Below, one piece after another: positions 1-64,000 of a stretch of DNA of 64,000 nucleotides. The stretch is taken from the NCBI GenBank assembly GCA_965223395.1, contig OZ244996.1, positions 2,064,876-2,128,875 of the forward strand, read 5' to 3'. The notes below the pieces were generated by a model. It did not search any database. It was given only the letters and a program-made list of their open reading frames with translations, and was not told the origin of the DNA. Both the position numbers and the translations under genes were made by a program. How positions within the stretch are numbered: position 1 is the stretch's first letter; the number at the start of each line of letters is the position of its first letter. Source of the stretch: Candidatus Promineifilaceae bacterium. GTDB taxonomy: Bacteria; Chloroflexota; Anaerolineae; Promineifilales; Promineifilaceae.

Positions 1-2
1 AA

Positions 3-1040
3 ATGGATGGGCAGGAACAAGGGATTGATGGTGTTCAGGTTGACCTAATAAACCTTGTGGACAATAGTGTGATTTTAACAACGACAACATCTGGTGGCGG
101 ATATTATTTATTCGACAACTTAGACCGCGGCAACTACAAGGTAAGTATTCCTGCTAGCCAATTCCAAACGGGCGGTCTCTTACATGGATTTTACTCTTCG
201 ACAGGTCATGGCAGTGATGAAGATACCAATGACGAACATGAAGATGAAAATGGCATTGATACGACATCGCCAATGACAGATGGTATCACCTCAATTACAG
301 TCACACTATCCTTAACCGATGAACCGATTGGTGAAAATGGTGCAGTGACTGGTTATGCAGACAACAACACTAACTTGAAAATTGATCTTGGTTTGGTACC
401 AACTGTAGCCATTGGCAACTTTGTTTGGGGCGAGAATGATGGAGATGGCATCTTTGAGAGTGCCAACAGTGATGAAGTAGGCATAGGTGGAATTACAGTA
501 GAACTTTACAATGGCTCTGCCACTCCCGGACTTTCTACACCTATCATGACCACGACCACCAATACCGATGGTTATTACCAATTCATTGGCGTGCCAGAAG
601 GCGGGTATAAGGTGGCAATAAAAAATAGCGAAGTTGTTTCATTAGGGCTTGGTTACATGATGCCTAGCAGTTCAAATATTACCTATCTTCCTGAAAGAAC
701 GGATGAAGATGGTCAAGGTTATTACAGTAGCAATAGAACTGGTAATGATGGTAAATTAAATTCCTACGGTTACTCAACAAGCATCAGGTTCAATGCTTTT
801 GTCTTAAGTCAAGATGCCACAACAGCAGGGGTTGATGCAGATACGAGCACGCATCCCGATACGAGCGCTTATATGACAGTGGATTTTGGCTTCGCCCCAG
901 AGAGTGCGCCCACTGCCATCTCATTGCAAACGTTTGGCGCAAACGCCAGCAAAACCAGCATGTTAACCTTCATCTTAGCGGCTATTTTACTCAGCTCAGC
1001 TTCAATTCTCGCCTCGCGCAAGAATCAAATAGACGCTTAA
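3..1040 (+). CDS. Partial (5'-truncated) cell-surface protein with repeated SdrD-B/Cna-B-like beta-sandwich modules and a C-terminal hydrophobic anchor followed by RKN
   Basis: ORF runs from window edge; repeated G(Y/Q)Y-x-F-x-(L/V)-x-G-x-Y-K-V motifs (GGYYLFDNLDRGNYKVSIPA, DGYYQFIGVPEGGYKVAIK) typical of SdrD B / carboxypeptidase-regulatory-like repeats; C-terminus LTFILAAILLSSASILASRKN is a TM helix plus basic tail (sorting-signal-like); region is low GC and lacks the TGCCGGCA palindrome. Confidence 0.5.
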   Translation: MDGQEQGIDGVQVDLINLVDNSVILTTTTSGGGYYLFDNLDRGNYKVSIPASQFQTGGLLHGFYSSTGHGSDEDTNDEHEDENGIDTTSPMTDGITSITVTLSLTDEPIGENGAVTGYADNNTNLKIDLGLVPTVAIGNFVWGENDGDGIFESANSDEVGIGGITVELYNGSATPGLSTPIMTTTTNTDGYYQFIGVPEGGYKVAIKNSEVVSLGLGYMMPSSSNITYLPERTDEDGQGYYSSNRTGNDGKLNSYGYSTSIRFNAFVLSQDATTAGVDADTSTHPDTSAYMTVDFGFAPESAPTAISLQTFGANASKTSMLTFILAAILLSSASILASRKNQIDA

Positions 1041-1066
1041 TTTAGGCTCGAATTTTCCTATACAGG

Positions 1067-1105
1067 CTGGCAGGCGTCGCGGCGTTTGCCAGTCTATTCT
1101 TTTTA
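1067..1105 (+). terminator. Putative intrinsic terminator between convergent genes
   Basis: Imperfect stem ctggcaggcg...cgtttgccag followed by tctattcttttt. Confidence 0.35.
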
Positions 1106-1882
1106 ACGATGAACCAATTTTTGCAACGGTTCATGGAGAGCGGCGCTGCTCGCCAGACAACCATCGTCAGCTAATTGCCAGGGAAAACCCGCCAAATTGC
1201 TCATTTTGCCGCCTGCCTCTTTGATCAGCAATCTGCCGGCAGCCCCATCCCAAGCATACAACCCAAAATTAAAATAGGCGTCAAATCTGCCGGCAGCAAC
1301 CCAAGCCAATCCCAACGCAGCCGACCCTACCGAGCGAGCAGTATGGGTTAAAGGGGTAACTCGATTGACGCTATCCAACAATTGCCGGCGAGTTACTGCC
1401 GAACGACTCCAATCAAACGCCACTACTGACTCATCTAACGACTTTCTAGGACTGCCAAACATTTGCTCTCCATCCCGAAACGCCCCTTTACCCACAGTAG
1501 CGGTAAACATTTCGTCACGCATCGGGTCATATACTGCGCCTACCACCGATTGGTTACTTTGATCTACCACCCCCACCGACACCGAAAAGAGGGGCAACTG
1601 AAAGCTATAATTGCTGGTGCCATCCAACGGGTCGATCACCCATATATAATCGCCGCTTGCCGGCAACGACTCATCATCTTCTTCTGTGAGAAATCCATGC
1701 GTTGGATACCGCTCGCGAATCAAATCGGTCACGATCGTTTGAGCGGCGATATCCGCGTCGGTGACTAAATCTCGAAATCCTTTGGATTGGACAATGCGAG
1801 GTTGCAAAAATAGCTCACGCAAGCGCATGCCAGCGCTTCTCGCCGCCTCTTCCGCCGTATGCAAAAAATCATTAAATTCCAT
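1103..1882 (-). CDS. suhB: Inositol monophosphatase family protein
   Basis: 259 aa; motifs DYIWVIDPLDGTSNY and WDGAAG characteristic of IMPase/FIG superfamily. Confidence 0.85.
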   Translation of the reverse strand: MEFNDFLHTAEEAARSAGMRLRELFLQPRIVQSKGFRDLVTDADIAAQTIVTDLIRERYPTHGFLTEEDDESLPASGDYIWVIDPLDGTSNYSFQLPLFSVSVGVVDQSNQSVVGAVYDPMRDEMFTATVGKGAFRDGEQMFGSPRKSLDESVVAFDWSRSAVTRRQLLDSVNRVTPLTHTARSVGSAALGLAWVAAGRFDAYFNFGLYAWDGAAGRLLIKEAGGKMSNLAGFPWQLADDGCLASSAALHEPLQKLVHR

Positions 1883-1991
1883 ATTCTTTCCACAAAAAAA
1901 CGGGTCAGGCGACTAAACCTGACCCGCTGAATTTAAGCCCTAAGAATAGCTTCCGTTATAAAACGGAAACAAATTCTATAGCAGGCAAACT

Positions 1992-3617
1992 TTACTCAAT
2001 ATCTTCCATCAATTCAGCTTGCTGTTCGTTGGCAAACTCAGTCAGGGCGTCCAATGTCGATTGGATATCCGCCCCTTGCATAATCTCGTTATACGCCTTC
2101 TGCGCTTCGTCCCGCACGGAAGAGTACGAAATCAATTGTGGTTCATATTTGCCAAACTCCAACAAAGCCAACGCCTCGTCATATTGCTCGCGGAATCCTT
2201 CCATGGCAGTGCCAGGAACAAATTCGTCGAGGTGGTCGGCGGTGCCGGCACGGGTGGGGAAATAGGAGCTGATGGTCAACCAGCGGGCTTGGTTCTCCGG
2301 TTGGGTGAACCATTTCGCAAATAACCAGGCAGCCAGCTCTTGCTCAGCCGTTGTTTTGGTGATCATCACATCTGCGCCATACACATTGGCGGTTGGTTCG
2401 CCAGTATACGGAATAGCGGTCACGCCCCAAACATCTGGGTCTGAGCTGCTCTCTTCGGCAAAGGTAGCGATGTCGCCAGCATAGAAGCGCATACCAGAGG
2501 TAGAGCCCTGGGTGAACAGAGCGCGTCGGGCGGCAAACTCAGGGTTAGGAAACCCATCGGTGAAGAAGTAGGCGCAGCCATCGTCCAGCATCCCTTTCAA
2601 GAAGGTCAACGCTTCCACAGTGGCGTCGCCGTTATACACATATCCTTCGCCATCTTCACTCAACACGTCGCCGCCAAAGGCGAATGTCCAAGCTGCTACA
2701 GCCGAGGCGTCGTCACGCAAGATATATCCGCCGGTGCCATCGCCATTCGCTTCCGCAGCGGCGCACGCCATATCGCGGAATTCGTCGGGGCTGGTAGGCG
2801 GATCAGAAAAGCCTAACTCTTCTAACCAAGTTTTGTTGTAATACATCACTTCGATAGAACGATTGGGCGGGAAGCCGAGTCTTTGGTTATCAAAGGAGGT
2901 ATGAATGCCTTGGTTAAAGAAACCAGAGTAGAAATCATCTGCCTCTTCGGCGCTCAAACCCCAATGGTGGTCAAAAATCAAGTCGTCCAAATTAACCAAA
3001 GTATCATTGAGTTGATAAAAAGCTTGGTCATTTTGATAGCCAACCAACAAAGCTGCCGGCAATTCTCCGGCGCCAATGCTGACGTTTACTTTGTCGCGGA
3101 TATCATCGTAACCGCCCTGGTTAATCGCTTCAACAGTGATGCCGCATTCGTTGTCGGCATTAAAATCGGCGACCATTTCCAGCAGCCCTTCTTCGCGGGA
3201 GCCGCTGTGTTGGTGCCACCAGGTAATTTGTTGACCGCTAGGGTCGATGCCGGCATACGCCCCATCTTCAGCGGGAGAGCAGCCGCCCATCATATCATCC
3301 ATGGCGTCGTCAGCAGCGTCGGCAGCGTCGTCCATCGCGTCTTCTGCGGCATCGGCAGCTTCAGCGGCGGTCGTGGCGGCTGCATCGGCAGCTTCCCCAG
3401 CGGCTTCAGCAGCTTCGGCAGCGGCAGTAGCGGCGGCATCTACGGCTTCGGCGGCGGCGTCAGCGGCAGAATCAGCAGCGTCCGCAGCGGCGTCGGCAGC
3501 CGTATCGGCGGCAGTAGCCACAGCGTCAGCAGCGTCTTCAGCGGTCGATGTACACGCCGCTAAAACCAAAATCATCAGCGCCGCGATGAGAGTCAATAGT
3601 GACTTTCTCGTTTTCAT
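1992..3617 (-). CDS. ABC transporter extracellular solute-binding lipoprotein (family 1, sugar-type) with long Ala/Asp-rich tether
   Basis: Start at ATG 3617 preceded by AGGAGAAG; signal peptide + lipobox LAAC; approx 90 aa low-complexity (A/D/E/T) linker then SBP_bac_1-like domain; first gene downstream of two permeases. Confidence 0.75.
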
Positions 3618-3864
3618 AATCAATTCTTCTCCTAAAAAGTATCTTTTCATTATTTGTAACATTAAAAGTTATTTTAATCTCGACTTTCAACACAATAACA
3701 TCAATTGCTCTAGTTGCACCACCTCCTTATTTGAGTAGCGTATAAATTTTTTGATATGGCTATTATGCCGGCATTTCAGCCACAACCCAACGCCATAGCA
3801 ATGTTGCCGGCAATGGAAAACTCCTGAGTCAATATCATGAGAACCATATCAAAATAATGTTAAA

Positions 3865-4758
3865 TTATCCCTTCAGTCCCGAAGTAGCGATTCCTTCGGT
3901 AAATTGCTTTTGTGTAAAGAAATATACCACCAAAATAGGCAAAATTGTGATCACTGCGCCAGCCATTTGCAAATGAAAATCAGAGCCAGCCTCGTCTAAA
4001 AAGGCTAACATCCCATAAGAAATAACCCGCCAATCTGGCGATGTGGTCACCAAAATGGGCCAAGCCAACGCATTCCAAGAGCCGACAAAGCCGAACAAAA
4101 TAATGGTGACTAGCGGCGCCCTGGACAATGGCACCATAATTCGCCACAAATAGCGTAAATGTCCAGCCCCATCAATTTGCGCTGAATCCCATAGTTCCTT
4201 AGGAATTTGCATAAAAAATTGGCGCAGCAAAAAGATATTAAATGCGCTCGCCATAAAAGGAATAGTTAAAGCGGGCCAATTATCAATCCATTTAACGGGA
4301 CCTATTTGCCCCAACCAAGAAACGGTGATGAAATTTGGCACCCAGGTAATTGCCTCAGGCAACAGTAAGGTAGACAAAACCAAGCCAAACAAAAAATTTT
4401 TGCCCGGAAACTCTAACATGGCAAAGGCATATGCCGCCAACGTACAAAAGACAACTTGACCTACCAAAATCAAGGCAGTCACTTTGACGGTATTCCAAAA
4501 ATAGAGCGAAAATTTCGCTTCGTTCCACGCCTCGGCGTAATTGCCCCACTGGGGAATTCTGGGCAGAAAGGCGCCGCCAGTCGCCTCTGTTAAATTCATC
4601 AAAGAGACGCTAATAGTGTATAAAAAAGGCACCAGCGCCACTACCGCTCCAACAATCAAGAAGATATATGCGATTATCCGCCCGATATCATATCGTTGAG
4701 CGTCGGGATGTTCCGTTGTGGCTCTATCTTGTCGATTAAGCGTAATTGAATCAGCCAT
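3865..4758 (-). CDS. Carbohydrate ABC transporter permease (MalG-like)
   Basis: 297 aa, 6 TM, EAA-loop motif [21 protein letters not shown]. Confidence 0.85.
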
Positions 4759-6466
4759 AAAATACCCTATCTTTCGCCAAGCGATTATTAATGGTGGTCA
4801 ATATGATGATGATCAGCAGCAGCAAAATAGCCAATGCCGAAGCGTACCCATACCGATTTTCGCGGTTAAACGCCTGAAAAATAACGACGCTGGCGGTATC
4901 GGTAGTGCCCAGCGCCGCCCCCAACCGCATCACATAAATGCGATTAAACGCCTTAAAAGTGCCGATCACCGCCAGAAGCATCAAAAAATAGATGGTAGGA
5001 GACAATAAGGGCAACGTCACATTTCGGAATTGTTCCCATCTGCCAGCCCCATCGATAGACGCCGCTTCGTATAACTCTTTTGAAATTGAGCCAAGCCCTG
5101 CCATAAAGATCACCATATCAAAGCCGACATATGTCCACACGTTGTATAAAACAATGACAATCAAAGCCAAACTGGGACCAGCTAACAAGATCGGCAAATC
5201 TTGTCCAGTCAACAATTCAAAGATGCCGCGAGGCTCGTTTAACCAACCTAAGGCATCAAAACCCAGGCTAGTCAATATCGTGTTGATGGGACCGCCTGAG
5301 CGTCCAGAAAAGATGATGCGAAAAGCGGCGGCTGTGCCGACCAATGGGGCGATGTAGGGCAAGAAGTAAATCATGCGGAATGCCGTTTTGCCAACGATAT
5401 CTTGAAAGAGGATGGTGGCTAAGGTGAGCGATAGTATAAATTGCATGGGGATAGTCAGCGCGGCAAAAAAGACGGTAGCCAATAATCCTTCCCACCAATC
5501 TTGGTTGCCAGAACCAATCGCTGCCGGCAATTCCCCAATCAATACCCAGGCTCCCACTGCCAATGCCGCCGCCCCCCCCAACCGCCAAAAGGTTTTGCTG
5601 TTGGAATCTCTGTTTGCGGCACTTTTCCACAAAAACCAAGAGAGCAATAACAGCAAAATGCCGGCGCTAATTACCAGCACTTGCGTCCAAATATCTAATG
5701 TCTCTCCCTCTGCCAATGCCTCGGCAATAGCCCGATTGACCTCAGAAAAAGTAAACCATGCCAAAAAACCCGCCCCGATTAAGTAGAGCCAAAATTGGAA
5801 AGCGTTGGCATAGTAATCGTCATTGCGCGGGCTGCGGGACGCGCCTCGGCTCAGGTAAAAGTAAGCGACTATTGCAGCCACCGCCAATACGGCTATCGCT
5901 AGCCAAAAGCTAGATTGTATTTCAGGCAATCGCCAAACCTCGCCTAAATACCCGATAAACAACTGCTGAGTCATCGCCGTGCCCCTAGGCAATTTCTCCG
6001 GTATGGTGAGCAAATTGGGCAAAGATGTAAAGACAAACCGAAGCAGCAAGGCTATGGCAATCGCTATTATCAAGCCCGGAAGCAGCCAAATCGTGCTGTT
6101 TTCATTGTATTTGGCGGATAGTTCACGACTTGCGCGAATTTTTTGAATTGCCAAGTAAACCAATACCACAGCGATCCAAAATCCCAACACGTAGGTCAAA
6201 TTATCGATGGCGCGGACATAGTTGCTTAAACCATCGTAACGCCCCACAATTTTGTTTAAGCCCCGCAAGGTGCTTTCGTAGGTAGTAAAGATTAAGGGGA
6301 AAAGCCCAAAGGTAAAGATGATGAGAAATGCCGGCAGCAAAAAGGCGTACGCTAATAACGTTTCCCGTAATCGACGCCCCTGTTTGCCAGAGAAAATGCC
6401 GGCAAACCCGCCTTTCGCAACGCCGTGCGCCGGCTCACTTCCGGTTGAAATTGCCGTGTCGCTCAT
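4751..6466 (-). CDS. Carbohydrate ABC transporter permease (MalF-like, extended N-terminal membrane region)
   Basis: 571 aa multi-TM, EAA motif [21 protein letters not shown]; GGAGGG RBS before ATG at 6466; 8-nt overlap with next permease. Confidence 0.85.
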
Positions 6467-6631
6467 AAATCGCTAACCCTCCTAATGACGTTCCTCGCGG
6501 TAAGCTGCCAAATGTCGTCTACCGAAAGGAACTTTTTCGATCGCCTTCATTTTGAAACTTCGTCTTGACGCTTCATCTTGAAACTTCATCCCCACAGCAA
6601 GCTACGGGGCATTCGGCAAGCGGAATGAAAA

Positions 6632-6672
6632 AACCCTCTCGTTTGAAAATCGTAAGAGGGTTTAAATAGGTA
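6632..6672 (-). terminator. Intrinsic terminator (minus strand)
   Basis: On minus strand AAACCCTCT-tacgattttcaaacg-AGAGGGTTT followed by TTTTTCATTCC; 9-bp perfect stem. Confidence 0.5.
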
Positions 6673-6872
6673 TGCGCTCATCGCTATCATTACAATGGAA
6701 CTGAAAGGATATAAAAAGCAATTGCATCGACATAAATGATGGCGTTATCTTTCTTTTTGTCCTGCTTACCTGCATTTGCATTCTCATCGCGTATGACAGT
6801 GTACGCCTAAAAATTATAACATGGGAATCAATGGTCGCAATAGAGTCGCCCGAATTGATGATTAACGATTTA

Positions 6873-7775
6873 TTAAGAACGATTTAATTGTTGGTCTATC
6901 AACTTTCTCAAACCAGCAGATAAATCTTGTGTCGATAACCAACCAATCAGTTTCGCAGTCCGTTCAGCGTCTGCCTGTTGCAAATCGGGGTCGCCAGGGC
7001 GATTGGGCAATTTGCCGGGCAATGGCGCTCCACCCCGCCCGACAATTTGGTAAACTTTTTGGGCTACGTCCAACAAAGAAACGGCGACGCCAGTTCCAAT
7101 ATCCACGCTCATGCCGGCATCTAAATCGGTGTCGATCATGCTCGTCAATCCCGCTGCCACATCGGCGGCAAAAATCCAATCTCGCTTTTGACCGCCGCTA
7201 CTCATCGGGAAATTATCCCCTGCCAACGCAGCAGCTATGGCTGACGGAACAAATGCATTGCCTGGCTGTCCTTCGCCATACGCCTGAAAAATCATCCCGC
7301 CATGAATTCGCCAATCATAAGTTCTGGCATACATCTGACAATAACTCCAAGCTGCCGCTTTGCTGGCGGCATACACATTCATCGGACTTAATTCGCCCGG
7401 GGTTCGCGCCACAATCGCCTGCTGGCATTCTCCGCCCCCAAAACATGCTCGCAATAGATTGATCGTCCCAGCCAAATTGTGACGATTGGCGCGGGATGCC
7501 GGCAAAAATGGCTCTGTCGCCCCTGCCGCTGCCAAATGAACCACTATCTGGGGAGACGCTTGGCGGATGGCTCGTTTGGTTTGAGAGAAATGGCGTAAAT
7601 CGGCGTAAACTAGCTCAACTTTCGCTCGTAAGGGGCGCAGCGGCGCCGGCAATTGCTTACCAACCCCATACCGCTCAGACGCCAAGATCGTTACGTTATA
7701 CCCCGCCTCAACCAACTGTGAAACCAAATATCCGCCAATAAAGCCTGTGCCGCCAGTCACCAATATTTTTTTCAT
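6873..7775 (-). CDS. NAD-dependent epimerase/dehydratase family protein
   Basis: Likely start MKKILVTGGTGFIGGYLV (Rossmann GxxGxxG) at 7775; ORF track extends to 7877 but extension covers a hairpin and lacks RBS. Confidence 0.75.
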   Translation of the reverse strand: MKKILVTGGTGFIGGYLVSQLVEAGYNVTILASERYGVGKQLPAPLRPLRAKVELVYADLRHFSQTKRAIRQASPQIVVHLAAAGATEPFLPASRANRHNLAGTINLLRACFGGGECQQAIVARTPGELSPMNVYAASKAAAWSYCQMYARTYDWRIHGGMIFQAYGEGQPGNAFVPSAIAAALAGDNFPMSSGGQKRDWIFAADVAAGLTSMIDTDLDAGMSVDIGTGVAVSLLDVAQKVYQIVGRGGAPLPGKLPNRPGDPDLQQADAERTAKLIGWLSTQDLSAGLRKLIDQQLNRS

Positions 7776-8106
7776 CTTCGTGGAAACAAAAAGTGGTTCC
7801 GCTAGAAAACTAACGGAACCACCGGGAGCCATTGCGTGATACCTTCGGCGGGCGCCTAGGGCATCACAGGGAGCCATTTGTTGAGGTGAACCTAATCGGG
7901 CGATTAGGCTAATTCACCTCGGGGGGAGCCATGCCCAGAATGATAACAATTTTTTTTTCAATGTCAATAACAAAACCTTAAAAAACTATGAATTGGAACA
8001 AGTTTTGCGCTTTTTCACACAATTCTACGCCGTAAATCAACAGATTTTACAATTTTGAAGCTATGGCTGAATAAATTTCCAATCAACCTCATAGAGTGGG
8101 CATCAT

Positions 8107-8931
8107 CTATGAAAAATGGCGCAAAATGAAGTCTACAGATTCTTCCAAACTCATTTCTCCCGCAACGACCATTTGCCGGCATTGCCGCTCCCAAGCAAAT
8201 ATCACGGTCTGCGATAGTTGTAATTCCCGCAAAATAAGGCGGACAATCTGTCCCCCATCCGCCAAATAACCAGAATCTTCAAACCCTTTTTCAGCGGCGG
8301 CACGATCATACGGCAATCGAACGATACGAGCTTCCCATTGGTCGTGGCGCCATTCCAGTTGAGCGTAAGCCGCCCGCCAGTCGCTGTCAAACGGCAACCC
8401 CACCGCTCCACTATTAACCACAAGCGAGCCATTGAGCCGGCGCATTAAGGGGCGATGAGTGTGCCCTACTAAAAACAGCGCTGGCGGTTGTCCCATCAAC
8501 GCCTTGATCTGCTCATCAGTAGAGAATGGATAGATGCCGGAGCGGTTGCTCTGCATAGATGCATGGGTCACCCTAATTTCGCCCCCATCTGGCGCCGCCA
8601 GGGTGACCAATGCCGGCAACTCGGCTAAATCGTCAATATGGTCACCTAAATCATCACATGTCCAATAACAATGGCGATTAATTTCAAATGACAATTCATC
8701 TTGAATTTCGGTTGAGGCTGCTGTTTCCAACACATATGCTTCATGGTTGCCTTCAATGATTTGCCATCTTCGGTCAAGTAACAATTGAAGGCAGGCGCGA
8801 GAAAATGGACCGCGATTAACCACATCCCCATTGACCACAACCTGATCTGGCTGCCACTTTTCGATATCATCCAAAACAGCGCGTAATGCCGGCAAATTGC
8901 CGTGAATGTCGGAGAGAACTGCTAATTTCAT
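8107..8931 (-). CDS. Metallophosphoesterase (calcineurin-like phosphoesterase superfamily)
   Basis: MKLAVLSDIHGN, GDVVNRGP, GNHE motifs. Confidence 0.8.
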   Translation of the reverse strand: MKLAVLSDIHGNLPALRAVLDDIEKWQPDQVVVNGDVVNRGPFSRACLQLLLDRRWQIIEGNHEAYVLETAASTEIQDELSFEINRHCYWTCDDLGDHIDDLAELPALVTLAAPDGGEIRVTHASMQSNRSGIYPFSTDEQIKALMGQPPALFLVGHTHRPLMRRLNGSLVVNSGAVGLPFDSDWRAAYAQLEWRHDQWEARIVRLPYDRAAAEKGFEDSGYLADGGQIVRLILRELQLSQTVIFAWERQCRQMVVAGEMSLEESVDFILRHFS

Positions 8932-9060
8932 AAGCGAAGGATGTTACAGAGAGGGGCAATATGTGTCAAGAAAAAAGGCGACCTCCGGACAAAACCGGAG
9001 GTCGCCTATGCATCGTCGCCGACTGAATATGATTATTCAGCCTACGTCAGGAAAACGACG

Positions 9061-9312
9061 TTATGCGCTTTTGTGAATGATTATTTCTTCGTCATCGAAA
9101 CTATTGTATTTGGCGTCTCCCAAATCTTCTTTTGGCATAAAGAGAGCCAATGCCAAGTATATCAAAGCCGCTTTGCCGGCAGAAGCCATTATCAGGACGG
9201 CAAAGAGGATTCGGACGACCACCGGATCGATATTCATCGCTCGCCCGATGCCGGCAGCCACTCCCAAGAAAAGGCGGTCATCCTCCCGACGAACCAATCT
9301 TTTTTCACTCAT
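9061..9312 (-). CDS. PspC-domain protein
   Basis: 83 aa; RLVRREDDRLFLGVAAGIGRAMNIDPVVVRILFAVL matches PspC N-terminal domain + TM. Confidence 0.7.
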   Translation of the reverse strand: MSEKRLVRREDDRLFLGVAAGIGRAMNIDPVVVRILFAVLIMASAGKAALIYLALALFMPKEDLGDAKYNSFDDEEIIIHKSA

Positions 9313-9393
9313 TTCAAAATCTCCTTGTCAACATAATTTCTCATTTATGCACACCTTTACGGAGATGAATTAGAAAGGTTGCGAAATTAACAG

Positions 9394-10659
9394 TTACGGG
9401 CGGATATGTCCGTCTCCCAAGCATACCCATTTATAACTGGTCAACTCTTCTAATCCCATTGGACCTCTAGCGTGGAGTTTTTGGGTGCTGACCGCCACCT
9501 CCGCACCCAGACCAAATTGCCCGCCGTCATTAAAGCGGGTGCTGGCATTGACGAACAATGCAGACGAGGTCAGCTCATCCACAAAGCGGGTGGCGTTGTC
9601 AACGTTTTTGGTCAAAATCGCCTCGGAATGTTCGGTACTGTGGGCGTGAATGTGGTCTATCGCTTCGTCTAATCCAGCGACGAGTTTGACGCCCAGCGTC
9701 AACGAAAGCCATTCCTGATCAAAATCTTCGTCCCCTGCCGGCAATACCGTTGCCCCGTGTCCATTTTGGCTGAGGATTTGGTAAGCGGGCGGCGCAGCTC
9801 GCAGTTCCACCCCAGATTGAGCCAACCGTTGGGCAATTGCCGGCAGCGCCGCCATCGCCACTTTCTCATGAACCAGCAACGTATCTAGCGCATTGCAAAC
9901 GGAAGGTCGTTGCACCTTGCTATTTTCCACAATATCAACCGCTTGCTCTAAATCGGCGCTTTCATCTAGGAAAATGTGGCAAATGCCGATACCCCCGGTA
10001 ATGACCGGAATCGATCCCTCCTCCCGGCACAGTTGATGCAGACGGTTGCCGCCCCGCGGGATGATCATATCAACATATTGATCAAGCCGAAGCAATTGGC
10101 GCACCAACTCCCGATTTGGATCGGAGATATATTGAACTGACGCCATAGGCAAAGAGGTTTTCTCTAAAGCGGCGTGAATCACATTGACCAAAGCCAAATT
10201 GCTGCGAAGCGTTTCGCTGCCGCCCCGCAAAATAACGGCATTGCCCGTTTTTAGGCATAAGCCAGCGATGTCAATCGTCACATTGGGACGCGCTTCGTAG
10301 ATAGCGCCAATCACGCCAATGGGAATTCGTCGTTTAGACAGCCGCAATCCGTTTGGCATCAATCGCCCGTTGAGCTCCATCCCAATCGGGTCGGGTAAGG
10401 CAGCGACTTTACGACAATCATCCGCCAAACTCGCCAAACGCGCTTCGCTTAACAGCAACCGATCTAAATTGGCGTCGCTTAACTGTTTATTGCGCCCATC
10501 CTCAATATCTTTGCCGTTTTCCGCCAAAATAAGAGCGGCGTTGTTTTCTAACTCGTCTGCGATTTGCAGCAACGCCTCATCTTTTTTTTCCGTGGAAAGG
10601 GTCGCCAACGCTCGGCTGGCGGCTTTGCCCGCTTTTCCCATTTGAATTAAATCGATCAT
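9394..10659 (-). CDS. proA: Gamma-glutamyl phosphate reductase
   Basis: 421 aa aldehyde-dehydrogenase fold with typical ProA sequence (IPRGG, catalytic Cys context [11 protein letters not shown]); follows proB. Confidence 0.9.
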
Positions 10660-10666
10660 TTTACCC

Positions 10667-11767
10667 TCACAACAAAATCAAATCGTTTCGATGAACAGCG
10701 ACAGCGCCATAATCATACCCTAAAATGTCATCGATTTGGTTTGAACGCTTGCCGGCAAGCTTAGCCAAATCGCTACTATTATAACGGACAATTCCCCTGG
10801 CGAGCGGCGAACGATTTAAAGTTTGAATCCGTATAATATCTCCCCGCTCAAAATCGCCTACCACCTTAGCGATGCCGGCAGGCAGCAAACTCTTTCCTTT
10901 CTGACGCAACGCAATCGCCGCCCCATCGTCAATGGTCACATATCCTGCCGGCATTTTGCTGGTGAGCAGCCATTTTTTGCGGGATTCAACCGGCGTCTCT
11001 ATCGCCGGAAAACGGGTGCCTAACGATTCCCCTGCCACCGCTCGGACGATTACATTAGGGGCGCTGCCAGCGGCGATGATCACATCAGCCCCCGCCCGTC
11101 GCGCCATATCTGCCGCTTGTAATTTGGTCGCCATTCCGCCCACTCCTAATCCACTCACGCTGTCGCCTGCCAGGGCTCGTAATCCGTCGTCTATTTTGGC
11201 TACTTCAGGTATCAATTGGGCGTCGGAGTTTGAGCGGGGGTCGGCGGTATACAAACCCGGCTGATCGGTCAATAACAACAACAAATCAGCCCCGGCTAAA
11301 ATCGTCGCCATTGCCGACAAATTATCATTATCTCCCACTTTGATCTCTTCGGTCGCCACAGCGTCGTTCTCGTTGATGATGGGCACAATGCGCCGGTTTA
11401 GCAAAGCTCGCAATGTATCTCTAGCGTTTAAATAGCTGGTGCGGCTTTCGATATCCGCCCTGGTCAATAAAATCTGCCCGACATGAATGTTGTACAGATC
11501 GAACAGACTTTCCCACACCATCATCAATCGGCTTTGCCCCACCGCCGCTAGAAGTTGTTTGTTGGCGACAGTTGCCGGCAAATCTGGGAATCCCAACCTT
11601 TCTCGTCCGGCGGCAATCGCCCCAGAGGTGCAAATGATCAGCTCTTTGTCGTCCGCATACAGTTCGGCGCATTGTCGAGTCAGCTCTACCATATGGGGGC
11701 GAGCAAGTTGGTCGCTGCCTCCGGTCAGGACGCTGGTGCCTAATTTGATGACGATTCTTCGGTGCAT
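10667..11767 (-). CDS. proB: Glutamate 5-kinase with PUA domain
   Basis: 366 aa; [11 protein letters not shown] amino-acid-kinase N-term, C-terminal PUA-like region; adjacent to proA. Confidence 0.9.
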
Positions 11768-11907
11768 AATAAACGTTTGCTTCCAGATTGGTTTTTACGG
11801 TGGGTAGATTATAATTGCCGAGGTTAAGTGACGCGAATTTCTACTCACTTTATATTTGCCTCAGCGTCCGATATGATGAAATTAAATTAGTCAAGGAGAA
11901 ATGTGGT

Positions 11908-13323
11908 ATGAATGCGGCGACAAGCGTAGGGGAATTGCTGGCTCATTTAGAGGGAGCGGCGGCGGTTGACGGAGATACCTTAACAGTTTCAAACGAAGCG
12001 GCTCTAATAGACAAAATCGACTTCTTGGTCTATTCTGCCGTTTTTAGCGAGGGGTTAACCCGCGACACAGCGCGGTGGTTGATTTGGGAGTTAGGGCAAG
12101 CGGTTGGGGTGTATCCAGCCTCGATTCATGAACTGTATTTGGCGATAGGCAGAGGCGATTTGCCGGCAAACTTCACTGTGCCGGCAATGAACGTCCGCGC
12201 CATCAATTATGAAATGTCACGAGCGATTTTTAGGGCGGCAATTAAACATCATGTAGGAGCGATGATCTTTGAAATCGCCCGTTCGGAGATGGGTTATACT
12301 GATCAACGACCAGCGGAATATTCTGCCTGTGTCATCGCTGCCGCCCTCAAAGAAGGGTTCCGTGGACCGATTTTTATCCAAGGCGACCATTTTCAACTGT
12401 CTGCTTCTCGCTATGCCCAAGAGGCAAAAGCCGAGTTGCAAGCGGTGAAAGATTTGATCCAGGAGGCGGTAGAAGGGGGCTTTTACAATATTGATATCGA
12501 TACCTCGACATTGGTCGATTTGAGCCACAAAACGTTAGACGCTCAACAGAAGTTAAATTACGCGGAATGCGCCGCCCTGACCAAACATGCTCGCGCTTTA
12601 GAACCTGATGGCATTACCATCTCGCTGGGCGGCGAAATCGGCGAAGTGGGTCACAAAAATTCGACAGTGGAAGAGTTGCGGGCATTTATGGATGGCTATT
12701 TGAACAGTTTGCCTGCCGGCATTGCCGGCATCTCTAAAATATCGGTGCAAACCGGCACCAGTCATGGGGGCGTTGTGATGCCCGATGGCAGTTTGGCGGA
12801 TGTCAATGTGGATTTTGGCACGTTGCAACAATTGGGCAAAGCTGCCCGCGATGAATACCATACCGGCGGAGCGGTACAGCATGGGGCGTCTACCTTACCG
12901 GCAGACGCCTTTAACAACTTCCCATTGGTTGGCACATTGGAAATTCATTTAGCCACCAATTTCCAAAATATCATCTTCGACCACGCTCCGCAAAGCTTTG
13001 TGGACGCCGCCTATAACCATATCAAAACGCATAACGCCCATGAAAAGAAGGAGGGAGAAACCGAAGATCAATTTATTTACAAAACCCGCAAAAAAGGGAT
13101 TGGACCCCTCAAAAAGATGATGTGGGATTTTGCGCCGGCGGAAATGGGGAAGATAAGCGGAATTTTGCAAGAGCAATTTGAATTTTTGTTCAAGCAGCTT
13201 GGCGTCTATAACACCGATGTAATGAGCAGAAATGTCACAACGCCCGTGGCCGTTCATCGCCCTCGCCCGCAAGCAGCAACAGTTGAGGCGGCGCTGGATA
13301 TCGCCGACGATTTAGCGGACTAG
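11908..13323 (+). CDS. Class II (ketose-bisphosphate) aldolase-family TIM-barrel protein, long form
   Basis: Start ATG 11908 after AGGAGA; IFIQGDH and VQHGAST motifs resemble class II FBA metal-binding DH and HGGSG motifs; 471 aa, longer than canonical FbaA. Confidence 0.5.
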   Translation: MNAATSVGELLAHLEGAAAVDGDTLTVSNEAALIDKIDFLVYSAVFSEGLTRDTARWLIWELGQAVGVYPASIHELYLAIGRGDLPANFTVPAMNVRAINYEMSRAIFRAAIKHHVGAMIFEIARSEMGYTDQRPAEYSACVIAAALKEGFRGPIFIQGDHFQLSASRYAQEAKAELQAVKDLIQEAVEGGFYNIDIDTSTLVDLSHKTLDAQQKLNYAECAALTKHARALEPDGITISLGGEIGEVGHKNSTVEELRAFMDGYLNSLPAGIAGISKISVQTGTSHGGVVMPDGSLADVNVDFGTLQQLGKAARDEYHTGGAVQHGASTLPADAFNNFPLVGTLEIHLATNFQNIIFDHAPQSFVDAAYNHIKTHNAHEKKEGETEDQFIYKTRKKGIGPLKKMMWDFAPAEMGKISGILQEQFEFLFKQLGVYNTDVMSRNVTTPVAVHRPRPQAATVEAALDIADDLAD

Positions 13324-13341
13324 GCAAAAAAGTCCTCAACG

Positions 13342-14004
13342 ATGGTTCAGGTAAAAATTTGCGGGCTTACTAATTTGGAAGACGCCATGACGGCGGCAAA
13401 TGCCGGCGCAGATTACTTGGGCTTTATTTTGTGGGATGGCAGCAAAAGGGCGGCGAAAAAACGGACAGTTGCCGGCATTTCCGCTGCCCTCAAAAGCCGT
13501 CCAAAACCGCCCAAATTAATCGGCGTCTTCGTCAACAGCCCCATTGACGAAGTCGCTGCAACGCTTGACCAATGCAACTTGGATTTCGCCCAATTGCATG
13601 GCGATGAACCGCTCTGGCAAATTACAGACCCTGATTCCCCCTTGTTTGGCAAAGCGTTTAAAGCGATTCGACCCACCTCGGCGGCGGAAGCTCACATGGA
13701 AACAGCTCGTTATCTGCCGCTTAAACGTTTGCCCAACCAGCCAGCTTTGCTTATCGACGCCTACCATCCTCAATTGCCAGGCGGCACTGGCGCTAAAACC
13801 GATTGGACAATAGCCCGAACATTGACAAAAGAGAATGCCGGCATCTTCTTGGCGGGCGGTCTCACACCAGAAAATGTCAGCCAGGCGGTTCGCTCCGTTC
13901 AACCCTTCGGCGTCGATGTCGCCAGCGGCGTCGAAACAGCGCCAGGGGAAAAATCACACGAGCTTGTCAAACGGTTCATCTACCATGCCCGTCAAAGCCA
14001 TTAG
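13342..14004 (+). CDS. trpF: Phosphoribosylanthranilate isomerase
   Basis: MVQVKICGLTNLEDAMTAANAGADYLGFIL typical TrpF N-terminus; 220 aa. Confidence 0.85.
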   Translation: MVQVKICGLTNLEDAMTAANAGADYLGFILWDGSKRAAKKRTVAGISAALKSRPKPPKLIGVFVNSPIDEVAATLDQCNLDFAQLHGDEPLWQITDPDSPLFGKAFKAIRPTSAAEAHMETARYLPLKRLPNQPALLIDAYHPQLPGGTGAKTDWTIARTLTKENAGIFLAGGLTPENVSQAVRSVQPFGVDVASGVETAPGEKSHELVKRFIYHARQSH

Positions 14005-15535
14005 GCGCCAAACGCCACTCATATCCCAACGAATTTCTTGGACAAACCAATGGAAGATAATCGCTATATTGGGGCTGGCATTTTGGTTACGAGTAAAAGG
14101 ATTGGGAGCTCGTTCATTATGGTTTGACGAATCGATTGAATATTGGATGGCGGCAATACCCATTCGACAAATTCCAGCCACGATTGCCGCATCTACGCAC
14201 GATCCCCCACTTTATTCAATTCTGCTCCATTTTTGGCTAAGAGGCGGATTGACCGAATTTTGGCTGCGTTTTCCATCTATGATAACCAGTTTATTAAGTG
14301 TGGTCTTTATTTACATATATGGAAAGATGGTCGGCGGTAAAACAGTTGGCGCGATATCAGCGTTTTTGTTGGCGCTTAATGTCGCTGATATTCGTTATGC
14401 CCAAGAGGCAGGACAATATGCTTTTTTGGTTCTATCCTCAATATTAACATTGATATTCTTGCAAAAGGCTATCCACAACAATGAATGGAAATGGTGGGGT
14501 TTGTGGGGAAGCATAACCGCTTTGTCGCTCAATTTTCATTATGGTTCATTTGTTTTTGCCGGCATTCTCTCGAGTTTGTCTCTTTTGTGGCTCTTTTGGC
14601 GGAAAAAGCGGCAAACCTATACAAGAATGATCATAACGACCATGTTGGTCGCAATATTATCGGCGCCATTGCTTTTTTGGATTGTACCTCGCCAATTTAA
14701 CCGATTAGGAGTAACGGAGCCATTGGTTTTTTCCTGGCTAGAGCTTCTCAACGGAACATGGCAAATCATGATTTTCCAATGGGTTGGCAATCGGGGTTTT
14801 TGGGACGTCATTTGGGAAGCCGTTCCTTTGTGGTTTTATGGTCTGCCGCTGATAGCGCCATTCTGTTTAGCGTTTAGCAAAACCCGTTCTCTTTTTTCCC
14901 CGCCAATTCTATTAATTTTGTCCCTCCTTGGATATTATCTGATCAGCCGGACAGGCGGATATTTCTTTTCGCCAAGCAGACATTCTTTATTTCTTGCGCC
15001 GCTTTTGATGGTTTCATTAGGCATAGGAATCCACATCTTAATGACATGGCGAAATTTAGCGGGATTCATAACTATCGGATCGATTGCCATTATCGCTTTG
15101 GCAATGCCTTTGGAAAGAGGAGAAGATTTAAAAAGCGTCACCCATCGGTGGCAATTAGAAAAGAGAAGCGACGATACAACGTTTGTCTATTATGGGGCTG
15201 CGCCAGGCTTTAGCTATCAACTTGATGTAGCTAAAGGGGCGATTTCTCAATTGCCAACAAGCTGGTTTGGGAGCTGTTACGCTCAAGAGCAAATACCCGC
15301 TTGTGGTTCAGAACAAATTTATTATGGTTCATGGAGCCGGCACGTGCCGGCAGAAGAACAACGCGCCAGGATAGACGCCCAAATCAACCCTTTGCCACAA
15401 CGTTTATGGCTCATATTTTCACATACCGTTTTAGCTGATCAAACGGCAATATTAGATGGGCTGGCGCCAGATTATGAGAAAACTCAGGAATTTTCTTACG
15501 ACAATGCTTCTCTAATCTTGATGGAGCAGAGATAG
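13985..15535 (+). CDS. GT-C fold membrane glycosyltransferase (GT39/ArnT/PMT-like)
   Basis: Start at ATG 13985 (overlaps trpF end by 20 nt); many TM helices; WFDESIEYW DE-motif in first extracytoplasmic loop typical of GT39/GT83. Confidence 0.6.
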   Translation: MPVKAIRRQTPLISQRISWTNQWKIIAILGLAFWLRVKGLGARSLWFDESIEYWMAAIPIRQIPATIAASTHDPPLYSILLHFWLRGGLTEFWLRFPSMITSLLSVVFIYIYGKMVGGKTVGAISAFLLALNVADIRYAQEAGQYAFLVLSSILTLIFLQKAIHNNEWKWWGLWGSITALSLNFHYGSFVFAGILSSLSLLWLFWRKKRQTYTRMIITTMLVAILSAPLLFWIVPRQFNRLGVTEPLVFSWLELLNGTWQIMIFQWVGNRGFWDVIWEAVPLWFYGLPLIAPFCLAFSKTRSLFSPPILLILSLLGYYLISRTGGYFFSPSRHSLFLAPLLMVSLGIGIHILMTWRNLAGFITIGSIAIIALAMPLERGEDLKSVTHRWQLEKRSDDTTFVYYGAAPGFSYQLDVAKGAISQLPTSWFGSCYAQEQIPACGSEQIYYGSWSRHVPAEEQRARIDAQINPLPQRLWLIFSHTVLADQTAILDGLAPDYEKTQEFSYDNASLILMEQR

Positions 15536-18274
15536 ATGCCTCTTCCAACCTGGCTGCCGGCATTAACGCTAGGGCTTTTTGCCGGTAGGGTGGCTAGCGA
15601 ACGGCTAAAATTGCCGCTTTGGCTTGGCGCCTTACTCACGCTGGGATTTTGCGCTGGGGCGGTCTGGTTATGGCAGCGGGAATTGTGGGGGCGAGGAGCG
15701 CCTTTGTTGTGGTTGTGGCTTTATTTGCCTTATCCCGATCAATCTCCCAAGCTGGCGTTGGCGGCGGCTGGATGCGCTTTTGTCGCCCTGTTCTTACATT
15801 ATTTTGCCCCTCGCCTCCGATTTTCTCCCCAAATTATGGCTGCCGGCATCTTTTTGGCGTTCGCTGGATTGTACATCGCCACCCTTTCGCCAAACATCAT
15901 GCCGGCAGACAATGGCGAATTTCAACTGGCGGCGGCAAAATGGGGGGTAGCCCATCCGCCCGGTTTTCCGCTGTACACAATACTTGCCGCCACTTTCGCC
16001 CATCTGCCCTTGCCGGGCGAAACCATTTTTCGCATCAATCTGTTTGCCGCCCTCACCAGCGCCGCTGCCCTAACTGTTTTGTATGCCGCCGTTTGGCAAA
16101 AGACCCGCCGCCACCTTGCCGGCATCTTGGCAGCCGTAGCGCTTGGCGGGTCTAGCGCTTTTTGGACACAAGCCAGATTTGCCAATATTCGGGGCATGAC
16201 AACCTTATTTGCCGGCTTAAGTTTGTTGGCTTTTTGTTGGCTTCTGGCGCGCCCAGAAAAACCCGGAAAGCCCTTATTTGGACTCATATTGTCGCTCAGT
16301 TTAGGGGTGTTTCATCATCCGTCATTGGCGTTTATGGGGGCAATTTGGGGAGCGATTGGGCTTTGGGCAGGGCGAAATTGGCTGAAACGCCCTCGAAATT
16401 GGGGGTGGCTGCTGCTTGCCGGCATTTTGGGGTTTGCCCTAACGCTCTATTTGCCGCTGCGTGGCGCGGCTGGGGCATGGGGGGCGCCAGCCAATTTAGC
16501 TAGTTGGAACGGCTTCTGGAACCATCTTCTTGCGCGCGGATTTGCCGGCGACTTCTTCTATTTCACCAAACCTGCTCTCTTCGGGCAGCGGCTGTTGGTG
16601 ATGGGCAACATTTTGTCGTTGCAATTTAACGGCTGGCTATTGGCGGGAGCGGCATTAGGAGGGCTGTCGTTACTCCGAAAAAATCGCTTGCTCGCTATTG
16701 GAACAGGTTTGGGTTTTGCCGTTCATCTTGCTGTTACCGCCATCTATCGCGCCCCACAAAGCATAGAATATATGATGCCGGCATATCTTATTCTCGCCTT
16801 TTGGCTGGGAAGCGCGGTCACGCTCAATTGGAGTTTGTTCGATTTTAAATTAGCCAAAATATTGGCGCCGATTTTGCTCATTGCCGGCATTTTCCAGGCG
16901 GCGTCAAATGCCCAAAACTTTCTCCATTATCAAAATGATACCAGCCAAATCAGCCGAGATTGGCTAGAAAACGCCCCGCCAGACGCCGTCATTTTAGCCA
17001 ATTGGCATTGGGCAACCCCTTTGTGGGCATGGCAGCAAATCGAGGGGTTGCGACCTGATGTGCAGGTTGAATATGTGCCCCCTAGCGGCATCCCTTATGC
17101 TGAAAGTTGGGCGCAAACGATCAGCCAGGCTCTTGCCACGGATCGGGATGTGATAGCCACCAACCATTATCGGGAAGCGTATGGCGAATTGCCGGCATTC
17201 GAACCATTTGGCGAAGCGCTTCTATTCCGGCAAACTCCTCGCCAAGCGATGCCGGCAGGTTTTGTGCCGCTCGAAATCGAATTGCCGGATGGCGGGCGGC
17301 TGCTTGGCTATGACCCATTGCCGGCAACTGCCGCTCTGACAGATGAACTCATCATAACGGTAGCATGGCAGCCCAAGACGACAGAACCGACCCCCATTTT
17401 TGCCCATTTGGTAGATGAAACTGGGAAATTGGCTGGGCAATTTGATACGACAATAACCCTGCCTGAAGCTGGCGTTGCCCTAATGAGGTTGCCTGTAACG
17501 CCCACATTTGGCAGCCAACCTGGGCTCTATCAACTCCTGATCGGTATCGGCCAGAATCCGCGCATGCCCCTGGCAACCATCAAGTTAACGTCCGCCAATC
17601 AACCGATGTTCAGCCAAAATCCCCTCTACCGTCCCGTTCCCAGCGGCGGAGCAGAATTGACGCTAATCGGATATGATTGGGATAAAACGCTGTCCGATCA
17701 ATTGCCGCGATTGTATCTGCACTGGCGGGTTGATAACGGGTATCGAACTGAGCTTTTTAGCTCGGAATCCTATCCAGATTTAAGCGGATTTCGCTGTTTC
17801 CGCGCCTGGAACGCCTTGTTGCCTTGTCCAATTCCCGAGCCGAAAGAAGCGCATTACATCCCCTTCGGGCAAGGCATTGTGTGGACTGGATTTGGCTGGA
17901 GAGGAAACGGCGCCATCGTTCCTGGCACCCAGTGGACTCTGCCGTTAACCTTTGGCTCCAGTAAACCATTGTTCCGCGATTATGTGGTTTCCGCCCGCCT
18001 GGTGGGGTACGAGGCGGATGATTTTCATTGGGCTTGGTGGGATTTAATTGATGGCGTGCCGGCATTAGGCGGAATTCCCACCTTGAAATGGATGATAGGC
18101 TCACAAATTTACGATCCGCATCGCTTTAATGCGCCATCTGCCGCTCAACCTGGCGGGGATGCAGAAGTTCTGCTTATGCTTTACGACGCTTTTTCTGAGG
18201 AGCGGCTGCCCGTTTTGGATGATCGAATCGAAACGATTTGGGCTCCTCTAGGCAAAAGAATCATAGAGAAATAG
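15536..18274 (+). CDS. DUF2723 (TMEM260-like) GT-C membrane protein with large C-terminal extracytoplasmic domain
   Basis: 912 aa; N-terminal multi-TM with ADNGEFQLAAAKWGVAHPPGFPLYTIL signature of DUF2723; ATG overlaps upstream stop (TAGATG) indicating translational coupling. Confidence 0.6.
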   Translation: MPLPTWLPALTLGLFAGRVASERLKLPLWLGALLTLGFCAGAVWLWQRELWGRGAPLLWLWLYLPYPDQSPKLALAAAGCAFVALFLHYFAPRLRFSPQIMAAGIFLAFAGLYIATLSPNIMPADNGEFQLAAAKWGVAHPPGFPLYTILAATFAHLPLPGETIFRINLFAALTSAAALTVLYAAVWQKTRRHLAGILAAVALGGSSAFWTQARFANIRGMTTLFAGLSLLAFCWLLARPEKPGKPLFGLILSLSLGVFHHPSLAFMGAIWGAIGLWAGRNWLKRPRNWGWLLLAGILGFALTLYLPLRGAAGAWGAPANLASWNGFWNHLLARGFAGDFFYFTKPALFGQRLLVMGNILSLQFNGWLLAGAALGGLSLLRKNRLLAIGTGLGFAVHLAVTAIYRAPQSIEYMMPAYLILAFWLGSAVTLNWSLFDFKLAKILAPILLIAGIFQAASNAQNFLHYQNDTSQISRDWLENAPPDAVILANWHWATPLWAWQQIEGLRPDVQVEYVPPSGIPYAESWAQTISQALATDRDVIATNHYREAYGELPAFEPFGEALLFRQTPRQAMPAGFVPLEIELPDGGRLLGYDPLPATAALTDELIITVAWQPKTTEPTPIFAHLVDETGKLAGQFDTTITLPEAGVALMRLPVTPTFGSQPGLYQLLIGIGQNPRMPLATIKLTSANQPMFSQNPLYRPVPSGGAELTLIGYDWDKTLSDQLPRLYLHWRVDNGYRTELFSSESYPDLSGFRCFRAWNALLPCPIPEPKEAHYIPFGQGIVWTGFGWRGNGAIVPGTQWTLPLTFGSSKPLFRDYVVSARLVGYEADDFHWAWWDLIDGVPALGGIPTLKWMIGSQIYDPHRFNAPSAAQPGGDAEVLLMLYDAFSEERLPVLDDRIETIWAPLGKRIIEK

Positions 18275-18480
18275 TTGGCTAAATTCCCAATTAGAACCAC
18301 GTTTTGGGCTTGACGAGGGATGCCAGAACAGCGTAAAATAAGAGCCACGGTTAGCTGTTGGGAGGGTTTGGAGACAACCGGAATATGTATTGTAATTGAG
18401 TAGAAAAACAAATTTAAATCGCCCCCAAAAATCATCATTTTCCCCCGGTGGTTTGGGACGTTTTTTACAGGAACGCCTCC

Positions 18481-19611
18481 ATGAGATCGAAGCTTTTTAC
18501 GAATATCGCCTGGTTTGTTATGGCGCTGATATTGCCGGCATTAGCTTGCGCCCAAACTGAAAGTGGGGTTCCGCCCACCCCCCAACCTTCCTCCGAGCAG
18601 TCAGTGCAAGCGGCGATAGCCACCATCAACGCTGCCCGAACCGCCCCAAACAACAATTTAATAGAAGCTAGTCCAGCCCTGCAAGGCTCGTTGGTAACGA
18701 TTTACCAAAACGCCAACCCGGGCGTGGTGCATGTCGTCACTACATTTGGCAGCGGCAGCGGCTTTGTGTATGACGAAATAGGGCACATCGTCACCAACAA
18801 TCATGTGATCGAAGGCGACACTGCATTTGAACTGGTGTTTAGCAATGGAGAGCGACGCGAGGCGCAATTAGTCGGAGCTGACTCCGCCGCCGATTTGGCG
18901 ACGTTATTGGTTTCAGATGGATTGCCGGTAGGGGTTAAACCGCTGCCTTTAAGCGATTCCAACCAGATTCACGTCGGACAAGTGGTGGCGGCGATTGGCA
19001 GCCCCTTTGGGGCCACCGGCTCCATGTCGATGGGGATCGTAAGCGGCTTAGGACGGCTGCTTAACGCCTCGAATACCCCGTACTCCCTGCCAGAAGTGAT
19101 CCAAACGGACGCCCCGATCAACCCCGGCAATTCTGGCGGACCGTTGCTCAACATGGATGGGCATGTGATTGGAGTCAACTCAGCAATACGCAGTCAAACC
19201 GGCGTTAATTCCGGGGTAGGATTCGCTATACCGGTCAATGCAGTCCGCCGAATTGTGCCATCTTTAATCGCCAAAGGCAGCTACGATTACCCATATTTGG
19301 GGGTGCAGGTCAACGGCGCTCCTATTACGCTCGATTTACAAGAGGATTTAGGCTTGCCCCAAACTTCCGGAGCTTACATCCAAGAGGTGATTGCCGGCAG
19401 CCCCGCAGACGATGCCGGTTTAATTGGGCAGCGCGGACCAGGCGGCGACCTGATCGTGGCTATCGACGAACAGACTGTGATTGAGTTCAACGACTTGTTA
19501 GGCTATCTCGTGTTTGAGACAGAGGTTGGGCAGCAGGTGCAACTGACCGTCGTTCGAGATGGCGAAGAGCGTCTCATACCGGTGACTTTAGGCGCTAGAC
19601 CAAGCCAATAG
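18481..19611 (+). CDS. HtrA/DegP-family trypsin-like serine protease with PDZ domain
   Basis: Signal peptide; catalytic motifs VTNNHV (His), GNSGGPL (Ser), C-terminal PDZ. Confidence 0.85.
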   Translation: MRSKLFTNIAWFVMALILPALACAQTESGVPPTPQPSSEQSVQAAIATINAARTAPNNNLIEASPALQGSLVTIYQNANPGVVHVVTTFGSGSGFVYDEIGHIVTNNHVIEGDTAFELVFSNGERREAQLVGADSAADLATLLVSDGLPVGVKPLPLSDSNQIHVGQVVAAIGSPFGATGSMSMGIVSGLGRLLNASNTPYSLPEVIQTDAPINPGNSGGPLLNMDGHVIGVNSAIRSQTGVNSGVGFAIPVNAVRRIVPSLIAKGSYDYPYLGVQVNGAPITLDLQEDLGLPQTSGAYIQEVIAGSPADDAGLIGQRGPGGDLIVAIDEQTVIEFNDLLGYLVFETEVGQQVQLTVVRDGEERLIPVTLGARPSQ

Positions 19612-19691
19612 GAGGCGAGTGATAAGCAAAATAGCCCAAAATATATGAAAAAGATTGTTGGTAAACCTTTTTTAACAAACGGAGGCTTTCG

Positions 19692-20792
19692 ATGTTAACT
19701 ATTCAGGAACTACAACGTATATCCGCTTTTGAAGCGCCAGCGGGAAGCCAAGTGATCTCACTTTATTTGGGAGTTGACCTAGCCCAGCAAAGCAAAGACG
19801 CAATCAAATTAACAGCCAGAGCGCTGTTGAAGGAAGCGGAAGAAAAGCTGCCCGGATCAAGCGCGGGTATCGACCATTTTTTGAATGCCGAACATGATTG
19901 GCAAAAAGCTGGTTTGGCTTTGTTTTCGTGTCCTGAAGCCTCTTTTTTCAAAACCTTTGCGGTGCAAACCCCATTTCGAAATCGCATTCGCATCGGCGAC
20001 AAACCTTATATCAAGCCGCTGGCGCATTTGGTTGAATATTACGCCAACTATGGAGCGATTTTAGTGGATAAGGTTGGGGCTAAATTTTTCCATTTTCATC
20101 TAGGCGAATTGGTGGAGAATGCCGGCACAATGGGGGAAGAAGTTCGCAAAATAAAAACCGGGCAAGGCTCTTCTACAACTGGGATGCGAGGCGGACAGGG
20201 CAGCAACGACCATGATGAAGATGTAGCCCGAAATTTGCGCCAGGCTGCCCACAACTCCGCCACATTTTTTGCCAAGCGGAAAATTCGCCGCCTCTTTTTG
20301 GGCGGCTCAAACGATACGGTAGCCCATTTTCGTCAATACCTGCCCAAACAGATGCAAGCCCAAATCGCCGGCGTTTTTCCATCTAGCATGGATGTTGGCG
20401 AACACGAGGTACGCGCCACAACGTTACGCCTTTTAGGCGAAGCCAATACCCATCGGGAAACCCAACTAGTAGACGAACTTATCGATAAGGCGGCAAAAGG
20501 AGGCAGTGGCGTGGTCGGCATCTCCAGAACATTGCACGCCATCAACGAAGGTCGGGTACAAACGTTGATTTTGGCAGATGGCTTTCGCCTTCCCGGCTAT
20601 CAAGATAGCGCCACTGGCAGCTTGACCTATGAAGGAGACGGTCATTTTGACGACGAATCGTGGCAGCCAGTTGGCGATGTGGTCGATAGAGCTGTCGAAC
20701 GCACCCTCGCCTATGGAGGGCATGTAGAAGTGGTCAGCGACAATCCATATTTGGAACGAGAAGGGAAGATCGGGGCATTGCTTCGTTATTGA
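19692..20792 (+). CDS. Bacterial eRF1-like (baeRF) release-factor-fold protein with GGQ motif
   Basis: 366 aa; central MRGGQGS (GGQ peptidyl-tRNA hydrolysis motif) and C-terminal eRF1 domain-3-like region GVVGISRTLHAINEGRVQTLIL. Confidence 0.55.
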   Translation: MLTIQELQRISAFEAPAGSQVISLYLGVDLAQQSKDAIKLTARALLKEAEEKLPGSSAGIDHFLNAEHDWQKAGLALFSCPEASFFKTFAVQTPFRNRIRIGDKPYIKPLAHLVEYYANYGAILVDKVGAKFFHFHLGELVENAGTMGEEVRKIKTGQGSSTTGMRGGQGSNDHDEDVARNLRQAAHNSATFFAKRKIRRLFLGGSNDTVAHFRQYLPKQMQAQIAGVFPSSMDVGEHEVRATTLRLLGEANTHRETQLVDELIDKAAKGGSGVVGISRTLHAINEGRVQTLILADGFRLPGYQDSATGSLTYEGDGHFDDESWQPVGDVVDRAVERTLAYGGHVEVVSDNPYLEREGKIGALLRY

Positions 20793-20882
20793 CCCCCTCT
20801 CGTCTTAATCGGGAAAAAAATGGCTGCCAATTATCATTGACCATAATCTGAAGAAGTTTTGAAACTAGAAGTGAGACGATTA

Positions 20883-22250
20883 ATGGGGATAATTGGCAGC
20901 GCCAGATGGCGACAGAGATGGGGAAGCTGGGGGAAATGGTTGTTGCCGGCATTTTTTAGCCTAAGTTTGCTCATGGGGTTAGGCGGCTGCGCAGCTTTAA
21001 GAGGCGGTAATGAGAATGGCGCTGCTTCCCCAACAACCGTACCTATTCCTATCGATACCCCCGATTTTCCGCTGCCAGAGCGTACCATCCCGCCTATTTT
21101 GCCCGATGCCAACCCCGCGCTCCTAACAGTTTGGCTCACCCTAGAAAATTCGCCCGCCGCTGGAGCGGGTCGCGGCGCGGAATTGGCAGCCCAAATCGAA
21201 GCGTTTGACGTCAACAATGCCGGCATCGAAATCATCATTGCCGAAAAAGCTTTGACGGGGCAAGGAGGCATTTTAAGCTATTTACGCACTGGTCGAGATG
21301 TTGCCCCGCAAGCGTTGCCGGATCTGATCTTGCTGCCGGCAAATCAATTGCCAGCCGCTTTTGACGAAAGGTTGATTTTTCCTTTAACTCAAATAGACGA
21401 ACTAGATTTTGAGCCAGATTTGTTCCCTGTCGCAGCTCAGATGGCGCGGGTAAACGGCGAATTAGCCGGCTTGCCCTATTTTCTGAATGGCATGCCCCAT
21501 TTGGCGTATGATAGCGGGGTTTTTACCAGCACAACGCCGGCAACTTGGTCGGACTTAGAGATGAGCGGGGCGCAAATGGCAGTGCCTGCCAATGGCCGCG
21601 ACGGGGCAGATTTGTTGCTGCTATTTTATCTAAGCTTAGGCGGCTCGCTTCAGGACGAAACAGGGGCGACGCGCATTCAGCCCGCCATATTGCGTGAAGC
21701 GTTGGCTCTGTTTCGGCAGGGGCATGAGCAAGGATGGATTTTGCCGGAAAGCGGGAATTTAAGCTCCTACCAGGAAGCGTGGGCGATGTTCGCTCAGGGA
21801 AATGCCGGCATCGTACCTGTTTCTGCCGACCAATTTATACAGGAAAGAGCCAACGGGCATAGCGCTGATTTTTTGCCCTTGCTAGGGCAAAACGCCTCTG
21901 TACCTACCTGGGCGGATGGCTGGGTTTGGGCGGCAACCTCCACCAATCCAACCCAACAACGCATCGTGGGAGAGTTGTTGTCTTGGTTGACAAATCCAGA
22001 AAATTTGGGGACATTAAGCGCCAACCATTTGACGCTGCCCGCCCGACGCAGCGCTTTCGCTTATTGGTCGCCCAACGACCCATACGTTGATTTTTTGCAA
22101 AACGAACTTGAAAAAGCCCAAATGATTCCGCCCGATGCCGGCAACGCTGTCCGAAGCGCTTTTCAGGAAGCTTTTTCCCAGGTCATCTCTGGATCGCAAT
22201 CGGCTGAAGACGCGGCGCAACGGGTAGCAGATTTGATCAACGCCAATTGA
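20883..22250 (+). CDS. Extracellular solute-binding lipoprotein (SBP family 1-like), orphan
   Basis: Signal/lipobox LLMGLGGCAA; SBP-like architecture; start could alternatively be TTG 20859; no adjacent permease genes. Confidence 0.55.
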   Translation: MGIIGSARWRQRWGSWGKWLLPAFFSLSLLMGLGGCAALRGGNENGAASPTTVPIPIDTPDFPLPERTIPPILPDANPALLTVWLTLENSPAAGAGRGAELAAQIEAFDVNNAGIEIIIAEKALTGQGGILSYLRTGRDVAPQALPDLILLPANQLPAAFDERLIFPLTQIDELDFEPDLFPVAAQMARVNGELAGLPYFLNGMPHLAYDSGVFTSTTPATWSDLEMSGAQMAVPANGRDGADLLLLFYLSLGGSLQDETGATRIQPAILREALALFRQGHEQGWILPESGNLSSYQEAWAMFAQGNAGIVPVSADQFIQERANGHSADFLPLLGQNASVPTWADGWVWAATSTNPTQQRIVGELLSWLTNPENLGTLSANHLTLPARRSAFAYWSPNDPYVDFLQNELEKAQMIPPDAGNAVRSAFQEAFSQVISGSQSAEDAAQRVADLINAN

Positions 22251-22344
22251 TATGCCGGCAGCCGATTATTAAGCCAAAGGGTGGCAATTGACGCCTCTTG
22301 TGAGAAAATAACCGCGTCAAGTTTGTAAAATAGTGCGAGAGGTT

Positions 22345-23787
22345 ATGACAGTTACATTTGGAACGGATGGATGGCGAGCCGTAATCAGCGACAACTTTAC
22401 TTTTGAAAATTTGCGGTTAGTAACCCAGGCGATAGCCGATTTTGTGTTGGAAGAAAATGCCCAAACCCCATCAGCAGTAATTGGCTTCGACACGCGATTT
22501 TTGTCTGATCGATACGCGGCGGAAGCGGCGCGGGTGTTGGCAGCAAATGGGATTCACGCCTGGCTTTCGCGGGCAGACGCGCCAACGCCCGCCATCAGTT
22601 ACGCCATTGTTCACAAAGTGGCTACTGCCGGCATTATGATCACCGCTAGCCATAATCCGCCCCGGTACAATGGCGTCAAACTAAAAGCCAGCTACGGCGG
22701 CAGCGCTAGCAAAGCCCAACATAATCGGGTCGAACAGCTTTTAGCCCGCAACCAGGCAAACGATTTGCCGCCAAAATTGGTCGATTTTGACCAGGCTAGA
22801 GAAGCGGGAACGATTGAAAAGTTTGATCCTGCCTGGGCATATTACGAACATCTGGGCAAGCTGGTTGATTTAGATTGCATCTCTTCCGGCGAATTGCGGG
22901 TGGTATGCGACGGCATGTTCGGCTCTGGCAGGGGAGTAATTGGCGAAGTGCTAACCAGGGGGCGAACGCGCATTCTAAACATTCGGCACGAAATGAATCC
23001 CGGGTTCGGCGGCATCCATCCCGAACCTATCGCCAAATATTTGCGGACGCTGTGTTCGGCGATTCAGGGGGGCAATTGGGATGTGGGCTTGGCGACAGAT
23101 GGGGATTCTGATCGAATTGGCGCGGTTGATGCCAATGGGGCGTTTGTCGATCCACATCGGATATTTGCCTTGGTGTTGCAATACCTGATCGAAAAGCGGG
23201 GTTGGCGAGGGCGGGTGGCGCGTACTGTCTCTACCACGCGGATGATCGACCGCATCGCTAAGAAGCATGGTTTGACGGTAATCGAAACGCCGGTGGGGTT
23301 CAGTTACATCGCCGATTTGATGATGGAAGGGGATTTTTTGATGGGAGGCGAAGAGTCGGGGGGGATGAGCGTGCAAGGGCATATTCCAGAAGGGGATGGG
23401 GTGCTGATGGGGCTGTTGCTGCTGGAGGTGATGGCGCATGCCGGCAAACCGTTGCACCGGCTTGTCGATGAATTGCTGACGGAATTTGGTCCTGCCCAAT
23501 ACGCCCGCGCCGATCTAAAAATAAGCCGCCCCGTGAACAAAAGCGCTCTATCAAACGGCTTGCAAAAATCTGCCCCGTCAGAGATTGCCGGCATTCAGTT
23601 AGAGCGAGTCGATGTAACCGACGGCATCAAATATTATCTGGCTGACGGCAGTTGGTTGCTGGTGCGACCCTCTGGCACAGAGCCAGTGTTGCGCGTCTAT
23701 GCCGAAGCGGCAAACGATGAGCGGGTGGCAGCCCTGCAAGCTTTTGGCGAAAGGATCGCCAAAGAAACGGAAAATTTACCGGATTAA
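22345..23787 (+). CDS. Phosphoglucomutase/phosphomannomutase family protein
   Basis: TASHNPPRYNG active-site phosphoserine loop; four-domain PGM/PMM length. Confidence 0.85.
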   Translation: MTVTFGTDGWRAVISDNFTFENLRLVTQAIADFVLEENAQTPSAVIGFDTRFLSDRYAAEAARVLAANGIHAWLSRADAPTPAISYAIVHKVATAGIMITASHNPPRYNGVKLKASYGGSASKAQHNRVEQLLARNQANDLPPKLVDFDQAREAGTIEKFDPAWAYYEHLGKLVDLDCISSGELRVVCDGMFGSGRGVIGEVLTRGRTRILNIRHEMNPGFGGIHPEPIAKYLRTLCSAIQGGNWDVGLATDGDSDRIGAVDANGAFVDPHRIFALVLQYLIEKRGWRGRVARTVSTTRMIDRIAKKHGLTVIETPVGFSYIADLMMEGDFLMGGEESGGMSVQGHIPEGDGVLMGLLLLEVMAHAGKPLHRLVDELLTEFGPAQYARADLKISRPVNKSALSNGLQKSAPSEIAGIQLERVDVTDGIKYYLADGSWLLVRPSGTEPVLRVYAEAANDERVAALQAFGERIAKETENLPD

Positions 23788-23790
23788 TCG

Positions 23791-25152
23791 TTATTGCTTG
23801 GCAAACTCGGCGATGATATGGGCGGTGTGGCGGATGCCATTGCGAAAGTTTTTCAGCAGCATATTTTCGTTGGGGGCATGGACATTGCTGCCCGGATACC
23901 CAATGCCGGCAGAGACCACCGGCACATCCAACAGGTGAACAATTGGGTACAGGGGTCCGCTGCCGCCGATCATCGGTTCGACCACCGGTTCCCGTCCATA
24001 CAGTTGGCGGGCTGTCTCAATCGTCATTTGCACAAATGGATGGTCTGGGTCAACCTTTGCTGGTCGCCCGCCGCCCAAATAATCGACAGCTACGTCGGCA
24101 AAACCTCGTTGATCGAGATGTGACCGCAATTTGGCTACGATCTCTTCGGGCGTTTGATTAGGAACCAGGCGAAAATCGACTTTGGCTCGGGCGGTTGCCG
24201 GCAACACCGTCTTTGTGCCCGCTCCCTGATAACCTGATGTCAAGCCGCAGATAGTGCAAGTTGGGGCAAAAACCGCCTGTGTGGCGATCTCCGCCCAATC
24301 CGTCATCCCTTGCAAAAATCCATCTAAACCATACGCTTCGATAAGATCACGGCTGTCATCGGGCAATCGCCCCAAATATTCTAGATCCCGCTCAGTGGGC
24401 GGAATCACATTCTCGTAAAAGCCGGGAATGAGAATACGTTCGTCGCTATCTTTGAGGGAGTTAAGCGCCCAGGTTAGGCGCCAAGCGGCGTTGGGAAAGA
24501 TTGAGCCGCCCAATCCAGAATGGGCGTCTCGGCTAGCAGTGGATACAGATAGCTCAACGAAACAGATGCCTCGCATACCAAGCGTTAAGGTTGGGTTGCC
24601 GGCATAATCGACGGAGCCAAATTCCCAAATACAAGCATCGGCGGCAAACCGTTTTTGATGTTTCTCCACAAATGCCGGCATGTTGGGGCTGCCGATCTCT
24701 TCTTCCCCTTCCACCATCCATTTGATTTTGCATGGCAATGCGCCTAAAACGCTCCGCAAAGCGTCTACCGCTGCCATACGCGCCACAATATGCCCCTTGT
24801 CGTCTGAAATTCCCCGCCCAAAAAATTGGTCTCCCACCCGCGTTATCTCAAACGGAGGCGAGTTCCACAACTCCACTGGATCAGCTGGTTGGACATCATA
24901 ATGGAGATAAAACAACATCGTTTTATCCCCCTCGCCCCCCACGCCATACACCACCGGATGTCCGTCAGACGGCAAAACCTGGCTGGAGAAATCTTGTTCT
25001 TCCAACATAGCGGCAACCAAATGGGCGCACTCCGTTATCCCGTCATTTTGAGCTGAAATACTTGGCTGAGCCACCAGACGAGTCAGCCACTCTAAATATT
25101 TGTCGATGTTGGCGTCGATATGGGCGTCTATTTGAGAAAAGAGGGTAGGCAT
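23791..25152 (-). CDS. M20 family metallopeptidase/deacylase (ArgE/DapE/ACY1 family)
   Basis: HYDVQPADP and GRGISDDKG metal-binding motifs; divergent from argG so possibly ArgE-like. Confidence 0.75.
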   Translation of the reverse strand: MPTLFSQIDAHIDANIDKYLEWLTRLVAQPSISAQNDGITECAHLVAAMLEEQDFSSQVLPSDGHPVVYGVGGEGDKTMLFYLHYDVQPADPVELWNSPPFEITRVGDQFFGRGISDDKGHIVARMAAVDALRSVLGALPCKIKWMVEGEEEIGSPNMPAFVEKHQKRFAADACIWEFGSVDYAGNPTLTLGMRGICFVELSVSTASRDAHSGLGGSIFPNAAWRLTWALNSLKDSDERILIPGFYENVIPPTERDLEYLGRLPDDSRDLIEAYGLDGFLQGMTDWAEIATQAVFAPTCTICGLTSGYQGAGTKTVLPATARAKVDFRLVPNQTPEEIVAKLRSHLDQRGFADVAVDYLGGGRPAKVDPDHPFVQMTIETARQLYGREPVVEPMIGGSGPLYPIVHLLDVPVVSAGIGYPGSNVHAPNENMLLKNFRNGIRHTAHIIAEFAKQ

Positions 25153-25287
25153 GTGGGGTATCTCCAGCTAGAAATCAATTGGAAAAAGGGTAGTTTACGA
25201 TTGGCATGTCAGAAAATCAATATATGGAAATCGAGTTGCCGCTGTTGTTTGCCTCAAATGCCGGCATTCGCTACACTTACCGTGATC

Positions 25288-25374
25288 ATGTTTACTCAGG
25301 CAACCCAAACCCAATTACGCGCTCGCCGTAGCCGTCGCAACCAAACCATTGGTTTGGAATTTTGCGTTGGGTAA
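25288..25374 (+). promoter_or_regulatory. Candidate arginine-codon-rich leader peptide ORF (MFTQATQTQLRARRSRRNQTIGLEFCVG)
   Basis: 28 codons, 5 Arg codons (cgc gct cgc cgt agc cgt cgc) in 7 positions; lies 95 nt upstream of argG and is followed by terminator hairpin. Confidence 0.4.
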
Positions 25375-25405
25375 GAATCGCCTAAATTAAGTAAGGCAAC
25401 GCAAA

Positions 25406-25438
25406 GCGCCAGACCAGCACCGGTCTGGCGCTTTTTTG
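25406..25438 (+). terminator. Intrinsic terminator/attenuator hairpin immediately upstream of argG
   Basis: GCGCCAGACC-agcac-GGTCTGGCGC followed by TTTTTTG; ends about 30 nt before argG ATG. Confidence 0.6.
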
Positions 25439-25468
25439 TTTGCCAAAATGCAAAAAAAAGGAGAAATA

Positions 25469-26698
25469 ATGTCCGCCAAATCACAACTCAAAAAAGTAGT
25501 GCTTGCCTATTCAGGGGGATTAGATACATCTTGCATTGTGCCCTGGCTCAAACACAATTACGGTTGCGAAGTGATCGCTTTTTGCGCCGATTTGGGGCAA
25601 TCTGACCAAGATTTGGATACCGTCGAAGAAAAAGCGATCGCCAGCGGCGCTACGAAATGCATTATCAAAGATTTAAAGGAAGAGCTTGCCAGCGACTATC
25701 TCTTCCCTATGTTGCAATCAGGGGCAATTTACGAAAAACAATATATGTTGGGCACCTCCATCGCCCGTCCGTTAACTGCAAAATGGCAGGTGTTGGTGGC
25801 GGAACAAGAAGGGGCAGACGGTTTGTCTCATGGCTGTACTGGCAAAGGGAACGACCAGGTACGCTTTGAATTGACCTACAAAGCGTTGAACCCCAATCTG
25901 AAGGTGATCGCTCCCTGGAGAGAATGGGATATTCGCTCCCGGGAAGACGCTCTCGATTATGCGGCGGAGTACAATGTGCCCGTTACCCAAACCAAGGAGT
26001 CGCTTTACAGCCGCGATTCCAACTTGTGGCATATGTCGCACGAGGGAGGCATTTTGGAAGATCCGACCAAAGAGCCGTTGGAAGATATGTTTTTATGGAC
26101 AGTTTCGCCCGAAAATGCCCCAGATGCGCCCGAATATGTGGAAATTGCTTTCGAAAAGGGGAATCCAGTCAGTATAAATGGGATCTCCCTTAGTCCAGCA
26201 AATATGGTGCAAAAATTAAACGAAATCGGCAGCAAACATGGGATCGGGCGGGTTGACATCGTGGAGAACCGGTTGGTGGGAATGAAAGCGCGGGGAGTGT
26301 ACGAGACGCCAGGCGGCGCAATTTTGTATGCGGCGCACCGCGAATTGGAATCATTATGTTTGGATCGGGATACATTGCATTACAAAGAGAATTTGGCGCA
26401 TCAATACGCCGATTTGGTCTACTTTGGCAAATGGTTTCACTCGCTGCGAGAAGGGTTACAAGCTTTTTTCACGGAGACGCAAAAGAGAGTGACAGGCTGG
26501 GTGAAGCTGAAACTGTACAAAGGGAATATCGTGGTTGCCGGCAGATATAGCCTTTACAGCTTGTATCGGGAAGATTTTGCCACCTTTGGCGAAGATGATG
26601 TGTACGATCAGAAGCAGGCGGAAGGGTTTATCAATCTGTTTGGCTTGCAAATGCAAGTTAAAGCGGCAATGGAGATGGCGCAAAACGGAAGCGGTTAG
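25469..26698 (+). CDS. argG: Argininosuccinate synthase
   Basis: [11 protein letters not shown]-loop; full-length ArgG similarity; AGGAGA RBS. Confidence 0.9.
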
Positions 26699-27891
26699 CT
26701 TTGCATGCCCGCTTGCGGGGATGGCGAGATTGCCGGCGGCGTTTCTTCGACAGATGAGGAAATTGCCGGCATTTCGTCCCCTGCCGTTTCCAATGTGGAC
26801 ACAATTAAATCTTGGCTGGACGGCTCGATATTCACCTGAAAATGTTCCCGGTAAATCTCCAACATGGTTAAAAACAAAATCATAATTACCGGACCATAAA
26901 CCACTCCCCAAAGCCCAAACAAAGACAAGCCGCCAAAAGCGCTAATCACCACCAATGCGGGATTTAAGCGAGCGGTTTTCGGCACCAAGAAGGGGCGCAA
27001 AACAGTGTCGATATTGCTGACGATGAGGAAATATCCCATCAAAATGAGGATACCTTGCCAGGTTTGTCCGGTCAACAATTGGTATAGGGCGACCGGAACA
27101 GCGACGATGCTAGCTCCAAGTGGGATAAACGCTGCGCCAATCGCCATCAATGTCAGGAGCAGCAAAAATCGCACGCTGGCAATAGCAAACAAAATGCCAG
27201 TCAATATGCCCTGAACCAGGGCAATGACCATCACGCCGCGCACCATTGCCACTGTCATAGCAGTGATTTTATCCAGAATCTCCTGGTCAATTTCCTGGGG
27301 CAATGGGCTTAACTCTTTGAGATATTCAATCAATCGTGGATATGCCGGCATCATCCCGCCCAAAACCACCACAAATACCATAAAATTGACCAGCCATTGT
27401 ACCGACGACGAGCCCAAACTGATCAGTAACCCGCTTAACCACGATTGCAATGGTTGAATTAAATCGAGGGCGGTGGCGATCAATTCCGTTTCCGAAAAAT
27501 CGATATTTACAAAAGCAGACAACCCTAGATCATTGATAATTCGATTCAATTGAGAAACGGTGGAAGTTATCAGTTGGGTGACGTCATCTGTACTGGCGGT
27601 CGCGGTATTGATGAACGAGATAAGCTGTTGCAAGGCGGATATGCCGATCCAAATAAGCGGCACCAACACCAGCAGTAAGATGATCAAAATCGCCGCTACC
27701 AATGCCATACCTTGTCTGCCGCGAAACAGGCGAAAAAGATAGAGGTATAAAGGTTGGGAGACGATGACCATCACCAAACCAAACATCATCGCCCCTAAAA
27801 AGGGTTGAACCAATAGGTAGGTGATATAAAAGACGCCCAGCAGCGCTAAATAGAAAAAGACGCGAGTGGCGTTATTAATTCTGGGGGTCAT
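26695..27891 (-). CDS. AI-2E family transporter (UPF0118 membrane protein)
   Basis: 398 aa, about 8 TM helices with architecture and length typical of AI-2E/PerM family. Confidence 0.55.
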
Positions 27892-27934
27892 TCAGTTAAA
27901 ATCCTGTACAAACAACCAAATCCCATTTGCTTTG

Positions 27935-30631
27935 TTATTCCTTCAAGAAATTTCGCAATACGGTGTGCAAAATACCGCCATTTCGATAATAAACCACTTC
28001 TACTGGGGTATCAATGCGACATTGGGTCTGAAAATCGAATTGGGCGCCGTCTGCCCGCTCCACCCGGATGGTCACTTCCTGTAAAGGTTGCAGGTTGTCG
28101 TCTAAACCAACGATAGAATAGGTTTCCGTACCATCCAGAGCGAGAGATTCAGCCGAATCCCCGGGCAAAAATTGCAACGGCAAGACGCCCATCCCCACCA
28201 AATTCGAACGGTGAATCCGTTCGTAGCTTTGGGCAATGACGAATTTAACGCCCAGCAATAACGTCCCTTTTGCCGCCCAATCGCGGGAACTGCCCATGCC
28301 ATAATCGTTGCCGGCAATAATGCACAATGGAACGCCGTCTGCCTGATATTTAACTGAAGCGTTGTAAATCGGCATCACTTCGCCCGATGGCAAATAGGTG
28401 GTCAATCCACCCTCTGTTCCCACCGCCATATGGTTTCGCAAGCGCACATTGGCAAAAGTGCCTCTGGTCATCACCCGGTCGTTGCCCCGCCGCGAACCAT
28501 ATGAATTGTACATCAACGGTTGCACATCATATTCATTTAAATATTGGGCTGCTGGACTATTGCCGGCAATCGCTCCAGCCGGCGAGATATGGTCGGTGGT
28601 GATCGAATCGCCCGCTTTGACCAAGATTTTGGCGCCAGAAATGTCCCTAATTGGATCAGGTTCACCGCTCAAACCGATGAAAAACGGCGGTTCCTGAATG
28701 TAGGTGGAGTCTGGATTCCACTCATACACCTCGCCGCCTTTAGTCGGTATAGCGTTCCAGGTTTCGTTGGCGCTGTAAATTTTGCCATATTCCCGATTAA
28801 ACATCTCGGTGGTCAATGATTTTTCCACTGCCTCCGCAATTTCAGCCTGGGTGGGCCAAATGTCGCGCAGATAGATGGGGTTTCCATCTTTCGCTACGCC
28901 AATGGGGTCATTTAGCAGATCAATGTCGGTGGCGCCGGCAAGCGCATATGCCACCACCAGCGGCGGCGACGCCAAATAGTTGGCGCGAATTTCTGGGTGC
29001 ATTCTGCCGGCAAAATTGCGATTGCCGCTGGCTACCACCGAAACCACCAAATCCCCCTCTGAGATCGCCGCCGACACCTCTTCCGGCAATGGACCCGAGT
29101 TGCCGATACAGGTGGTACAACCATACCCGACTGTATGGAAACCAAGCTGCTCCAAATACGGAGTCAATCCCGCTTCATCCAAATAGTTGGTCACCACTTT
29201 AGAGCCAGGCGCCAGGCTGGTCTTAACATAAGGAGGCGTTTTCAAGCCCGCTTCAACCGCTTTTTTGGCTAGAATGCCCGCCCCCAACATCACACTGGGG
29301 TTAGAAGTGTTGGTGCAACTGGTTATTGCCGCCATCACCACCGCCCCATGCGATATTTCCGTCTCATGCCCATTTTTGACCACAGCCGAACGGCTTAAAT
29401 CCGCGCCAGACAAATTGTAGCCGCGCTCGCTAACCGGCGCTTGTAATGCCGCTCTAAAGGCAGCTCCCATTTGTGACAGTGGAATGCGATCTTGGGGGCG
29501 AATGGGTCCTGCCAAGCTCGGTTCAATCGACCCCAAATCCAACGTCAATGTATCGGTAAATTCTAACTCTGGGGCAGCGGGATCAAACCACAATCCTTGC
29601 GCTTTGCAATACGCCTCTACAGTAGCGATTAACGCTTCAGGGCGTCCAGTGCGGCGCATATAGGCTAACGTTTCGCCATCCACTGGGAAAAAGCCCATCG
29701 TCGCTCCATATTCCGGCGCCATATTGGCGATGGTAGCCCGGTCAGGCAAACTCATACTGGTTAACCCTTCGCCATAAAATTCCACAAATTTGCCCACTAC
29801 CCCTTTTTCCCGCAACATTTGGGTCACGGTCAGCACCAAGTCGGTGGCGGTCGCCCCTTCGGGCAACTTGCCAGTTAATTTAAACCCGATGACTTCCGGC
29901 GTAAGCATGTAAATTGGTTGACCAAGCATGGCGGCTTCGGCTTCGATGCCGCCCACGCCCCAACCTAAAATGCCCAGTCCGTTGATCATAGTGGTGTGTG
30001 AATCGGTGCCAACCAACGTGTCGGGAAGCAAGATGGTCTGACCGCCATCCGCCGCTTCCATAACTACCTTGCCAAGAAATTCCAAATTGACTTGGTGAAC
30101 GATGCCGCTGGCGGGCGGCACAACGTTAAAGTTATCAAAGGCGCTTTGTCCCCATTTGAGAAATTCATACCGTTCTCTGTTGCGCACAAATTCGCGCTCG
30201 GCATTGAAAAAGAGGGCGGCAGCGGAGCCGAAAGCGTCTACTTGCACGGAATGGTCGATGACCAAATCGACGGGTACCTGAGGATTAATCTTGTTGGGGT
30301 CGCCGCCCATGCGTTGCATGGCGGAGCGCAGCGCGGCTAAATCGACGATTGCCGGCACGCCAGTGAAATCTTGCAATATGACCCGAGCCGGGGTAAAGGG
30401 AATTTCATTTTGCCCCACATCTTTGGCGTTCCAGTTGGCTAACTCTGTTACATGGTCATCGGTCACGACAAAGCCGTCATGATGGCGCAACAGATTTTCC
30501 AACAATATCTTGATGGAGAAGGGGAGTTTGTCGATATGTCCGATGCCGGCATCGGACAAAGCTCCTAAACTATAGTAGCTTACGCCCTCGTCGCCATTAA
30601 ATGATTTTCGCGCCTTAAATTTATTGCTCAT
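27935..30631 (-). CDS. acnA: Aconitate hydratase A
   Basis: 898 aa; aconitase family domains incl. Cys ligand context [15 protein letters not shown], and swivel domain SRRGND. Confidence 0.9.
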
Positions 30632-30908
30632 TTATCCCTCAATCCATTCATTAATTTGCTCGTTGCAGCAACGTTGATATCTTCACAGGTAGGTTATTGG
30701 GATTATACTTAAATCCCATTATTTAAACAGCGTTAGCGGCAAAAATGGCTTCTATACGGGTAGCCAGGGGAGAAACTTTTTTGTCCCAAAAGCGTATATT
30801 AAAATAACCGTTAAAAGCTTTATTTTAACCATATTGCGAGCCAGAATTCAACCACACGATTGGGAGTTGAATCTTCTAAATCGCGCCAAAACTTAAAAGG
30901 AGATAACG

Positions 30909-33092
30909 ATGACTCAGTTGCCACAACAAACGGACAAGCAAGGGGATCGGGCACAACAACCAGCCCAAAGAGTTCGCCAACAGGTAATATCTCGGCAAAG
31001 ACAATTCGCCGAAATGAACGCCAGTGTCGCCAGTTTGCGTACAGAAGCGGATCGAGCTACCAGTTTACTGGGTTTCGGCAAGCGCATTTTGGTGCCGCCA
31101 GACGAAATTCATGTGGTTGTAGGCGATGGGTATCATGTTTATTCGGGCAGCAACGAGCGCAAGGTGTATGGGCAAAGCGCCGACCGACCAGCCCGCTATT
31201 GGCTCAACTCTCATACCCAGGTTATTAAGCTTAAGACGATCAGCTTCACTGTACCTATCCGCGGATATGGCAACCGTGGCGTTGAAGCGTTAGACAATAA
31301 CAAGGTTAGCTTTAGGTTGTGGGCGCATGCCGTAGCCAAACTTAATCCAGAAAAAGCGGAAGTTGCCGCCCAACGAGTGGGAAATGACGCCAGCGGCTTG
31401 ATCAACACTATAACTGAAGTTGGTACGGCTGAACTAATAGCCGCCGCTGCCGGCATGACGCTAGAAAAAATCATTCAAAACCGGCAGCAACTGGCGGAAG
31501 ACGCCTTCCCCAAAGTCAATAATATCTTGTCTGAACTAGGCTACGATCTGGCGTTACTAACCATCACTGAATTGGATGGCGAAGCGTATCGCAAATTGGT
31601 CACTCAGGCTGAAGCGGGCATCTCCAAAGAGACCAGTATCGCCACCAACCGCGAGCAGTTAGCGGAACTGCACGACGACCAAGCCCGCGCCCAGCGTGAA
31701 GCGGAAATCAGCGCCGAAACGGACAAAAAGTTGGCTGCCGAACGGCTGGAAGCGGAACGAGAAGTGCAAACAGCCACCTTGAGTCAACAGGAGCAGTTAA
31801 CTGTGCGTCAGCATGAGATCAATCTGCTGCAAATTGATCGAGAAAAGTCGGCAGCCCAGGCGCAAAATGAAGCGGAGCTGGTCAAAGTTGAATATAGTCG
31901 GAAAGTGAGTTTGGCTGAAGCGGGGCGAGAAGCGGAAATCGCCCGCATAAAGGCGGAGAAAGAGGCGGAGCTTCGAGCATTGGCTCAAAAACGCCAGGCG
32001 GCAATCGTTCTGGCAGAAACAGAAGCTGAGGCAGAAAAGCAAGCTTTAGCCCAACTTCGCGCCATCGAGCGGCGGGCTGAATTGACCCAGGCGGAAGCTG
32101 AACGGCTTCAGGAAGAGCAATTGACCAAAGCGCAGCGAGCCAAAGAGGTGGCATTGGTTGAAGCCAACAAATTGGCGGAAAGTTTAAAGGTGGAAGCTGA
32201 GGCGGAATCGCTAGCATTAAATTTGCGAACGGCAGCAGAAGCAAAAGCGACCTTAACCAAAGCGGAGGCAGAATCGACTTCGGCGGAAAAGCTGGCGCAG
32301 GCGGCAAAAATCAGGGCAGAGGCTGTGCAAGCGGAGAAGGCGGCGCCGGGATTAGCTGATGCAGAAGTAGAAGAAGCCCGGCTGCAAGTTCTGGAACAAC
32401 AGGTAACGGTCAAACGGGCGGAAGGGTTGGCGCAGGCGGAGATCGCCAAAGCGCAAGCGGAGGCGGATGCAGACCGGATGCAGCGAATCAAGCAAGTGGA
32501 AATTGAAGCGCAAAAGAAGCTGGCGACTTTGTATGAGTCGGCTCCAGTTTTGGTTGATTTAGAGCAATTGCGTATGAAATTTGACCACGAATCTAATTTA
32601 ATGCGGATTCAGGCGGATGCCAGGCTAAAGATGTTTGAAGCAATGGCGCCTAATATGAAGATCAATTTGTATGGCAGCGGCGGACAAATGGATGATATTT
32701 TAGGCAATTTGATGAAATTTGCTTATGGCTTGGAAACATTAAAAGCGGAATCTCCAATCGCCGCCAAATTACTATCTGGCAACGGGACTGACGATAACTC
32801 GGCGCCGGGTTTAAGAGAGCATTTCGACAAGTTGATGCCGGCATTGGGCAGCCTGATCAGCGAAACAAATCCCCGCATTTTATCCAGCCTCAAGGTGAAT
32901 GACGTTGTGGCGCGATTGACGCCTGTGGTGTCTGGAGATGAGGATTTGACGGGAGCATTAACCCAACTCAAAGAGGATGCTACGCTGCGAATGATTGGCG
33001 ACATGCCGGTCTCGCCTCTTTTGGAAATGTTAGGCGTAAAAATGCCGGCAAATTCCGAATCGGAAACGACTGAGATAGAGATCGTCAGCTAA
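30909..33092 (+). CDS. SPFH/flotillin-like protein with extended Glu/Ala-rich coiled coil
   Basis: N-terminal band-7/flotillin-like region then about 300 aa of EA-rich heptad repeats (AEAE, AQAEA); AGGAGA RBS. Confidence 0.5.
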   Translation: MTQLPQQTDKQGDRAQQPAQRVRQQVISRQRQFAEMNASVASLRTEADRATSLLGFGKRILVPPDEIHVVVGDGYHVYSGSNERKVYGQSADRPARYWLNSHTQVIKLKTISFTVPIRGYGNRGVEALDNNKVSFRLWAHAVAKLNPEKAEVAAQRVGNDASGLINTITEVGTAELIAAAAGMTLEKIIQNRQQLAEDAFPKVNNILSELGYDLALLTITELDGEAYRKLVTQAEAGISKETSIATNREQLAELHDDQARAQREAEISAETDKKLAAERLEAEREVQTATLSQQEQLTVRQHEINLLQIDREKSAAQAQNEAELVKVEYSRKVSLAEAGREAEIARIKAEKEAELRALAQKRQAAIVLAETEAEAEKQALAQLRAIERRAELTQAEAERLQEEQLTKAQRAKEVALVEANKLAESLKVEAEAESLALNLRTAAEAKATLTKAEAESTSAEKLAQAAKIRAEAVQAEKAAPGLADAEVEEARLQVLEQQVTVKRAEGLAQAEIAKAQAEADADRMQRIKQVEIEAQKKLATLYESAPVLVDLEQLRMKFDHESNLMRIQADARLKMFEAMAPNMKINLYGSGGQMDDILGNLMKFAYGLETLKAESPIAAKLLSGNGTDDNSAPGLREHFDKLMPALGSLISETNPRILSSLKVNDVVARLTPVVSGDEDLTGALTQLKEDATLRMIGDMPVSPLLEMLGVKMPANSESETTEIEIVS

Positions 33093-33106
33093 AAGCCCTA
33101 CCGATA

Positions 33107-33146
33107 TTCGGCAAAAATAGCGGCTGTGCATGACAGCCGCTATTTT
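33107..33146. terminator. Bidirectional intrinsic terminator
   Basis: AAAAATAGCGGCTGT-gcatg-ACAGCCGCTATTTTTT; perfect 11-bp stem flanked by A-run and T-run between convergent genes. Confidence 0.65.
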
Positions 33147-33158
33147 TTGCGGGGATTT

Positions 33159-33689
33159 TCAAATGCCATCCTCTTGCCAAATGCCGGCATAGCGGGGGGA
33201 AAACGGTTTTGATTGTTGCGCCAAATAATGGTAATGGAGTTCCACCAATTGGCGCAGATGGAGCAGATCATGGGCAACCCAGGCGGTCAACATATCCCCC
33301 GCCGTTATCTCGCCCCAGGGGGCAAGATAGCTCGTTTGCCAATTAGGTTGCGTCAATGAACCTAACCAAGCCAACGACGCTTCTCGCTCCTCCAAAAATT
33401 CATCGATAGCTGCCGGCAAATCCCCCTCGTTATAGTTGCGCTCTTCCACCCACCCTTCCGGATCGATAGGCTGCCACTTTTGGTCGGGGTCGTCCGCTAA
33501 AATCACCCGCAACCTCGCCCGAAAATCTTCTCGCTCCTCATCAGCTAGATGGCAAATCACCTCCAATATCGACCACGCCTCCGCCGACGGTTTCCAACGA
33601 GCTTGCTCATCGGATATCCCTTTGGTAAATTGCCAAATCGTTTCCCCTTGCTGGCTCATCTGTCCCATAATTTGATTTAAATTAACCAT
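33159..33689 (-). CDS. DinB/YfiT-like (DinB_2) four-helix-bundle metal-dependent protein
   Basis: Start ATG 33689 after GGAGAAAGG; conserved His positions (ICHLADEE, VAHDLLHLRQL) typical of DinB_2. Confidence 0.55.
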   Translation of the reverse strand: MVNLNQIMGQMSQQGETIWQFTKGISDEQARWKPSAEAWSILEVICHLADEEREDFRARLRVILADDPDQKWQPIDPEGWVEERNYNEGDLPAAIDEFLEEREASLAWLGSLTQPNWQTSYLAPWGEITAGDMLTAWVAHDLLHLRQLVELHYHYLAQQSKPFSPRYAGIWQEDGI

Positions 33690-33756
33690 AACCTTTCTCC
33701 ATTTACACTCCATTGGAGCCACTATCGCCAAAATAGTTTACCTGACCGATACGTTG

Positions 33757-34692
33757 TTAAGCCAAAGGCAACAACGCCTCAGCGCAGGCGAACGCGAATT
33801 CCCAACCAGCCCCTTCATCTTCATACGACCACCACCCAGATAAGACAGCGATTGCCGTTCCCCAAGCCGCGATCCGTTTGGGATCAAACGGCAGCGATTC
33901 CGCTAAAATTGTCACCCGCCGCGCCATCAATGCATTCAGGTCGGCGTGATCCGCCAGGCGTTCCCTGGGATTGTGTAGCAATGCCCCCACATCGTAAGCC
34001 GCTTCGCCCGCTACTCCTTTGGGGTCGATCGCTTTCCAGCCATCGCCAGCCCGCAATATGTTAAAATGGTGGAAGTCGCCATGTAACAGAAAGTGGTCCC
34101 CTTCAGCGGCAAACAGCTCTGCAAACATGCTTTCTGCCGCTTCGACCAAATGTCGGGGGAAGGGACCGACATCGCCATCAAATGTTTGCCTCAACCTGGT
34201 TAATCCATCTGCCCAGCGGCAAACGGGTTTAAAAGGATGGGTTGCCGGCAATACCCGCCACAAATTTCGCATCGTTTGGGCAGCGATTCGGATCTCTTCA
34301 TCGTCATCTTGTAGTGACGTAAGCATATCGCCCGGCTGCAATTGCTCCAGTAGCATCGCCCCTCTCTCCACATCTGACGCCAGCAAACGGCACATACCCC
34401 ATCCATCATACAGTTGCAGGGCGGCAATTTCTCGCTCCAACTCTGGGCGCGGAACGCCTATCTTGAGGACTGCCGGCATTCCCCCGCGCATGGTTACAGG
34501 AGCGGCGTAATTATACGACAGTTGGTAGGGAGGATGCAGAGTCAACCCCCATTGTTGGGCGAAAAAATCGAGCGTTGCCGGCAACTCTGCCAACCAAGTT
34601 TCGCCGCCTTCAAAAGTTAACCGGACGCGCTCAACGAAGGATGCCGGCAAATCCAAACCAATTTTCATAATCCAATTATCATCTTGTGGCAA
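33757..34692 (-). CDS. Aminoglycoside-phosphotransferase-fold (APH/choline-kinase family) kinase
   Basis: Brenner motif HGDFHHFNIL and downstream D; start uncertain (TTG 34692 or ATG 34668). Confidence 0.65.
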   Translation of the reverse strand: MPQDDNWIMKIGLDLPASFVERVRLTFEGGETWLAELPATLDFFAQQWGLTLHPPYQLSYNYAAPVTMRGGMPAVLKIGVPRPELEREIAALQLYDGWGMCRLLASDVERGAMLLEQLQPGDMLTSLQDDDEEIRIAAQTMRNLWRVLPATHPFKPVCRWADGLTRLRQTFDGDVGPFPRHLVEAAESMFAELFAAEGDHFLLHGDFHHFNILRAGDGWKAIDPKGVAGEAAYDVGALLHNPRERLADHADLNALMARRVTILAESLPFDPKRIAAWGTAIAVLSGWWSYEDEGAGWEFAFACAEALLPLA

Positions 34693-34777
34693 AAAAACGG
34701 CAAATTAGGGACAATTCGCTCTGTTCATATTTTACAAATCGCTCCCGCCTGTCAGTTGATTTCGCAAGGAAAGCCTC

Positions 34778-36367
34778 ATGCCCAAATCAATCCAATTTTC
34801 AAATGTAGACGCCGCCTGGCTGCAAATGGAAGACCCCACCAATTTGATGATGATCACCGGGGTTTTATTTCTCGATCGCCCAGTAGATTTGGCTCGGTTA
34901 CGAAAAACGATTGCGTATCGTTTGCTGCCCCTAGATCGATTTACCATGCGGATAACGCCAAATAGGCTGCCGATGATGCCGCCCAAATGGGAAAGCGACC
35001 CCCAATTTAATTTAGATTGGCATCTGCGCCATATCGCTTTGCCTGGCGATGGCGACGAAACGACGCTGCGTCGCACGATCAGCGATTTGATGAGTACCGG
35101 ACTCGATTTCAGCAAACCGCTGTGGCAATTTCACTTAATCGACAATGTGGCAGGGGGCAATGTGTTATTGGGGCGCATACATCACTCGATTGGAGATGGA
35201 ACGGCGCTGGTTGCGGTGATGCTCAGTTTGATGGATTTCACCCCCGACATGCCGCTGAAAGCGCCACAGCCAAAAGATGAGGGTCAAGAGAGGGAAAAGG
35301 GGTTGCTGCACGCCTTATTTGCCCCGGCTAAGATGGCGGTGGGCATGGGGAAAAAGGCGGCGGATTTGGCATGGCGAGAGGGGAGCGAGATGTTGGCTCA
35401 CCCACTCAAAGCGTATGATTTTGCCCAATCGGCGGCAAAGGGAGCGGAGACGCTGGGGCGGGTGACATTGATGCCGGCAGACCCCATGACGCCGCTGAAA
35501 GGAAAGTTGGGGGTCAAAAAGTTGCCGGCATGGTCGAATGAAATTCCGTTAGCGGATGTGAAAAAGGTAGGCAAAGTGATGGGGGCTAAGGTCAACGATG
35601 TGTTGTTGACGGCGATGACGGGCGGGTTGCGCCGTTATTTGATCGAGCGGGATGTCAATGTTGCCGGCATGAACTTTCGAGCAGCAGTGCCCGTCAATTT
35701 GCGCCCCATGGAACGCGCCCTGGAGCTAGGCAACGAGTTCAGCCTCATATTTTTGTCTCTGCCAGTTGGCATTGCCGACCCAGTGGAGCGACTTTTTACG
35801 CTGAAAAAACGGATGGACGCCATCAAAGAATCGCCCGAAGCGATGGTCAATTTTGGGCTGCTAAACGTGGTAGGAGCTGCCCCAGAGCAAGTGGCGGATC
35901 AAATCGTTAATCTGTTTGGCTCCAAAGCGACGGCAGTGATGACCAATGTGCCGGGACCGCCCATGCCGCTCTATTTGGCTGGCGCCAAAATCGACAAAAT
36001 GATTTTCTGGGTGCCGCTTTCCGGCAGATTGGGGTTAGGGGTTAGTATCCTCAGCTATGCCGGCAAGGTCACGCTGGGGGTAGCCACAGACGCTGGATTG
36101 ACGCCGGATCCAGAAAAGATAATCGACGGTTTCCATGCCGAATTTGACGCCTTGTTTGCGCTGGCGGCGCAAGTCGAGGAGGATGAAGCGAATTTGGCGG
36201 CAAGCGTGGCTAAATTGGAGTCGTTGGAGAAACAGATTGCGGAGTTAGAGCAAATGGAACCGCAATCACAACATGATTCATGCGCCGGCACAACCAAAAG
36301 CGGCAAGCCGTGTCGCAATAAACCGATAGCCGGGCAAGCGTATTGCCGGCATCATATTCCACAGTAA
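34778..36367 (+). CDS. Wax ester synthase/diacylglycerol acyltransferase (WS/DGAT) family protein with C-terminal coiled-coil + Cys/His tail
   Basis: HHSIGDGTAL (HHxxxDG active site); C-terminal CAGTTKSGKPCRNKPIAGQAYCRHH. Confidence 0.75.
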   Translation: MPKSIQFSNVDAAWLQMEDPTNLMMITGVLFLDRPVDLARLRKTIAYRLLPLDRFTMRITPNRLPMMPPKWESDPQFNLDWHLRHIALPGDGDETTLRRTISDLMSTGLDFSKPLWQFHLIDNVAGGNVLLGRIHHSIGDGTALVAVMLSLMDFTPDMPLKAPQPKDEGQEREKGLLHALFAPAKMAVGMGKKAADLAWREGSEMLAHPLKAYDFAQSAAKGAETLGRVTLMPADPMTPLKGKLGVKKLPAWSNEIPLADVKKVGKVMGAKVNDVLLTAMTGGLRRYLIERDVNVAGMNFRAAVPVNLRPMERALELGNEFSLIFLSLPVGIADPVERLFTLKKRMDAIKESPEAMVNFGLLNVVGAAPEQVADQIVNLFGSKATAVMTNVPGPPMPLYLAGAKIDKMIFWVPLSGRLGLGVSILSYAGKVTLGVATDAGLTPDPEKIIDGFHAEFDALFALAAQVEEDEANLAASVAKLESLEKQIAELEQMEPQSQHDSCAGTTKSGKPCRNKPIAGQAYCRHHIPQ

Positions 36368-36376
36368 GGAGCAGTA

Positions 36377-37252
36377 ATGAAATTTATCGATTTAACCATT
36401 CCGCTGGGCATTGGCACGCCCCCGTGGCCCACCTACGAACCGTTGCAGGTCAAATATTTCAAGCGGTTAGCCCCCAACGGGGCAAATGGGCAGGTTGTCA
36501 CGCACAGCAACCATGTTGGCACCCATCTAGACGGCGAGATTCACTTTTACACGCCGGGAAAAGATATCGCCTCGCTCGACTTTGATTTTTTGTGTGGCGA
36601 AGCGGCAATTGTAGATTTGAGCGACTGTTGTGGCGACTACGACATTTACACGCCGGAGATGATTGAAGAGCGGGTGGAAGTGCGGGAAGGGGATATTTTG
36701 ATCATCCATACCGGCTACCATCATTTTGGCTGGGATCAACCTTATGGAAATGAAGTCCGTTATATGGTGATGCACCCGGGTCCAGACGCGCGTTTTGCTC
36801 ATTGGTGTGAGGAGAAGAAGTTGAAATGGATTGGGGTAGATTGCGGCTCGGCTGACCACCCGATGAATACGAAAGTACGGGATTGGATGCCGGCACAAGC
36901 GAAACAAGCAGACGAATATTTCCAGCAAAAATATGGCAAACCGCTCACTGAAATCTTTACGCCAGATATGTACCAAATGATGCACTTGTGGATGTTCCAC
37001 AAAGGGATTATCCATGCCGAATGCGTCGGCGGCGACATCGATTTGCTGATCAATCGGCGGGTACAGGTGGGCTGTTTTCCGTGGCGTTTTGTAGATGGCG
37101 AAGCCAGCATTGCCCGCATTGTGGCAATGGTGGATGATGACGAGTATGAGCAGTTGATGGCGAAAAAAGCGGCTCTGCCGCAAACGAAATATGGCGACTG
37201 CTACGACCCAGCCCATGTGGAACGGTTGGGCGGGCGGGGCAGGACGTACTGA
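36377..37252 (+). CDS. Cyclase-family protein (kynurenine formamidase-like, PF04199)
   Basis: SNHVGTHLDGEIHFY (HxGTHxDxxxH metal motif); starts 10 nt after WS/DGAT stop. Confidence 0.7.
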   Translation: MKFIDLTIPLGIGTPPWPTYEPLQVKYFKRLAPNGANGQVVTHSNHVGTHLDGEIHFYTPGKDIASLDFDFLCGEAAIVDLSDCCGDYDIYTPEMIEERVEVREGDILIIHTGYHHFGWDQPYGNEVRYMVMHPGPDARFAHWCEEKKLKWIGVDCGSADHPMNTKVRDWMPAQAKQADEYFQQKYGKPLTEIFTPDMYQMMHLWMFHKGIIHAECVGGDIDLLINRRVQVGCFPWRFVDGEASIARIVAMVDDDEYEQLMAKKAALPQTKYGDCYDPAHVERLGGRGRTY

Positions 37253-37299
37253 GCGGGGGAATGTAGAGGCGGTAGGTTGTTCGTCAGACCATAGGCCAA

Positions 37300-37485
37300 A
37301 ATGATTTTGACACAGAGAACACGGAGGGACAGAGGGCACAGAGATTTTTTAGAGGCTCCTTTTCGGGCAGTTTTTATAGCTTTTGGCAGATACCGTGTCA
37401 AAATTTTGCCAAAGTTGCCTTCTTTTCTCATTTTCTTCTCTGTGTTCTCCGTGTCTTCTCTGTTACCTCTGTGTCCACCTGTACC
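37300..37485. repeat. Long imperfect inverted repeat (MITE-like/structured RNA) with CCATCGTC direct repeats after it
   Basis: Arm1 ttgacacagagaacacggagggacagagggcacagag (approx 37305-37343) pairs with arm2 ctctgtgttctccgtgtcttctctgttacctctgtgtc (approx 37440-37478); inner attttgacac/gtgtcaaaat pair; tccatcgtccatcgtccgccatccatcgtcc at 37511-37541. Confidence 0.5.
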
Positions 37486-37559
37486 TGTATAGTTACATGA
37501 TTTTTACACATCCATCGTCCATCGTCCGCCATCCATCGTCCCCAAAAAAGGAGAACCCA

Positions 37560-39230
37560 ATGACAGAAAACAACGCAATACAATTATTAATCCAAGCCAA
37601 ATGGCATGATTTAACGGCGGGATTATCCATTTTTACCCCCCCTTTCCCGGGTGAAAAGGCGTTGCAAGTCCACTTTTTTAAGCGGCTAACGGGGGCGTAT
37701 GGAGGCGGACAAGGGGCAAATGGGCAGTTGATCGAGTGGAGCAACAACACCGGTACGCATCTGGTGGGTCCGCGCGCCTTTCATTCGGGAGCAGAAGCGA
37801 TAGCGGATATTCCGTTGGAACGTTTATGCGGAGAGGGGGTCATCGTAGATATTTCGGATGCCGTTTCTGACTACAGTTTGTACACGCCGCAGATGATCAC
37901 TGATCGGGTGGAGGTGAAAGAGGGGGACATCCTGCTCATCAACACCGGCTACCATAAATATGGACACGATCAGCCAGACACGCCCAATCCCAACGCCCAA
38001 GGGGGCATCGAAAATAAAGAGTTTGGCTACTACGTCCGCCATCCGGGACCGTCGCCAGACTTTTTTGCGTGGGCATTAAAGATGAAGTTGAAGTTGGTTG
38101 GGGTGGATTGTGGCTGTGCCGAACATCCGATGAATACGAACATTCGGTATGCCCACGCCCGGGAGTTTGAGAAGGCGGAGACGAAGTTGCAGGCGGATGC
38201 CGGCATTTCATGGGATGAGCATTTTCCACCAGAATGGTATCATCAGTTAACCCACATCGAGATGCCCAAAGCGGGTTTGCTGTTGGCAGAAGGGTTAGGG
38301 GGGCAAATTGGCGAGTTAAGCAACCAAAGGGCTTGGGTGATGATTCAGCCGATTCCCTATATGGAAGTGGAGTCGGCATGGTGTCGGGCAGTGGCATTAA
38401 CGCCGCCTGCCGGCATGAAGCAAAGCGACTTTTTTGCCCAGATGAGCCAGATTGACATGCTGGACATGACTTTGCCATTTAGCGTACAAACGCCGCAATG
38501 GGCAAATTATGAGCCGTTGACCGTCACCTACACCAAACGGGTGGGCGGGCAATATTTTGGGTTGGGGCGCAACAACGCCCATTGCCGGGCTAGCTTCCAT
38601 TTAGCCACCCATATGGATGGAGAGAAACATTTCCATATTGCCGGCAGATCCATCGGCGAAACCCCGCTCGACTATTGGTTTGGGGCAGGCGTGGTGGCAG
38701 ATATCTCCCATCTGGTCAGCAATTCCAGCGTGTACACCCCCGAAATGATCGAAAGCGTGGTGAACGTTCAAGAAGGGGATATCCTGATCGTCAAAACGGG
38801 GTGGCACAAATATGGTTGGAACAGCCCCGACTCCGACGAGTTTCGGTACATGATCAAACATCCGGGACCGTCGCCCGACTTCGGGGATTGGTGCATCGCC
38901 AAAAAAATCAAATGGCTCGGGGTAGATTGCGTGGCAATGGAGCATCCGATGAACACCATTCAACGCATTTGGCATCCCAAAACATTTGAAGAGGCGAATC
39001 AAAAGCTGATTGAGCAATTTGGAGCTGATTGGGACGAAGTGTATCCATTGGACAAATATTATCAAGATATGCACCTCAACCTCTTCCCGAAAGGAATTGT
39101 CCATGCCGAAAATTTAGGCAAGCAAATTGCCGATGCGGAAAGCGGACGTTATTTTATCGGTTGTTTTGTGCAAAAAGGGATGGAATTGGCGTCTTGTTGG
39201 GCGCGGATGGTGGCGTTTAGGGACAATTGA
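37560..39230 (+). CDS. Tandem-domain cyclase-family protein (two PF04199-like cyclase domains fused)
   Basis: Start ATG 37560 after AAGGAGAA; domain 1 NNTGTHLVGPRAFH, domain 2 ATHMDGEKHFH; both followed by EGDIL(L/I)I motif seen in the single cyclase. Confidence 0.65.
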   Translation: MTENNAIQLLIQAKWHDLTAGLSIFTPPFPGEKALQVHFFKRLTGAYGGGQGANGQLIEWSNNTGTHLVGPRAFHSGAEAIADIPLERLCGEGVIVDISDAVSDYSLYTPQMITDRVEVKEGDILLINTGYHKYGHDQPDTPNPNAQGGIENKEFGYYVRHPGPSPDFFAWALKMKLKLVGVDCGCAEHPMNTNIRYAHAREFEKAETKLQADAGISWDEHFPPEWYHQLTHIEMPKAGLLLAEGLGGQIGELSNQRAWVMIQPIPYMEVESAWCRAVALTPPAGMKQSDFFAQMSQIDMLDMTLPFSVQTPQWANYEPLTVTYTKRVGGQYFGLGRNNAHCRASFHLATHMDGEKHFHIAGRSIGETPLDYWFGAGVVADISHLVSNSSVYTPEMIESVVNVQEGDILIVKTGWHKYGWNSPDSDEFRYMIKHPGPSPDFGDWCIAKKIKWLGVDCVAMEHPMNTIQRIWHPKTFEEANQKLIEQFGADWDEVYPLDKYYQDMHLNLFPKGIVHAENLGKQIADAESGRYFIGCFVQKGMELASCWARMVAFRDN

Positions 39231-39265
39231 GAAAGTGACAAAAATGATGAAATAAAAACAAAATA

Positions 39266-39296
39266 AAAGCTGCTCAAATTGAGCAGCTTTTTGGCT
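39266..39296 (+). terminator. Intrinsic terminator
   Basis: AAAAGCTGCTCAA-att-TTGAGCAGCTTTTTGG. Confidence 0.65.
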
Positions 39297-39509
39297 TGTC
39301 CCAGGCAGATTCCCGGCGGTTCAGTCCAATTGCATTTAAACAACTGGCTGATGAAGAAACTATCTATATCCTACAGGGACAGCGTTTATCTTCCGTTTTT
39401 TGAGCCAATAAAGTCTTTCAATATAAACTAAAACAGTGTATGCTGTACATCAATCCGCACAGATTCAGTCGCTTTGTACGGGATAAATTGTCTTTAAGGG
39501 GAGGATTCA

Positions 39510-40571
39510 ATGGAACTGTTTGCCGCATTGCCAGATAGAGCGCAAGCTGTAATTTATATTGCCATTGGATTGGCGCTTTTATATGGCGCATTGTTTATTT
39601 TGGGGCACATTTTGTTTAAGGGGGATGAGGCATGGCGGACGCTGTTTGTACTTGGCGGATTTGTGGCGGGGGGCATAGCGGCGTCGCTCTATTTGGATAA
39701 TCAACCTATATTGCCGGCAACCATCGTGGCTAAAAATGAACAGGTTTACATTAACAGAATTATATTTGGGTCTGATGTAAGTTGGGATAATCAATTTGAG
39801 CTAACGGCAAAATTTATCCCAGACGGAGAAAGCCAACCGGTAGAAGCTGTCTTATCTGCCCAGGGCGCCCAATTTGATGGGTTCGCCGTGGGCGAGGCTA
39901 TTGAGATTAAACATTGGCGGGCTGGCGGGGCGCTTGAACTGGCGCGATTGTCGAATCGCTCCACATTTTCTCTACTTCTCGGCTCCAGCATGTGGCGAGC
40001 TGTTTTATTGATCGCTTTGGGAGTCGGGCTGGCATGGGCAGCCAGCGCTATTCGCAAAGATGTAACGGCTGGATTGTTTGTAGCTGCCATCTATATCGTA
40101 TTCATATTGGGAGGGACTATCGCCTCTCAATGGTTGAAGGCGGCGCCCATTAGAGGGGCATCAAAACCAACAACTGGAACGGTAATTCAGGTGACGCACA
40201 GATCGCAAACATTTTCTGCTAGACCTCGAACTCGCATGAAACTCCTGCAACCCATTGAGTTTTGGGAAGTGGAGTTTACGCCGCCCGAAGTTGGGGACAA
40301 GGTACGAGGGGTGGATGTAATAGATGCCGGCATTTTACAGGGCGAGTACGGCGACCAAATCAATTTCGTTTACGACCCCGATAATCCCCGCCGCATTCAG
40401 TTGGTTGACGGCAGACGACTTTACGCGGTGAAAAATGGGATTTCGCCTACTGGGACTCCCCTTCTAATCTTCGCTATCGCCGCTTGGTTTTTCCGCCCTG
40501 GCAAAAAATGGCGTTCCGATAGCAAGAAAAGGGAAGGCGACAGGGAAGCAAATCAGGCTGCAAAGCGGTAA
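39510..40571 (+). CDS. Hypothetical membrane protein (two TM + beta-rich repeats)
   Basis: GGGGAGG RBS; hydrophobic helices at N-terminus, middle and C-terminus; no recognisable catalytic motif. Confidence 0.4.
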   Translation: MELFAALPDRAQAVIYIAIGLALLYGALFILGHILFKGDEAWRTLFVLGGFVAGGIAASLYLDNQPILPATIVAKNEQVYINRIIFGSDVSWDNQFELTAKFIPDGESQPVEAVLSAQGAQFDGFAVGEAIEIKHWRAGGALELARLSNRSTFSLLLGSSMWRAVLLIALGVGLAWAASAIRKDVTAGLFVAAIYIVFILGGTIASQWLKAAPIRGASKPTTGTVIQVTHRSQTFSARPRTRMKLLQPIEFWEVEFTPPEVGDKVRGVDVIDAGILQGEYGDQINFVYDPDNPRRIQLVDGRRLYAVKNGISPTGTPLLIFAIAAWFFRPGKKWRSDSKKREGDREANQAAKR

Positions 40572-42874
40572 ATTCTGTCAGGTTCAGATTCCCGAATAGC
40601 GAAAATGAGCAAGGCATCGTCTAACACAAACAGCGGGCGGGCGGCTTGCGCCAGCCATCTTTCGCCGTCGAGTTCCAAACTGATTTCGGCTGATTGGGGC
40701 ATATATCGGTTTGCCAAAATCTCCCTCAACAATGCCGGCATCTCTCTTTCTGGCTCCTTATATCGAATAAAAGATTTATCCTCCATCACCGCTTCTACAA
40801 TTTGGGCGCCTGGTTGGCTATCGTCAGGCACAGGCACATCTACCGAAGCCAACTCAAGCCCGGGGATAGATTTAGGCGTTGAAGAAGCCGATTCTAAATT
40901 GTCAACCAGCGCCTGCCATTTGGGAGTCGCTTTCGCCTTGCCATCCGTCAATTCCCATAACCCCCACATCTGATTGTCGTAGCCGCTATAAATAGAATAG
41001 GCGCAATGCAGCCCGCCGCCCAATTGCCGCCAGCCATCCATAAAACGTTGGTAAGCTGCCCCGGCAAGCCGGGATCGATTGTAGGATTGAAAGAGCGTTT
41101 TCAGCGGGGCGCTGCCGGCATTCAGATGTTGACCCCACTCATAGCTCCACAACGCAACCCCAGCCTGATCCGCCAACGCTTTATGTTGGGCGCATGCCGG
41201 CAAAACCGCCGCATCGATAAAGTCCACTATTTGCTGATGTAAATGCTGTGCATCTGCCGCCTGGCTAATGCCCTGCCCAAAATAGGGGGCGACAGCCACC
41301 GCTGCCGGACGATAGCCGCCCAACGCCTGCAACAATTGTTCGGCGATCCAGAGGTTAGCCGCCTGACCAGATATAACCACATCTCCATCATCGCCAACCA
41401 TTTCAATCAATTTTTGGGTTTGGCTGGCTTGAAAAGCGATAAATGAATAGGTTGGATTCTCGAGCCCGCCCCGTTTTACGGCGTAATGATGTTGGTCGAA
41501 CTGATTGTTCCACAGTTCATTTGAAAATTCAAAAATCGGGGGAAATTCTGCATTGTCAATGGCATAGGTGACCATCTGCCTCATCAATTTGTTTTTAGCC
41601 CGATGGGGAATGCACAGCCAGGGACGCGCCCGAAAATGGTTGGCGCACTTAATGATGATTTCTAATGGCACGCCGAGAAATTCGTCCCAAGCGCCCTCCT
41701 CATATTTCCAATTTTTCTCTGTTTCGCCGATATATCGGTGCGGCAAATCTGACCAGCGGCGGGCGGGATTGTTGTTGATTTTTTGCCAATCCATAAAACG
41801 AATGACGTCGAATTTCGCCAATTGCATCTCTTCCAACATCTGAAAATTTTTTCCATCTTCAGAAACTGCGGTTGCCGGCAATGCCTCGAAATGACCCACG
41901 TTAATGCCGGCATTCAGCTTTTTCTTTTTTTCTTTTGGCGGCTCAGTGGGTTGTTCGATCGGCGCTGGCTCTGGGATTGGCGTAACCGGGATAATGAGCT
42001 GGTAGGGGGTTTTATCTTTCAAATAGCGGGCAAGTTTGTCGCTAGCCGCCTCTATGTTAGGGTGGTGTGACATCCAATCGCCATAGGTCCAAGCGCAAAA
42101 CGCCACGATGAGATAATGCTCTGGCTTTAGACACCATTTGTCAAATCGTTCATAATCTGCCATTACTTGGTCTGTGCCGGCAAAACCTACCCCCCCATTT
42201 TGCCCCGCCTCGCCAATCACAATCGGGATATGTACTCCTTGCGACGCCAGATAGACCGCCTCTTCAAATGGGCGGGCGGTATTGTCAGTTGATGGGGAGC
42301 CGTCGGGCATCGTCAACATTTTTTCCGCATTCAACGGGACGCCGCCATAGGCATGCCGGCAATACAAATGCCCACCCTGCCGCCCCCGCTCCAAATGGGG
42401 AACCACTCGATCAACCCAGGGTTGCCAATCGGGCGAATCGCCGGCAAAACCAGTCAACGCTAGTCGGGCGCCCTTCGCTTCGAAAAACGCCATCAACCCC
42501 CGCTCATATGCCAACACATTTCGCAGCGATTTGACGCTCTCCGGCGTGTCCCCCCTGCCGCCCGTCTCATTTACTGGCTGAAAATAGACATTGTCATACC
42601 GTTCATGAACGGGTTTAAATTTTTCCCACAATTTAGCTCCCCAATAGTCGCTAGCCGACTCAAAAGCGCGTTGTTCGCTGATATGGTCGATATCGCCGGG
42701 GGCATCTTCGTGATTGTGCACCGTTTGGGTCCGCCAAATCTTAATGGTGGATGGCGGACATTCATCGAACGCCCCAGCTTCCAAGGCAACGACTGCCGCT
42801 GGCGCCGCACGCGCCACATCCCCATACCCTCGCCGACTGCCTTGATTTACATGAATGCCCAACTTGGTGAACAT
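40553..42874 (-). CDS. Two-module putative glycoside hydrolase (TIM-barrel GH-like domains) with uncharacterised C-terminal domain
   Basis: 773 aa; no signal peptide; Pro/Glu/Lys linker PIPEPAPIEQPTEPPKEKKKK between modules; FEFSNELWN resembles GH clan-A NEP acid/base motif. Confidence 0.4.
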   Translation of the reverse strand: MFTKLGIHVNQGSRRGYGDVARAAPAAVVALEAGAFDECPPSTIKIWRTQTVHNHEDAPGDIDHISEQRAFESASDYWGAKLWEKFKPVHERYDNVYFQPVNETGGRGDTPESVKSLRNVLAYERGLMAFFEAKGARLALTGFAGDSPDWQPWVDRVVPHLERGRQGGHLYCRHAYGGVPLNAEKMLTMPDGSPSTDNTARPFEEAVYLASQGVHIPIVIGEAGQNGGVGFAGTDQVMADYERFDKWCLKPEHYLIVAFCAWTYGDWMSHHPNIEAASDKLARYLKDKTPYQLIIPVTPIPEPAPIEQPTEPPKEKKKKLNAGINVGHFEALPATAVSEDGKNFQMLEEMQLAKFDVIRFMDWQKINNNPARRWSDLPHRYIGETEKNWKYEEGAWDEFLGVPLEIIIKCANHFRARPWLCIPHRAKNKLMRQMVTYAIDNAEFPPIFEFSNELWNNQFDQHHYAVKRGGLENPTYSFIAFQASQTQKLIEMVGDDGDVVISGQAANLWIAEQLLQALGGYRPAAVAVAPYFGQGISQAADAQHLHQQIVDFIDAAVLPACAQHKALADQAGVALWSYEWGQHLNAGSAPLKTLFQSYNRSRLAGAAYQRFMDGWRQLGGGLHCAYSIYSGYDNQMWGLWELTDGKAKATPKWQALVDNLESASSTPKSIPGLELASVDVPVPDDSQPGAQIVEAVMEDKSFIRYKEPEREMPALLREILANRYMPQSAEISLELDGERWLAQAARPLFVLDDALLIFAIRESEPDRIYRFAA

Positions 42875-43002
42875 AATTGCCTCCTGCGCCTATTATGCCA
42901 CACTTTTACCATTTGAGTTTGGATTGTTTTTGATTGTCGTTTACTATTAGAGAGTGACAACAACCTCCTAACCTTCGGAGGTTAGCTGAATGAGGAAAAC
43001 CG

Positions 43003-45363
43003 ATGAGTACCAAAAGCTTCGGACAACGCATTAAACGAAACGAAGACCCCCGTCTGCTGATGGGGCAAGCCCTCTTTGTGGATGATATTCAACTGCCAAA
43101 GATGGTACACCTCGCCTTCGTCCGCTCCCCTTATGCCCACGCCCGCCTGCTGAGCATTGACATCAGCGAGGCGGAACAAATGCCCGGCGTGGTCGCCATT
43201 TACACCGCCGAAACGCTTGGCGATTATTGGCAAAAAGGTCCCCTTCTCGTCCCGCCGCCCCCCATCGAAGGGATGGCGTTTAACGAGCGCACCCAAGTCC
43301 CTTTGGCAAAAGATAAGGTGCGGTATGTGGGCGAACCGGTGGCGGTGGTGGCGGCAGAAAGCAGATATTTGGCGGAGGATAGCGCCGGCATGGTGTGGGC
43401 AGATTACGAACCATTAGAGCCAGTGGTTACGATGGATCAAGCGATTTCCGCCGATGCGCCAACCGTACACGACGACGTGCCACTGGTTGAGGGGAAACTG
43501 AACAACATCAACGCCCATTTGACCCAAGTTAAGGGAGATGGTAGAAAGTTTGATGAGATTGCAGAAAACGCCCACCATCTGGTCAAAAGGCGGTTTTATT
43601 ACGACCATGGGGCGTCGTCGCCAATGGAAACGCGGGGCATTGTAGCAGATTGGGATAAGCGTGCCGGCAAAATGACGATTTGGGACACCACCCAAGCCCC
43701 CGTTTTTATTCGCAACGGCATGGCGGCGTATCTAGGACTATCCGAAAACCAAGTGCGGGTGATCGCCCCCTTTATTGGCGGCGGCTTTGGTCCCAAAATT
43801 ATGATGTTTTACCCTGCCGAAATGCTCACCCCCTGGATTGCCATGCAACTCAATCGCCCTGTCAAATGGATTGAAGATCGTGCCGAGCATTTTGTTGCCA
43901 CCACGCAGGAACGTGACCAAATCCATGAGGCAGAGATGGCTTTAGACGAAAAAGGACGCATTTTAGCTATTCGTGATCGCTTTTTGCACGATGCCGGCGC
44001 TTATGCCCCTTACGGCTTGACAGTGCCCCTCAACAGCCAATGCACCTTACTGGGCTGTTACGACATCCCCCATTACTTCAGCCAATTTAGCTCCCTGTTT
44101 ACCAACAAGCCCATCGTCACCCCCTACCGAGGAGCGGGCAGGCAACATGGGGTGTTTGTGATGGAGCGATTGCTGGATATTGCCGGCAAAGAGCTAGGGA
44201 TTGACAAGACGGAAATGCGACGACGCAACTTTATCCCGCCTGATAAATTTCCCTACCAAAATGAAATCATCTACCAGGATTTTGCCCCGCTCACTTACGA
44301 CAGCGGAAATTACGAACCGGCGTTGGACAAGGCGTTGGAGATGATCAACTACGACCACTTTTACGCTAAAACAAAGCCCGAAGCGGAAAAAGCGGGCAAG
44401 GCGGTCGGGCTAGGCATCGTTTGCTATGTGGAAGGGACGGGGATTGGACCTTATGAAGGAGCGCGGGTGCAGGCGCAAAACAATGGACGGGTCAGCGTAG
44501 CGACAGGCATTGGCACGCAAGGGCAGGGACATTTTACGGTCTTTGCCCAAATTGTGGCGGATCAGTTGGGGGTGGATGTGGCAGATGTGGATGTGGTAAC
44601 GGGGGATACGGATCAATTTCATTGGGGCGCCGGCACTTTTGCCAGCCGAGGGGCGGTGGTTGCCGGCAACGCTATCAACGAGGCGGCAAAAGATGTGCGG
44701 AGTAAAATCTTGAAGCTGGCAAGCGATACGTTAGAAGCAGATGAAGTGGATATTGAGTTGGCTGAGGGGACAGCACGGGTTAAAGGGTCACCCGATTCTG
44801 CCATCACATTGGGGCAGTTGGCGCAAATGGCAAACCCGATGCGGGGGGCGGTCAAGCCGGGCACAGAGCCAGGGCTAGAATCGAGCAACTATTTTGGTCC
44901 TGAGTATGGGGCAACGGCAAGCGGCGTTCACGCCATGATCATCGAGATTGATCGGGAGACGATGTTGCTGGAGATTAAAAAGTATGTCGTCGTGCATGAT
45001 TGTGGGGCGGTGATCAACCCGCTCATTTTGGATGGGCAAATTCATGGCGGGGTGGCGCAAGGCATTGGCAATGCCTTTTATGAAAAGCTGGCGTTTGATG
45101 AAAATGGGCAGTTGTTGACTGGCTCGTTTATGGATTATTTGTTGCCGACGGCGTTGGATGTACCGGGGATGGAGATTGACCATATCACCACCGAATCGCC
45201 GTTAAATCCGTTGGGCATCAAAGGGGCGGGGGAAGCGGGGGCGATTCCGGTGGCGCCGTTGTTTGCTCAGGCGATAGAGGATGCGTTGGGAATGCCGGCA
45301 CTCGAAATTCTGGAAATGCCGCTTAGCCCCAGCCGTCTGTGGGAGTTGGCTGAAGAGGTGTAG
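43003..45363 (+). CDS. Xanthine dehydrogenase/CO dehydrogenase family molybdopterin-binding large subunit (form II CoxL-like)
   Basis: N-terminus RIKRNEDPRLLMGQALFVDD; form-II active-site loop PYRGAGR; 786 aa; no CoxM/CoxS-like genes adjacent. Confidence 0.8.
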   Translation: MSTKSFGQRIKRNEDPRLLMGQALFVDDIQLPKMVHLAFVRSPYAHARLLSIDISEAEQMPGVVAIYTAETLGDYWQKGPLLVPPPPIEGMAFNERTQVPLAKDKVRYVGEPVAVVAAESRYLAEDSAGMVWADYEPLEPVVTMDQAISADAPTVHDDVPLVEGKLNNINAHLTQVKGDGRKFDEIAENAHHLVKRRFYYDHGASSPMETRGIVADWDKRAGKMTIWDTTQAPVFIRNGMAAYLGLSENQVRVIAPFIGGGFGPKIMMFYPAEMLTPWIAMQLNRPVKWIEDRAEHFVATTQERDQIHEAEMALDEKGRILAIRDRFLHDAGAYAPYGLTVPLNSQCTLLGCYDIPHYFSQFSSLFTNKPIVTPYRGAGRQHGVFVMERLLDIAGKELGIDKTEMRRRNFIPPDKFPYQNEIIYQDFAPLTYDSGNYEPALDKALEMINYDHFYAKTKPEAEKAGKAVGLGIVCYVEGTGIGPYEGARVQAQNNGRVSVATGIGTQGQGHFTVFAQIVADQLGVDVADVDVVTGDTDQFHWGAGTFASRGAVVAGNAINEAAKDVRSKILKLASDTLEADEVDIELAEGTARVKGSPDSAITLGQLAQMANPMRGAVKPGTEPGLESSNYFGPEYGATASGVHAMIIEIDRETMLLEIKKYVVVHDCGAVINPLILDGQIHGGVAQGIGNAFYEKLAFDENGQLLTGSFMDYLLPTALDVPGMEIDHITTESPLNPLGIKGAGEAGAIPVAPLFAQAIEDALGMPALEILEMPLSPSRLWELAEEV

Positions 45364-45416
45364 TGGGATGAAATGCAATTAGGAAAAATATTGACAAACA
45401 TCTGCCATGACGATAG

Positions 45417-45554
45417 CAAAAGATACCAAGATGTATGCCTATGATGCCTACATCTTGGATTGTGCGTTGAGACATGTAGCTCCCTTATTGACGTTAGACA
45501 GAAAACTTGCTGTTGTTGCACAAAGGCTCGGAATTGAGGTTTTAGAGGTATAAA
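45417..45554 (+). pseudogene. Remnant C-terminal fragment of PIN-domain (VapC-like) toxin
   Basis: 46-codon ORF ending DAYILDCALRHVAPLLTLDRKLAVVAQRLGIEVLEV, matches PIN-domain C-terminal conserved region; N-terminal approx 90 aa missing. Confidence 0.5.
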
Positions 45555-45555
45555 T

Positions 45556-45774
45556 ATGCACGTTTACACATATTCAGAAGCCCGACAAAAGTTGGCTCTT
45601 GTACTTGAGCAAGCTGAATCAACAGGTAAAGTTATCATCCGGCGAAAGGATGGACGCACTTATGCCTTAACCCCTGAAAAAGGTATCACATCACCTTTAG
45701 ATGTGCCGACGATTGAAGCAGACATTACCACAGAGGAAATCGTCAAAATTGTTCGTGAAGGACGGGAAAGGTAA
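45556..45774 (+). CDS. Phd/YefM-family type II antitoxin
   Basis: MHVYTYSEARQKLALVLEQAESTGKVIIRRKDGRTYAL matches YefM/Phd N-terminal consensus; 72 aa. Confidence 0.65.
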   Translation: MHVYTYSEARQKLALVLEQAESTGKVIIRRKDGRTYALTPEKGITSPLDVPTIEADITTEEIVKIVREGRER

Positions 45775-45797
45775 AGGGGCGGGTAGAAGCGGGAATG

Positions 45798-45870
45798 CCG
45801 TTGTTTGCTCAGGCGATAGAAGATGCGTTGGGAATGCCGGCATTGGAGATTTTGGAAATACCCCTTAGCC
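45798..45870 (+). repeat. About 73-bp direct duplicate of the coxL-like 3' end (copy 1 at 45256-45328)
   Basis: ccgttgtttgctcaggcgatagaRgatgcgttgggaatgccggcaYtSgaRattYtggaaatRccSctt shared, approx 90% identity. Confidence 0.8.
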
Positions 45871-45971
45871 TCATGCGTACCCAAGATAGTTACAGGATCG
45901 AAATAATGTCAATCTTTGACCATTTTCCCAAAAATAATACGACATCTATATAGCATGAATAGGGGTTTTTC

Positions 45972-46733
45972 TTGACTGATTCTACCACTTTAGAAAAAGC
46001 AAAATTATACGAAAAATACCGTCTTCCGTATGCAAATGCAGTTGCAGACGATCTCCTGAATAGGATCGGCAAATGTGAGGTTATTGCCGATATTGGAGCA
46101 GGAACAGGTCAACTGACGCGGCTATTTGCAAATAAATGCAAGAAAATCTACCTTGTTGAACCAAGCCTTGCTATGCGAACAGTTGCCTCTTTCTCTTGTG
46201 GCAAATTCAAGACAGTCGAAATTTGTGCAAACTCTGCGGAACAAATAGCTGTAGCAGAGAATAGCATCGATCTTATCGTCATAGGAAATGCCTTTCACAG
46301 ATTTAGACCGGAAGCTACTAAAGAACTTCGTCGTATCTTAAAAAAGCATGGTTGGGTTGCACTGTTTTCATACAAATTTAAAAATCAAGCCTTTACACAA
46401 ATGCTCTTTTCAAAACTTGCTACATTACGTAGCTTATCAGGAAAAATTGACAAGGCTTGGCACAAGACGCCTATTCAAGAATTATTTGGCGGATGTCAAA
46501 CCCAAACAGTAAGTTATCCTCAATCACATGAACAAGATTGGACAGCTTTTTTCGGCGCAGCGTGTTCAGGTATTGAAGCTCCAGAACGTACAGACCGAGA
46601 ATTTGCCCAATTTGAGCGAATCAATCGTGAAGTATTTGATAAATTTGCGGTAAATGGAATATTTCAGATCGATTTCGAGACTCATGTATTATTCGGACGA
46701 CTATTTTGTTTGGGCGCCAATGAGATTTCGTAA
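45972..46733 (+). CDS. Class I SAM-dependent methyltransferase (AT-rich, likely horizontally acquired)
   Basis: VIADIGAGTGQLT motif I; GC clearly lower than flanks; TTG start; no TGCCGGCA palindromes. Confidence 0.65.
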   Translation: MTDSTTLEKAKLYEKYRLPYANAVADDLLNRIGKCEVIADIGAGTGQLTRLFANKCKKIYLVEPSLAMRTVASFSCGKFKTVEICANSAEQIAVAENSIDLIVIGNAFHRFRPEATKELRRILKKHGWVALFSYKFKNQAFTQMLFSKLATLRSLSGKIDKAWHKTPIQELFGGCQTQTVSYPQSHEQDWTAFFGAACSGIEAPERTDREFAQFERINREVFDKFAVNGIFQIDFETHVLFGRLFCLGANEIS

Positions 46734-46806
46734 GTGATGATGCTGGGACATTTCCAGTGGCGCTGCTGTTTTCTAATGTTATTGAAGCGTCAAGATTGAC
46801 ATCGCC

Positions 46807-48060
46807 ATGATTAACTTTGACAAAAGAAGCGCAAAAGGCGGGGGAATCAAACTTAATCTGCTCATTGCCGGCATCGCCACCCTGGTTACCCTATACGCCA
46901 TCGAGGCCTTCCTCTTTTTCAACGGCAACCCGCTTGATTATCGCAGCCCCCACTTCATCGCCGCCCGGCAGCAAGGCGTCGATTTCGACCGACGCACCCC
47001 GCTACAACTCGTCTCCGACTTACGCGATAGCGGGGAAGCGGTGTACCCATTCGTTTCGCCCAGCGCCTTCCTCGACTTTTTGCCCCACATTGACGGGCGA
47101 GACACCTACGCCCTGACCAGCGTCGCCGACGTCCGCACCGTGTACTGTAACGAGAGCGGCGATTACATTTTGTATGAGAGTGACCGATATGGTTTGCACA
47201 ATCCCGACCAGGTGTGGGATGTTTCGCCAGCAGATATTCTTGCCCTGGGCGACTCATTCACGCAAGGGGCTTGCGTTTCGTCAGACAAAAACATAGTCGC
47301 TTTGCTGCGCAGCCGTTATCCTAACACAATCAATTTGGGGGCAAACGGCAATGGTCCATTAAGCGCGTTGGCAGGGCTGATGGAGTATGGCGCGGTTTAT
47401 CAACCCAAAAAGGTATTGTGGTTTTACTTCGAAGCCAACGATCTGGGCGATTTGCTGATAGAGCGAGACAATCCGATTTTGGCTCGCTATTTGAGTGGAG
47501 ATTTCAGCCAAAATTTGATCGCCAGACAAGACAGCATCGACGCCCACCGCCGCGACTATGTGGAGGCGTTGTTGACAGATGTTCAACAAGGGCGACGGCA
47601 GCAGGCGTGGGCAACGTTGCGTTTGTACAATTTGCGACGGCTGTTGGGCTGGACGCGAGAAGATGAGGCAGAAGATGCCGGCATCCCCCACCCCATTGCA
47701 AACGCCGCCCTGCCTCCCTACCAACCTGAACCCGATTTGCTCTATGACGAAGCTGCCCCGCTGCTCAAAGAGATATTGTTAACCGCCCAAACGCTGACCG
47801 AATCGTGGGGAGGCGAGCTGATATTCATCTATTTGCCAGATTATCAGCGGTATGCCAAAGATGGGGCGGAAGATCGTCTGTATCGGGGAATTACCATGCA
47901 AAAGTTGGGTGAAACGACCATCCCTATAATTGATATCCATCCCGCATTTGCCGCCCATCCTGACCCTGTTTCGCTATTTCCGTACGGGCTGGAAGGGCAT
48001 TACACCGCAGAGGGATATGCTCTAGCGGCAAAAACGATTCTCGAACGACTTAACCCTTAA
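46807..48060 (+). CDS. Membrane-anchored SGNH/GDSL-hydrolase-like protein (AlgX/AlgJ-like)
   Basis: N-terminal TM; ILALGDSFTQG block I GDS motif. Confidence 0.55.
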   Translation: MINFDKRSAKGGGIKLNLLIAGIATLVTLYAIEAFLFFNGNPLDYRSPHFIAARQQGVDFDRRTPLQLVSDLRDSGEAVYPFVSPSAFLDFLPHIDGRDTYALTSVADVRTVYCNESGDYILYESDRYGLHNPDQVWDVSPADILALGDSFTQGACVSSDKNIVALLRSRYPNTINLGANGNGPLSALAGLMEYGAVYQPKKVLWFYFEANDLGDLLIERDNPILARYLSGDFSQNLIARQDSIDAHRRDYVEALLTDVQQGRRQQAWATLRLYNLRRLLGWTREDEAEDAGIPHPIANAALPPYQPEPDLLYDEAAPLLKEILLTAQTLTESWGGELIFIYLPDYQRYAKDGAEDRLYRGITMQKLGETTIPIIDIHPAFAAHPDPVSLFPYGLEGHYTAEGYALAAKTILERLNP

Positions 48061-48758
48061 GCCGGGCGGCGTTTGGTTCGACGCTTTGCTGGCTTGCCGA
48101 TAAGTTTGGCGATTGCCGGCAATTGCTCCCCCTGCCTCATCGGTGCAGCCACTTTGTTTAACGGCACAGTCGGGGCGGGTTGCGCCATCAACGCCGCCAA
48201 CCGCTCTTCCAATGCCCCTAATCCTGTCTCGCGTACCTGTAACGGCAAACCCAGATAATCCGCCGCTTCTTGGGCTTGCGCCAACAATTGTGGCGTGGGA
48301 TTTTGCGCCAAATACAACGCCCTTTTGTAATGTTTGAAATAGATTTCCTTTAGCTCAGGATGGCGGTCCAACCCCATGCCGCGCATAATCGTCCCTTTAA
48401 AGCCCCGTACCAAATAATCGGTCAGAAAAAAAGTGCCCGGCTCCTCCGCCATCCACTTCTGAAAATCCTCCCCGCCATACATTTCGTAGCAATGGGGTCC
48501 CGCCACCCGCTCTACCCCATGATGCGCCAACAACCCATCCAACTTACCGCCCGTCCCGCAATCGCCAAACAAGACAATCAGCCGCTCGAACTCATTTCGC
48601 AACTCAAGAATGCGCTTTTCTACATCGGGGGGAATGCGATCAACCAGCACATGGTTTAATGCCGGCACAGCTTTAACCTCTGCCTGCCAACCATGCCGTT
48701 GAATCATCTCCAACGTCTCTCGACCCAACGCCCCGCAAATGATAAAAGCCGTCTTCAT
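48057..48758 (-). CDS. DUF1638 domain protein (accessory to corrinoid methyltransferase systems)
   Basis: 233 aa; family typically adjacent to pterin-binding/corrinoid proteins; last gene of minus-strand operon. Confidence 0.5.
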   Translation of the reverse strand: MKTAFIICGALGRETLEMIQRHGWQAEVKAVPALNHVLVDRIPPDVEKRILELRNEFERLIVLFGDCGTGGKLDGLLAHHGVERVAGPHCYEMYGGEDFQKWMAEEPGTFFLTDYLVRGFKGTIMRGMGLDRHPELKEIYFKHYKRALYLAQNPTPQLLAQAQEAADYLGLPLQVRETGLGALEERLAALMAQPAPTVPLNKVAAPMRQGEQLPAIAKLIGKPAKRRTKRRPA

Positions 48759-48770
48759 ACTGCGGCTACA

Positions 48771-49667
48771 TCATCCTCGCCGCCGGCGCCGTTCGCGCCG
48801 TTTTTCCCCTGAGGGGGCAGGCTGACGGTTGGCTTGGATCCAGGCGATACAATTTTCATCGTTGCCCATCATCACATCCGCCGCCATAATCGCCGTTTTA
48901 ATGTGGGATTCAATCGGATTGGTGATAGCGGACGACAAGCCAGCCGCCATCGCCATCGCTAAAAACGTCCCATTCAGCGGACCCCGCTCCGGCAACCCAA
49001 AGGAAACGTTAGACGCCCCACAGCAACAATTGCAACCCAACTCATCTACTACCCGGCGCACAATGGAAAAGACCTGCCTGCCGGCATACCGCATCGCCCC
49101 AATCGGCATTACCAGCGGGTCGATCAACACATCTTGGCGGGGAATGCCATAATCTACCGCCCGTTCTACGATCTTTTTAGCGACGGCAAAGCGCGCGTCG
49201 GGGTCTTCCGAAATGCCCGTTTCGTCGTTGGAGATGGCAATAACGGCGCAATTGTGCTTTTTGACCAGGGGCAGCACCGCTTCCAGCCGCTCTTCTTCGC
49301 CGGTGACAGAGTTGAGCAACGCTTTGCCTTCATACGCCGCTAACCCTTGCTCTAAGGCGGCTACTATCGACGAGTCGATGCTGATCGGCACATCGGTAAC
49401 GGATTGTACGGCGCGGATCGCTTCGGCTAAGATAGCGGGCTCGTCTGCCAATGGAATGCCGGCATTGACATCCAACATATGCGCTCCAGCTTCAACTTGG
49501 GCGATGGCGTCTTTTCTCACCCGATCGTAATTGCCGGCAGCCATCTCTGCCGCCAATAATTTTCGCCCCGTTGGATTTATCCGCTCTCCAATAATGGTAA
49601 AGGGGCGATCCGGGCTGATAATGATGGTTTGCGTTTTGGAACTGATTACGGTTTCAATCTTTTTCAA
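48771..49667 (-). CDS. Pterin-binding methyltransferase (methyl-THF:corrinoid methyltransferase, MetH pterin-domain/AcsE-like)
   Basis: FTIIGERINPTG, DVNAG, and ISIDSS motifs of DHPS-like pterin-binding barrel. Confidence 0.8.
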   Translation of the reverse strand: MKKIETVISSKTQTIIISPDRPFTIIGERINPTGRKLLAAEMAAGNYDRVRKDAIAQVEAGAHMLDVNAGIPLADEPAILAEAIRAVQSVTDVPISIDSSIVAALEQGLAAYEGKALLNSVTGEEERLEAVLPLVKKHNCAVIAISNDETGISEDPDARFAVAKKIVERAVDYGIPRQDVLIDPLVMPIGAMRYAGRQVFSIVRRVVDELGCNCCCGASNVSFGLPERGPLNGTFLAMAMAAGLSSAITNPIESHIKTAIMAADVMMGNDENCIAWIQANRQPAPSGEKRRERRRRRG

Positions 49668-49697
49668 CGTTTATCTCCGCGTTCGCGCTTTAACCAG

Positions 49698-50672
49698 TTA
49701 ACCCCTTCTGCGGCGCCTGGTTCGCCGTTTGGCTTGTCCATTGGTCGAGAATTGTCGCCCTTGCGCCACGATCTCTTCCGCCAAAACCGGTTGTTGTAAC
49801 GCTCTTGCCATAGCGGCAATATGCGCCGGCGTATTGCCGCAGCAGCCGCCAATCAGCCGCGCCCCCAACTTCCGCAGCCGCTGGGCGTACATCCCCATCA
49901 CTTCTGGCGTGCCATTATATTGTAATTGATTGTCTATCCATTCGGGAATGCCGGCATTCGCCTTAGCGATCAGCGGTTGGTTAGGGTCGATCTGGCGCAT
50001 GGCATGAACTACCGCTTCGATCTCATCCACCCCATTGCCGCAGTTTGCGCCAAACGCCAACAAGTTCCAACTCGACATCGTTTCAAACGCTTGTTGAGGC
50101 GTCACCCCCATCATGGTACGCCCTTTGGTATCAAAGGACAGGGTGACGCACAGCGGCTTATCGCTGACGCGGCGCGCCCCCTCCACCGCCGCTTTCGCCT
50201 CGTTGAGGTCGCTCATCGTCTCCACCCAAAAGAGATCGACGCCGCCCGCTTCCAACCCCGTCGCTTGTTCGGCAAAGGCGTCAACCGCCGCCTCATAACT
50301 CATCTCGCCCATCGGCTGCAACAGCTCGCCCGATGGTCCTAATGAGCCAGCTACAACAACCAAATGGGGGGCATCGTCTGCCGCTGCCCGGGCATGTTCC
50401 GCTGCCAAGCGGTTCAGTTCCACCACCCGATCTTGTAAATTATGCAATTTGAGGCGATAACTAGTTCCGCCAAAACTGTTGGTCAATATCAGCCGAGAAC
50501 CAGCCTCGATATACGCCTGGTGCATCCCTTTGATCGTTTCGGGTCGGCTATAATTCCATTCTTCGGGCGGGGCGCCATCGCTTAACCCCTGATCAAACAA
50601 ATAGGTGCCGGTAGCCCCATCGAGCAAAATGATTTCTTGATTGCCTAATAGTTGTTGTAAGGGATTGGTCAT
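49698..50672 (-). CDS. Homocysteine S-methyltransferase domain protein (MetH Hcy-binding module)
   Basis: ILLDGATGT N-terminus; zinc ligands incl. GGCCGNTPAHI; ATG 50672 with AAGGAG upstream. Confidence 0.8.
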   Translation of the reverse strand: MTNPLQQLLGNQEIILLDGATGTYLFDQGLSDGAPPEEWNYSRPETIKGMHQAYIEAGSRLILTNSFGGTSYRLKLHNLQDRVVELNRLAAEHARAAADDAPHLVVVAGSLGPSGELLQPMGEMSYEAAVDAFAEQATGLEAGGVDLFWVETMSDLNEAKAAVEGARRVSDKPLCVTLSFDTKGRTMMGVTPQQAFETMSSWNLLAFGANCGNGVDEIEAVVHAMRQIDPNQPLIAKANAGIPEWIDNQLQYNGTPEVMGMYAQRLRKLGARLIGGCCGNTPAHIAAMARALQQPVLAEEIVAQGRQFSTNGQAKRRTRRRRRG

Positions 50673-50713
50673 TACTCGTTCATTCTCCTTGAGCAAGCGG
50701 GCAACTTTGTAGA

Positions 50714-51436
50714 TTACTTGCTATCTGCAACTTGCAGACCTGTCACTCTTTCCTGGCGGATTTTCATCAACTTTTTGGCGGTATCTACCGCCACAGCAGC
50801 GTCGCGGCAATAGGCGTCAGCTTCAATATCTTCGGCAAACGCTTCATTTAGCGGGGCGCCGCCAACCAGCACGATGATGTCATCTCGAATGCCGGCATCT
50901 TTGAGTTCATTCACCACTACGCGCATGTAGGGCATCGTCGTCGTCAATAAGGCGCTCATCCCCACGATATCGGGATTGTGTTCTTTGATAGCGTCCATAA
51001 AGGATTCGACATCGTTGTTGATGCCGATGTTGAACACCTCAAAGCCGGCTCCTTCCATCATCATCGCCACCAAATTTTTGCCGATGTCATGAATATCTCC
51101 CTTTACCGTGCCAATGACCATTGAGCCCACTTTGGGCGCGCCGGTTTCCGCCAACAGGGGGCGCAATAGCCCCATCCCCGCTTTCATCGCTTTTGCCGCC
51201 ATCAACACCTCTGGCACGAACAAAATGCCATCTCGAAAATCATCCCCAACGATTTTCATGCCGGCAACCAACCCCTTGGTCAACACATCATATGGGGTCA
51301 TCCCCCGATCCAATACCTCTTGCACTTCTTCGACGACCTCATCGGCATAGCCATCATATAAATCCTCCCCCATCAATTCCAACAATTCATCCAAATTCAG
51401 TTCAGAAAGAACGATCTCTTGCTGCTCGTCACTCAC
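50714..51436 (-). CDS. Cobalamin-binding corrinoid protein (B12-binding cap + Rossmann)
   Basis: DIHDIGKNLV (DxHxxG) and SALLTTTM motifs. Confidence 0.85.
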   Translation of the reverse strand: MSDEQQEIVLSELNLDELLELMGEDLYDGYADEVVEEVQEVLDRGMTPYDVLTKGLVAGMKIVGDDFRDGILFVPEVLMAAKAMKAGMGLLRPLLAETGAPKVGSMVIGTVKGDIHDIGKNLVAMMMEGAGFEVFNIGINNDVESFMDAIKEHNPDIVGMSALLTTTMPYMRVVVNELKDAGIRDDIIVLVGGAPLNEAFAEDIEADAYCRDAAVAVDTAKKLMKIRQERVTGLQVADSK

Positions 51437-51552
51437 ACTCGCCTCCGAAAAGGGTTTAAAAATATCCGTTCCATTGTAGCGCTAAATTAAAAACTAGCTT
51501 GGATTCTCGGTAAAATTTGGGCGGAATTCCCGCAGCCAACCAATTGCAACGA

Positions 51553-53574
51553 TCAGATCGCTACTCGGCGTCGCTTTCGACGGCGTTTAGGCTGCTGTTT
51601 TGGCAGTAAGTCCGCCAAATGAGGGAATGAGTCGTTGGCGTGGGGCAGATGGATCGCCGCCACAAACTCCTCCTGAAAACTGGCGTCTACTGCCGTTTCG
51701 ATATAGCGTGTCCAATGGGCGATTTTCTGAGCCTCCTGTCGTTTTTCCTTGTTGAGCAAGGCGATGCGAGCGCCATCGCCAGCGGCGTTGCCTACTGCCG
51801 TCACCTTGTCTAAAGCGCAATCTGGAATAAGACCGAGGATCATGGCGTATTTGGGATCGATGTAGCTTCCAAACGCCCCTGCCAACAAGATTCTGTCCAC
51901 AGTAGAGATGCCGGCATGGTTCATCAACAATTTTGTTCCAGCATACAATGCCGCTTTTCCCAATTGGATGTTGCGCACGTCATCTTGGGTAATAGCAATC
52001 GGCTCGCCGCTGCTGGTTTCCTCTGCCGTCGCCAACAGATATTGTCCTTTGACGCCTTGCCAGGAGATCCGTTCGTGGCTTATCTCTGGGTCAAAGCGAC
52101 CATCGGCGCGGATGATGCCGGCCAGATATAACTCTGCTACCGCTTCGATGATGCCCGACCCACAAATGCCGGCAGCCAACTGAGCCGGCCGTTCTATCTG
52201 CGGGGCGTCATCTGTCAATTGCCAATCATTCGACCACCGCTCTTCGCCAATCAGCCGGAATCGGGGCTCTTTCGTTATGGGATCTATGCGCACCCGCTCA
52301 ATGGCGCCCAACGCCGCCCGCATCCCAAATTTTATTTGCGCCCCTTCAAATGCAGGACCCGTTGGGCTGGAAGCGCTAAATAGCCGCTCTCTGTTGCCAA
52401 GCACAATTTCGGCGTTGGTGCCAACGTCAACCATGAGGGTGATTTCGTCCTGGCGATATGGCGTTTCGGCTATTAACGCCGCCACATTGTCCGCCCCAAC
52501 ATGTCCGGCTTGCGCCGGCAAAATGTGAACATTTGCCCCGGGGTGCAACCGCAACTTTAACAGCCGCGCTTTGTAATCGACCGCGTCGCGGGTAGCTAAA
52601 GCAAATGGCGCGCCCCCCAACTCCACAGGGTCGATGCCCAACGCGATATGAATCATGGTGGTGTTGCCCACCAAAACCGCTTCGTGGATGTCGCGGGCGC
52701 GAATGCCGGCGCTGCGGGCGATACGGGCAGCCAATTTGTTTAAGGCGTCGATGATCGCTTCATGCATTTTGCTCAACCCATCTGCATTCATCATGGCATA
52801 CGAAATGCGGCTCATCAAATCTTCGCCATACGCCACCTGTGGATTCATGGTCGATTCAGTCGCCAACAATTCGCCCGTTCGCAAATCGCACAGATAGCCT
52901 GCCACCGTAGTGCTGCCGATATCGACCGCCAGCCCGTATGCCCCCTCCTGGTAGCCGGGCGACACGTCAATAACCTGTTGATCATTCCATAGAATGACGG
53001 TCGCCTTTCGCCGCCCCTGACGCAATGCGGACTGTAATTTACGCAATGCCGGCAAATCGATGACTAATCCATCCACGCCCCATTGCTCCTCTATCGCTGC
53101 CGCCAACCGCTTCCAATCCCCCCGATGTTCGCCCAGCGCCGCTTTTTCCACTACAACATAATATTGGCGAATGGCGGGCTGAACCGCAATCGTCCGCTCA
53201 GTGGCGGATTTGCGGATGATTTGCTTTCTTCCCCGGCTCTCTTCTGGGATAAAGATCAAAGCGTCCCCATATAGTCGGGCGTCGCATGCCAACCTGCAAT
53301 CGGAAGCGCCTATGCTGGCTAACAACTCCTGTTCCGTGGTCGTCGCCGGGCTTAAATTGCCGGCATCTGAAGCGATGTTATGCTTTTCAAACCGCCCCTC
53401 TTCCAACCGAATTTTGCATTTGCCGCAGGTTAATTTGCCGCCGCAAATACTCTCGATTTCAATGCCCAATTGGCGAGCGGCATCCAGTATGGTTGTGCCT
53501 GCCAGCATTTCGCCCCGCCTGCCTGCCGGCATAAAAATCGCCTGGTATTTTTCTTGGTCATTGAGTTTGGACAT
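51553..53574 (-). CDS. RACo-family ATP-dependent reductive activator of corrinoid proteins ([2Fe-2S] ferredoxin + ASKHA/DUF4445)
   Basis: N-terminal plant-type ferredoxin Cys pattern CGGKLTCGKCK; C-terminal ASKHA ATPase-like 500 aa; 673 aa. Confidence 0.7.
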   Translation of the reverse strand: MSKLNDQEKYQAIFMPAGRRGEMLAGTTILDAARQLGIEIESICGGKLTCGKCKIRLEEGRFEKHNIASDAGNLSPATTTEQELLASIGASDCRLACDARLYGDALIFIPEESRGRKQIIRKSATERTIAVQPAIRQYYVVVEKAALGEHRGDWKRLAAAIEEQWGVDGLVIDLPALRKLQSALRQGRRKATVILWNDQQVIDVSPGYQEGAYGLAVDIGSTTVAGYLCDLRTGELLATESTMNPQVAYGEDLMSRISYAMMNADGLSKMHEAIIDALNKLAARIARSAGIRARDIHEAVLVGNTTMIHIALGIDPVELGGAPFALATRDAVDYKARLLKLRLHPGANVHILPAQAGHVGADNVAALIAETPYRQDEITLMVDVGTNAEIVLGNRERLFSASSPTGPAFEGAQIKFGMRAALGAIERVRIDPITKEPRFRLIGEERWSNDWQLTDDAPQIERPAQLAAGICGSGIIEAVAELYLAGIIRADGRFDPEISHERISWQGVKGQYLLATAEETSSGEPIAITQDDVRNIQLGKAALYAGTKLLMNHAGISTVDRILLAGAFGSYIDPKYAMILGLIPDCALDKVTAVGNAAGDGARIALLNKEKRQEAQKIAHWTRYIETAVDASFQEEFVAAIHLPHANDSFPHLADLLPKQQPKRRRKRRRVAI

Positions 53575-53764
53575 AAAATATCAGTTTGTCGTGATCCGTC
53601 TTGACCCAATTGAGTGAATACGCTTTATCTTCGCTCTGCCACCCCTCCGTTTGTCGCGCCATTCAATTGCGTCATCTTTCCTTTTTGCGATAATTGGAGA
53701 AGTATAACGACAACTACATGGCAAAGCCAAAAATCTTACTATCCCCTAGGAGGAAATTCCCCAA

Positions 53765-55534
53765 ATGAAACGATTAACGCCCGTTCCGTCAGATTTGGAT
53801 ATCGCTCAGGCTGCCACCCCCAAACCCATTTTCGAAATTGCCGGCATGTTGGGTTTAGCCCAAGAGGATCTCATCCTGTATGGACAAGACAAAGCCAAAG
53901 TCCATCTCGACGCTCTGAAGAGGCTAGAAGGGCGACCCAGGGGAAAATATATCGATGTCACCGCCATCACCCCCACGCCGCTGGGCGAAGGCAAAACCAC
54001 TACCACCATCGGCTTAACCCAGGGTTTAGGCATTTTGGGTCACAAAGCTATCGCCTGCATCCGCCAACCCAGCATGGGTCCCACCTTTGGCATCAAAGGC
54101 GGGGCGGCGGGCGGCGGCTACAGCCAGGTTATTCCCATGGAAGAGTTCAACCTGCATTTGACAGGCGACATTCACGCCATCACCGCCTCCCACAATTTGG
54201 TCGCCGCCGCCATCGACGCCCGCTACTTCCACGAAATTCGCTCTTCCGACGAACGTTTGGCGAGAATCGGCTTGGAGCGGCTCAACATCGACCCCTACAG
54301 CCTCACCTGGAATCGGGTGATGGATGTCAACGACCGCGCTTTGCGTAGCGTCATTGTCGGCTTAGGACCTGAATTAGACGGCAGACCGCGCCAGACGGGC
54401 TTCGACATCACCGTTGCCAGCGAAATTATGGCGATTTTAGCTCTGGTAGACGGCACAGATTACGCCTCTACCCTCAAAGATTTACGCACAAGATTAGGGA
54501 AAGTGGTCGTTGGTTCAAATAAAAGCAAAGAGCCAATCACCCTGGAAGATTTACAGGTAGCGGGCGCGGTGGCGGTGCTAATGAAAGACGCCATCCACCC
54601 CACCCTGATGCAAACGCTGGAAGGGCAAGCCGCATTTGTCCACGCTGGACCCTTCGCCAATATCGCCCACGGCAACTCCTCTATCGTCGCTGACCGATTG
54701 GCGTTGCAACTCGGCGACTACGTTATCACCGAATCTGGTTTCGGCGCGGATATCGGCATGGAAAAATTCTTCAACATCAAATGCCGCTATTCCGGGTTAG
54801 CTCCCGACTGTGTGGTGTTGGTGGCTACCATTCGCGCCCTCAAAATGCACGGTGGCGGTCCCCGCGTCGTGCCGGGTCGTCCCCTTGATTCCGCCTACAC
54901 CGAGGAAAATTTAGGGCTTTTGGAAGCGGGATTAGACAATATGCGGGCGCATATCCGCAACGCCAAACGGTACGGCATTCCGGTTGTCGTCGCCGTAAAC
55001 AAATTCCATACCGACACCGACGCGGAAGTGGAGTTGGTTCGCAAAGCGGCGATGGAAACTGGCGCGGAAATCGCTGCCATGAGCGACCATTGGACAAATG
55101 GCGGGGATGGAGCGACCGAGTTGGCGGAAGCGGTGGTTGCAGCTTGCGAAAAGCCGTCTAACTTCGAATTTTTATATCCGCTGGATATGCCAATTAAAAC
55201 GAAAATCGAGACGATTGCCAAAGAGATGTACAGTGCTGGAGAGGTGGTTTTTGAGACTTTGGCAGAAAAACAGATCGCCAGTTATGAAGCAAATGGCTTT
55301 GGCGATTTGCCGATTTGTATGGCAAAAACCCATCTGAGCATCAGCCACGACCCCAAATTGAAGAACGCCCCCTCGGGCTTTACCGTGCCAATTCGAGAAG
55401 CGCGGGCGTCGGTCGGGGCTGGATTCATTTACCCATTGCTGGGCACGATGCGAACGATGCCGGGTTTAGGTTCTAAACCAGCATACATGAATGTGGATAT
55501 CGATGAAAATGGCAGGGTAGTTGGGCTGTTTTAA
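53765..55534 (+). CDS. fhs: Formate--tetrahydrofolate ligase
   Basis: [16 protein letters not shown]-loop and full-length FTHFS similarity; AGGAGG RBS. Confidence 0.9.
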
Positions 55535-55595
55535 TCGTAACTCCCTGAGAAATTGAGAAACCGAGTTTCGTGGGCAAACTCGGTTTCTTTTCTTT

Positions 55596-56840
55596 TTAGA
55601 AGCCGTATTTTTCGGCAAACGCCATCAACGCTTCTTCAAAAACGTTCATTGGGGGTCGAACCAGACCAGCCCCCACCTGCCCAATGCCGGCATCCTTGTG
55701 GGCAATCCCTGTGTTAATGCGCGGCGTTATCCCCAACTCCACCACCTTACGGATATCCACCCCCGTCGGCGTACCGCGAAAATCGAGAGCCGGAATGGTG
55801 AAATGGCTATGTTCAGCGGTGGTGATTTCATACATCTCCAACGTGGCGTTAATTGCATCCTGAGGCGTGCCGCTGATAAAGGTGACAATTGCCGGGGCGC
55901 CCGCCATAGCAAACGCGCCAATGCCGGCAGTTTCCGTAATCGTGCTGTCTCCAATATCCCCACTGGCATCCTCCGCCGTAAAGCCAGAAAAATACAACCC
56001 CTGCGGCTGACCTACCGGACCCGTAAACCAATGGTCGCTCAAGCCGCTCACCCGAATCCCCAACTCCGTCCCGTTTCGAGCCATCACCGTCATGATTGTG
56101 CTGCCCGCCACCCCATGCCCGGCATCCGCCATCGCTTTACACGCCGCCATCACTGGGTTCAACACGCTAAGCGCATTATCCCCCAAAAATTTGAGGATGG
56201 TGGAAGCCACATACCGATTGGTTGTCGCTTTGGGAATGAGCGGAGCCAGCCTAGTCGTGTAAATAATCGAACTCGCTTTGTTGCGATTATGCCCTTCATC
56301 TCCCATGTGCAACGCCTCCGCCAGCAATGCCCGGATGTCGATACCGCCCATCATACCCAACGCCTCCGCCAAAACGGGCGCCATCACATCATTCATCCAT
56401 CGTAATTTGCGGATCACTTCCTCGCTGTAAGCCCCGTAACGCAACACCTTGCCATACCCCTCGTTGAGATTGGAGTACCCTTTATTGCCATGCGTTTCAT
56501 TTTCAACGATGTACAACTGCATAGACGGGGTGGTCACGCCTGCCATGGGACCGACGGCGGAATAATGATGGCACGGAGCGAAATTCACTTCACCCGCCTC
56601 CGCCATGCCAACCGCTTCCGTCTCATTTTTTGCCAACCCTTCAAAAATCAAGCCGCCAATCACCGCCCCCCGCATCGGTCCCGACATCCGTTCCCACTCA
56701 ATGGGGGGACCAGCATGGAGAATGAGATTGTCTGGCATATCGGGGATCAGGTCGCGGGCGGGGGCAATGCCAGTCAAAATTGGACGAGCCGACATCATCC
56801 GCTCTACTGCAGTTTGGTTGGCTTGGTCAATGTTTATCAT
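55596..56840 (-). CDS. DUF1116 family protein (YlbE/AllH-like)
   Basis: 414 aa; N-terminus IDQANQTAVERMMSARPILTG...ILHAGPP resembles YlbE; co-operonic with FdrA. Confidence 0.5.
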   Translation of the reverse strand: MINIDQANQTAVERMMSARPILTGIAPARDLIPDMPDNLILHAGPPIEWERMSGPMRGAVIGGLIFEGLAKNETEAVGMAEAGEVNFAPCHHYSAVGPMAGVTTPSMQLYIVENETHGNKGYSNLNEGYGKVLRYGAYSEEVIRKLRWMNDVMAPVLAEALGMMGGIDIRALLAEALHMGDEGHNRNKASSIIYTTRLAPLIPKATTNRYVASTILKFLGDNALSVLNPVMAACKAMADAGHGVAGSTIMTVMARNGTELGIRVSGLSDHWFTGPVGQPQGLYFSGFTAEDASGDIGDSTITETAGIGAFAMAGAPAIVTFISGTPQDAINATLEMYEITTAEHSHFTIPALDFRGTPTGVDIRKVVELGITPRINTGIAHKDAGIGQVGAGLVRPPMNVFEEALMAFAEKYGF

Positions 56841-56955
56841 TATTCCTCCGTTCTGTTGATAGAGATTTGCAGGATTATAGCTGGTTGTCGGTTAGGGTTT
56901 ACTTTTTGGACGATGGGCGACAAATCATAGATGATAGTTTTTCATTGTACGTGGT

Positions 56956-57777
56956 CTATTGTCCCCAAACCTGCTGAAACAAATCTGGCTGGTAGCTTGC
57001 CCAGATGGTCAGCCAGGGCGGGGCAATGCTTTTGAAATGTTCCCAACTACCCGGTTCCGGTTCGCTTTCTTGGGGCAACTCTTCCCACATGCCCAGAATC
57101 ACCATTTGGTTGCCGGCAATGCCGGCAATCAACCGATTCATCGTATGCCGAAACTCTACCGGACCTTCCACCTCTTTTTTCGTCCCATCCTCACCCTCAA
57201 ACGTCCAATTCAGCTCGTCAAACTCAACTGCACCCGCACGGTAAGGGCTTTTTAGCAGATACCCTTCCCCTGTCCATCCCGTCTCATCCATCCCCATCAC
57301 AAAGGGGTTGTGGCATTGCATCCGGTAGATGCCCCCCGGTTGGAGAACCCGGCGCACATCGGCAAAAACAGGGTCCGGGTCAGGCACAAAGTTGATGGAA
57401 AAGGCGTGGAAAACAAGGTCAAAACTATCATCGGGGAAGCGAGACAAATCCCGCATATCCCCCTGCTCTAATCGAGCAGACAAGCCGTAATGTTGCAATG
57501 CGTCAGCATCCCGTTCTAGTTGGGTAGCAGAAAAGTCTAACACCGTCACATTTGCCTCTAGCAAACCAAAAGCGACTGATTGTTGCCCGCCACCGCCTGC
57601 TAGACAGAGGACGTTTTTGCCGGCAATATCCCATCCCAATTTTCGCAACACCTTTTGTTCATCCACTACTTTCCATGCCGATTCAGGCGTTAAGTCCAAA
57701 AAAGGGCGGGAGTAAGCGACATTTGCTTTTGCCAATGCTTCCCATCTGGCTTGATTGTGCCGAGTTAGTTTATCCAT
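56956..57777 (-). CDS. Class I SAM-dependent methyltransferase
   Basis: VLCLAGGGGQQS motif I, VLDFS motif II; ORF track extends to 57903 through repeat element, start chosen at MDKLTRH (uncertain). Confidence 0.6.
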   Translation of the reverse strand: MDKLTRHNQARWEALAKANVAYSRPFLDLTPESAWKVVDEQKVLRKLGWDIAGKNVLCLAGGGGQQSVAFGLLEANVTVLDFSATQLERDADALQHYGLSARLEQGDMRDLSRFPDDSFDLVFHAFSINFVPDPDPVFADVRRVLQPGGIYRMQCHNPFVMGMDETGWTGEGYLLKSPYRAGAVEFDELNWTFEGEDGTKKEVEGPVEFRHTMNRLIAGIAGNQMVILGMWEELPQESEPEPGSWEHFKSIAPPWLTIWASYQPDLFQQVWGQ

Positions 57778-57937
57778 ATGATTTTCAACTGCCCACAAAC
57801 GATACAGTGAGCCTGTCGTCCATCGTTTGCTGTCACTCATATTGTTGCTGAAGTTTGTTGCTTTGTGTTTGGACGACAGATGGTATTGTTTCTTGTCGTC
57901 CATAGTCCATCGTCTACGGTCTATCGTCTATCATCCA

Positions 57938-58519
57938 TCACTGCGGGTTCTTGCCCACAATGCCGGCAAAATACGCCTTCATTTGCCTCATATCCTCTGC
58001 CATATCCTCTGTGGGGTGAAAAGGCGGGGCGATCTTAATCGTTTTGCCCGGAAAATCTAAACCAATCATCACCACCGGCACGCCAGCCCCTTTGGCGATG
58101 TGGTAAAAACCACTCTTCCATTCCCGCACCTTTGCCCGCGTGCCTTCTGGCGTAATGCCCAAAATCAACGAATCATTATTTTGGAACTGCTCAATCATCT
58201 GGTCAACCACCCCATGCGCGGCAGAACGGTTGATGGGAATGCCGCCAAACCACAACATCAGCCGCCGCCATGGACCCTGAAACAGGGTATGTTTGCCCAT
58301 CCATCGTAAATTGACCCGTAAGGCGAATATAGTGGTCATCGCCAACGGAAAGTCCCAATTGGAGGTATGGGGAGCGCCTATCGCCACAAATTTGGTTAGC
58401 TCGGGCAATTCGCCGCTTACTTGCCAGCCAAATAGCCGCAAAATTTGCTGGCTGATTTTTTGCCCTAACGCCGAACCGCGTCGGGGAATCGCCGGAGGAA
58501 TTTCTGAAAACTGCGTCAT
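57938..58519 (-). CDS. PlsC-family 1-acyl-sn-glycerol-3-phosphate acyltransferase-like protein
   Basis: HTSNWDF (HX4D) and PEGTR motifs. Confidence 0.8.
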   Translation of the reverse strand: MTQFSEIPPAIPRRGSALGQKISQQILRLFGWQVSGELPELTKFVAIGAPHTSNWDFPLAMTTIFALRVNLRWMGKHTLFQGPWRRLMLWFGGIPINRSAAHGVVDQMIEQFQNNDSLILGITPEGTRAKVREWKSGFYHIAKGAGVPVVMIGLDFPGKTIKIAPPFHPTEDMAEDMRQMKAYFAGIVGKNPQ

Positions 58520-58526
58520 AAACCAC

Positions 58527-59456
58527 TCACTTTACACTTTCATTCGAAGCGCGCTGTTGGATAAATGTCGTTATCGCCTCAATTACTTCATTCCAAACGG
58601 GTTGGGGCAAGGCGTGCCCCACTCCCTCTAAAATCAACAGTTCGGCATTGGATATCGCCGCTGCCGTATCTTTGCCGGCATCTACCGGGATAAGCGGGTC
58701 GGCGTCGCCATGAATCACTAATGTGGGGGTATCGATTGCCCGCAACGCTTCATGCCGGCTGCCGCTGCCCAGCCCCGCCGCCAACTGACGAGATGATCCG
58801 GCTGGCGTAATTCCTTGCCGCCACATCGCCCGGGCGATGGCAATGGTAACCTCTTCTTCGACCGGATAATAGGGACCATTCAATATTTTCGCTGCCTGTA
58901 ACTGCCGCGTTTGATATTCTTCCCAACTAGCGGCGGGCGGTTTCGCCAACAAAGCCAACGCATCCTGGGTTGGCATCGCCAATCCAGGACGCATGGTGGT
59001 AGACATGATGGAGATCAAGCTTTTGACGCGGTTAGGGTGGTTGATCGCCGCTGTTTGGGCGATCATGCCGCCTAATGAGACGCCTAATAGATGCGCTTTT
59101 TCGATGCCCAAAGCGTCCAGCAGCCCGATGGCGTCATCCGCCATATCCGCCAATGTATAAGGCGGTTCAGGCACGCTCCCGCCCATCATCGCTGGCATAA
59201 ACGGCTGAATATCGACCATGCCGGCATCATCAATTTGAGTCGAAAGTCCCACATCTCGGTTATCAAAACGAATTAGATAGAACCCGCTGTCGGCAAGCTG
59301 CCGACAATACCTAACATCCCATCCAATTAGCGGCATACTCAACCCGGCAATCAACAGCAATGCCGGATTCGCCGGGTCGCCAATCGTATCATAGTTGATT
59401 TCGATGCCGTTGACGGGAAGCAATTTTTGCGGAGGGGTTAGTGAGCCGCTATCCAT
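58527..59456 (-). CDS. Alpha/beta hydrolase
   Basis: GVSLGG nucleophile elbow; 309 aa. Confidence 0.75.
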   Translation of the reverse strand: MDSGSLTPPQKLLPVNGIEINYDTIGDPANPALLLIAGLSMPLIGWDVRYCRQLADSGFYLIRFDNRDVGLSTQIDDAGMVDIQPFMPAMMGGSVPEPPYTLADMADDAIGLLDALGIEKAHLLGVSLGGMIAQTAAINHPNRVKSLISIMSTTMRPGLAMPTQDALALLAKPPAASWEEYQTRQLQAAKILNGPYYPVEEEVTIAIARAMWRQGITPAGSSRQLAAGLGSGSRHEALRAIDTPTLVIHGDADPLIPVDAGKDTAAAISNAELLILEGVGHALPQPVWNEVIEAITTFIQQRASNESVK

Positions 59457-61146
59457 CTTTAGTCGCTTTCTGGCGCATCTTTGCTAACAATGCCGCCATT
59501 TTGTCGTTGCCGCCAGCTGGAGGGCGCCAATCGACATGGACGGCTGAGCTGCCTTGCTCGATCACGCTATCATAAAATGATTCCAACCCCACATTGATGC
59601 CGGCAAATGGGCGTTGAAACGACTCCAAATCGACCGGTTTTCCCAGTTGAGGCGGCGCATTTTGGAATCGTCGGTTGATCGTCTCTGCTAAATCAACAGC
59701 AGACGCGTAAATAGTTGCCCCAGCTTTTTCCAGGGCGTCGATCTGTTGATCTAAACCCTGCGGGTCATCCTCCGTTCCGACAACTAAGACAAACACAGGC
59801 AATTTGCGTCGAGCCCGAATGCCGGCAATCGCTGGCGCCAGTTCGCTGGCTGGGTCGGGATGCGCCCCCTCGCCCAGAACCAGATCAAGCAATAGCGCCC
59901 CCGTCTCCGGATCGTCCGCCTCTTGCTCCATGCGGCGCAAACGCAAATCATTGTCCATCATGGGATGCAGCCGTCCCTGCGTAAAATCGTCCGCCCCCAT
60001 ATCGACCAGGGCGTTCCCCCGACTCTGGAAGGGGTCAGCCATCTTTTGCGAAGGATGAACGGGTGTATTGGTAAATAACGGATTGAGCCTCCCTTGCAAC
60101 GCTAAAACCATCTCATACGCTAGCGTGCCGCCGGAAAATAATCCGCGCACATAACCGTTTATTGGTTCCTCAGATGATGCCGCAAGGGTTGCGCTACTGT
60201 GCCCCAATTTCATTGCTAATCCAGCCGCGTCAGCTAAATTTAAGGCAAAATGGAGGTTGCCCTGCCGCCGCGCAGGGGGAGCGTATCCCATAAAGTAAAT
60301 TACAACGGGTTTACTGGCTTGGCTGGCTAAAGTCAGCAAGCGGCTGGTAACGCTTGGAGATGGCGGTTTTGAAGCCAGCACAATCACTTCTGTTTGGGGG
60401 TCGCGGTTGAGCAACTCTACTCCTTGGGCTGCGGTAACGCCGCCCACCGCTTCAGATAGGTCGCGTCCGCCTGCCCCAATCGCCTGAGAAACTCCGCCGC
60501 CTAATTTGTGGATATGGACGGCAATCGCTTGCAAGCCAGTGCCAGATGCAGCGACGATGCCGGCATTTCCCCGCCGAACGCGATTGGCAAAGCCGATACC
60601 CACCCCATTGATGATGGCTGTGCCGCAATCGGGACCCATCACCAGCAACCCATGTTCTCTTGCCTCCTTTTTGAGCTTAACCTCGTCATCAATCGTCACG
60701 TTGTCGCTGTACAAAAAGATATGTTTGCCCAGCCGCAACCCTTCTTTGGCGACGCCCGCCGCATACCGCCCTGGTACAGAGACGAGCGTCCAAGCCGCCC
60801 CCGGCAACATTTTCGCCCCATTTTCCAAGCTGCGTGGGCGATAATCTGAGCCAGCCCCCCCGCTACGGCGAGCTTGCAGCAAAGCGTCTACTTGCGCCAA
60901 CGCTTCTTCGCCCGCTTGTTTGTTATCCGCTTTAACTACGATGAGCAAATCATCGGGGAATGTTTGGGGCAAGGCTGCCGGCAAAATCTCGCCCGCCTCC
61001 AATAGCTCTAAATTTGCCGGCGTCGCCATCACACACCCTGCATCCAATACGCCGGGCAATTCGGTCAATGCCCGTTGTAGCTGCATCAAAACGACAGAAT
61101 CAAAATAAGCTCCGCGCCGAATCTCAAACGTAGTCTCACCCATCAT
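59449..61146 (-). CDS. FdrA family protein (succinyl-CoA-synthetase-like, CoA-binding + ligase domains)
   Basis: N-terminus IRRGAYFDSVVLMQL...VMATPAN matches FdrA/AllF; 565 aa. Confidence 0.65.
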   Translation of the reverse strand: MMGETTFEIRRGAYFDSVVLMQLQRALTELPGVLDAGCVMATPANLELLEAGEILPAALPQTFPDDLLIVVKADNKQAGEEALAQVDALLQARRSGGAGSDYRPRSLENGAKMLPGAAWTLVSVPGRYAAGVAKEGLRLGKHIFLYSDNVTIDDEVKLKKEAREHGLLVMGPDCGTAIINGVGIGFANRVRRGNAGIVAASGTGLQAIAVHIHKLGGGVSQAIGAGGRDLSEAVGGVTAAQGVELLNRDPQTEVIVLASKPPSPSVTSRLLTLASQASKPVVIYFMGYAPPARRQGNLHFALNLADAAGLAMKLGHSSATLAASSEEPINGYVRGLFSGGTLAYEMVLALQGRLNPLFTNTPVHPSQKMADPFQSRGNALVDMGADDFTQGRLHPMMDNDLRLRRMEQEADDPETGALLLDLVLGEGAHPDPASELAPAIAGIRARRKLPVFVLVVGTEDDPQGLDQQIDALEKAGATIYASAVDLAETINRRFQNAPPQLGKPVDLESFQRPFAGINVGLESFYDSVIEQGSSAVHVDWRPPAGGNDKMAALLAKMRQKATKDG

Positions 61147-62294
61147 TTGCCTCCGCTTTCTGTTGAAATGAGACGGTTTTCAGTTTCGCGCATATGTTTT
61201 TTGAGGTAAACGGTAAAAGGGGTCCCGCCGGTGCCTACAACCTCATGCTGTTTAGCCGGTTTCAATATGTACAAGGCGGCATATTCGATGTGCAGTTGTC
61301 GGAATAGACGCAACTGTTCAACGGCAAAGTTGTACGCTTGCAGCAATGTGGCGTTGCCGGCATGTTTCACATATTCTCGCGCCGAACTTTTCGACTCTAA
61401 ATGGACGATAAAGTCCCGGTCGGCTGCCGGCATATAATCCCGCATCTCCAGCAAATAAGCCCTCATCCGATCATGTTCATGTTGGATATCTAATGCGGCG
61501 TCGAATGCGTAAATAATGCTGCTTTGCGCCCCCGTCTCTCCCCGAAATTGCTGAGGTTTGCCGGCATATTCCGCCACCCCTTTGTAAATTAACCCATTTG
61601 GCAACGCTGGGTTATCTTTCCAGCCAAACATAAAGGGGCGAATGCGATGGTAATAGATGTATGGGTCGCATCGTTCTGGCATTCGCGCCAATAGCTGCCG
61701 CATGCCGGCCAATGTCTCGCCGATACGTACCAGGCATTTTTCTAAAGTTTGATCATCCTGTTGGGCTACCGCTGTAAATGCCGGCAACAACGCCGCCAAC
61801 CCTTTTCCCGCCGCCGCTTCTATCTGAACATGAATGCCGACAAACCACTCTTCATCCTGCCCGCCTAAAAAATTTTGAACCAACGTGATATTTTCAACCG
61901 TAATCTCCCCATCCGAATTGATGCGCCGCCAATTGTGCAGCGTTTGCGAAGCGTAGGCTAAAATCGGCGGGCGTTTGAGATAAGAAGCGACCTGATATAA
62001 GCCTATCGCCAAATGGCGCGGCAATCGGTCTGGAACAGGCAACCCAGGAGCGTAAAGGTAAAGGCTTGCCATATAAGCCAACATCGTCATTGCCCGCTCA
62101 TATTCGCGGTCATCCATTAAATCCTTAACAGGAAATGGGGGCAGATTTTCAACGATGGGTCGTATTTGTGGTGTAAGAACCAATTTGGAGAGTTGCGCCG
62201 CCATCTCTTCCCAGGGGGCAAAGGAAGTTGCCGGCAATCGGGTTAGGGGGTCTGGAGTAGGCAAAAAGCCGTGCGACCAATCACGGGGTTCCAT
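61143..62294 (-). CDS. Indoleamine 2,3-dioxygenase (IDO) family haem dioxygenase
   Basis: Alignable by eye to human IDO1 core: FGWKDNPALPNGLIYKGV / SGWKGNPQLSDGLVYEGF; GETGAQSSIIYAFDAALDI / GGSAGQSSVFQCFDVLLGI; MRDYMPAADRDFIVHLES / MRRYMPPAHRNFLCSLES; proximal His in LFRQLHIEY. Confidence 0.8.
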   Translation of the reverse strand: MEPRDWSHGFLPTPDPLTRLPATSFAPWEEMAAQLSKLVLTPQIRPIVENLPPFPVKDLMDDREYERAMTMLAYMASLYLYAPGLPVPDRLPRHLAIGLYQVASYLKRPPILAYASQTLHNWRRINSDGEITVENITLVQNFLGGQDEEWFVGIHVQIEAAAGKGLAALLPAFTAVAQQDDQTLEKCLVRIGETLAGMRQLLARMPERCDPYIYYHRIRPFMFGWKDNPALPNGLIYKGVAEYAGKPQQFRGETGAQSSIIYAFDAALDIQHEHDRMRAYLLEMRDYMPAADRDFIVHLESKSSAREYVKHAGNATLLQAYNFAVEQLRLFRQLHIEYAALYILKPAKQHEVVGTGGTPFTVYLKKHMRETENRLISTESGGK

Positions 62295-62333
62295 ATCAAG
62301 CGCTATTGTACCGCAAATAAATAAGTGCGCGGA

Positions 62334-63623
62334 TTAAGAATCGGCGTGCTGCGCTACTGATAACGACTGGGGAACGTCTCCATTGAGGTAAGGGGACATG
62401 GACAAATAACTTTTAAAAAGGGTTTCCAATTGTTGGGTCGAAACGTGAATGTTGTATCCATTTTCAATCGTTTTTCTGCCGGCAACTCCTAACTTCCTGG
62501 CAAAAGCGGGTTCCTGCAAATATCGCTCAATTGCCTCCGCCAACGCCTCCGCATTCTTCTCAGACGTCAACAAACCCGTCTGGTTATGGGTGATTAACTC
62601 TGGCACGCCCGAAACAGTTGTAGAAATAACCGGCACCTGCATCGCCATCGCTTCCATCAACACCACTGGAATCCCATCCATATCCCCATCTTCCGCCACA
62701 ACGCATGGCAGCACAAACATCGCAGCCCGTTCCAAATAATCCCGCAACTCTTCCTGAAAAATAGTGCCCGGCAACTTAACCACATCCCCCAATTGATGCG
62801 CTTTGATCAATTGCTGCAACAATTCAAATTGGGGACCAGCCCCGCCGATAACGCATTGAAACCGATACCCTTTTTCTTTTAATATGCGGCACGCTTCAAC
62901 CAGGTAAGGGTATCCCTTCCGCTCGGCATGATTCGAAACAGAAAATACCAACGGTATCTCAGATGATGCAAATCCATTTTTTCGTTCAAAGCTCTCGGGC
63001 GAAATGCCGCAATGCACGATATGAAACTTCTTTTCCAAATCCCTTTGTTCGGGGGCAAAATCGAGTAAGTATTGTTTGCTAAATTCAGATATCGAAACGA
63101 TAAAGTCAGCCGCTTTCAGCTTCTTTTTGAGAATCAGTTGGTCGGTGAAGATGTTGTTATGGACGGTAAAGCTGAAGCCCACGCCTAAAAAATCCGCCAT
63201 TACCATGCCAATAGTGGCGGCATTCACCGAAAAATGGGCATGGACATGCTGGGCGCCGCTATCTTGAACCTGATGCGCTAGATAGACGCCGCCAGCGAAA
63301 TGCCCCAACGTCCGAATTCGGTTTCTGAGTTTTTCGTTCCGCCTAAAATTAACGGAAGCGAACGTCTTTAAATATTGGATTGGTCTCCCCGCCAACATCG
63401 CCAGATGCGCTAAGATAAATTTCCCCCATTGGATGGGAAATACGTAGGTGGTGTCTGCCATAAAGTCGATAGATTCTTCAGACAATTTGGCTGGCTCTGG
63501 GGTGCGGTTAGCGACGGTGATTACCTTAAAGCCATTTTGGCGAAGGGCTTCAACCTCCCGATAAACAAAGGTTTCGGTTAAATAAGGGAAAAATTGGGCG
63601 ACGTAGACGATGGTGGGTCTCAT
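62334..63623 (-). CDS. Glycosyltransferase family 4 (WcaL-like)
   Basis: N-terminal YVAQFFPYLTETFVYREV; C-terminal EAMAMQVPVISTTVSGVPELI (GT4 EX7E). Confidence 0.7.
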   Translation of the reverse strand: MRPTIVYVAQFFPYLTETFVYREVEALRQNGFKVITVANRTPEPAKLSEESIDFMADTTYVFPIQWGKFILAHLAMLAGRPIQYLKTFASVNFRRNEKLRNRIRTLGHFAGGVYLAHQVQDSGAQHVHAHFSVNAATIGMVMADFLGVGFSFTVHNNIFTDQLILKKKLKAADFIVSISEFSKQYLLDFAPEQRDLEKKFHIVHCGISPESFERKNGFASSEIPLVFSVSNHAERKGYPYLVEACRILKEKGYRFQCVIGGAGPQFELLQQLIKAHQLGDVVKLPGTIFQEELRDYLERAAMFVLPCVVAEDGDMDGIPVVLMEAMAMQVPVISTTVSGVPELITHNQTGLLTSEKNAEALAEAIERYLQEPAFARKLGVAGRKTIENGYNIHVSTQQLETLFKSYLSMSPYLNGDVPQSLSVAQHADS

Positions 63624-64000
63624 TTATATTCGATCAAACTGCTTTGGCGGGCGACATAAAATTTCGTTTGCCCGATCAGTTGGGGAAATTTGCCAATAAC
63701 GCACGATGCAGCGTACAAAACGGCGTCGTTTTTCTCTATTCCCTTGTTTCGCATGCTCAGGTACACTTTTAGGGCTAGCGCCAGATAGCCGCCTAGAAGC
63801 AACAAACTAAAGCCGCGTGTCGACTGAGTGAGCCCAATCGCCAATGCCGGCATTAAAGCTGCCCACAACCAAATACTGGCACTTTCTCTCAAGCCAAAAC
63901 GTTCAGCCGCTCTGCCATGCCGCCACACAGAATGCGCATAGGCGCTGCCCGCCCGCATCGCCCGCCGCCACCATTGGTTAAAAGATGTTATATTGGCGTC
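63620..64000 (-). CDS. Partial (3' end only) hydrophobic membrane protein, runs off window
   Basis: TM-rich C-terminal 112+ aa; 4-nt overlap with GT4 start. Confidence 0.35.
   Translation of the reverse strand, partial: DANITSFNQWWRRAMRAGSAYAHSVWRHGRAAERFGLRESASIWLWAALMPALAIGLTQSTRGFSLLLLGGYLALALKVYLSMRNKGIEKNDAVLYAASCVIGKFPQLIGQTKFYVARQSSLIEYK

Follow-up and report, generated by a model that had tools for sequence, protein, structure and literature searches.

HIP1 is a cyanobacterial repeat that has long been without explanation. The palindromic octamer TGCCGGCA, which recurs in a chromosome of Anaerolineae (Chloroflexota) with kinship to Promineifilaceae and Ardenticatenaceae, behaves like HIP1 and its alternative forms. 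It is hyper-abundant, has an 8-bp palindromic unit, is dispersed in both genes and spacers, and has few one-off variants; its core shows no enrichment away from the full octamer, and the word is shared by a lineage and conserved at orthologous positions. A preliminary description of this DNA had regarded the octamer as a native genome signature like HIP1, and its abundance, dispersal, lineage-wide sharing and orthologous-site conservation support that view. The octamer is thus a non-cyanobacterial counterpart of HIP1, and no description of it was found in the literature searched.

Abundance and dispersal of the octamer

The window, that is, the whole 64-kb stretch of DNA that was analyzed, was counted in full and contains 135 copies of TGCCGGCA (approximately 2 per kb). 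Base composition predicts 1.06 copies, while 100 dinucleotide-preserving shuffles yield 2.54 copies (sd 1.5, maximum 7) and a third-order Markov model yields 9.4. The k-mer count proposed as a check therefore gives an observed/expected ratio far from 1 (135 against 1.06–9.4), and the runner-up palindromic octamer in the window has 6 copies. Within ORFs, 130 copies are observed compared to 9.1 ± 2.7 (maximum 17) in 300 synonymous-codon shuffles, in which all protein sequences and the codon usage of each gene were held constant. The frequency of the octamer in this Chloroflexota chromosome is 50–100 times above chance. The seven copies tallied by eye between 9.1 and 10.95 kb were also counted correctly (starts at 9174, 9249, 9736, 9838, 10750, 10873, and 10946). 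All 135 positions are listed below, without strand assignment for the copies themselves, with the ORF (strand in brackets) and the encoded peptide, or as spacer.

1234..1241, ORF 1103-1882 (-), AAGR
1288..1295, ORF 1103-1882 (-), AAGR
1658..1665, ORF 1103-1882 (-), LPA
2243..2250, ORF 1992-3662 (-), RAGT
3054..3061, ORF 1992-3662 (-), LPA
3248..3255, ORF 1992-3662 (-), YAGI
3766..3773, spacer
3805..3812, spacer
5522..5529, ORF 4751-6466 (-), LPA
6329..6336, ORF 4751-6466 (-), LPA
6397..6404, ORF 4751-6466 (-), FAGI
7112..7119, ORF 6873-7877 (-), DAGM
7497..7504, ORF 6873-7877 (-), LPA
8174..8181, ORF 8107-8931 (-), CRQ
8611..8618, ORF 8107-8931 (-), LPA
8887..8894, ORF 8107-8931 (-), LPA
9174..9181, ORF 8941-9336 (+), FAGR
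9249..9256, ORF 8941-9336 (+), DAGS
9736..9743, proA ORF 9394-10659 (-), LPA
9838..9845, proA ORF 9394-10659 (-), LPA
10750..10757, proB ORF 10667-11767 (-), LAGK
10873..10880, proB ORF 10667-11767 (-), PAGI
10946..10953, proB ORF 10667-11767 (-), MPA
11573..11580, proB ORF 10667-11767 (-), LPA
12161..12168, ORF 11815-13323 (+), LPA
12179..12186, ORF 11815-13323 (+), VPA
12714..12721, ORF 11815-13323 (+), PAGI; doublet member 1, 1-bp gap
12723..12730, ORF 11815-13323 (+), IAGI; doublet member 2 (with 12714..12721)
13470..13477, trpF ORF 13342-14004 (+), VAGI
13836..13843, trpF ORF 13342-14004 (+), NAGI
14557..14564, ORF 14015-15535 (+), FAGI
15345..15352, ORF 14015-15535 (+), VPA
15555..15562, DUF2723 ORF 15536-18274 (+), LPA
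15841..15848, DUF2723 ORF 15536-18274 (+), AAGI
15900..15907, DUF2723 ORF 15536-18274 (+), MPA; common to L081
16117..16124, DUF2723 ORF 15536-18274 (+), LAGI; common to L081
16417..16424, DUF2723 ORF 15536-18274 (+), LAGI; common to L081
16776..16783, DUF2723 ORF 15536-18274 (+), MPA; common to L081
16882..16889, DUF2723 ORF 15536-18274 (+), IAGI
17190..17197, DUF2723 ORF 15536-18274 (+), LPA; common to L081
17250..17257, DUF2723 ORF 15536-18274 (+), MPA; common to L081
17319..17326, DUF2723 ORF 15536-18274 (+), LPA
18057..18064, DUF2723 ORF 15536-18274 (+), VPA
18533..18540, htrA ORF 18448-19611 (+), LPA
19392..19399, htrA ORF 18448-19611 (+), IAGS
20120..20127, ORF 19692-20792 (+), NAGT; common to L081
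20944..20951, ORF 20859-22250 (+), LPA
21218..21225, ORF 20859-22250 (+), NAGI; common to L081
21334..21341, ORF 20859-22250 (+), LPA; common to L081
21803..21810, ORF 20859-22250 (+), NAGI; common to L081
22136..22143, ORF 20859-22250 (+), DAGN; common to L081
22253..22260, spacer
22626..22633, ORF 22333-23787 (+), TAGI; common to L081
23439..23446, ORF 22333-23787 (+), HAGK; common to L081
23586..23593, ORF 22333-23787 (+), IAGI
23904..23911, ORF 23791-25152 (-), SAGI
24196..24203, ORF 23791-25152 (-), LPA
24597..24604, ORF 23791-25152 (-), YAGN
24673..24680, ORF 23791-25152 (-), MPA
25259..25266, spacer
26536..26543, argG ORF 25436-26698 (+), VAGR
26764..26771, ORF 26695-27891 (-), MPA
27343..27350, ORF 26695-27891 (-), MPA
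28309..28316, aconitase ORF 27935-30631 (-), IAGN
28561..28568, aconitase ORF 27935-30631 (-), IAGN
29005..29012, aconitase ORF 27935-30631 (-), FAGR
30350..30357, aconitase ORF 27935-30631 (-), VPA
30544..30551, aconitase ORF 27935-30631 (-), DAGI
31448..31455, ORF 30909-33092 (+), AAGM
32836..32843, ORF 30909-33092 (+), MPA
33043..33050, ORF 30909-33092 (+), MPA
33182..33189, ORF 33159-33731 (-), YAGI
33411..33418, ORF 33159-33731 (-), LPA
34243..34250, ORF 33757-34692 (-), LPA
34471..34478, ORF 33757-34692 (-), MPA
34576..34583, ORF 33757-34692 (-), LPA
34642..34649, ORF 33757-34692 (-), LPA
35472..35479, ORF 34778-36367 (+), MPA
35523..35530, ORF 34778-36367 (+), LPA
35662..35669, ORF 34778-36367 (+), VAGM
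36058..36065, ORF 34778-36367 (+), YAGK
36344..36351, ORF 34778-36367 (+), CRH
36888..36895, ORF 36377-37252 (+), MPA
38198..38205, ORF 37383-39230 (+), DAGI
38408..38415, ORF 37383-39230 (+), PAGM
38639..38646, ORF 37383-39230 (+), IAGR
39712..39719, ORF 39510-40571 (+), LPA
40325..40332, ORF 39510-40571 (+), DAGI
40733..40740, ORF 40553-42874 (-), MPA
41113..41120, ORF 40553-42874 (-), NAGS
41195..41202, ORF 40553-42874 (-), LPA
41873..41880, ORF 40553-42874 (-), LPA
41905..41912, ORF 40553-42874 (-), NAGI
42175..42182, ORF 40553-42874 (-), FAGT
42354..42361, ORF 40553-42874 (-), CRH
43662..43669, ORF 43003-45363 (+), RAGK
44181..44188, ORF 43003-45363 (+), IAGK
44661..44668, ORF 43003-45363 (+), VAGN
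45293..45300, ORF 43003-45363 (+), MPA
45835..45842, spacer; within segment 45364-46740, earlier called motif-free
46866..46873, ORF 46807-48060 (+), IAGI
47676..47683, ORF 46807-48060 (+), DAGI
48114..48121, ORF 48057-48758 (-), LPA
48660..48667, ORF 48057-48758 (-), VPA
49079..49086, ORF 48771-49667 (-), YAGR
49457..49464, ORF 48771-49667 (-), NAGI
49532..49539, ORF 48771-49667 (-), AAGN
49949..49956, ORF 49698-50696 (-), NAGI
50890..50897, ORF 50714-51436 (-), DAGI
51259..51266, ORF 50714-51436 (-), VAGM
51909..51916, ORF 51553-53574 (-), HAGI
52167..52174, ORF 51553-53574 (-), AAGI
53047..53054, ORF 51553-53574 (-), LPA
53358..53365, ORF 51553-53574 (-), DAGN
53524..53531, ORF 51553-53574 (-), MPA
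53839..53846, ORF 53765-55534 (+), IAGM
55685..55692, ORF 55596-56840 (-), DAGI
55922..55929, ORF 55596-56840 (-), TAGI
57111..57118, ORF 56956-57903 (-), IAGN; doublet member 1, 1-bp gap
57120..57127, ORF 56956-57903 (-), IAGI; doublet member 2 (with 57111..57118)
57618..57625, ORF 56956-57903 (-), IAGK
57961..57968, ORF 57938-58519 (-), FAGI
58673..58680, ORF 58527-59456 (-), DAGK
59219..59226, ORF 58527-59456 (-), DAGM
59598..59605, ORF 59449-61146 (-), FAGI
59820..59827, ORF 59449-61146 (-), IAGI
60558..60565, ORF 59449-61146 (-), NAGI
60976..60983, ORF 59449-61146 (-), LPA
61355..61362, ORF 61143-62294 (-), HAGN
61425..61432, ORF 61143-62294 (-), MPA
61559..61566, ORF 61143-62294 (-), YAGK
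61779..61786, ORF 61143-62294 (-), LPA
62229..62236, ORF 61143-62294 (-), LPA
62477..62484, ORF 62334-63623 (-), VAGR
63845..63852, ORF 63620-63958 (-), MPA

The copies fall in 44 of the 47 ORFs, which belong to unrelated families, and five lie in spacers. A repeated gene family, the alternative named in the preliminary description, therefore does not account for the copies. Because the copies are spread over unrelated ORFs and spacers with only the flanking A/T (W) positions conserved around them, the octamer is a genome-wide word, neither a repeat element nor a gene family. The spacing of the copies in the window is more even than random (P = 0.002).

Repeat unit and the question of a methyltransferase or Vsr-type process

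An A or T precedes the octamer in 107 of the 135 copies and follows it in 110. G is disfavored at −1, as is C at +1 (6 copies each); beyond the flanking W, there is no conservation. The 10-mer TTGCCGGCAA given in the title of the preliminary description has only 19 copies in the window, and ATGCCGGCAT has 27. The core GCCGGC is the recognition site of NaeI/NgoMIV, as had been pointed out, but the hexamer is not enriched beyond the octamer: T...A flanks are present at 135 of the 166 GCCGGC sites in the window, and the 31 sites outside the octamer show no enrichment. The unit is therefore the octamer TGCCGGCA and not the NaeI hexamer, and one-off variants of it are scarce.

The preliminary description had proposed that the word may be linked to a methyltransferase or to very-short-patch repair. 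No gene for a DNA methyltransferase, Vsr, or restriction enzyme was found in the window or in any of the related loci fetched. The sole prediction of a Vsr-type process at the level of sequence is a selective depletion of the C-to-T neighbors of the GCCGGC core, and this prediction fails, since these neighbors are not selectively depleted in the window (observed/expected of 1.09 for GCTGGC/GCCAGC and likewise 1.09 for GTCGGC/GCCGAC).

Related lineages and protein sequences

The octamer also occurs in five contigs, which represent no fewer than three related populations besides this one. Sister lineages have words of their own at comparable density, namely ACGGCCGT, which is the exact complement string of TGCCGGCA, and TCGGCCGA; Anaerolineae at a greater distance have no such word. 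Orthologous sites conserve the octamer in 59% of cases, compared to 5% for other 8-mers.

The octamer is frequent enough to have altered protein sequences. It occupies 71–85% of the peptide contexts able to encode it, and the peptides [LMV]PA and AG[IMTNKSR] are inflated 2–4.5-fold by its presence. In the DUF2723 ORF, the copy at 16417..16424 reads LAGI where outgroups have LAAL/FVAL, and the copy at 17190..17197 reads LPA where outgroups have LPP.

Segments of low GC content

Three ORFs of low GC content contain no copy of the octamer:

3..1040, plus strand, ORF with adhesin-like repeats, GC 0.44
3865..4758, minus strand, ABC permease ORF, GC 0.45
45972..46733, plus strand, ORF with a methyltransferase fold of small-molecule type, GC 0.40

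The preliminary description had the octamer absent from the low-GC segments 1-1040 and 45364-46740. The former is indeed empty, but the latter has the copy at 45835, and the statement is thus correct only as an approximation. Taken alone, absence from any single low-GC ORF is not significant. When 1-1040, 45364-46740, and 3865-4758 are pooled (3.3 kb), there is one copy compared to approximately 7.2 at coding density, a deficit with a Poisson P of approximately 0.006 by hand arithmetic and for a grouping picked after the data were seen. The ORF at 3-1040 and the ABC permease ORF are probably more recent acquisitions. The ORF at 45972-46733, with its small-molecule-type fold, is not a DNA methyltransferase. 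The ABC permease ORF also contains 2 of the 13 GGCC sites of the window.

Abundance, form and placement of the palindrome

The 8-bp palindrome TGCCGGCA, a GCCGGC core flanked by T and A, occurs 135 times in the 64 kb of the window (G+C content of 51.1%), corresponding to 2.1 copies per kb. Base composition predicts 1.06 copies (order 0; observed/expected ratio, O/E, of 127), and 100 dinucleotide-preserving shuffles give an expectation of 2.54 (sd 1.51, maximum 7; O/E 53). The k-mer count against a Markov model that the preliminary description had proposed yields 9.4 expected copies at the third order, an O/E of 14 and thus not near 1. A ratio of 14 is also obtained within the ORFs, where 130 copies are observed against 9.1 ± 2.7 (maximum 17) after synonymous-codon shuffling within each gene, which preserves every protein and the codon usage of each gene. 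The runner-up palindromic octamer of the window has 6 copies, and all 24 one-mismatch octamers of TGCCGGCA sum to 65. CGATCG, the core of the cyanobacterial highly iterated palindrome (HIP) HIP1, occurs 7 times against 19 expected.

Among the 166 GCCGGC hexamers in the window, 135 are flanked by T...A and the core has no notable enrichment outside the octamer, which shows that the enrichment belongs to the whole octamer rather than to the NaeI/NgoMIV hexamer. A or T occupies position -1 in 107 of the 135 copies, with G avoided, and position +1 in 110, with C avoided, which makes WTGCCGGCAW the preferred form. The flanks have a weaker R/Y preference at ±2 and are uninformative beyond, and the palindrome extends to 10 bp at most. 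The usual A/T extension noted earlier therefore holds for each flanking position, but not as one fixed longer word, since the 10-mer TTGCCGGCAA has only 19 copies. Two doublets of TGCCGGCA with 1 bp between the copies (TGCCGGCAWTGCCGGCA) are also present, and these encode PAGIAGI and IAGNAGI-type runs:

12714-12730: doublet of TGCCGGCA
57111-57127: doublet of TGCCGGCA

The gene content of the window is that of an ordinary chromosome, including proA, proB, trpF, argG, htrA, aconitase, formate-tetrahydrofolate ligase, ABC transporters, glycosyltransferases, and others. A greedy ORF map gives 47 ORFs covering 93% of the window as coding sequence. The ORFs hold 130 copies of TGCCGGCA (96%) and the spacers 5, as the preliminary description had seen in reporting a very high rate in both genes and spacers; its count of seven copies between 9.1 and 10.95 kb is exact. 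At least one copy is found in 44 of the 47 ORFs, which are unrelated, and this excludes the explanation by one gene family. The frame mapping that it had also called for places 74 copies in the frame xxT-GCC-GGC-Axx (Ala-Gly), 53 in xTG-CCG-GCA ([Leu/Met/Val]-Pro-Ala), and only 3 in TGC-CGG-CAx. The occurrence of copies in unrelated ORFs, in two frames plus a rare third, and in spacers rules out a function at the level of peptide or RNA, and the confinement of conservation to the word and its flanking positions rules out a mobile element. A REP/MITE-type repeat, with a unit of more than 20 bp, a mostly intergenic location and a hairpin, was rejected because only 8–10 bp are conserved and nearly all copies are in ORFs. 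Pairs forming terminator hairpins were rejected as well, as no hairpin pairing forms among the 5 spacer copies.

Three ORFs of low G+C content are free of TGCCGGCA and are listed here with the neighbor of one of them:

3-1040, plus strand: ORF with weak matches to SdrC/SdrD-type adhesin repeats, G+C 0.44, no TGCCGGCA; its ATG is at position 3, at the left edge of the window, and it may extend upstream beyond the window
3865-4758, minus strand: ABC permease ORF, G+C 0.45, no TGCCGGCA, two of the window's 13 GGCC sites
4751-6466: permease ORF neighboring 3865-4758, three TGCCGGCA copies, no GGCC
45972-46733: ORF, G+C 0.40, no TGCCGGCA

The preliminary description considered two low-GC segments to be empty of the word. 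This is correct for 3-1040, but the second segment has a copy at 45835. The absence of TGCCGGCA from any one low-GC segment is unremarkable on its own. Pooling these two segments with 3865-4758 gives 3.3 kb with 1 copy against ~7.2 expected (Poisson P ~0.006, with coding density as the baseline and a grouping chosen post hoc), a deficit that fits the accumulation of TGCCGGCA over residence time in the genome. The permease ORF 3865-4758 may represent the recent replacement of a single gene within an operon.

Dialects, conservation and imprint on proteins

The best relatives of the window by ArgG, with 70–73% amino acid identity, are metagenome-assembled genomes labelled Ca. Promineifilaceae, Ca. 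Leptofilum, Ardenticatenaceae or Anaerolineae, and none of these has TGCCGGCA. Sixteen of them carry another word, ACGGCCGT, at 0.4–2.0 per kb (6–36 copies against 0.2–0.4 expected), the weakest carriers being the loci L011 (6 copies) and L013 (10 copies). One relative, L012, carries TCGGCCGA (28 copies against 0.5 expected), and four show a looser enrichment of CGGCCG with C/G flanks. The word TGCCGGCA itself recurs in L081, the locus of the nearest relative found by way of the DUF2723 protein (54% identity), which is syntenic with 15.5–23.8 kb of the window and has 69 copies in 21.7 kb against 0.6 expected. It is also the top palindromic octamer in the four nearest relatives by aconitase (74–75% identity; G+C 0.58–0.63), which correspond to three contig sets: L322/L323 (20 copies against 0.9 expected and 16 against 0.8), L324 (16 against 1.0), and L325 (4 against 0.2). 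At 72–73% aconitase identity the picture is mixed, as L328 carries ACGGCCGT (29 copies against 0.2 expected), L326 has no such octamer, and L327 is enriched in GCCGG/CCGGC and GCCGGC with mixed flanks. Nothing comparable was found in the distant Anaerolineae and Firmicutes loci, where no palindromic octamer exceeds 0.6 per kb and O/E is below 10, except for a marginal 16 in L074.

In neighbor-joining trees of single genes, which are tentative, argG places the window as sister to the clade with CGGCCG words, and aconitase joins the window and L322–L325 in one TGCCGGCA clade. The phenomenon is a property of one radiation within the Anaerolineae, with discrete dialects. On balance, the Promineifilaceae/Ardenticatenaceae radiation appears to possess a HIP system of its own, distinct from and independent of that of cyanobacteria, in which the word has been switched among sister clades (TGCCGGCA, ACGGCCGT, TCGGCCGA, and the looser GCCGG- or CGGCCG-enriched states).

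Several further observations concern the words themselves. ACGGCCGT, the sister-clade word considered over the loci L002–L016, L030, L064, and L328, is the exact complement (mirror) string of TGCCGGCA, and both have the form W-SSSSSS-W. Such a mirror pair has a chance of ~1 in 16 among the 16 W-SSSSSS-W palindromes, and a physical reason for it is not apparent. Within the TGCCGGCA dialect, density drops with rising G+C content, from 3.2 per kb at 0.47 to 2.1 at 0.51 and 0.7–1.2 at 0.58–0.63. L327 (GCA_964452775.1, CAYVQP010000002.1, 18.4 kb) has CCGG 2.2-fold up, mostly after G or before C, with the hexamers GCCGGC (77), GCCGGG (35), GCCGGA (32), and ACCGGC (28) and no fixed outer flank, and looks like an unfinished or looser, intermediate-like form of TGCCGGCA.

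Codon alignments of five orthologous genes of the window and L081 (48–79% amino acid and 62% nucleotide identity) place TGCCGGCA at the same column and in the same frame for 13 of 22 window copies (59%), compared to 5.1% for other 8-mers and 4.2% for 8-mers of the same G+C content. The unshared copies are mostly found where the peptide context differs. Between pairs of genomes of the sister dialect (80–87% nucleotide identity), 80–100% of ACGGCCGT copies are kept against 20–35% of other 8-mers; for example, L016 and L064 share 26 of 31 copies against a fraction of 0.24 for other 8-mers. Orthologous copies of HIP1 are likewise conserved above background (PMC5861425). Taken alone, this kind of conservation is compatible with both purifying selection and a drive that keeps re-creating the word.

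The copies in the window are more evenly spaced than under random placement (CV of inter-copy distances 0.784 vs. 0.987, P = 0.0018), with a maximum gap of 1846 bp. The test is conservative because compositional heterogeneity would raise the CV. Spacing is also significantly even in L012 (P = 0.006); the short loci L081, L016, L064, and L003 show the same trend short of significance, and L008 is contrary (CV 1.15). Copies arising as an undirected by-product of mutation should show Poisson or clumped spacing, and the even spacing in the window speaks against such an origin.

The word has left an imprint on the encoded proteins. In the window, 53 of 62 [LMV]PA tripeptides and 74 of 104 x-AG-[IMTNKSR] contexts are encoded as TGCCGGCA, a share that codon usage alone would place at a few per cent. 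Both kinds of peptide are more frequent in the TGCCGGCA lineage, sampled as the window plus L081 (26,346 aa), than in relatives that lack the word, by 4.5-fold for [LMV]PA and 2-fold for AG[IMTNKSR]. The reverse is seen for the peptides that ACGGCCGT encodes, which are inflated only in ACGGCCGT genomes: TAV is 6–10-fold up, and [NHDY]GR and RP[FLSYCW] are ~2-fold up. Fisher P values for the shifts in peptide frequency are 4e-23 and 1e-32.

Frequency of word-encoded peptides per 1000 aa
[LMV]PA: TGCCGGCA lineage 3.53; ACGGCCGT genomes 0.78; palindrome-free Anaerolineae 0.81
AG[IMTNKSR]: TGCCGGCA lineage 5.69; ACGGCCGT genomes 2.82; palindrome-free Anaerolineae 2.75
TAV: ACGGCCGT genomes 2.45; elsewhere 0.23 and 0.39

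Because the bias is reversed in sister lineages with another word, it is a consequence of the word and not its cause. In the DUF2723 protein, some TGCCGGCA sites lie on ancestral peptides (LPA in all outgroups), and others are derived relative to the outgroups (LAGI/IAGI against LAAL/FVAL, LPA against LPP, and IAGI against AAAV). The derived residues indicate that TGCCGGCA drove amino acid replacements, and dipeptide and tripeptide composition can thus be driven by a force acting at the level of DNA.

Relation to known iterated words and possible origin

TGCCGGCA, preferably as WTGCCGGCAW, is a lineage-specific word of the HIP kind, written through the native chromosome by a DNA-level force. 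By every sequence-level criterion tested, it can be assigned, from its sequence alone, to the HIP class, although not to HIP1. It is a perfect palindrome and the most over-represented octamer, with a density in the range of hundreds to thousands per Mb. It is shared within its lineage (L081, L322–L325), conserved at orthologous positions over background, and dispersed in coding and non-coding DNA without being part of a longer repeat, and variants with a single change are rare. The sequence is not that of HIP1 (GCGATCGC), as it has no internal GATC or CGATCG, and the lack of GATC implies that a Dam-type enzyme is not involved. The proposal that the word is a native signature resembling HIP1 is supported, and it can be extended by the sharing of the word within a clade, its conservation, its even spacing, the dialects of sister clades, and its effect on proteins.

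The likeness to HIP1 includes the 8-bp perfect palindrome, a 6-bp core made up wholly or mostly of S that serves as a type II restriction-modification site, placement in genes and spacers, an optional palindromic extension to 10 bp, orthologous copies conserved over background, and non-random spacing of next neighbors, which is known for HIP1 as well (PMC5861425). HIP1 occurs at 300–2700 per Mb with an O/E of 55–228 (PMC4390886), and the window has 2109 per Mb (O/E ~50–127) and L081 3186 per Mb. CGATCG is not enriched outside HIP1 (PMC4390886), as GCCGGC is not outside TGCCGGCA. The differences lie in the sequence, in the phylum (Chloroflexota, Anaerolineae), and in the switching of words by whole sister clades, whereas HIP1 is nearly universal in cyanobacteria and alternatives are sporadic. 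In three exceptional cyanobacterial genomes, HIP1 has been replaced by GGCGCC, GCsGC or rCCGGy with the gain of a cognate methyltransferase (PMC4390886). One of these cases, the DmtD-associated rCCGGy HIP of Oscillatoria PCC 10802, resembles the word described here in its CCGG-centered core, and the half-site CCGGCA/TGCCGG is common to its octamer CACCGGCA/TGCCGGTG and to TGCCGGCA. The top octamer of that genome, CACCGGCA, occurs at 647 per Mb (O/E 32), and GCCGGC, GCCGGT, and ACCGGC are all enriched (PMC4390886). Its word is degenerate and mostly non-palindromic, whereas in the window enrichment is confined to the fully palindromic octamer, with ACCGGC/GCCGGT depleted (O/E 0.57) and a density ~3–5 times higher. 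In the open-access literature searched, HIPs are described in cyanobacteria only, and no description of TGCCGGCA, ACGGCCGT or a HIP in Chloroflexota, Anaerolineae, Promineifilum or Ardenticatena was found.

DNA uptake sequences provide another comparison. The USS of Pasteurellaceae and DUS of Neisseriaceae are non-palindromic words of 9–12 nt, and DUS often form inverted pairs in terminators. Both reach ~1 or more copies per kb, form dialects, inflate particular peptides, and are scarce in recently acquired DNA. TGCCGGCA shares with them the lineage dialects, the reciprocal inflation in proteomes, and the scarcity in foreign DNA, but it is a perfect 8-bp palindrome and its 5 spacer copies do not form inverted pairs. 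We know of no uptake receptor or competence genes in this lineage, and natural transformation is, to our knowledge, undocumented for it.

Tentatively, we favor a reading in which TGCCGGCA is a methylation-marked recognition word favored during repair or recombination. The word would most likely be recognized by a dimeric DNA enzyme with sequence specificity whose gene lies elsewhere in the genome, probably a cytosine methyltransferase that targets the (G)CCGG(C) core. Marked sites would be favored in DNA repair or recombination, including recombination with incoming DNA from relatives; word-carrying alleles would replace word-lacking ones, and existing copies would be protected. A switch in the specificity of the recognizing protein would be expected to give other words, such as ACGGCCGT and TCGGCCGA, in sister lineages. 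The methyltransferase link, also suggested in the preliminary description, is plausible by analogy with the published link between HIP1 and methyltransferases (PMC4390886; bioRxiv 10.1101/2024.09.10.611283). In recent preprints, methylated HIP1 lifts transformation of Synechococcus PCC 7002 up to >100-fold (bioRxiv 10.1101/2024.09.10.611283), HIP1 abundance co-varies with the DNA-uptake machinery, and a role as an uptake or recombination signal is proposed. No reader protein or competence gene was seen here. Screening the related loci for motifs in every ORF of ≥150 aa revealed no DNA methyltransferase or Vsr gene, and none was found with NCBIfam or Pfam among the real-gene ORFs of the window other than the following one:

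20859-22250: ORF whose L081 orthologue is a solute-binding protein

Methylation could also write the word without any further function, through the ratchet proposed by Elhai, in which a CCGG- or RCCGGY-type m5C methyltransferase is combined with mismatch repair directed by G-m5C and biased to strands that carry it, so that GCCGG builds up first, followed by GCCGGC and finally the octamer, until a sufficient density of sites is reached, with saturation near 1 per kb (PMC4390886). This is an unlikely account, although the GCCGGC core is the exact end state predicted for an rCCGGy methyltransferase (PMC4390886), the CCGGCA half-site recurs in the top octamer of Oscillatoria PCC 10802, L327 looks like an intermediate with its 77 GCCGGC hexamers against 15 expected, and site saturation would give even spacing. 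The densities of 2.1–3.2 per kb in the window and L081 are, however, 2–3 times the predicted saturation. The published G-m5C model also leaves the T/A flanks unaccounted for; the required T...A contributes no G-m5C. Moreover, no G-m5C nicking enzyme of the postulated kind has been identified to date, and no methyltransferase was seen in the window or the fetched related loci. Even spacing, together with the strong conservation at orthologous sites and a palindrome suited to a dimeric binder, is also what a methylation-independent binding site of a chromosome-organizing or other DNA-binding protein would show if selection held a regular density, and a role in chromosome structure has been proposed for HIP1 (PMC5861425). 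Such a site is quite unlikely here because it would require ~8,000 identical copies per genome (2.1 per kb extrapolated to the 3.76-Mb source contig of 3,757,208 bp), the word switches would mean that thousands of sites serving a housekeeping function had been rewritten more than once, and there is no candidate protein. We know of no nucleoid protein that needs about 8,000 identical sites per genome.

Very-short-patch repair, in which a Vsr-type endonuclease and a GCCGGC m5C methyltransferase turn T:G into C:G in near-cognate sites, had been suggested earlier as a link and is now disfavored as a very improbable origin. The mechanism is known for CCWGG in E. coli, and the core is a classic site of m5C restriction-modification; the Dcm/Vsr case resembles the present one in concerning a short palindromic target of a methyltransferase that biased repair has made more or less frequent. 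Very-short-patch repair raises CCWGG only ~1.3–2-fold in E. coli, compared to an enrichment of 50–100-fold here. In the window and L081 pooled, under a second-order Markov expectation, the C-to-T neighbors of the core are not depleted (GCTGGC/GCCAGC O/E 1.09; GTCGGC/GCCGAC 1.09), so the classical Dcm/Vsr signature is absent. The depleted neighbors are all three variants at the outer position (NCCGGC with N not G, O/E 0.55–0.61), a pattern that reflects no more than the usual placement of CCGG within GCCGGC. Transition neighbors of the octamer are no rarer than transversion neighbors (small counts), and the 232 kb analyzed from the sister clade show no transition-specific depletion around CGGCCG. 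Neither even spacing nor T/A flanks are predicted, and the window has no vsr gene. That the count is an artefact, caused by codon usage, by amino acid composition, by the repetition of a gene or domain family, or by a miniature mobile element, can be virtually dismissed. The codons GCC, GGC, and CCG are indeed common in the window, but codon usage is refuted by the 130 copies against 9.1 in synonymous shuffles, a gene family or peptide motif by the spread over 44 of 47 unrelated ORFs, two frames and spacers, a mobile element by flanks that are unconserved beyond ±2, and amino acid composition as a cause by a peptide bias that reverses with the other word.

Three decades after HIP1 became known, there is still debate about how it arose and what it does, with repair directed by methylation, a role in chromosome structure, and a signal for transformation or uptake as the candidates. 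One obstacle to resolving this is the sharing of HIP1 by nearly all cyanobacteria, which leaves nothing that co-varies with the word. The Anaerolineae radiation extends the HIP phenomenon to another phylum, where it is as dense or denser and comes with an imprint on proteins and clean word switches. These switches are natural replicates, and complete genomes across them could reveal the methyltransferase or the reader; complete Ca. Leptofilum chromosomes (NZ_OZ244997.1, NZ_OZ245005.1) represent the ACGGCCGT dialect. Across the switches, the word and methyltransferase specificity could be checked for the joint change that the cyanobacterial exceptions suggest, and a phylogenetic profile/PGLS precedent exists for HIP1 density against gene families (bioRxiv 10.64898/2026.06.24.733823). 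If a second HIP system is indeed present, its writer or reader protein could be identified by co-variation because the switches are discrete and mapped on the phylogeny, and the system would settle the origin of HIPs as a methyltransferase-linked drive, an uptake signal, or repair. TGCCGGCA is also a sharp marker for binning and for the detection of foreign DNA in uncultured filaments from wastewater, soil, and sediment.

Occurrences outside the radiation and avoided palindromes

A metagenome scan for the doublet TGCCGGCAWTGCCGGCA returned, among the at least 120 matches listed, essentially chance matches, mostly on GC-rich contigs, and no HIP-dense contig. In viral sequences, a scan with a loose doublet gave chance matches among those listed, and an exhaustive scan with the strict doublet (44 loci) found none with more than 4 copies and no phage at host-like density. 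Three IMG/VR contigs, L171 (8.6 kb, G+C 0.67), L174 (14.4 kb, 0.71), and L158 (13.8 kb, 0.70), have 11–13 copies of TGCCGGCA each (0.8–1.5 per kb, well over composition) and abundant GGCC, and probably belong to phages that infect unrelated hosts and in which a regulatory or packaging motif is repeated. The octamer is mentioned in the abstracts of several Arthrobacter phage announcements. The loci L078 and L079 (Oscillospiraceae/Acutalibacteraceae) contain CGAGCTCG 9–10 times per 21 kb, with an O/E of ~8 under a first-order and ~3 under a third-order Markov model, which is far weaker than in the Anaerolineae clade.

The tetramer GGCC is nearly absent from the window, with 13 copies against ~413 expected (O/E 0.03):

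GGCC, sites 1–7: 4058, 4274, 13248, 17549, 19011, 21594, 28854
GGCC, sites 8–13: 36426, 37294, 46905, 52120, 52187, 61707

This accounts for the near-zero counts of CGGCCG (1 vs. 32 expected), TGGCCA (0 vs. 29), GGGCCC (0 vs. 31), and AGGCCT (1 vs. 13). GGCC is likewise scarce in L081 (3 vs. 104), but its loss is uncoupled from the iterated palindrome, as L322–L325 have an O/E of 0.4–1.4. A HaeIII-type restriction activity that acted over a long time is the probable cause of the scarcity. Many other 6-bp palindromes are strongly depleted in the window, namely AGATCT (0 vs. 8), TCGCGA (1 vs. 20), CTGCAG (1 vs. 13), ACGCGT (1 vs. 13), CCGCGG (3 vs. 32), CGCGCG (4 vs. 39), and GGATCC (2 vs. 19), and the 4-mers CGCG, TGCA, and CATG have an O/E of 0.4–0.6. 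This broad depletion of palindromes is a restriction-avoidance fingerprint. A reverse avoidance is found in sister clades, as GCCGGC occurs 0–1 times against 9–14 expected in several ACGGCCGT genomes (L002, L003, L008, L009, L014, and L016; L004 and L005 do not lack it), and CCGG is depleted in the TCGGCCGA genome L012 (21 vs. 85).

What the first reader, a model, noticed from the sequence alone, without database searches (positions are those of the whole stretch)
19692..20792. Bacterial eRF1-like protein retaining a GGQ motif
This 366-aa protein carries a central MRGGQGS sequence, which is the GGQ peptidyl-tRNA hydrolysis loop of class-I release factors. It also has a C-terminal region resembling eRF1/Pelota domain 3. 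Bacterial archaeo-eukaryotic release-factor-like (baeRF) proteins are uncommon and are thought to act on stalled ribosomes. Here the gene sits between an HtrA protease and an orphan solute-binding lipoprotein, with no obvious partner ATPase.
Basis: partly seen in the sequence, partly recalled or inferred. Interest (0 to 1): 0.6.

Follow-up and report, generated by a model that had tools for sequence, protein, structure and literature searches.

The report
Balon-like ribosome factor, look-alike GGQ
This gene encodes a bacterial relative of the archaeal/eukaryotic release factor eRF1 that most resembles the ribosome hibernation factor Balon, and its "GGQ" is a poorly conserved look-alike in a lineage-specific loop insertion, not a retained catalytic motif.

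Summary

The "retained GGQ" reading fails. Across 81 species-level orthologues only 26 have a contiguous RGGQ. Position 169 is among the protein's most variable sites, with at least 28 changes on the tree, while R166-G167-G168 is fixed. Profile alignments place the ancestral GGQ site at G157-Q158-G159, and G164–G170 (GMRGGQG) is a 7-residue clade-specific insertion. The NIKS-equivalent loop is unconserved.

"No partner" is also misleading. The HtrA protease gene lies directly upstream on the same strand in 73 of 76 loci, often preceded by a DnaJ/CbpA-like gene. A sister clade sits in DnaJ–MerR–baeRF10–ClpB operons.

Best reading: a stress-operon, non-catalytic A-site ribosome-silencing factor of the Balon type (inferred, not shown). 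Burroughs & Aravind (2019) had already proposed family 10 as a possible hydrolase. This is a new member of a known kind, of modest interest.

The parts
19692..20792 (+). Gene for a 366-aa baeRF-1 family 10 / Balon-like protein (stop codon included)
19681..19685 (+). Shine-Dalgarno GGAGG, 6 nt upstream of the ATG
   Evidence: Read directly from the sequence.
19692..20003 (+). N domain (aa 1-104), smaller than that of eRF1. The NIKS-equivalent loop (aa 48-58) is unconserved.
   Evidence: AF2 secondary structure. Entropy of 2.56 bits at residues 48-58. The core-family alignment places aRF1's SNIKSK on this loop.
20004..20426 (+). M domain (aa 105-245), matched by Pfam baeRF_family10
20148..20174 (+). 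K153-I-K-T-G-Q-G-S-S161: the conserved K-x-K-x-G-x-G-S-S motif, which is the positional equivalent of the aRF1/eRF1 K-x-x-x-G-G-Q-S segment
   Evidence: hhalign of A1 against A2 pairs G157-x-G159-S160 with the core-family G-G-W-S. The core G-G-W aligns without gaps to aRF1/eRF1 G-G-Q. HMMER puts eRF1 GGQ on G159-S160-S161.
20181..20201 (+). G164-M-R-G-G-Q-G170: a clade-specific 7-residue insertion that holds the literal GGQ (codons at 20190-20198). G164, R166, G167 and G168 are near-invariant; Q169 is hypervariable.
20205..20270 (+). Start of the long helix after the loop (aa 172-193), with invariant R180, N181, R183 and F192-F193. It corresponds to the Arg-rich helix that follows GGQ in aeRF1 proteins.
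   Evidence: The concept comes from PMC6514570.
20454..20789 (+). C domain (aa 255-366), eRF1_3/Pelota-like, ending in the family motif IGALLRY
20583..20672 (+). Cys-free two-strand insert (aa 298-327) at the site of the aRF1/core-family-10 zinc ribbon. It is the counterpart of the EF-Tu-contacting beta-hairpin of Balon.
   Evidence: AF2 strands at 302-305 and 324-327. hhalign to the 4-Cys ribbon of the core family. The protein has only one Cys (sequence).
18448..19611 (+). HtrA-type serine protease (Trypsin_2+PDZ) with an N-terminal signal or anchor. The likely start is the ATG at 18481. It is the conserved upstream partner gene.
   Evidence: Pfam. Co-directional and ending less than 400 nt upstream in 73 of 76 loci. 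71 of 73 have an N-terminal hydrophobic segment and 73 of 73 have G[NSD]SGG.
18310..18339 (+). Promoter-like site TTGACG-18-TAAAAT upstream of htrA. It is the only + strand promoter-like match in 18000-22400.
   Evidence: consensus match only; the number of sites does not exceed the shuffle expectation.
19612..19691 (+). 80-nt htrA-baeRF10 intergenic spacer with no promoter-like or terminator-like match on the + strand
   Evidence: The median spacer across loci is 101 nt.

Best explanation
The gene encodes a Balon-type member of bacterial aeRF1 family 10. It is a cytoplasmic three-domain tRNA/eRF1 mimic that most likely occupies the A site of 70S ribosomes and silences or protects them during proteotoxic stress, without hydrolysing peptidyl-tRNA.

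Shown here:
- The fold and domain order.
- The family assignment.
- The conservation pattern.
- The gene neighbourhood.

Inferred by homology to the solved Balon-ribosome complexes:
- The small N domain lacks any conserved NIKS-like tip, so it would contact the decoding centre independently of a stop codon.
- The M-domain loop (residues 148-170) is an expanded Gly/Ser/Arg-rich loop with two conserved motifs, K-x-K-x-G-x-G-S-S and G-x-R-G-G. It would approach the peptidyl-transferase centre as an rRNA-binding element, like Balon's lasso loop around A2602, followed by the Arg-rich helix (R180, N181, R183).
- The Cys-free hairpin that replaces the ancestral zinc ribbon in the C domain would contact EF-Tu.

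The gene is probably co-transcribed with the upstream exported HtrA protease, and in many relatives with a DnaJ/CbpA-like co-chaperone. Translation shut-down would then be switched on together with protein quality control.
For: - Pfam baeRF_family10 at E=8e-24.
- Nearest PDB sequences are Balon MSMEG_1130 and Rv2629.
- AF2 model with pLDDT 91 and pTM 0.84.
- Foldseek: the six best hits are all ribosome-bound Balon, TM 0.65-0.76, against about 0.5 for eRF1.
- MSMEG_1130 is itself a family-10 member at 124.6 bits. It binds the A site and inhibits translation (PMC10901736).
- Q169 is hypervariable while RGG is fixed.
- The GGQ lies in an insertion.
- The NIKS-equivalent loop is unconserved.
- The zinc ribbon is replaced by a hairpin.
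- HtrA lies upstream in 73 of 76 loci, and DnaJ in 27 of 70. Both paralogous copies on one contig keep their own HtrA.
- The sister clade sits in DnaJ-MerR-baeRF10-ClpB operons, with ClpB present in 12 of 12.
- Balon genes are reported to sit in stress operons that include DnaJ/DnaK/Hsp20.
Against: - There is no experiment on this clade. Ribosome binding is inferred from about 19-20% identity plus fold.
- NCBIfam's three ribosome-hibernation-factor equivalog models are hit far below their cutoffs, for example 90.8 against 480 bits.
- The Balon-defining HP motif and bL27 trap could not be located.
- No HPF/RaiA gene was found nearby, although that test was weak.
- The near-invariance of G-x-R-G-G shows strong selection on the loop, and its purpose is unknown.
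- No CIRCE or HAIR heat-shock operator was found, so stress induction is inferred from gene content only.
- The loop is disordered in the model (pLDDT about 53), so its reach toward the peptidyl-transferase centre is unknown.
Confidence: 0.6

Rival explanations
1. Active peptidyl-tRNA hydrolase or rescue factor. The R-G-G-(Q) loop would enter the peptidyl-transferase centre of stalled ribosomes and release the nascent chain, which DnaJ, ClpB or HtrA-type quality control would then handle.
For: - The window protein has a literal RGGQ, like eRF1's RGGQ.
- A direct hhalign to a single eRF1 sequence pairs the two GGQs.
- R166, G167 and G168 are near-invariant.
- RF catalysis is attributed to the backbone amide of the Gln rather than its side chain (PMC6742477), so loss of Q does not chemically exclude hydrolysis.
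- PMC6514570 proposed that family 10 is potentially active.
- The proteostasis neighbours would suit the handling of released chains.
Against: - Q is present in only 26 of 81 species and the site has changed at least 28 times. Pro occurs there in 3 of 120 sequences.
- Loop length varies from 27 to 34 residues, unlike the narrow range that PMC6514570 reports for catalytic families.
- GMRGGQG is an insertion relative to core family 10 and aRF1/eRF1.
- The pairing needs an 8-residue gap plus a 3-residue insertion.
- At the true GGQ position, core family 10 has an invariant W and this clade an invariant G.
- The solved family-10 member MSMEG_1130 is described as lacking a GGQ motif, and Balon-bound ribosomes keep their nascent chain.
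- HtrA is exported, so it cannot act on cytosolic released chains.
Confidence: 0.15
2. Non-catalytic Pelota/Dom34-like rescue factor. It would bind stalled ribosomes with an empty or truncated-mRNA A site and promote subunit splitting or recycling with a GTPase, rather than long-term hibernation.
For: - The same superfamily and three-domain layout.
- The C domain matches Pelota/eRF1_3.
- The catalytic Gln is absent, as in Dom34.
Against: - No ABCE1-like or Hbs1-like partner gene is nearby.
- The closest characterised relatives are hibernation factors.
Confidence: 0.15
3. A function away from the ribosome: an eRF1-fold protein repurposed as a cofactor or regulator of the HtrA/DnaJ proteostasis module, or as part of a conflict or defence system.
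For: - The very tight HtrA linkage.
- PMC6514570 links baeRF-1 to biological conflicts.
Against: - HtrA is exported whereas this protein has no signal sequence or hydrophobic segment.
- There is no PADLOC hit for the protein, and the only plasmid hit is one distant match at 23% identity.
- The conserved Arg-rich helix and the IGALLRY C terminus are the ribosome-facing features shared with aeRF1 and Balon.
Confidence: 0.04

Closest known systems
Balon homologue MSMEG_1130 (Mycolicibacterium smegmatis; PDB 8v9j/8v9l; NCBIfam NF052288)
   Same: - The same Pfam family (baeRF_family10).
- No NIKS motif and no functional GGQ.
- A two-strand insert in place of the zinc ribbon.
- A stress-linked genomic context.
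   Different: - Only about 19-20% identity.
- The window protein scores 90.8 bits against the 480-bit equivalog cutoff.
- The loop between the last M-domain strand and the Arg-rich helix is different: here it carries the K-x-K-x-G-x-G-S-S and G-x-R-G-G motifs.
- The neighbours are HtrA and DnaJ rather than hypoxia-regulon genes.
Balon of Psychrobacter urativorans (PDB 8rd8/8rdv/8rdw; NCBIfam NF052287)
   Same: - The NCBIfam model is hit at E=4e-18.
   Different: - 14% identity.
[quoted passage not shown]
- No adjacent RaiA gene was found.
Core baeRF-1 family 10 of Anaerolineae (sister clade; annotated by PGAP as 'Vms1/Ankzf1 family peptidyl-tRNA hydrolase')
   Same: - 37% profile identity over 360 columns, hhalign E=2e-97.
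- The same phylum.
- Also linked to a DnaJ/CbpA-like gene.
   Different: - The sister clade has a short loop H-K-Q-G-G-W-S-x-x-R-[YF]-Q-R-H with an invariant W at the GGQ position.
- It keeps a 4-Cys zinc ribbon.
- Its operon is DnaJ-MerR-X-ClpB rather than (DnaJ)-HtrA-X.
aRF1/eRF1 class-I release factors (TIGR03676; PDB 4af1, 1dt9)
   Same: - Homologous M and C domains (E=6e-9).
- The C-terminal G-x-L-R-Y motif.
- The Arg-rich helix after the loop.
   Different: - No NIKS or YxCxxxF motif.
- No conserved GGQ at the equivalent site.
- 35.3 bits against the 234.7-bit cutoff.
- A smaller N domain and no zinc ribbon.
Pelota/Dom34
   Same: The same superfamily, and non-catalytic.

Membership tests
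Pfam PF18854 baeRF_family10 | Domain HMM score above the gathering threshold | tested here: met
   85 bits against 27.1, E=8e-24, residues 105-245. The score is lower than for core members, which reach 115-140 bits.
Pfam PF18854 baeRF_family10 | Full aeRF1-like three-domain architecture (N, RNase-H-like M, Pelota-like C) | tested here: met
   [not shown]
Balon-type ribosome hibernation factor | Binds the ribosomal A site and inhibits translation | not testable with these tools
   Needs biochemistry or cryo-EM. Here it is inferred only from homology.
Balon-type ribosome hibernation factor | Overall structure closest to ribosome-bound Balon rather than to aRF1 or Pelota | tested here: met
   [not shown]
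Balon-type ribosome hibernation factor | NCBIfam equivalog cutoffs (NF052288, NF052287, NF052289) | tested here: not met
   90.8 against 480, 66 against 330 and 62.2 against 320 bits. The protein is related to these three subfamilies but is not a member of any of them.
Balon-type ribosome hibernation factor | Absence of a NIKS stop-codon motif | tested here: met
   The loop at residues 48-58, equivalent to aRF1's SNIKSK, has an entropy of 2.56 bits and no conserved residue.
Balon-type ribosome hibernation factor | Absence of a conserved catalytic GGQ | tested here: met
   The Q is kept in 26 of 81 species. The literal GGQ lies in a 7-residue insertion, and the equivalent of the aRF1 GGQ site is G157-x-G159.
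Balon-type ribosome hibernation factor | Beta-hairpin insert in the C domain (EF-Tu contact) in place of the zinc ribbon | tested here: met
   A Cys-free two-strand insert at residues 298-327 aligns to the 4-Cys ribbon of core family 10 and aRF1. The EF-Tu contact itself cannot be tested here.
Balon-type ribosome hibernation factor | [quoted passage not shown] | not testable with these tools
   The papers' text gives no residue numbers and no coordinates were available for superposition. An expanded 23-residue loop exists at the lasso-loop position, but whether it is equivalent is unknown.
Balon-type ribosome hibernation factor | Location in a stress-response gene cluster | tested here: met
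   HtrA upstream in 73 of 76 loci and DnaJ-like in 27 of 70. The sister clade has DnaJ-MerR-X-ClpB.
Class-I release factor aRF1/eRF1 (TIGR03676) | Model cutoff | tested here: not met
   35.3 against 234.7 bits.
Class-I release factor aRF1/eRF1 (TIGR03676) | Invariant GGQ at the tip of the M domain | tested here: not met
   One method, hhalign against a single eRF1 sequence, does pair the GGQs, so positional homology is probable rather than proven. The non-conservation of Q is unambiguous.
Class-I release factor aRF1/eRF1 (TIGR03676) | NIKS and YxCxxxF stop-codon recognition motifs | tested here: not met
   The region equivalent to NIKS is variable. The YxCxxxF-equivalent segment is F-R-N-R-x-R-x-G-x-K-P-Y.
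Pelota/Dom34 (TIGR00111) | Model cutoff | tested here: not met
   15.8 against 177.65 bits, and only residues 241-298 match.
Vms1/VLRF-1 peptidyl-tRNA hydrolases (PF18859 acVLRF1) | Family HMM match, and a GGxSQ or GxuQ catalytic loop | tested here: not met
   No PF18859 hit for the window protein at E<=1. Members of the sister clade give weak secondary hits only.

The most novel reading that the evidence does not exclude
The invariant G-x-R-G-G insertion is a new peptidyl-transferase-centre-directed element. On this reading, this Chloroflexota clade, embedded in htrA/dnaJ proteostasis operons, is a stress-induced A-site factor that actively resolves translating ribosomes. It would do so by backbone-amide-catalysed nascent-chain release, which tolerates loss of the Gln side chain, or by clamping peptidyl-tRNA, coupling translation arrest to protein quality control. 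That would be a bacterial, eRF1-derived counterpart of ribosome-associated quality control, distinct from passive Balon hibernation.
Probability: 0.12. Interest if true: 0.7.

Novelty: new member of a known kind. Interest (0 to 1): 0.35.

Why it matters
For annotation, proteins of this clade are currently labelled 'hypothetical protein', 'eRF1' or, in the sister clade, 'Vms1/Ankzf1 family peptidyl-tRNA hydrolase'. The evidence here says they are better described as Balon-like family-10 A-site factors.

For the field there are three modest points:

1. The literal GGQ tripeptide is not diagnostic. MSMEG_1130 also carries one, in a different place, and the 'well-conserved glutamine' of family 10 is not at the catalytic position. 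Core members have an invariant W there.
2. Two Anaerolineae clades of family 10 are fixed inside proteostasis operons, (DnaJ)-HtrA-X and DnaJ-MerR-X-ClpB. This ties Balon-type factors to protein-folding stress and offers a testable regulatory context.
3. An invariant RGG-containing loop insertion of unknown role marks the clade.

None of this overturns current understanding.

Tried and rejected
- **Source contig:** an exact look-up of the window protein's own contig found nothing on record, so the source organism is known only as a Chloroflexota/Anaerolineae-type genome, judged from its relatives.
- **Heat-shock operators:** the CIRCE pattern gave 0 matches in the window. The HspR/HAIR pattern gave 0 in the window and one 2-mismatch site in 1.6 Mb of loci. 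No heat-shock operator was identified.
- **De novo upstream motif:** a k-mer search upstream of htrA across 74 loci found nothing shared by more than about 15 loci, so this line was dropped.
- **HPF/RaiA neighbour:** This is a weak test.
- **RNA genes:** Rfam and tRNA scans of the window found nothing.
- **Defence or mobile context:** PADLOC gave no hit for the protein. HtrA matches only through its generic protease domain. The plasmid collection gave one distant hit at 23% identity. Both readings were rejected.
- **HP motif and bL27 trap:** neither version of the Balon paper gives residue positions in the text.
- **Literature:** no paper addressing GGQ-bearing Balon homologues was found beyond the two cited.
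- **Direct hhalign to one eRF1 sequence:** this pairs the GGQs. I consider it an identity-driven artefact, because it needs an 8-residue gap plus a 3-residue insertion and is contradicted by the gapless transitive route and by HMMER.
Full report
**1. Observation**

The ORF at 19692..20792 (+) is real. It starts with ATG, encodes 366 aa and is preceded by a GGAGG Shine-Dalgarno 6 nt upstream. The string MRGGQGS occupies residues 165-171.
- upstream, two membrane glycosyltransferases (PMT_2 and TMEM260-like) and an HtrA-type protease (Trypsin_2+PDZ);
- downstream, an SBP_bac_8 solute-binding protein, a phosphoglucomutase/phosphomannomutase, an M20 peptidase on the opposite strand, and ArgG.

A GGQ tripeptide is not statistically notable. 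Composition predicts 0.18 per protein, so P(at least one)=0.17, and the loop that holds it has 7 Gly in 25 residues. Sixteen of 120 homologues carry a second, plainly irrelevant GGQ in the C domain.

**2. What the protein is**

- *Family libraries.* Pfam assigns it to baeRF_family10 (PF18854, 85 bits, E=8e-24, residues 105-245), with a just-sub-threshold eRF1_3 match in the C domain. NCBIfam's best hits are the three 'ribosome hibernation factor' (Balon) equivalogs, but far below their cutoffs (90.8 against 480 bits). aRF1/eRF1 and Pelota follow, also far below cutoff.
- *Solved structures by sequence.* The only significant matches are Balon MSMEG_1130 (E=3e-9) and Rv2629. A profile of 117 homologues hits MSMEG_1130 at 1e-12 and eRF1 at 6e-9.
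- *Structure.* An AF2 model built on that alignment is confident (pLDDT 91, pTM 0.84), and only loop 148-170 is disordered.
- *Foldseek against PDB.* The six top hits are all ribosome-bound Balon chains (TM 0.65-0.76). aRF1/eRF1 follow at about 0.5, then Pelota.
- *Shared family.* I reconstructed the MSMEG_1130 sequence from the printed alignment and scanned it. It is itself a family-10 member (124.6 bits), whereas Rv2629 belongs to family 2.

The window protein therefore shares its Pfam family with a protein whose A-site binding and translation inhibition have been shown experimentally (PMC10901736).

**3. The GGQ**

*Conservation.*
- In 120 close homologues (46-64% identity), G164, R166, G167 and G168 are near-invariant. 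Position 169 is Q in only 69 sequences, and some of those Qs are displaced by a 4-residue insertion. The rest are V, T, S, E, P and others.
- In a species-level set (one genome per species, 80 loci plus the window), only 26 of 81 have a contiguous RGGQ.
- On a neighbour-joining tree the site needs at least 11 Q/non-Q switches and at least 28 residue changes.
- Its entropy is 2.82 bits, against a protein mean of 1.25 and 0.37 for residues 164-168.
- Loop length from K155 to N181 ranges from 27 to 34 residues.

*Positional homology.*
- A library-wide representative search found 2244 relatives. Every one sampled is a family-10 member.
- Most of them carry a shorter loop, [KR]-H-K-Q-G-G-W-S-x-x-R-[YF]-Q-R-H, and a 4-Cys zinc ribbon.
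- That core loop aligns without gaps to aRF1 (VPGKQRKGGQSAQRFARL and VPGKHKMGGQSQRRYERI) and to eRF1 (LPKKHGRGGQSALRFARL). The core G-G-W therefore occupies the G-G-Q position.
- Profile-profile alignment of the window's clade against the core (probability 100%, E=2e-97) pairs K155-T-G157-Q158-G159-S160-S161 with k-Q-G-G-W-s-q. It leaves G164-M-R-G-G-Q-G170 as a 7-residue insertion.
- HMMER's alignment of eRF1 to the clade profile also puts eRF1's GGQ on the first motif (G159-S160-S161) and gaps out G167-G170.
- Only a direct hhalign against a single eRF1 sequence pairs the two GGQs, and it needs an 8-residue gap plus a 3-residue insertion.

I conclude, as probable rather than proven, that the window's GGQ is a look-alike inside a clade-specific Gly/Arg-rich insertion. 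That the Q is not conserved is certain.

One caveat is that RF catalysis is attributed to the backbone amide of the Gln (PMC6742477). Loss of the side chain therefore does not chemically exclude hydrolysis.

**4. Other domain features**

- The loop equivalent to aRF1's NIKS (residues 48-58) is the least conserved stretch of the N domain, at 2.56 bits.
- The YxCxxxF-equivalent segment is a conserved basic F-R-N-R-x-R-x-G-x-K-P-Y-[IV]-K-P-L.
- The helix after the loop carries invariant R180, N181 and R183. This is the Arg-rich feature that Burroughs & Aravind took to indicate large-subunit rRNA contact.
- The C domain has a Cys-free two-strand insert (residues 298-327) at the site of the zinc ribbon. 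It corresponds to the insert that contacts EF-Tu in Balon.

**5. Gene neighbourhood**

*The window's clade.*
- Of 76 species-level loci with at least 1200 nt of upstream sequence, 73 have a co-directional HtrA gene ending less than 400 nt upstream. The median spacer is 101 nt.
- Independent gene calls confirm the pair. This includes a complete genome where the upstream context is ParA/ParB instead.
- Two paralogous copies on one contig each have their own HtrA.
- The HtrA is catalytically intact (73 of 73 with the active-site motif) and exported (71 of 73 with an N-terminal hydrophobic segment).
- A DnaJ/CbpA-like gene lies further upstream in 27 of 70 loci.
- The SBP and PGM genes downstream of the window's copy are shared by only 14 and 8 loci, so they are incidental.

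*The sister clade and more distant members.*
- In the sister Anaerolineae clade (GGW loop plus zinc ribbon), DnaJ is upstream in 15 of 20 loci. A MerR-family regulator lies between the two genes in 11 loci. ClpB is immediately downstream in 12 of 12.
- More distant family-10 loci lack all of these neighbours.

*The window itself.*
- The only + strand promoter-like match lies upstream of htrA (18310-18339).
- There is no terminator-like or promoter-like match in the 80-nt spacer.
- Co-transcription is plausible but unproven. No CIRCE or HAIR operators were found.

**6. Mechanism**

The best-supported reading (confidence about 0.6) is a Balon-type, non-catalytic A-site factor that silences or protects ribosomes. 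It would be expressed together with protein-quality-control genes under proteotoxic stress.

The fold, family, conservation pattern and synteny are shown. Ribosome binding, the role of the loop, the EF-Tu contact and stress induction are inferred.

The rivals are:
- an active hydrolase (0.15);
- a Pelota-like rescue or splitting factor (0.15);
- a non-ribosomal or defence role (0.04; no PADLOC hit, and the protein is essentially absent from plasmids).

**7. Comparison with what is known, and novelty**

Burroughs & Aravind (2019, PMC6514570) defined the baeRF-1 families and singled out family 10 as possibly catalytic. Helena-Bueno et al. (2024, PMC10901736) showed that such proteins are hibernation factors located in stress operons that include DnaJ/DnaK/Hsp20.

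This gene is a new member of that known kind. It belongs to a divergent Chloroflexota sub-clade that lost the zinc ribbon, gained an RGG-containing loop insertion and became fixed next to htrA.

The points that may be new are small:
- the GGQ look-alike;
- the invariant W at the GGQ position in core family 10;
- the HtrA and ClpB/MerR operon contexts.

Interest: 0.35.

Noticed in passing
PDB 8v9j_z (MSMEG_1130), sequence printed: The experimentally solved Balon homologue MSMEG_1130 scores as Pfam baeRF_family10 (124.6 bits), while Rv2629 scores as family 2. MSMEG_1130 also carries a literal GGQ (RIVVSGGQRWTEP) on a strand unrelated to the catalytic loop, so literal GGQ tripeptides in this superfamily are not diagnostic.
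   Followed up: partly
Alignment A2 (38 core family-10 representatives): Core family 10 has an invariant G-G-W exactly where aRF1/eRF1 have G-G-Q. It also has near-invariant Gln residues one position before the GG and in the [YF]-Q-R-H motif. The 'well-conserved glutamine' reported for family 10 in 2019 is therefore probably not at the catalytic position.
   Followed up: partly
Loci L084-L114 (metagenome contigs), e.g. L087:4805-9833: The sister Anaerolineae clade of family 10 sits in a DnaJ/CbpA-like, MerR-family regulator, baeRF10, ClpB gene string (ClpB downstream in 12 of 12 loci). This resembles an HspR-type heat-shock operon, but no canonical HAIR operator was found.
   Followed up: partly
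L049 and L079 (both on contig CAWAPO010000001.1): One genome carries two htrA-baeRF10 pairs about 1.2 Mb apart, which suggests the pair was duplicated or retained as a unit. Neither copy has a contiguous GGQ.
   Followed up: partly
L007:8810-9550 and 23 other loci: A UDG-superfamily (uracil-DNA-glycosylase-like) gene lies immediately downstream of baeRF10 in 24 loci. Its start overlaps the baeRF10 stop codon in L007. It is not present in the window, and no rationale was found.
   Followed up: no
window 13835-18274 (+): Two large membrane glycosyltransferase-like genes abut each other: PMT_2 (566 aa) and TMEM260-like protein O-mannosyltransferase (912 aa), with a stop at 15535 and a start at 15536. 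They lie just upstream of htrA. The TMEM260-like gene is also upstream of htrA in the closest relative (L081).
   Followed up: no
window 40556-42874 (-): A 773-aa ORF with no Pfam match at E<=1e-5.
   Followed up: no
window 51556-53574 (-) and 30909-33089 (+): A RACo-type reductive activator of corrinoid proteins (Fer2 plus RACo domains), and an unusually long (727 aa) SPFH/Band-7 protein. Both were noted only during the context survey.
   Followed up: no
window 20859-22250 (+): The downstream SBP_bac_8 protein has a lipobox-like LMGLGGC near its N terminus and no adjacent permease or ATPase genes. It is syntenic with baeRF10 in only 14 of 80 loci, so it is probably unrelated to the finding.
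   Followed up: partly

Follow-up and report, generated by a model that had tools for sequence, protein, structure and literature searches.

Arginine biosynthesis is classically controlled by ArgR repression. ArgR/AhrC acting at ARG boxes and arginine T-boxes serve arginine feedback, the same purpose as that proposed here for a leader preceding argG, whose sensor would be the translating ribosome. Sensing of this kind is typified by the enterobacterial attenuators trpL, hisL, leuL, thrL, pheL and ilvL, in which a short leader ORF rich in codons for the regulated amino acid is followed by four RNA segments able to pair as 1:2, 2:3 and 3:4, the terminator lies just before the first biosynthetic gene, and the stop codon is positioned such that region 2 lies under a ribosome terminating there. 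The argG leader resembles these attenuators in each respect and differs from them in its amino acid, arginine, and in its host, a member of the Chloroflexota (Anaerolineae-like). A comparative study published in 2005 gave T-boxes as the known RNA-level control for arginine and mentioned attenuators for other amino acids only (PMC1262725), and arginine is never mentioned in a genome-wide attenuator survey (PMC2965389). No Arg-codon leader attenuator of arginine genes was found in the openly searchable full-text literature. An arginine attenuator had originally been remarked upon as something that would be unusual.

In the literature, the term "arginine attenuator peptide" designates the fungal AAP, encoded by the uORF of arg-2/CPA1. 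Like the argG leader, it is a small upstream ORF of an arginine-pathway gene that responds to arginine. Its conserved peptide, which is not Arg-codon-rich, stalls the ribosome at high free arginine and represses translation; the logic predicted for the argG leader is the opposite, stalling at low arginine leading to induction. The only Arg-codon-sensing upstream ORFs that the literature search returned are Salmonella orf34, upstream of speF (PMC6386406), and Staphylococcus aureus rbfL (PMC13009471). In these small ORFs, ribosome pausing at Arg codons signals how much arginine is available and alters the fate of the downstream mRNA, as would be expected of the argG leader. Both ORFs, however, contain only two Arg codons and are devoid of a trp-type terminator/antiterminator switch; they act through mRNA stability (RNase G) and Rho termination, or by occluding a ribosome-binding site, and their targets are polyamine synthesis or the biofilm regulator rbf, not arginine biosynthesis (PMC6386406, PMC13009471).

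Sensory short ORFs on leaderless mRNA have also been described. Mycobacterial leaderless polycysteine short ORFs are reported to head amino-acid operons and to act through stalling at the cognate codon run, much as proposed here (Canestrari et al., bioRxiv 10.1101/834739). These elements unmask a ribosome-binding site and thus act on translation, whereas the output of the argG leader would be an intrinsic terminator (bioRxiv 10.1101/834739); the amino acid and the phylum differ as well. A further likeness is found in Deinococcus deserti, for which 14 predicted leaderless leader peptides have been reported in a paper whose main text never mentions arginine (PMC4007540).

The locus examined here lies in a window of 64 kb, the whole stretch of DNA that was analysed. 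The intergenic interval between a divergent M20 hydrolase gene and argG (25153-25468) contains a mini-ORF and an intrinsic terminator (Table 1). The strong GC hairpin and T-run originally placed about 30 nt before argG are indeed present, ~28 nt before the ATG; measured from the end of the U-tract, the argG ATG at 25469 lies ~27-28 nt downstream. In the window argG is monocistronic, the next gene (26695-27891) being convergent. The M20 neighbour had been tentatively regarded as ArgE-like, an assignment that we reject: ArgE models reach only ~52-64 bits against cut-offs near 300-410 (NCBIfam), and the best NCBIfam matches of the protein are dipeptidase-like M20 families, below their own cut-offs.

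Table 1. Features of the argG leader locus (window positions) and leader peptides of the homologous loci
Feature	Position	Strand	Sequence, evidence or remark
M20 hydrolase gene	23791-25152	minus	divergent from argG
Putative -35 hexamer	25249..25254	+	TTGCCT; 4/6 match to TTGACA; 17 nt before TACACT
Putative -10 hexamer	25272..25277	+	TACACT; 10 nt before leader ATG; found by promoter and mini-ORF scan
Leader peptide ORF	25288..25374	+	28 codons + TAA; ATG 25288, TAA 25372-25374; encodes MFTQATQTQLRARRSRRNQTIGLEFCVG
Arg-codon run, proposed ribosome stall site	25318..25338	+	CGC GCT CGC CGT AGC CGT CGC; 5/7 Arg
Region 1, 5' strand of anti-antiterminator hairpin	25341..25347	+	CCAAACC; 1:2 hairpin -8.4 kcal/mol
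Region 2, pairs with region 1 or region 3	25351..25369	+	GGTTTGGAATTTTGCGTTG; as RNA GGUUUGGAAUUUUGCGUUG; RNA folding
Region 3, 3' strand of antiterminator, overlaps terminator 5' arm	25397..25415	+	CAACGCAAAGCGCCAGACC; 17/19 pair with region 2
Intrinsic terminator	25403..25441	+	stem 25403-25415 / 25422-25434, loop AGCACC, U-tract TTTTTTGTTT; terminator scan; -25.0 kcal/mol
Region 4	25422-25434		GGUCUGGCGCUUU
Shine-Dalgarno of argG	25458..25463	+	AAGGAG; read from sequence
argG, argininosuccinate synthase, predicted regulated gene	25469..26698	+	NCBIfam NF001770 equivalog, 619 bits against cut-off 334
Homologous leader peptide L172			MNFVNQTLFRRLRRRQTFGLVICAV; before argC
Homologous leader peptide L170			MLTTAAILCAPRVRRPRQTIGLVFRVA; before argC
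Homologous leader peptide L169			MSMLGSLILRRPRRRQTTGLAFWVV; before argC
Homologous leader peptide L163			MINQPTPRLRRRTWTIGLVLEVV; before argC
Homologous leader peptide L171			MFAQITAPRRFRRRRPTFRSGV; before argC
Homologous leader peptide L162			MNMFIDTQALRVIRRRRQIHSLVFELA; before argC
Homologous leader peptide L164			MNTFFDTQALRVIRRRRQIPSLVFELA; before argC
Homologous leader peptides L167 and L168			MLEVVAHLTRSLRPRSQIMVWLQVLAG; before argC

The 28-codon mini-ORF with five Arg codons in seven positions, from which the prediction of an attenuator started, is found as described, and no Shine-Dalgarno sequence precedes it. Such a run is weak evidence by itself: the six frames of the window contain 34 runs with at least five Arg in seven codons, against ~11 in shuffles, most of them in off-frames of genes in DNA of ~51% G+C. 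Since these runs are not rare in the window, the case rests on the comparison with other genomes.

Folding of the leader RNA revealed the mutually exclusive terminator and antiterminator pairings expected of an attenuator, namely 1:2, 2:3 and 3:4, in the right geometry. Region 1 starts 3 nt after the last Arg codon and forms a 7-bp hairpin with region 2, the end of which is followed 3 nt later by the leader stop codon. In the antiterminator, 17 of the 19 positions of regions 2 and 3 are paired, and without the 3' arm the fold reaches -25.3 kcal/mol. The 2:3 duplex (-21.3 kcal/mol) is far more stable than those obtained from dinucleotide shuffles of the upstream segment (-10.6 +/- 2.2 kcal/mol; z = -4.9; 0/500 as good), and the fold of the whole leader has a z of -3.7. 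The terminator stem (25403-25434) comprises 13 pairs, 8 of them G-C, closed by a 6-nt loop and followed by a U-tract at 25432-41 (consensus scan). Two inverted repeats had been reported between the mini-ORF and the terminator, and both are present. The first is CCAAACCA (25341-48) with TGGTTTGG (25350-57); the second, TTGCGTTG (25362-69) with CAACGCAA (25397-25404), turned out to be the lower half of the antiterminator and not a hairpin of its own.

The free transcript folds as 1:2 plus 3:4. Masking the RNA as far as the edge of a ribosome stalled at the Arg codons, with the 3' arm withheld, turns the minimum-energy fold into the 2:3 helix, while a ribosome placed at the stop codon covers region 2 and leaves the terminator alone. 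In the equilibrium fold of the ribosome-masked RNA, the terminator is still part of the minimum-energy structure. A purely thermodynamic switch was consequently rejected, and antitermination, as modelled here, must be kinetic. The switch of the E. coli trp leader is likewise kinetic. As a side observation, the 1:2 hairpin and the AAUUUUG that follows it scored terminator-like in the consensus scan; one might speculate that they constitute a pause site coupling translation to transcription.

The following course of events can be proposed from these elements. Transcription would start at the sigma-70-type promoter (25249-25277), 0-3 nt before the AUG at 25288, and a 70S ribosome would load onto the leaderless mRNA and translate the 28-codon leader. 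Under a shortage of Arg-tRNA, the ribosome would stall in the CGC/CGT run (25318-25338) and cover region 1 (25341-47), so that region 2 (25351-69) would pair with region 3 (25397-25415) once the latter has been made; the terminator would be blocked and RNA polymerase would read into argG. With ample Arg-tRNA, the ribosome would reach the stop codon (25372-74) and cover region 2, region 3 would pair with region 4 (25422-34), and transcription would terminate in the U-tract (25432-41), 28 nt before argG. If the leader were not translated, 1:2 and 3:4 would both form and termination would ensue too. Standard ribosome footprint sizes are assumed here for the covering of regions 1 and 2. Altogether, the predicted layout of an Arg-responsive leader-peptide attenuator is supported at every structural point that could be checked, and the element is likely to regulate argG as a ribosome-mediated (leader-peptide) transcription attenuator sensing charged tRNA-Arg.

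The start of the leader ORF deserves particular attention. In essentially all related loci, the ATG of the mini-ORF comes 6-10 nt after the end of a sigma-70-type promoter (TTGACA, 16-18 nt, TAnnnT), and none of the relatives examined has a Shine-Dalgarno sequence before it. The promoter of the window matches at only 8 of 12 positions: TTGCCT occupies the aligned -35 position at which nearly all relatives with a homologous leader have TTGACA, and the distance from the -10 hexamer to the ATG is 10 nt, compared with 7-9 nt in the closest homologues. A further in-frame ATG, at 25259, lies upstream of the leader ATG within the promoter spacer. Judged by this spacing, the 5' end of the transcript should lie at the leader AUG or ~0-3 nt before it, which makes translation of the leader ORF from a leaderless or near-leaderless mRNA probable. 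Leaderless initiation would explain why a Shine-Dalgarno sequence is absent.

Homologues of the leader were sought around the argG genes of related bacteria. By its ArgG, the window belongs to the Chloroflexota, in the neighbourhood of Promineifilaceae/Ardenticatenaceae. No relative with an ArgG more than 75% identical to that of the window was found in the genome, metagenome and protein collections searched, the best identity being 73-75%. The closest ArgG relatives are Promineifilaceae/Ardenticatenaceae-like, and none of them (L001-L027, L081-L096) has a leader directly upstream of argG, because argG is internal to an operon or fused to a GNAT domain. Their operon reads argC-argB-argD-GNAT-argG, often followed by argJ and argH. 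When the 7-10 kb upstream were examined, homologous leaders were found at the head of this operon, before argC, in 8 distinct genomes (Table 1). The genes downstream of the leaders thus make arginine in either setting, argG here and argC-argB-argD-...-argG-argJ-argH in the homologues. In Promineofilum (L165, L166), a tRNA-Gln gene and no leader precedes the GNAT-argG gene.

Loss of the Arg-codon run in orthologous leaders had been named as evidence against an attenuator; the 8 homologues retain the run as well as all three helices. At the aligned site, each carries 3-6 Arg codons of the type CGY, exclusively CGC and CGT; the L167 leader has just 3 Arg in 6 codons. Their peptides share the motif RRQT[IFT]GL. 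Regions 1 to 4 read CCAGACC / GGUCUGG / CCAGACC / GGUCUGG in the homologues and CCAAACC / GGUUUGG / CCAGACC / GGUCUGG in the window, whose CCAAACC/GGTTTGG variant occurs only once among the sequences compared.

Covariation was counted in an alignment of nine sequences (A3), i.e., the window and the 8 homologues. Helices 1:2 and 3:4 taken together are 92.8% paired and include 6 pairs in which both bases have changed; none of 500 shuffles was as good, and slid controls gave 24-53%. Helix 1:2 (A3 columns 54-60/65-71) is 95% paired with one compensatory pair, and the conserved terminator helix contributes 5 compensatory pairs. In the 2:3 core, all 63 cells are paired (100%, 9 sequences), versus 21-49% in slid controls. 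Region 2 of L162 and L164 starts with A and not G, region 3 ends with U and not C, and region 4 starts with A; this G-C to A-U change is compensated in both competing helices, 2:3 and the terminator. It is the sole change on both sides of the 2:3 core, and the two sequences that show it are closely related. In the window, helix 1:2 has a G-C to A-U change, as a result of which 2:3 contains a U-G wobble. The energetics are shared as well: throughout the nine sequences, the 2:3 fold lies at -20.7 to -26.7 kcal/mol and is about equal to the terminator (-20.8 to -27.0 kcal/mol), 1:2 is weaker (-7.9 to -14.5 kcal/mol), and the 2:3 helix forms in 9/9 when the 3' arm is withheld. A covariance model made from these sequences, R1, has a single match in the window (25321-25438, 99.9 bits), with no second one within its 64 kb; the eight relatives score 87-111 bits.

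Arg-rich leaders are not confined to this subfamily. A scan of loci L001-L161 and the window (~1 Mb, both strands), which asked for a promoter with, downstream of it, an ATG and a stretch of 5 codons containing at least 3 Arg, gave 28 matches with a promoter score of at least 9, and 25 of these sit immediately upstream of argG. Other Anaerolineae/Caldilineae-type genomes and metagenome contigs have two further groups of Arg-run mini-ORFs directly upstream of argG, and a terminator follows most of these distant mini-ORFs that have a promoter. The Ornatilinea/Anaerolinea-type group, e.g., MNFNSVAKSLKRARRTFWSFQEGRLRVVCVEQPL and MFTVFAMPRSRRPKPASFEKVGSFLFG, has its own terminators and antiterminators. 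The numerous MFxxRRR group encodes peptides such as MFILRRRRT and MFMLRRRTNQRDEVRSLV ahead of an invariant terminator, AACCACGA.GG...CUCGUGGUUUUUU, and no convincing antiterminator was found in it. R1 matches the MFxxRRR group only marginally (E 0.01-0.13) and the Ornatilinea/Anaerolinea-type leaders not at all; common descent of the three leader groups is therefore unproven. It is conceivable, though we put it forward tentatively and as the less probable case, that Anaerolineae-class Chloroflexota use lineage-wide leaderless Arg leader peptides instead of, or beside, ArgR, and that a second class among them is unlike trp. This more widespread class would comprise the MF[IM]xRRR... peptides with the AACCACGA.GG terminator; the Arg codons themselves would form one strand of a conserved helix, with no classical antiterminator visible. 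If the second class is real, its switching mechanism would be unlike the trp paradigm.

The element could not be assigned to a described RNA family. Neither in the window nor in 15 related loci did any Rfam 15 family reach its gathering score, and a search of the region at permissive E-values returned only terminator-like fragments and tails of unrelated sRNAs. The T-box model had no match in 24900-25700 even at E <= 10. With up to 3 mismatches to the ARG-box consensus TGAATWWWWATTCA, no site was found in 25153-25468, a weak test given that this consensus derives from distant phyla. The element has neither sequence nor covariance-model similarity to any leader family of Rfam (Trp, His, Leu, Thr, Phe, leu-phe and others). 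It is probably an undescribed, arginine-specific member of the classical leader-peptide attenuator class. What would be new with respect to that class is the arginine specificity, the phylum and the predicted leaderless start.

Other explanations were weighed against this one. An accidental ORF beside an ordinary terminator-like hairpin might be suspected, as Arg-rich off-frame runs are common (34 with at least 5/7 in the window). However, the element has homologous and analogous counterparts elsewhere, in which geometry and covariation are conserved; these comparative data effectively refute chance, which we regard as negligible, and by the same comparison the element is real and conserved. 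A genuine switch could also be set by an RNA-binding protein, an uncharged tRNA or a small ligand, the Arg-rich ORF being incidental or untranslated. The lack of a Shine-Dalgarno sequence would fit such a scheme, translation of the ORF being predicted from the promoter position alone, and so would the QTIGL part of the peptide motif, which is accounted for by an RNA pairing constraint (CCAGACC ATT GGTCTGG) rather than by coding. Yet the Arg runs are in frame with an ATG at the predicted transcript start in every homologue, and also in unrelated-looking leaders whose RNA differs. In the subfamily of the window, the Arg codons lie outside the helices and are hence not explained by pairing. [quoted passage not shown] We accordingly judge a non-ribosomal sensor to be unlikely.

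Two alternatives assign another role to the transcript or to its translation. The functional product could be a small RNA or an Arg-rich micropeptide, argG being transcribed independently or by leak-through. The strong terminator would release an RNA of ~150 nt, and trans functions are reported for the attenuator RNA and leader peptide of Sinorhizobium (rnTrpL/peTrpL). Against this, the consensus scan found no promoter-like site between the terminator and argG, and the U-tract ends just 27 nt short of the ATG. The element always directly precedes arginine genes whatever the form of the operon, and the peptides are poorly conserved beyond the Arg run and the RNA-constrained part. A role in trans would furthermore add to attenuation in cis, not replace it, and as a replacement it appears highly unlikely. 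Stalling might instead arise from the charge of nascent poly-arginine in the exit tunnel, irrespective of arginine supply, and result in constitutive partial read-through or in a general response to translation stress. Five Arg in seven residues here, and RRRR in other members, could be read in this way. Across many lineages, however, the element is tied exclusively to genes for arginine biosynthesis, which speaks for Arg-specific sensing, and lysine or mixed basic runs do not take the place of the Arg runs. CGC and CGT are read by a single tRNA-Arg species, and the use of only these two codons in the subfamily fits the sensing of tRNA charge. Stalling by charge appears slightly less plausible even than a product acting in trans, and sensing of charged tRNA-Arg by the ribosome is the reading that we retain.

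A conserved arginine attenuator would fill a gap, no description of a classical leader-peptide attenuator for this amino acid having been found in the literature searched. It would also extend leaderless sensory short ORFs past the Actinobacteria and Deinococcus to the Chloroflexota, and would provide annotators of uncultured Anaerolineae with a regulatory RNA family that is missing from Rfam. The compact element of ~150 nt could serve as an arginine-responsive genetic switch. Finally, the same leader is seen in shifting operon contexts, heading argC...argG-argJ-argH in the relatives and a lone argG here.

Upstream of argG in other Anaerolineae and Caldilineae, we found a second class of Arg leaders, with many members, whose peptides begin MF[IM]xRRR (alignment A1, comprising loci L029-L032, L036, L039-L044, L048, L054, L109 and L112, fetched around argG from related genomes and metagenome contigs). 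The terminator AACCACGA.GG...CUCGUGGUUUUUU is invariant across these leaders. Their Arg codons, GCAGGCGU, form one strand of a helix whose partner, CGCGUCUGC, lies downstream, and a second, long-range helix, GGGACGAG/CUCGAAUCCC, with covariation judged by eye, crosses the first. A classical antiterminator was sought in this class and none was found. In several loci (L029, L030, L039, L044, L109 and L117), 200-400 nt separate the leader terminator from argG; this spacer contains short repeated motifs (e.g., cgtcttcgtg-like) and no obvious ORF.

Two high-GC loci, L060 and L125, carry the mini-ORFs MHSLYRSLDLRARTVRRRRTAG and MHSALRSFFLRTRTVRRRRTAGSSPGL, respectively, each preceded 9 nt 5' by a perfect promoter, TTGACA-N17-TATAGT. 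Because no U-tract terminator was detected at either mini-ORF locus, these may represent a translational or otherwise different variant of the leader. In Candidatus Promineofilum (L165/L166), a tRNA-Gln(CTG) gene with a terminator stands in place of an Arg leader before the GNAT-argG gene.

Coordinates of features at argG loci and in the window
Feature	Locus	Position (strand)	Remark
tRNA-Gln(CTG) gene and terminator	L165/L166	6879-6950	before GNAT-argG
Mini-ORF MHSLYRSLDLRARTVRRRRTAG	L060	2762-2830	upstream of argG, high GC
Mini-ORF MHSALRSFFLRTRTVRRRRTAGSSPGL	L125	1266-1349	upstream of argG, high GC
M20 hydrolase	window	23791-25152 (-)	divergent from argG; best matches dipeptidase-like families
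GNAT-ArgG fusion	L002/L162	10001-11797	
GNAT-ArgG fusion	L007/L164	7001-8797	

The M20 hydrolase neighbouring argG in the window had been suggested to be ArgE-like, a reading that was not upheld: the ArgE/DapE models scored far under their cut-offs, and the best matches included PRK06446 (365 bits versus a cut-off of 369) and PRK08201. Nothing indicates that this gene shares regulation with argG. The 64-kb window (1-64000) is devoid of tRNA genes, and nowhere in it does an Rfam family reach its gathering score.

An N-terminal GNAT acetyltransferase domain is fused to ArgG in many Promineifilaceae/Ardenticatenaceae-like genomes, yielding proteins of about 600 aa (also in L165, L171 and many other proteins retrieved by protein search), and a second, stand-alone GNAT gene often precedes the fusion gene inside the arg operon. 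The fusion may join an N-acetylglutamate synthase-like function to ArgG.

Upstream of argG in human-gut Clostridia contigs (L134-L159), the Arg-run mini-ORF is absent. A conserved terminator about 110-130 nt upstream of argG belongs to the end of the upstream gene; after it, close to the argG promoter, come TTGAATATT / TTGAATAATCG-like repeats resembling ARG boxes. If they are such boxes, argG would be under ordinary ArgR control in these contigs.

Follow-up and report, generated by a model that had tools for sequence, protein, structure and literature searches.

Behind a CoxL-like gene in the genome of a Candidatus Promineifilaceae bacterium lie part of a toxin gene, an antitoxin gene, a second copy of a section of the coxL 3' region and an AT-rich methyltransferase gene. 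Is this arrangement the edge of an integrated mobile element, as a sequence-only reading had proposed, or the trace of some other rearrangement? The question was addressed within the window, the whole stretch of 64,000 nucleotides that was analyzed, and by comparison with loci fetched from relatives. The answer favored here, with middling confidence, is that the locus is a recombination scar joined to a decaying toxin-antitoxin module, rather than a working mobile element. The locus illustrates ordinary genome erosion and does not represent a novel type of system.

A truncated toxin and an intact antitoxin behind coxL

The gene for the CoxL-like molybdopterin-binding subunit (43003-45363; this gene and the other genes and repeat copies given with coordinates below are on the forward strand) is intact. 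It encodes 786 aa with the Pfam domains Ald_Xan_dh_C, MoCoBD_1 and MoCoBD_2, scores 933 bits against NCBIfam CODH_aero_grp5, slightly short of the cut-off of 950, and ends in ...EILEMPLSPSRLWELAEEV, the conserved tail of its orthologs. A spacer (45364-45394) separates its stop codon from the 5'-truncated remnant of a PIN (VapC-type) toxin gene (45395-45553), which retains approximately the last 50 of 130 codons. The open reading frame that starts at the ATG at 45407 and ends at 45553 matches positions 86-118 of the 120 in the Pfam PIN profile (E = 0.0023, under the gathering score), and from about 45395 on the remnant can be aligned with the C-terminal end of full-length PIN proteins (130 aa, L161) that belong to this module family, confirming the C-terminal PIN remnant that had been noticed after the CoxL-like stop codon. 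In-frame stop codons lie upstream of the remnant, and the complete toxin of about 130 aa is not present. In PIN domains, the conserved acidic residues of catalysis lie mostly within the first 80 or so codons. Because the toxin has lost them, the PIN-Phd module is predicted to be dead as a unit of addiction or defense.

The Phd/YefM-family antitoxin gene (45556-45774) is intact. Its product of 72 aa has the length found in a majority of the best 120 family members listed, as well as the usual family end, ...REGRER*, and a GAGGT Shine-Dalgarno sequence lies 8 nt upstream of the gene. The protein narrowly misses the gathering score of Pfam PhdYeFM_antitox (29.1 bits against 29.8, E = 8e-7), exceeds the NCBIfam phd_fam cut-off and shares 76-88% identity with the best 120 among 2865 homologs. 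With the toxin truncated and the antitoxin full length, the sequence-only description of a degraded toxin-antitoxin pair with an intact Phd/YefM-like member proves accurate.

The toxin stop codon at 45553 is separated from the antitoxin ATG at 45556 by a 2-nt spacer, as in L161. In intact relatives, a PIN gene (130-135 aa) is followed by a 72-aa Phd gene 1-2 nt after the PIN stop codon, and this occurs in two unrelated contexts (stop and start at 3998/4001 in L161-L166 and at 2499/2501 in L174). The order of toxin before antitoxin is also known from higBA, hicAB and mqsRA. What lies between the repeat copies is one toxin-first PIN-Phd module, with the gene order and 1-2 nt spacing of other type II modules of PIN (VapC-like) and Phd/YefM proteins; unlike the intact ones, it lacks the toxin's N-terminal portion. 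The possibility that the PIN and Phd genes are two half-modules was rejected, given that the toxin-first order is native to the PIN-Phd family.

A single close relative was found (locus L167), with a CoxL protein that is 93% identical. It matches the window over 42993-45371 at 86% and over 45489-45770 at 90%, and the flanks are unrelated on both sides. The first 8 nt of the spacer after coxL (TGGGATGA) are also common to the relative (AGGGATGA). In L167, too, coxL is followed by the truncated PIN-Phd block, with still less of the toxin left; the stretch at 45372-45488 of the window is missing there by a deletion between two TGA microhomologies. Neither the second repeat copy nor the methyltransferase gene is found at the L167 locus. 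Because the junction of coxL with the truncated PIN-Phd block is shared, the toxin-antitoxin remnant is old. The block has a common ancestry in the two lineages and is not a recent insertion here.

Comparison with L167 also demonstrates selection on the antitoxin. The Phd genes differ with a dN of 0.019 and a dS of 0.49 (dN/dS about 0.04), and this dS matches that of the 3' part of coxL (0.52). The PIN remnant has no synonymous and five non-synonymous differences in the PIN frame (Fisher p = 0.003 against Phd). Purifying selection therefore acts on the orphan antitoxin even though the toxin has been lost. In this it resembles orphan antitoxins and anti-addiction modules, being intact and selected after cognate toxin loss in two lineages. 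Orphan antitoxins have been widely reported, for instance in Klebsiella (PMC7192599). The value of the locus is chiefly that of a worked example, from an uncultured Chloroflexota lineage, of the stepwise erosion of a toxin-antitoxin module, with nested toxin deletions in two lineages and an antitoxin that is still selected.

The repeat and the divergence of its second copy

The direct repeat has an ungapped core of 82 nt, 45255-45336 against 45797-45878, with 88% identity. By eye and by alignment it extends leftward to 45221/45773 (AAAGGGGCGGG..AAGCGGG), with indels of +1 and -12 nt in the second copy. The copies are 82-116 nt long and 542 nt apart. The first (c1, 45221-45336) is within coxL, and the second (c2, 45773-45878) is frameshifted at its left edge. 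On the right the repeat reaches 45336/45878 at most, and the similarity is doubtful beyond about 45328/45870. The duplication leaves out 27 nt or more at the end of coxL (LWELAEEV*), and no coxL tail follows c2 in 45879-46830. The sequence-only reading was right that a copy exists at close to its estimated identity of 90%, but wrong to equate it with the last 73 bp of coxL, since the very end of the gene is excluded. The segment of about 436 nt that the repeats bound contains the coxL tail, the PIN remnant and Phd; its only open reading frames of at least 60 aa are Phd and reverse-strand frames that overlap it.

The differences between the copies have the character of allelic divergence. In the central 72 nt, six of seven are synonymous, and the probability of one or fewer non-synonymous differences by chance is 0.0012. 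At one residue, c2 encodes the Ile found in nearly all of the roughly 150 orthologs compared, with Met in c1 and L167, and four states specific to c1 have no counterpart in c2. The best matches of c2 are L167 (89.5%) and c1 (88%), with every other ortholog at 79% or below, such that c2 is about equidistant from c1 and L167 and remote from all others. Neutral evolution since the split of the window and L167 would predict 8-19 changes at non-synonymous sites of c2, and one is observed. Since its differences are almost all synonymous and the ortholog-typical Ile is kept, c2 seems to be what is left of the 3' region of another coxL allele that was once functional, rather than a duplicate made in place. 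The allele argument draws on seven substitutions in all.

The divergence of c1 from L167 is continuous with that of the rest of coxL. Third-position identity to L167 ranges from 0.46 to 0.86 along the gene, and these swings suggest past intragenic recombination. Over its final 63 nt, the PIN remnant has diverged from L167 at only 8% of sites, whereas the synonymous sites of Phd and of 3' coxL have diverged by 36-38%. Should these 63 nt be evolving neutrally, neutral change would be slow at this locus, c2 could predate the split and its dating would fail.

How the segment may have come to adjoin coxL

A mechanism and an order of events that we infer for the preferred account, a recombination scar, are as follows. 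Incoming DNA from a close relative would have brought in the 3' part of coxL, stop codon included, and after it a toxin-first PIN-Phd type II module. It may have been joined by homology-facilitated illegitimate recombination, in which one end pairs homologously within coxL and the far end is joined illegitimately, or, as a circular molecule, by a single Campbell-type crossover at the resident coxL. AAAGG occurs both where Phd ends (GGGAAAGGTAA) and where c2 starts (AAAGGGGCGGG), a possible microhomology at an illegitimate junction. By the join, coxL would have gained a complete and functional 3' end (c1 plus tail), and the resident 3' region would have been shifted downstream, where about 106 nt were left as a dead relic, c2. 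From this small sample of substitutions, the displaced segment appears to be a different allele of the anchor gene. The first 80 or so codons of the toxin would have been deleted, and a further 117 nt would have been lost since in L167. Selection keeps the antitoxin gene intact, with transcription probably by read-through from coxL, and its product is predicted to neutralize related PIN toxins encoded elsewhere. Cross-neutralization by antitoxins has been reviewed (PMC7354431). The methyltransferase gene would be a separate, recent arrival in, or replacing, the dispensable tail of the relic. The missing native tail of c2 and the indels on its left side call for extra events even in this best explanation. 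The homology to L167 also stops exactly at the Phd stop codon, a coincidence for which the scar account offers only selection to keep Phd intact. Neither an empty site nor a donor allele was seen among the relatives, given one close relative with unrelated flanks and farther relatives that are non-syntenic.

Homology-facilitated illegitimate recombination is known to leave orphan immunity genes and gene 3' regions in T6SS (type VI secretion) arrays of V. cholerae and in Rhs and CDI loci (PMC5361080). The likeness lies in a conserved gene that serves as a homologous anchor, in an incoming module that brings its own gene end and in an old 3' region that is moved downstream and kept as a relic. 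The present case differs in that the anchor is a metabolic gene and not one for toxin delivery, that there is one relic and no array, and that the retained protective gene comes from the incoming block, not the displaced one. It is an example of a recombination event that is recognizable from a relic gene end with synonymous differences.

Duplication of the coxL 3' end had been taken as the mark of site-specific integration. In that scheme, an element whose attP contained a coxL 3' end entered coxL, leaving c1 as attL and c2 as attR, and most of the element, including its integrase, was later deleted. The direct repeats around foreign, low-GC DNA and the surrogate end that keeps the gene intact do resemble the attL/attR sites of islands and prophages at the 3' ends of genes or tRNAs. 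The 46-nt stretch with a single mismatch between the copies (45255-45300) could be a crossover core, and the synonymous differences between c1 and c2 fit an attP with a gene end from another host. Toxin-antitoxin modules, which often stabilize islands, would also be at home in such an element. However, a search for Pfam domains in open reading frames of at least 150 aa from 30.9 to 63.6 kb revealed neither an integrase or transposase nor a remnant of either, and the plasmid and phage collections gave no DNA match and no related mobile element, so that attL/attR recombination is just one of several possible mechanisms. The bracketed DNA is also only about 436 nt, the native coxL tail is missing after c2, the repeats outside the 46-nt stretch fall short of near-complete identity, and L167 carries the supposed element without an attR copy; were the integration older than the split from L167, far greater decay of c2 would be expected. 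What survives of the proposal is the duplication, read as a trace of incoming DNA with its own coxL 3' end. An attL/attR origin itself is possible but unsupported, and is considered unlikely.

The remaining accounts differ in the origin they give to c2. It could be the residue of an ancestral, diverged coxL, a paralog or tandem allele downstream of Phd, that was recently deleted save for about 106 nt. Genomes of this kind usually have several CoxL-like genes, the neighborhood is heavily rearranged, and c2, which evolved under coding constraint, differs from c1 as much as the gene of L167 does. This collapse of a second copy is nevertheless rather improbable, since it needs separate breakpoints at each edge of c2, since direct tandem copies at 88% nucleotide identity would be unstable, and since no tandem coxL occurs in the 160 fetched loci, where the lone second CoxL match is distant (40% identical, L039). 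Copying of 45221-45336 in place, during insertion or rearrangement of the module, would agree with the decayed edges of c2, and the small divergence from L167 of the PIN remnant, itself presumably non-functional, makes slow decay of such a copy not impossible. This is opposed by the synonymous bias and by the c1-specific states that c2 does not have; moreover, because the Ile of c2 is ancestral and the Met of c1 and L167 derived, a post-split duplicate of c1 would need a back-mutation. Duplication in place is thus improbable. Least probable is an assembly artifact, in which a metagenome contig switched between co-existing strains at a strain-variable site and so created a false duplication. 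The copies do resemble two alleles of one clade, the indels on the left side of c2 fall in a G-rich run prone to consensus errors, and the source sequence, for which the database has no close relative, consists of one 3.76-Mb contig. Yet a plain strain switch would carry c2 into the coxL tail, which is absent, the end of Phd and codon 745 of coxL have no overlap able to cause a misjoin, and host composition returns cleanly at 46807.

Two stretches of the leftover DNA, the final 63 nt of the toxin remnant and the middle 72 nt of c2, have changed about fivefold less than the synonymous sites of the neighboring genes. It is a long shot that they are therefore co-opted non-coding elements. They might then act as a signal for the expression or control of the orphan antitoxin, itself domesticated to give standing immunity to PIN toxins, or contain a micro-ORF, and would make up a small new regulatory unit joined to coxL. 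The locus as such opens no new question, and its wider interest is in the puzzling conservation of the toxin remnant at the nucleotide level and in a palindrome described below.

The methyltransferase gene and the lineage-specific palindrome

The gene for a class I SAM-dependent methyltransferase (45972-46733; 253 aa, Pfam Methyltransf_11/25) is preceded by an AT-rich spacer (45879-45971, GC 0.33) that matches neither the coxL tail nor any of the fetched loci. A second spacer (46734-46806) leads to a gene for a GDSL-like hydrolase, and host composition resumes beyond it. As the sequence-only reading had it, the GC of the gene is below that of its flanks: GC is 0.40 and GC3 is 0.29, against a GC3 of 0.55-0.62 in the neighboring host genes, except for a 353-aa open reading frame at 0.49, and a host value of 0.60. 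No mobility genes or target-site duplication were found at its borders, and an 11-nt inverted repeat around it, without target-site duplication, is within chance expectation. Homologs of the methyltransferase are 55-76% identical and include Anaerolineae proteins. One such gene (P0126, in L171/L172), with 75% nucleotide identity, has ordinary chromosomal genes as neighbors, and the nearest homologous gene likewise has a low GC3 (0.34). The methyltransferase gene is compositionally foreign, and because it lies outside the segment bounded by the repeats it is a separate acquisition and not part of one element with the toxin-antitoxin remnant, as had been supposed.

The palindrome TGCCGGCA is indeed absent from the methyltransferase gene, but the gap of 1031 nt is only the 11th largest between palindromes in the window and is not beyond chance. 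The enrichment of TGCCGGCA is common to the window and L167, where it occurs at 2.6 per kb, and is about zero in the other relatives. It is specific to this lineage, and the palindrome is of interest as a clade marker.

An eroded toxin-first module behind coxL

The CoxL-like gene (43003-45363, + strand) encodes a 786-aa molybdopterin subunit of the xanthine-dehydrogenase family that scores just below the NCBIfam cut-off for one group of aerobic CO dehydrogenases. It is followed by an ORF (45407-45553) whose match to the PIN toxin profile is confined to the final third and by an antitoxin gene (45556-45774) that matches the Phd/YefM profiles. A database search returned 2865 homologs of the antitoxin; the best 120 of these are 76-88% identical to it, and most of the 120 are exactly 72 aa long and end in ...REGRER before the stop codon. 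The antitoxin in the window, which has the same length and end, is therefore complete. Intact relatives of the pair, found in two unrelated genomic contexts, consist of a PIN gene of 130-135 aa and then a 72-aa Phd gene 1-2 nt past the PIN stop codon. In the window the spacing is 2 nt, as in L161, one of the loci with an intact pair. Given this native order and spacing, and since only the C-terminal part of the PIN domain is present, the two ORFs represent one toxin-first module in which the toxin has been shortened by about 80 codons at its N-terminal end. Alignment to intact PIN genes starts near 45395, with in-frame stop codons ahead of that point. The antitoxin gene has a GC3 of 0.34 and a GAGGT Shine-Dalgarno sequence 8 nt before its ATG; no convincing promoter was found for it, nor any terminator-like site on the + strand from coxL to the methyltransferase gene downstream.

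The intact pairs in L161 (1-5000; also in L162-L166), from an unrelated low-GC organism, lie in an array of small genes that mostly share one orientation: Phd-PIN, a gene for 174 aa, PIN-Phd, a GNAT acetyltransferase, ParD/ParE on the opposite strand, PIN-Phd and a fragment of a DDE transposase. This arrangement resembles a cassette array.

Going by the organism names attached to related CoxL proteins, the source is a Chloroflexota member of Anaerolineae/Promineifilaceae type. Across 160 loci, taken from GTDB species genomes and from JGI metagenomes, CoxL is at most 77% identical, no neighbouring gene is shared, and the coxL 3' end is present only once. The CoxL proteins next in identity (79-81%) are encoded in a different, conserved operon, and their contexts have no toxin-antitoxin module 3' of coxL. 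An exact look-up of the CoxL and Phd proteins gave no match, and an exact-cluster look-up in about 15 billion sequences gave no relative at 90% identity or above for CoxL, the methyltransferase, a GDSL-like protein or the upstream 773-aa protein. One contig, L167, was found via the 90% cluster of the antitoxin. It encodes a 786-aa CoxL, 93% identical, followed directly by a 74-aa Phd, and aligns to 42993-45371 at 86% and to 45489-45770 at 90% nucleotide identity; alignment of the flanks, upstream and downstream, is no better than with shuffled sequences. L167 is a true member of the lineage, because the 8-nt palindrome TGCCGGCA is spread across its whole locus (26 in 10.1 kb, 1-10119) and occurs 0-1 times in the loci of the next-closest relatives. 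This palindrome is a lineage-specific, highly iterated element, reminiscent of cyanobacterial HIP1, with 135 occurrences in the 64-kb window against 2.5 expected. A literature search found nothing linking it to Chloroflexi.

Both sequences continue after the coxL stop codon with (T/A)GGGATGA. The junction of coxL with the truncated toxin therefore predates the split of the window lineage from L167, and a recent insertion is not supported. Erosion of the toxin went on in L167, which lacks window positions 45372-45488 through a deletion flanked by two TGA microhomologies. The match breaks off at the last sense codon of Phd, the family stop codon being lost from the L167 gene, and L167 has neither the second repeat copy nor the methyltransferase.

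Between the window and L167, dS and dN are 0.74 and 0.045 for the whole of coxL, 0.52 and 0.020 for its 3' 900 nt, and 0.49 and 0.019 for Phd. With a dN/dS of about 0.04, the orphan antitoxin is under strong purifying selection. In the 63 nt of the PIN remnant common to both (45491-45553; 4936-4998 in L167), all five differences are non-synonymous, a pattern distinct from that of Phd (Fisher p = 0.003), and the remnant is no longer under constraint at the protein level. Unexpectedly, this stretch diverges by only 8%, compared with 36-38% at synonymous sites of Phd and of the 3' part of coxL. An Rfam scan of 45100-47000 found no match, and folding of the conserved PIN-remnant/Phd-start region and of the second repeat copy (z-scores of -0.2, 0.8 and 0.4) revealed no structure that accounts for the conservation. 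The stretch may contain expression signals for Phd.

The second copy of the coxL 3' region

An 82-nt direct repeat with 88% identity links 45255-45336, within coxL (c1), to 45797-45878, after the antitoxin gene (c2). Similarity runs on leftward to 45221/45773 (AAAGGGGCGGG...AAGCGGG). At the left edge an extra base in c2, followed by 12 missing ones, puts it out of frame. The right limit is at 45336/45878 at the latest and already doubtful past about 45328/45870, such that at least the final 27 nt of coxL are absent from the duplication. The repeat had been described as the last 73 bp of coxL; the duplication is confirmed, and its extent is corrected accordingly. With such small corrections, the earlier description of the locus was borne out. 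The palindrome TGCCGGCA occurs in both copies, at 45293-45300 and 45835-45842. The left-edge deletion of c2 also yields an ATG that opens a 52-codon ORF (45795-45953, MPLFAQAIEDALGMPALEILEIPLS...), which is probably spurious.

In the central 72 nt, six of the seven differences between c1 and c2 are synonymous; at most one non-synonymous change would arise under random substitution with a probability of 0.0012. The sole amino-acid difference is an Ile in c2 at a position where c1 and L167 have Met. Nearly all of some 150 orthologs compared have Ile, so the state in c2 is the ancestral one, and c1 goes with L167. Distances among the three sequences are roughly equal: c2 shows 88% identity to c1 and 89.5% to L167, against 79% or less to any other ortholog. 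Had c2 been non-functional since the split from L167, its non-synonymous sites should have accumulated 8-19 changes, and one is seen. On these grounds, c2 resembles a piece of a third coxL allele of the clade, one that belonged to a working gene until fairly recently. The dating would be less secure, and c2 could be an old relic, if the PIN remnant has diverged little because the neutral rate is low at this locus.

Routes to the present arrangement

The earlier interpretation of the locus is partly supported, and foreign DNA that carried a surrogate coxL end is the best reading. The incoming DNA would have brought its own coxL 3' end, leaving two alleles in direct orientation, with the foreign DNA behind the functional one. 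Linear DNA could have recombined at a homologous anchor in coxL and been joined illegitimately at the far end, or circular DNA could have integrated by a single crossover. The linear mechanism has been proposed for displaced orphan immunity genes in the T6SS clusters of V. cholerae and for the orphaned 3' regions of Rhs loci (PMC5361080). At their junction, the Phd end and the c2 start have AAAGG in common. In 150-nt windows along coxL, third-codon-position identity to L167 ranges between 0.46 and 0.86, which suggests a mosaic history with past recombination within the gene.

The sequence-only reading had proposed the integrase-mediated version of the same topology, with the repeats as attL and attR. 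This version lacks support: no recombinase domain turned up in the ORFs scanned between 30.9 and 63.6 kb, DNA searches of plasmids and phages gave no related element, and c2 has no native coxL tail behind it, a search for that tail 3' of c2 scoring no higher than shuffled controls (mean 16, maximum 23). Alternatives, besides such an att-type event, are collapse of a second coxL copy and an assembly chimera. Another is a duplicate of c1 made in place and slowly decaying; c2 does not look like such a duplicate, given the allelic pattern of its differences. All the components have known counterparts: a toxin-first PIN/Phd type II module, an orphan antitoxin kept by selection (PMC7192599, PMC7354431), a recombinational displacement scar and a compositionally foreign single-gene islet.

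The methyltransferase islet and the broken cluster

Across 45250-46900 the GC content is 0.38-0.47, against 0.52-0.58 in the flanks. GC3 is 0.55-0.62 in the neighbouring host genes, with the exception of a 353-aa ORF (0.49), and 0.29 in the gene for a 253-aa class I SAM-dependent methyltransferase to the right of c2. This gene had been assigned to the same element, which is not supported. Lying beyond the segment that the repeats enclose, and deviating most in composition, it is taken instead for an independent, later insertion into relic DNA that was dispensable. Its lack of TGCCGGCA, also taken as a sign of foreignness, is not significant, the 1031-nt palindrome-free stretch that spans it being only the 11th largest in the window. 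Homologs are 55-76% identical and include Anaerolineae proteins; the nearest has 75% nucleotide identity and sits amid ordinary chromosomal genes. PADLOC gave only a generic methyltransferase-domain match (mad2). A perfect 11-nt inverted repeat (ATGTCAATCTT / AAGATTGACAT, 45906-45916 and 46792-46802) flanks the gene; as an islet border it is treated as chance, with about 0.3 such pairs expected on a rough estimate and no target-site duplication.

Two cyclase genes lie 5' of coxL on the + strand (36377-39230), and genes for AllG and an AllF-like CoA ligase lie 10-16 kb downstream on the - strand (55596-56840, 59449-61146). In the more distant relatives L168-L170 the order is colinear, AllF-AllG-MOSC-cyclase-(PDDEXK)-coxL, so the cluster has been broken here by inversion and insertions. 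Between the cyclase genes and coxL are the 353-aa ORF (39510-40571, +) and a 773-aa ORF (40553-42874, -), neither with a Pfam or PADLOC match, where relatives carry a small PDDEXK_3 gene; GC drops to 0.45-0.47 near 41350-41950 inside the larger one. Downstream of coxL is also a gene set for corrinoid-dependent methyl transfer (48057-53574, -; 53765-55534, +), comprising DUF1638, a pterin-binding methyltransferase, a homocysteine S-methyltransferase-like protein, a B12-binding protein, a RACo activator and formate-THF ligase, and its composition is host-like throughout.
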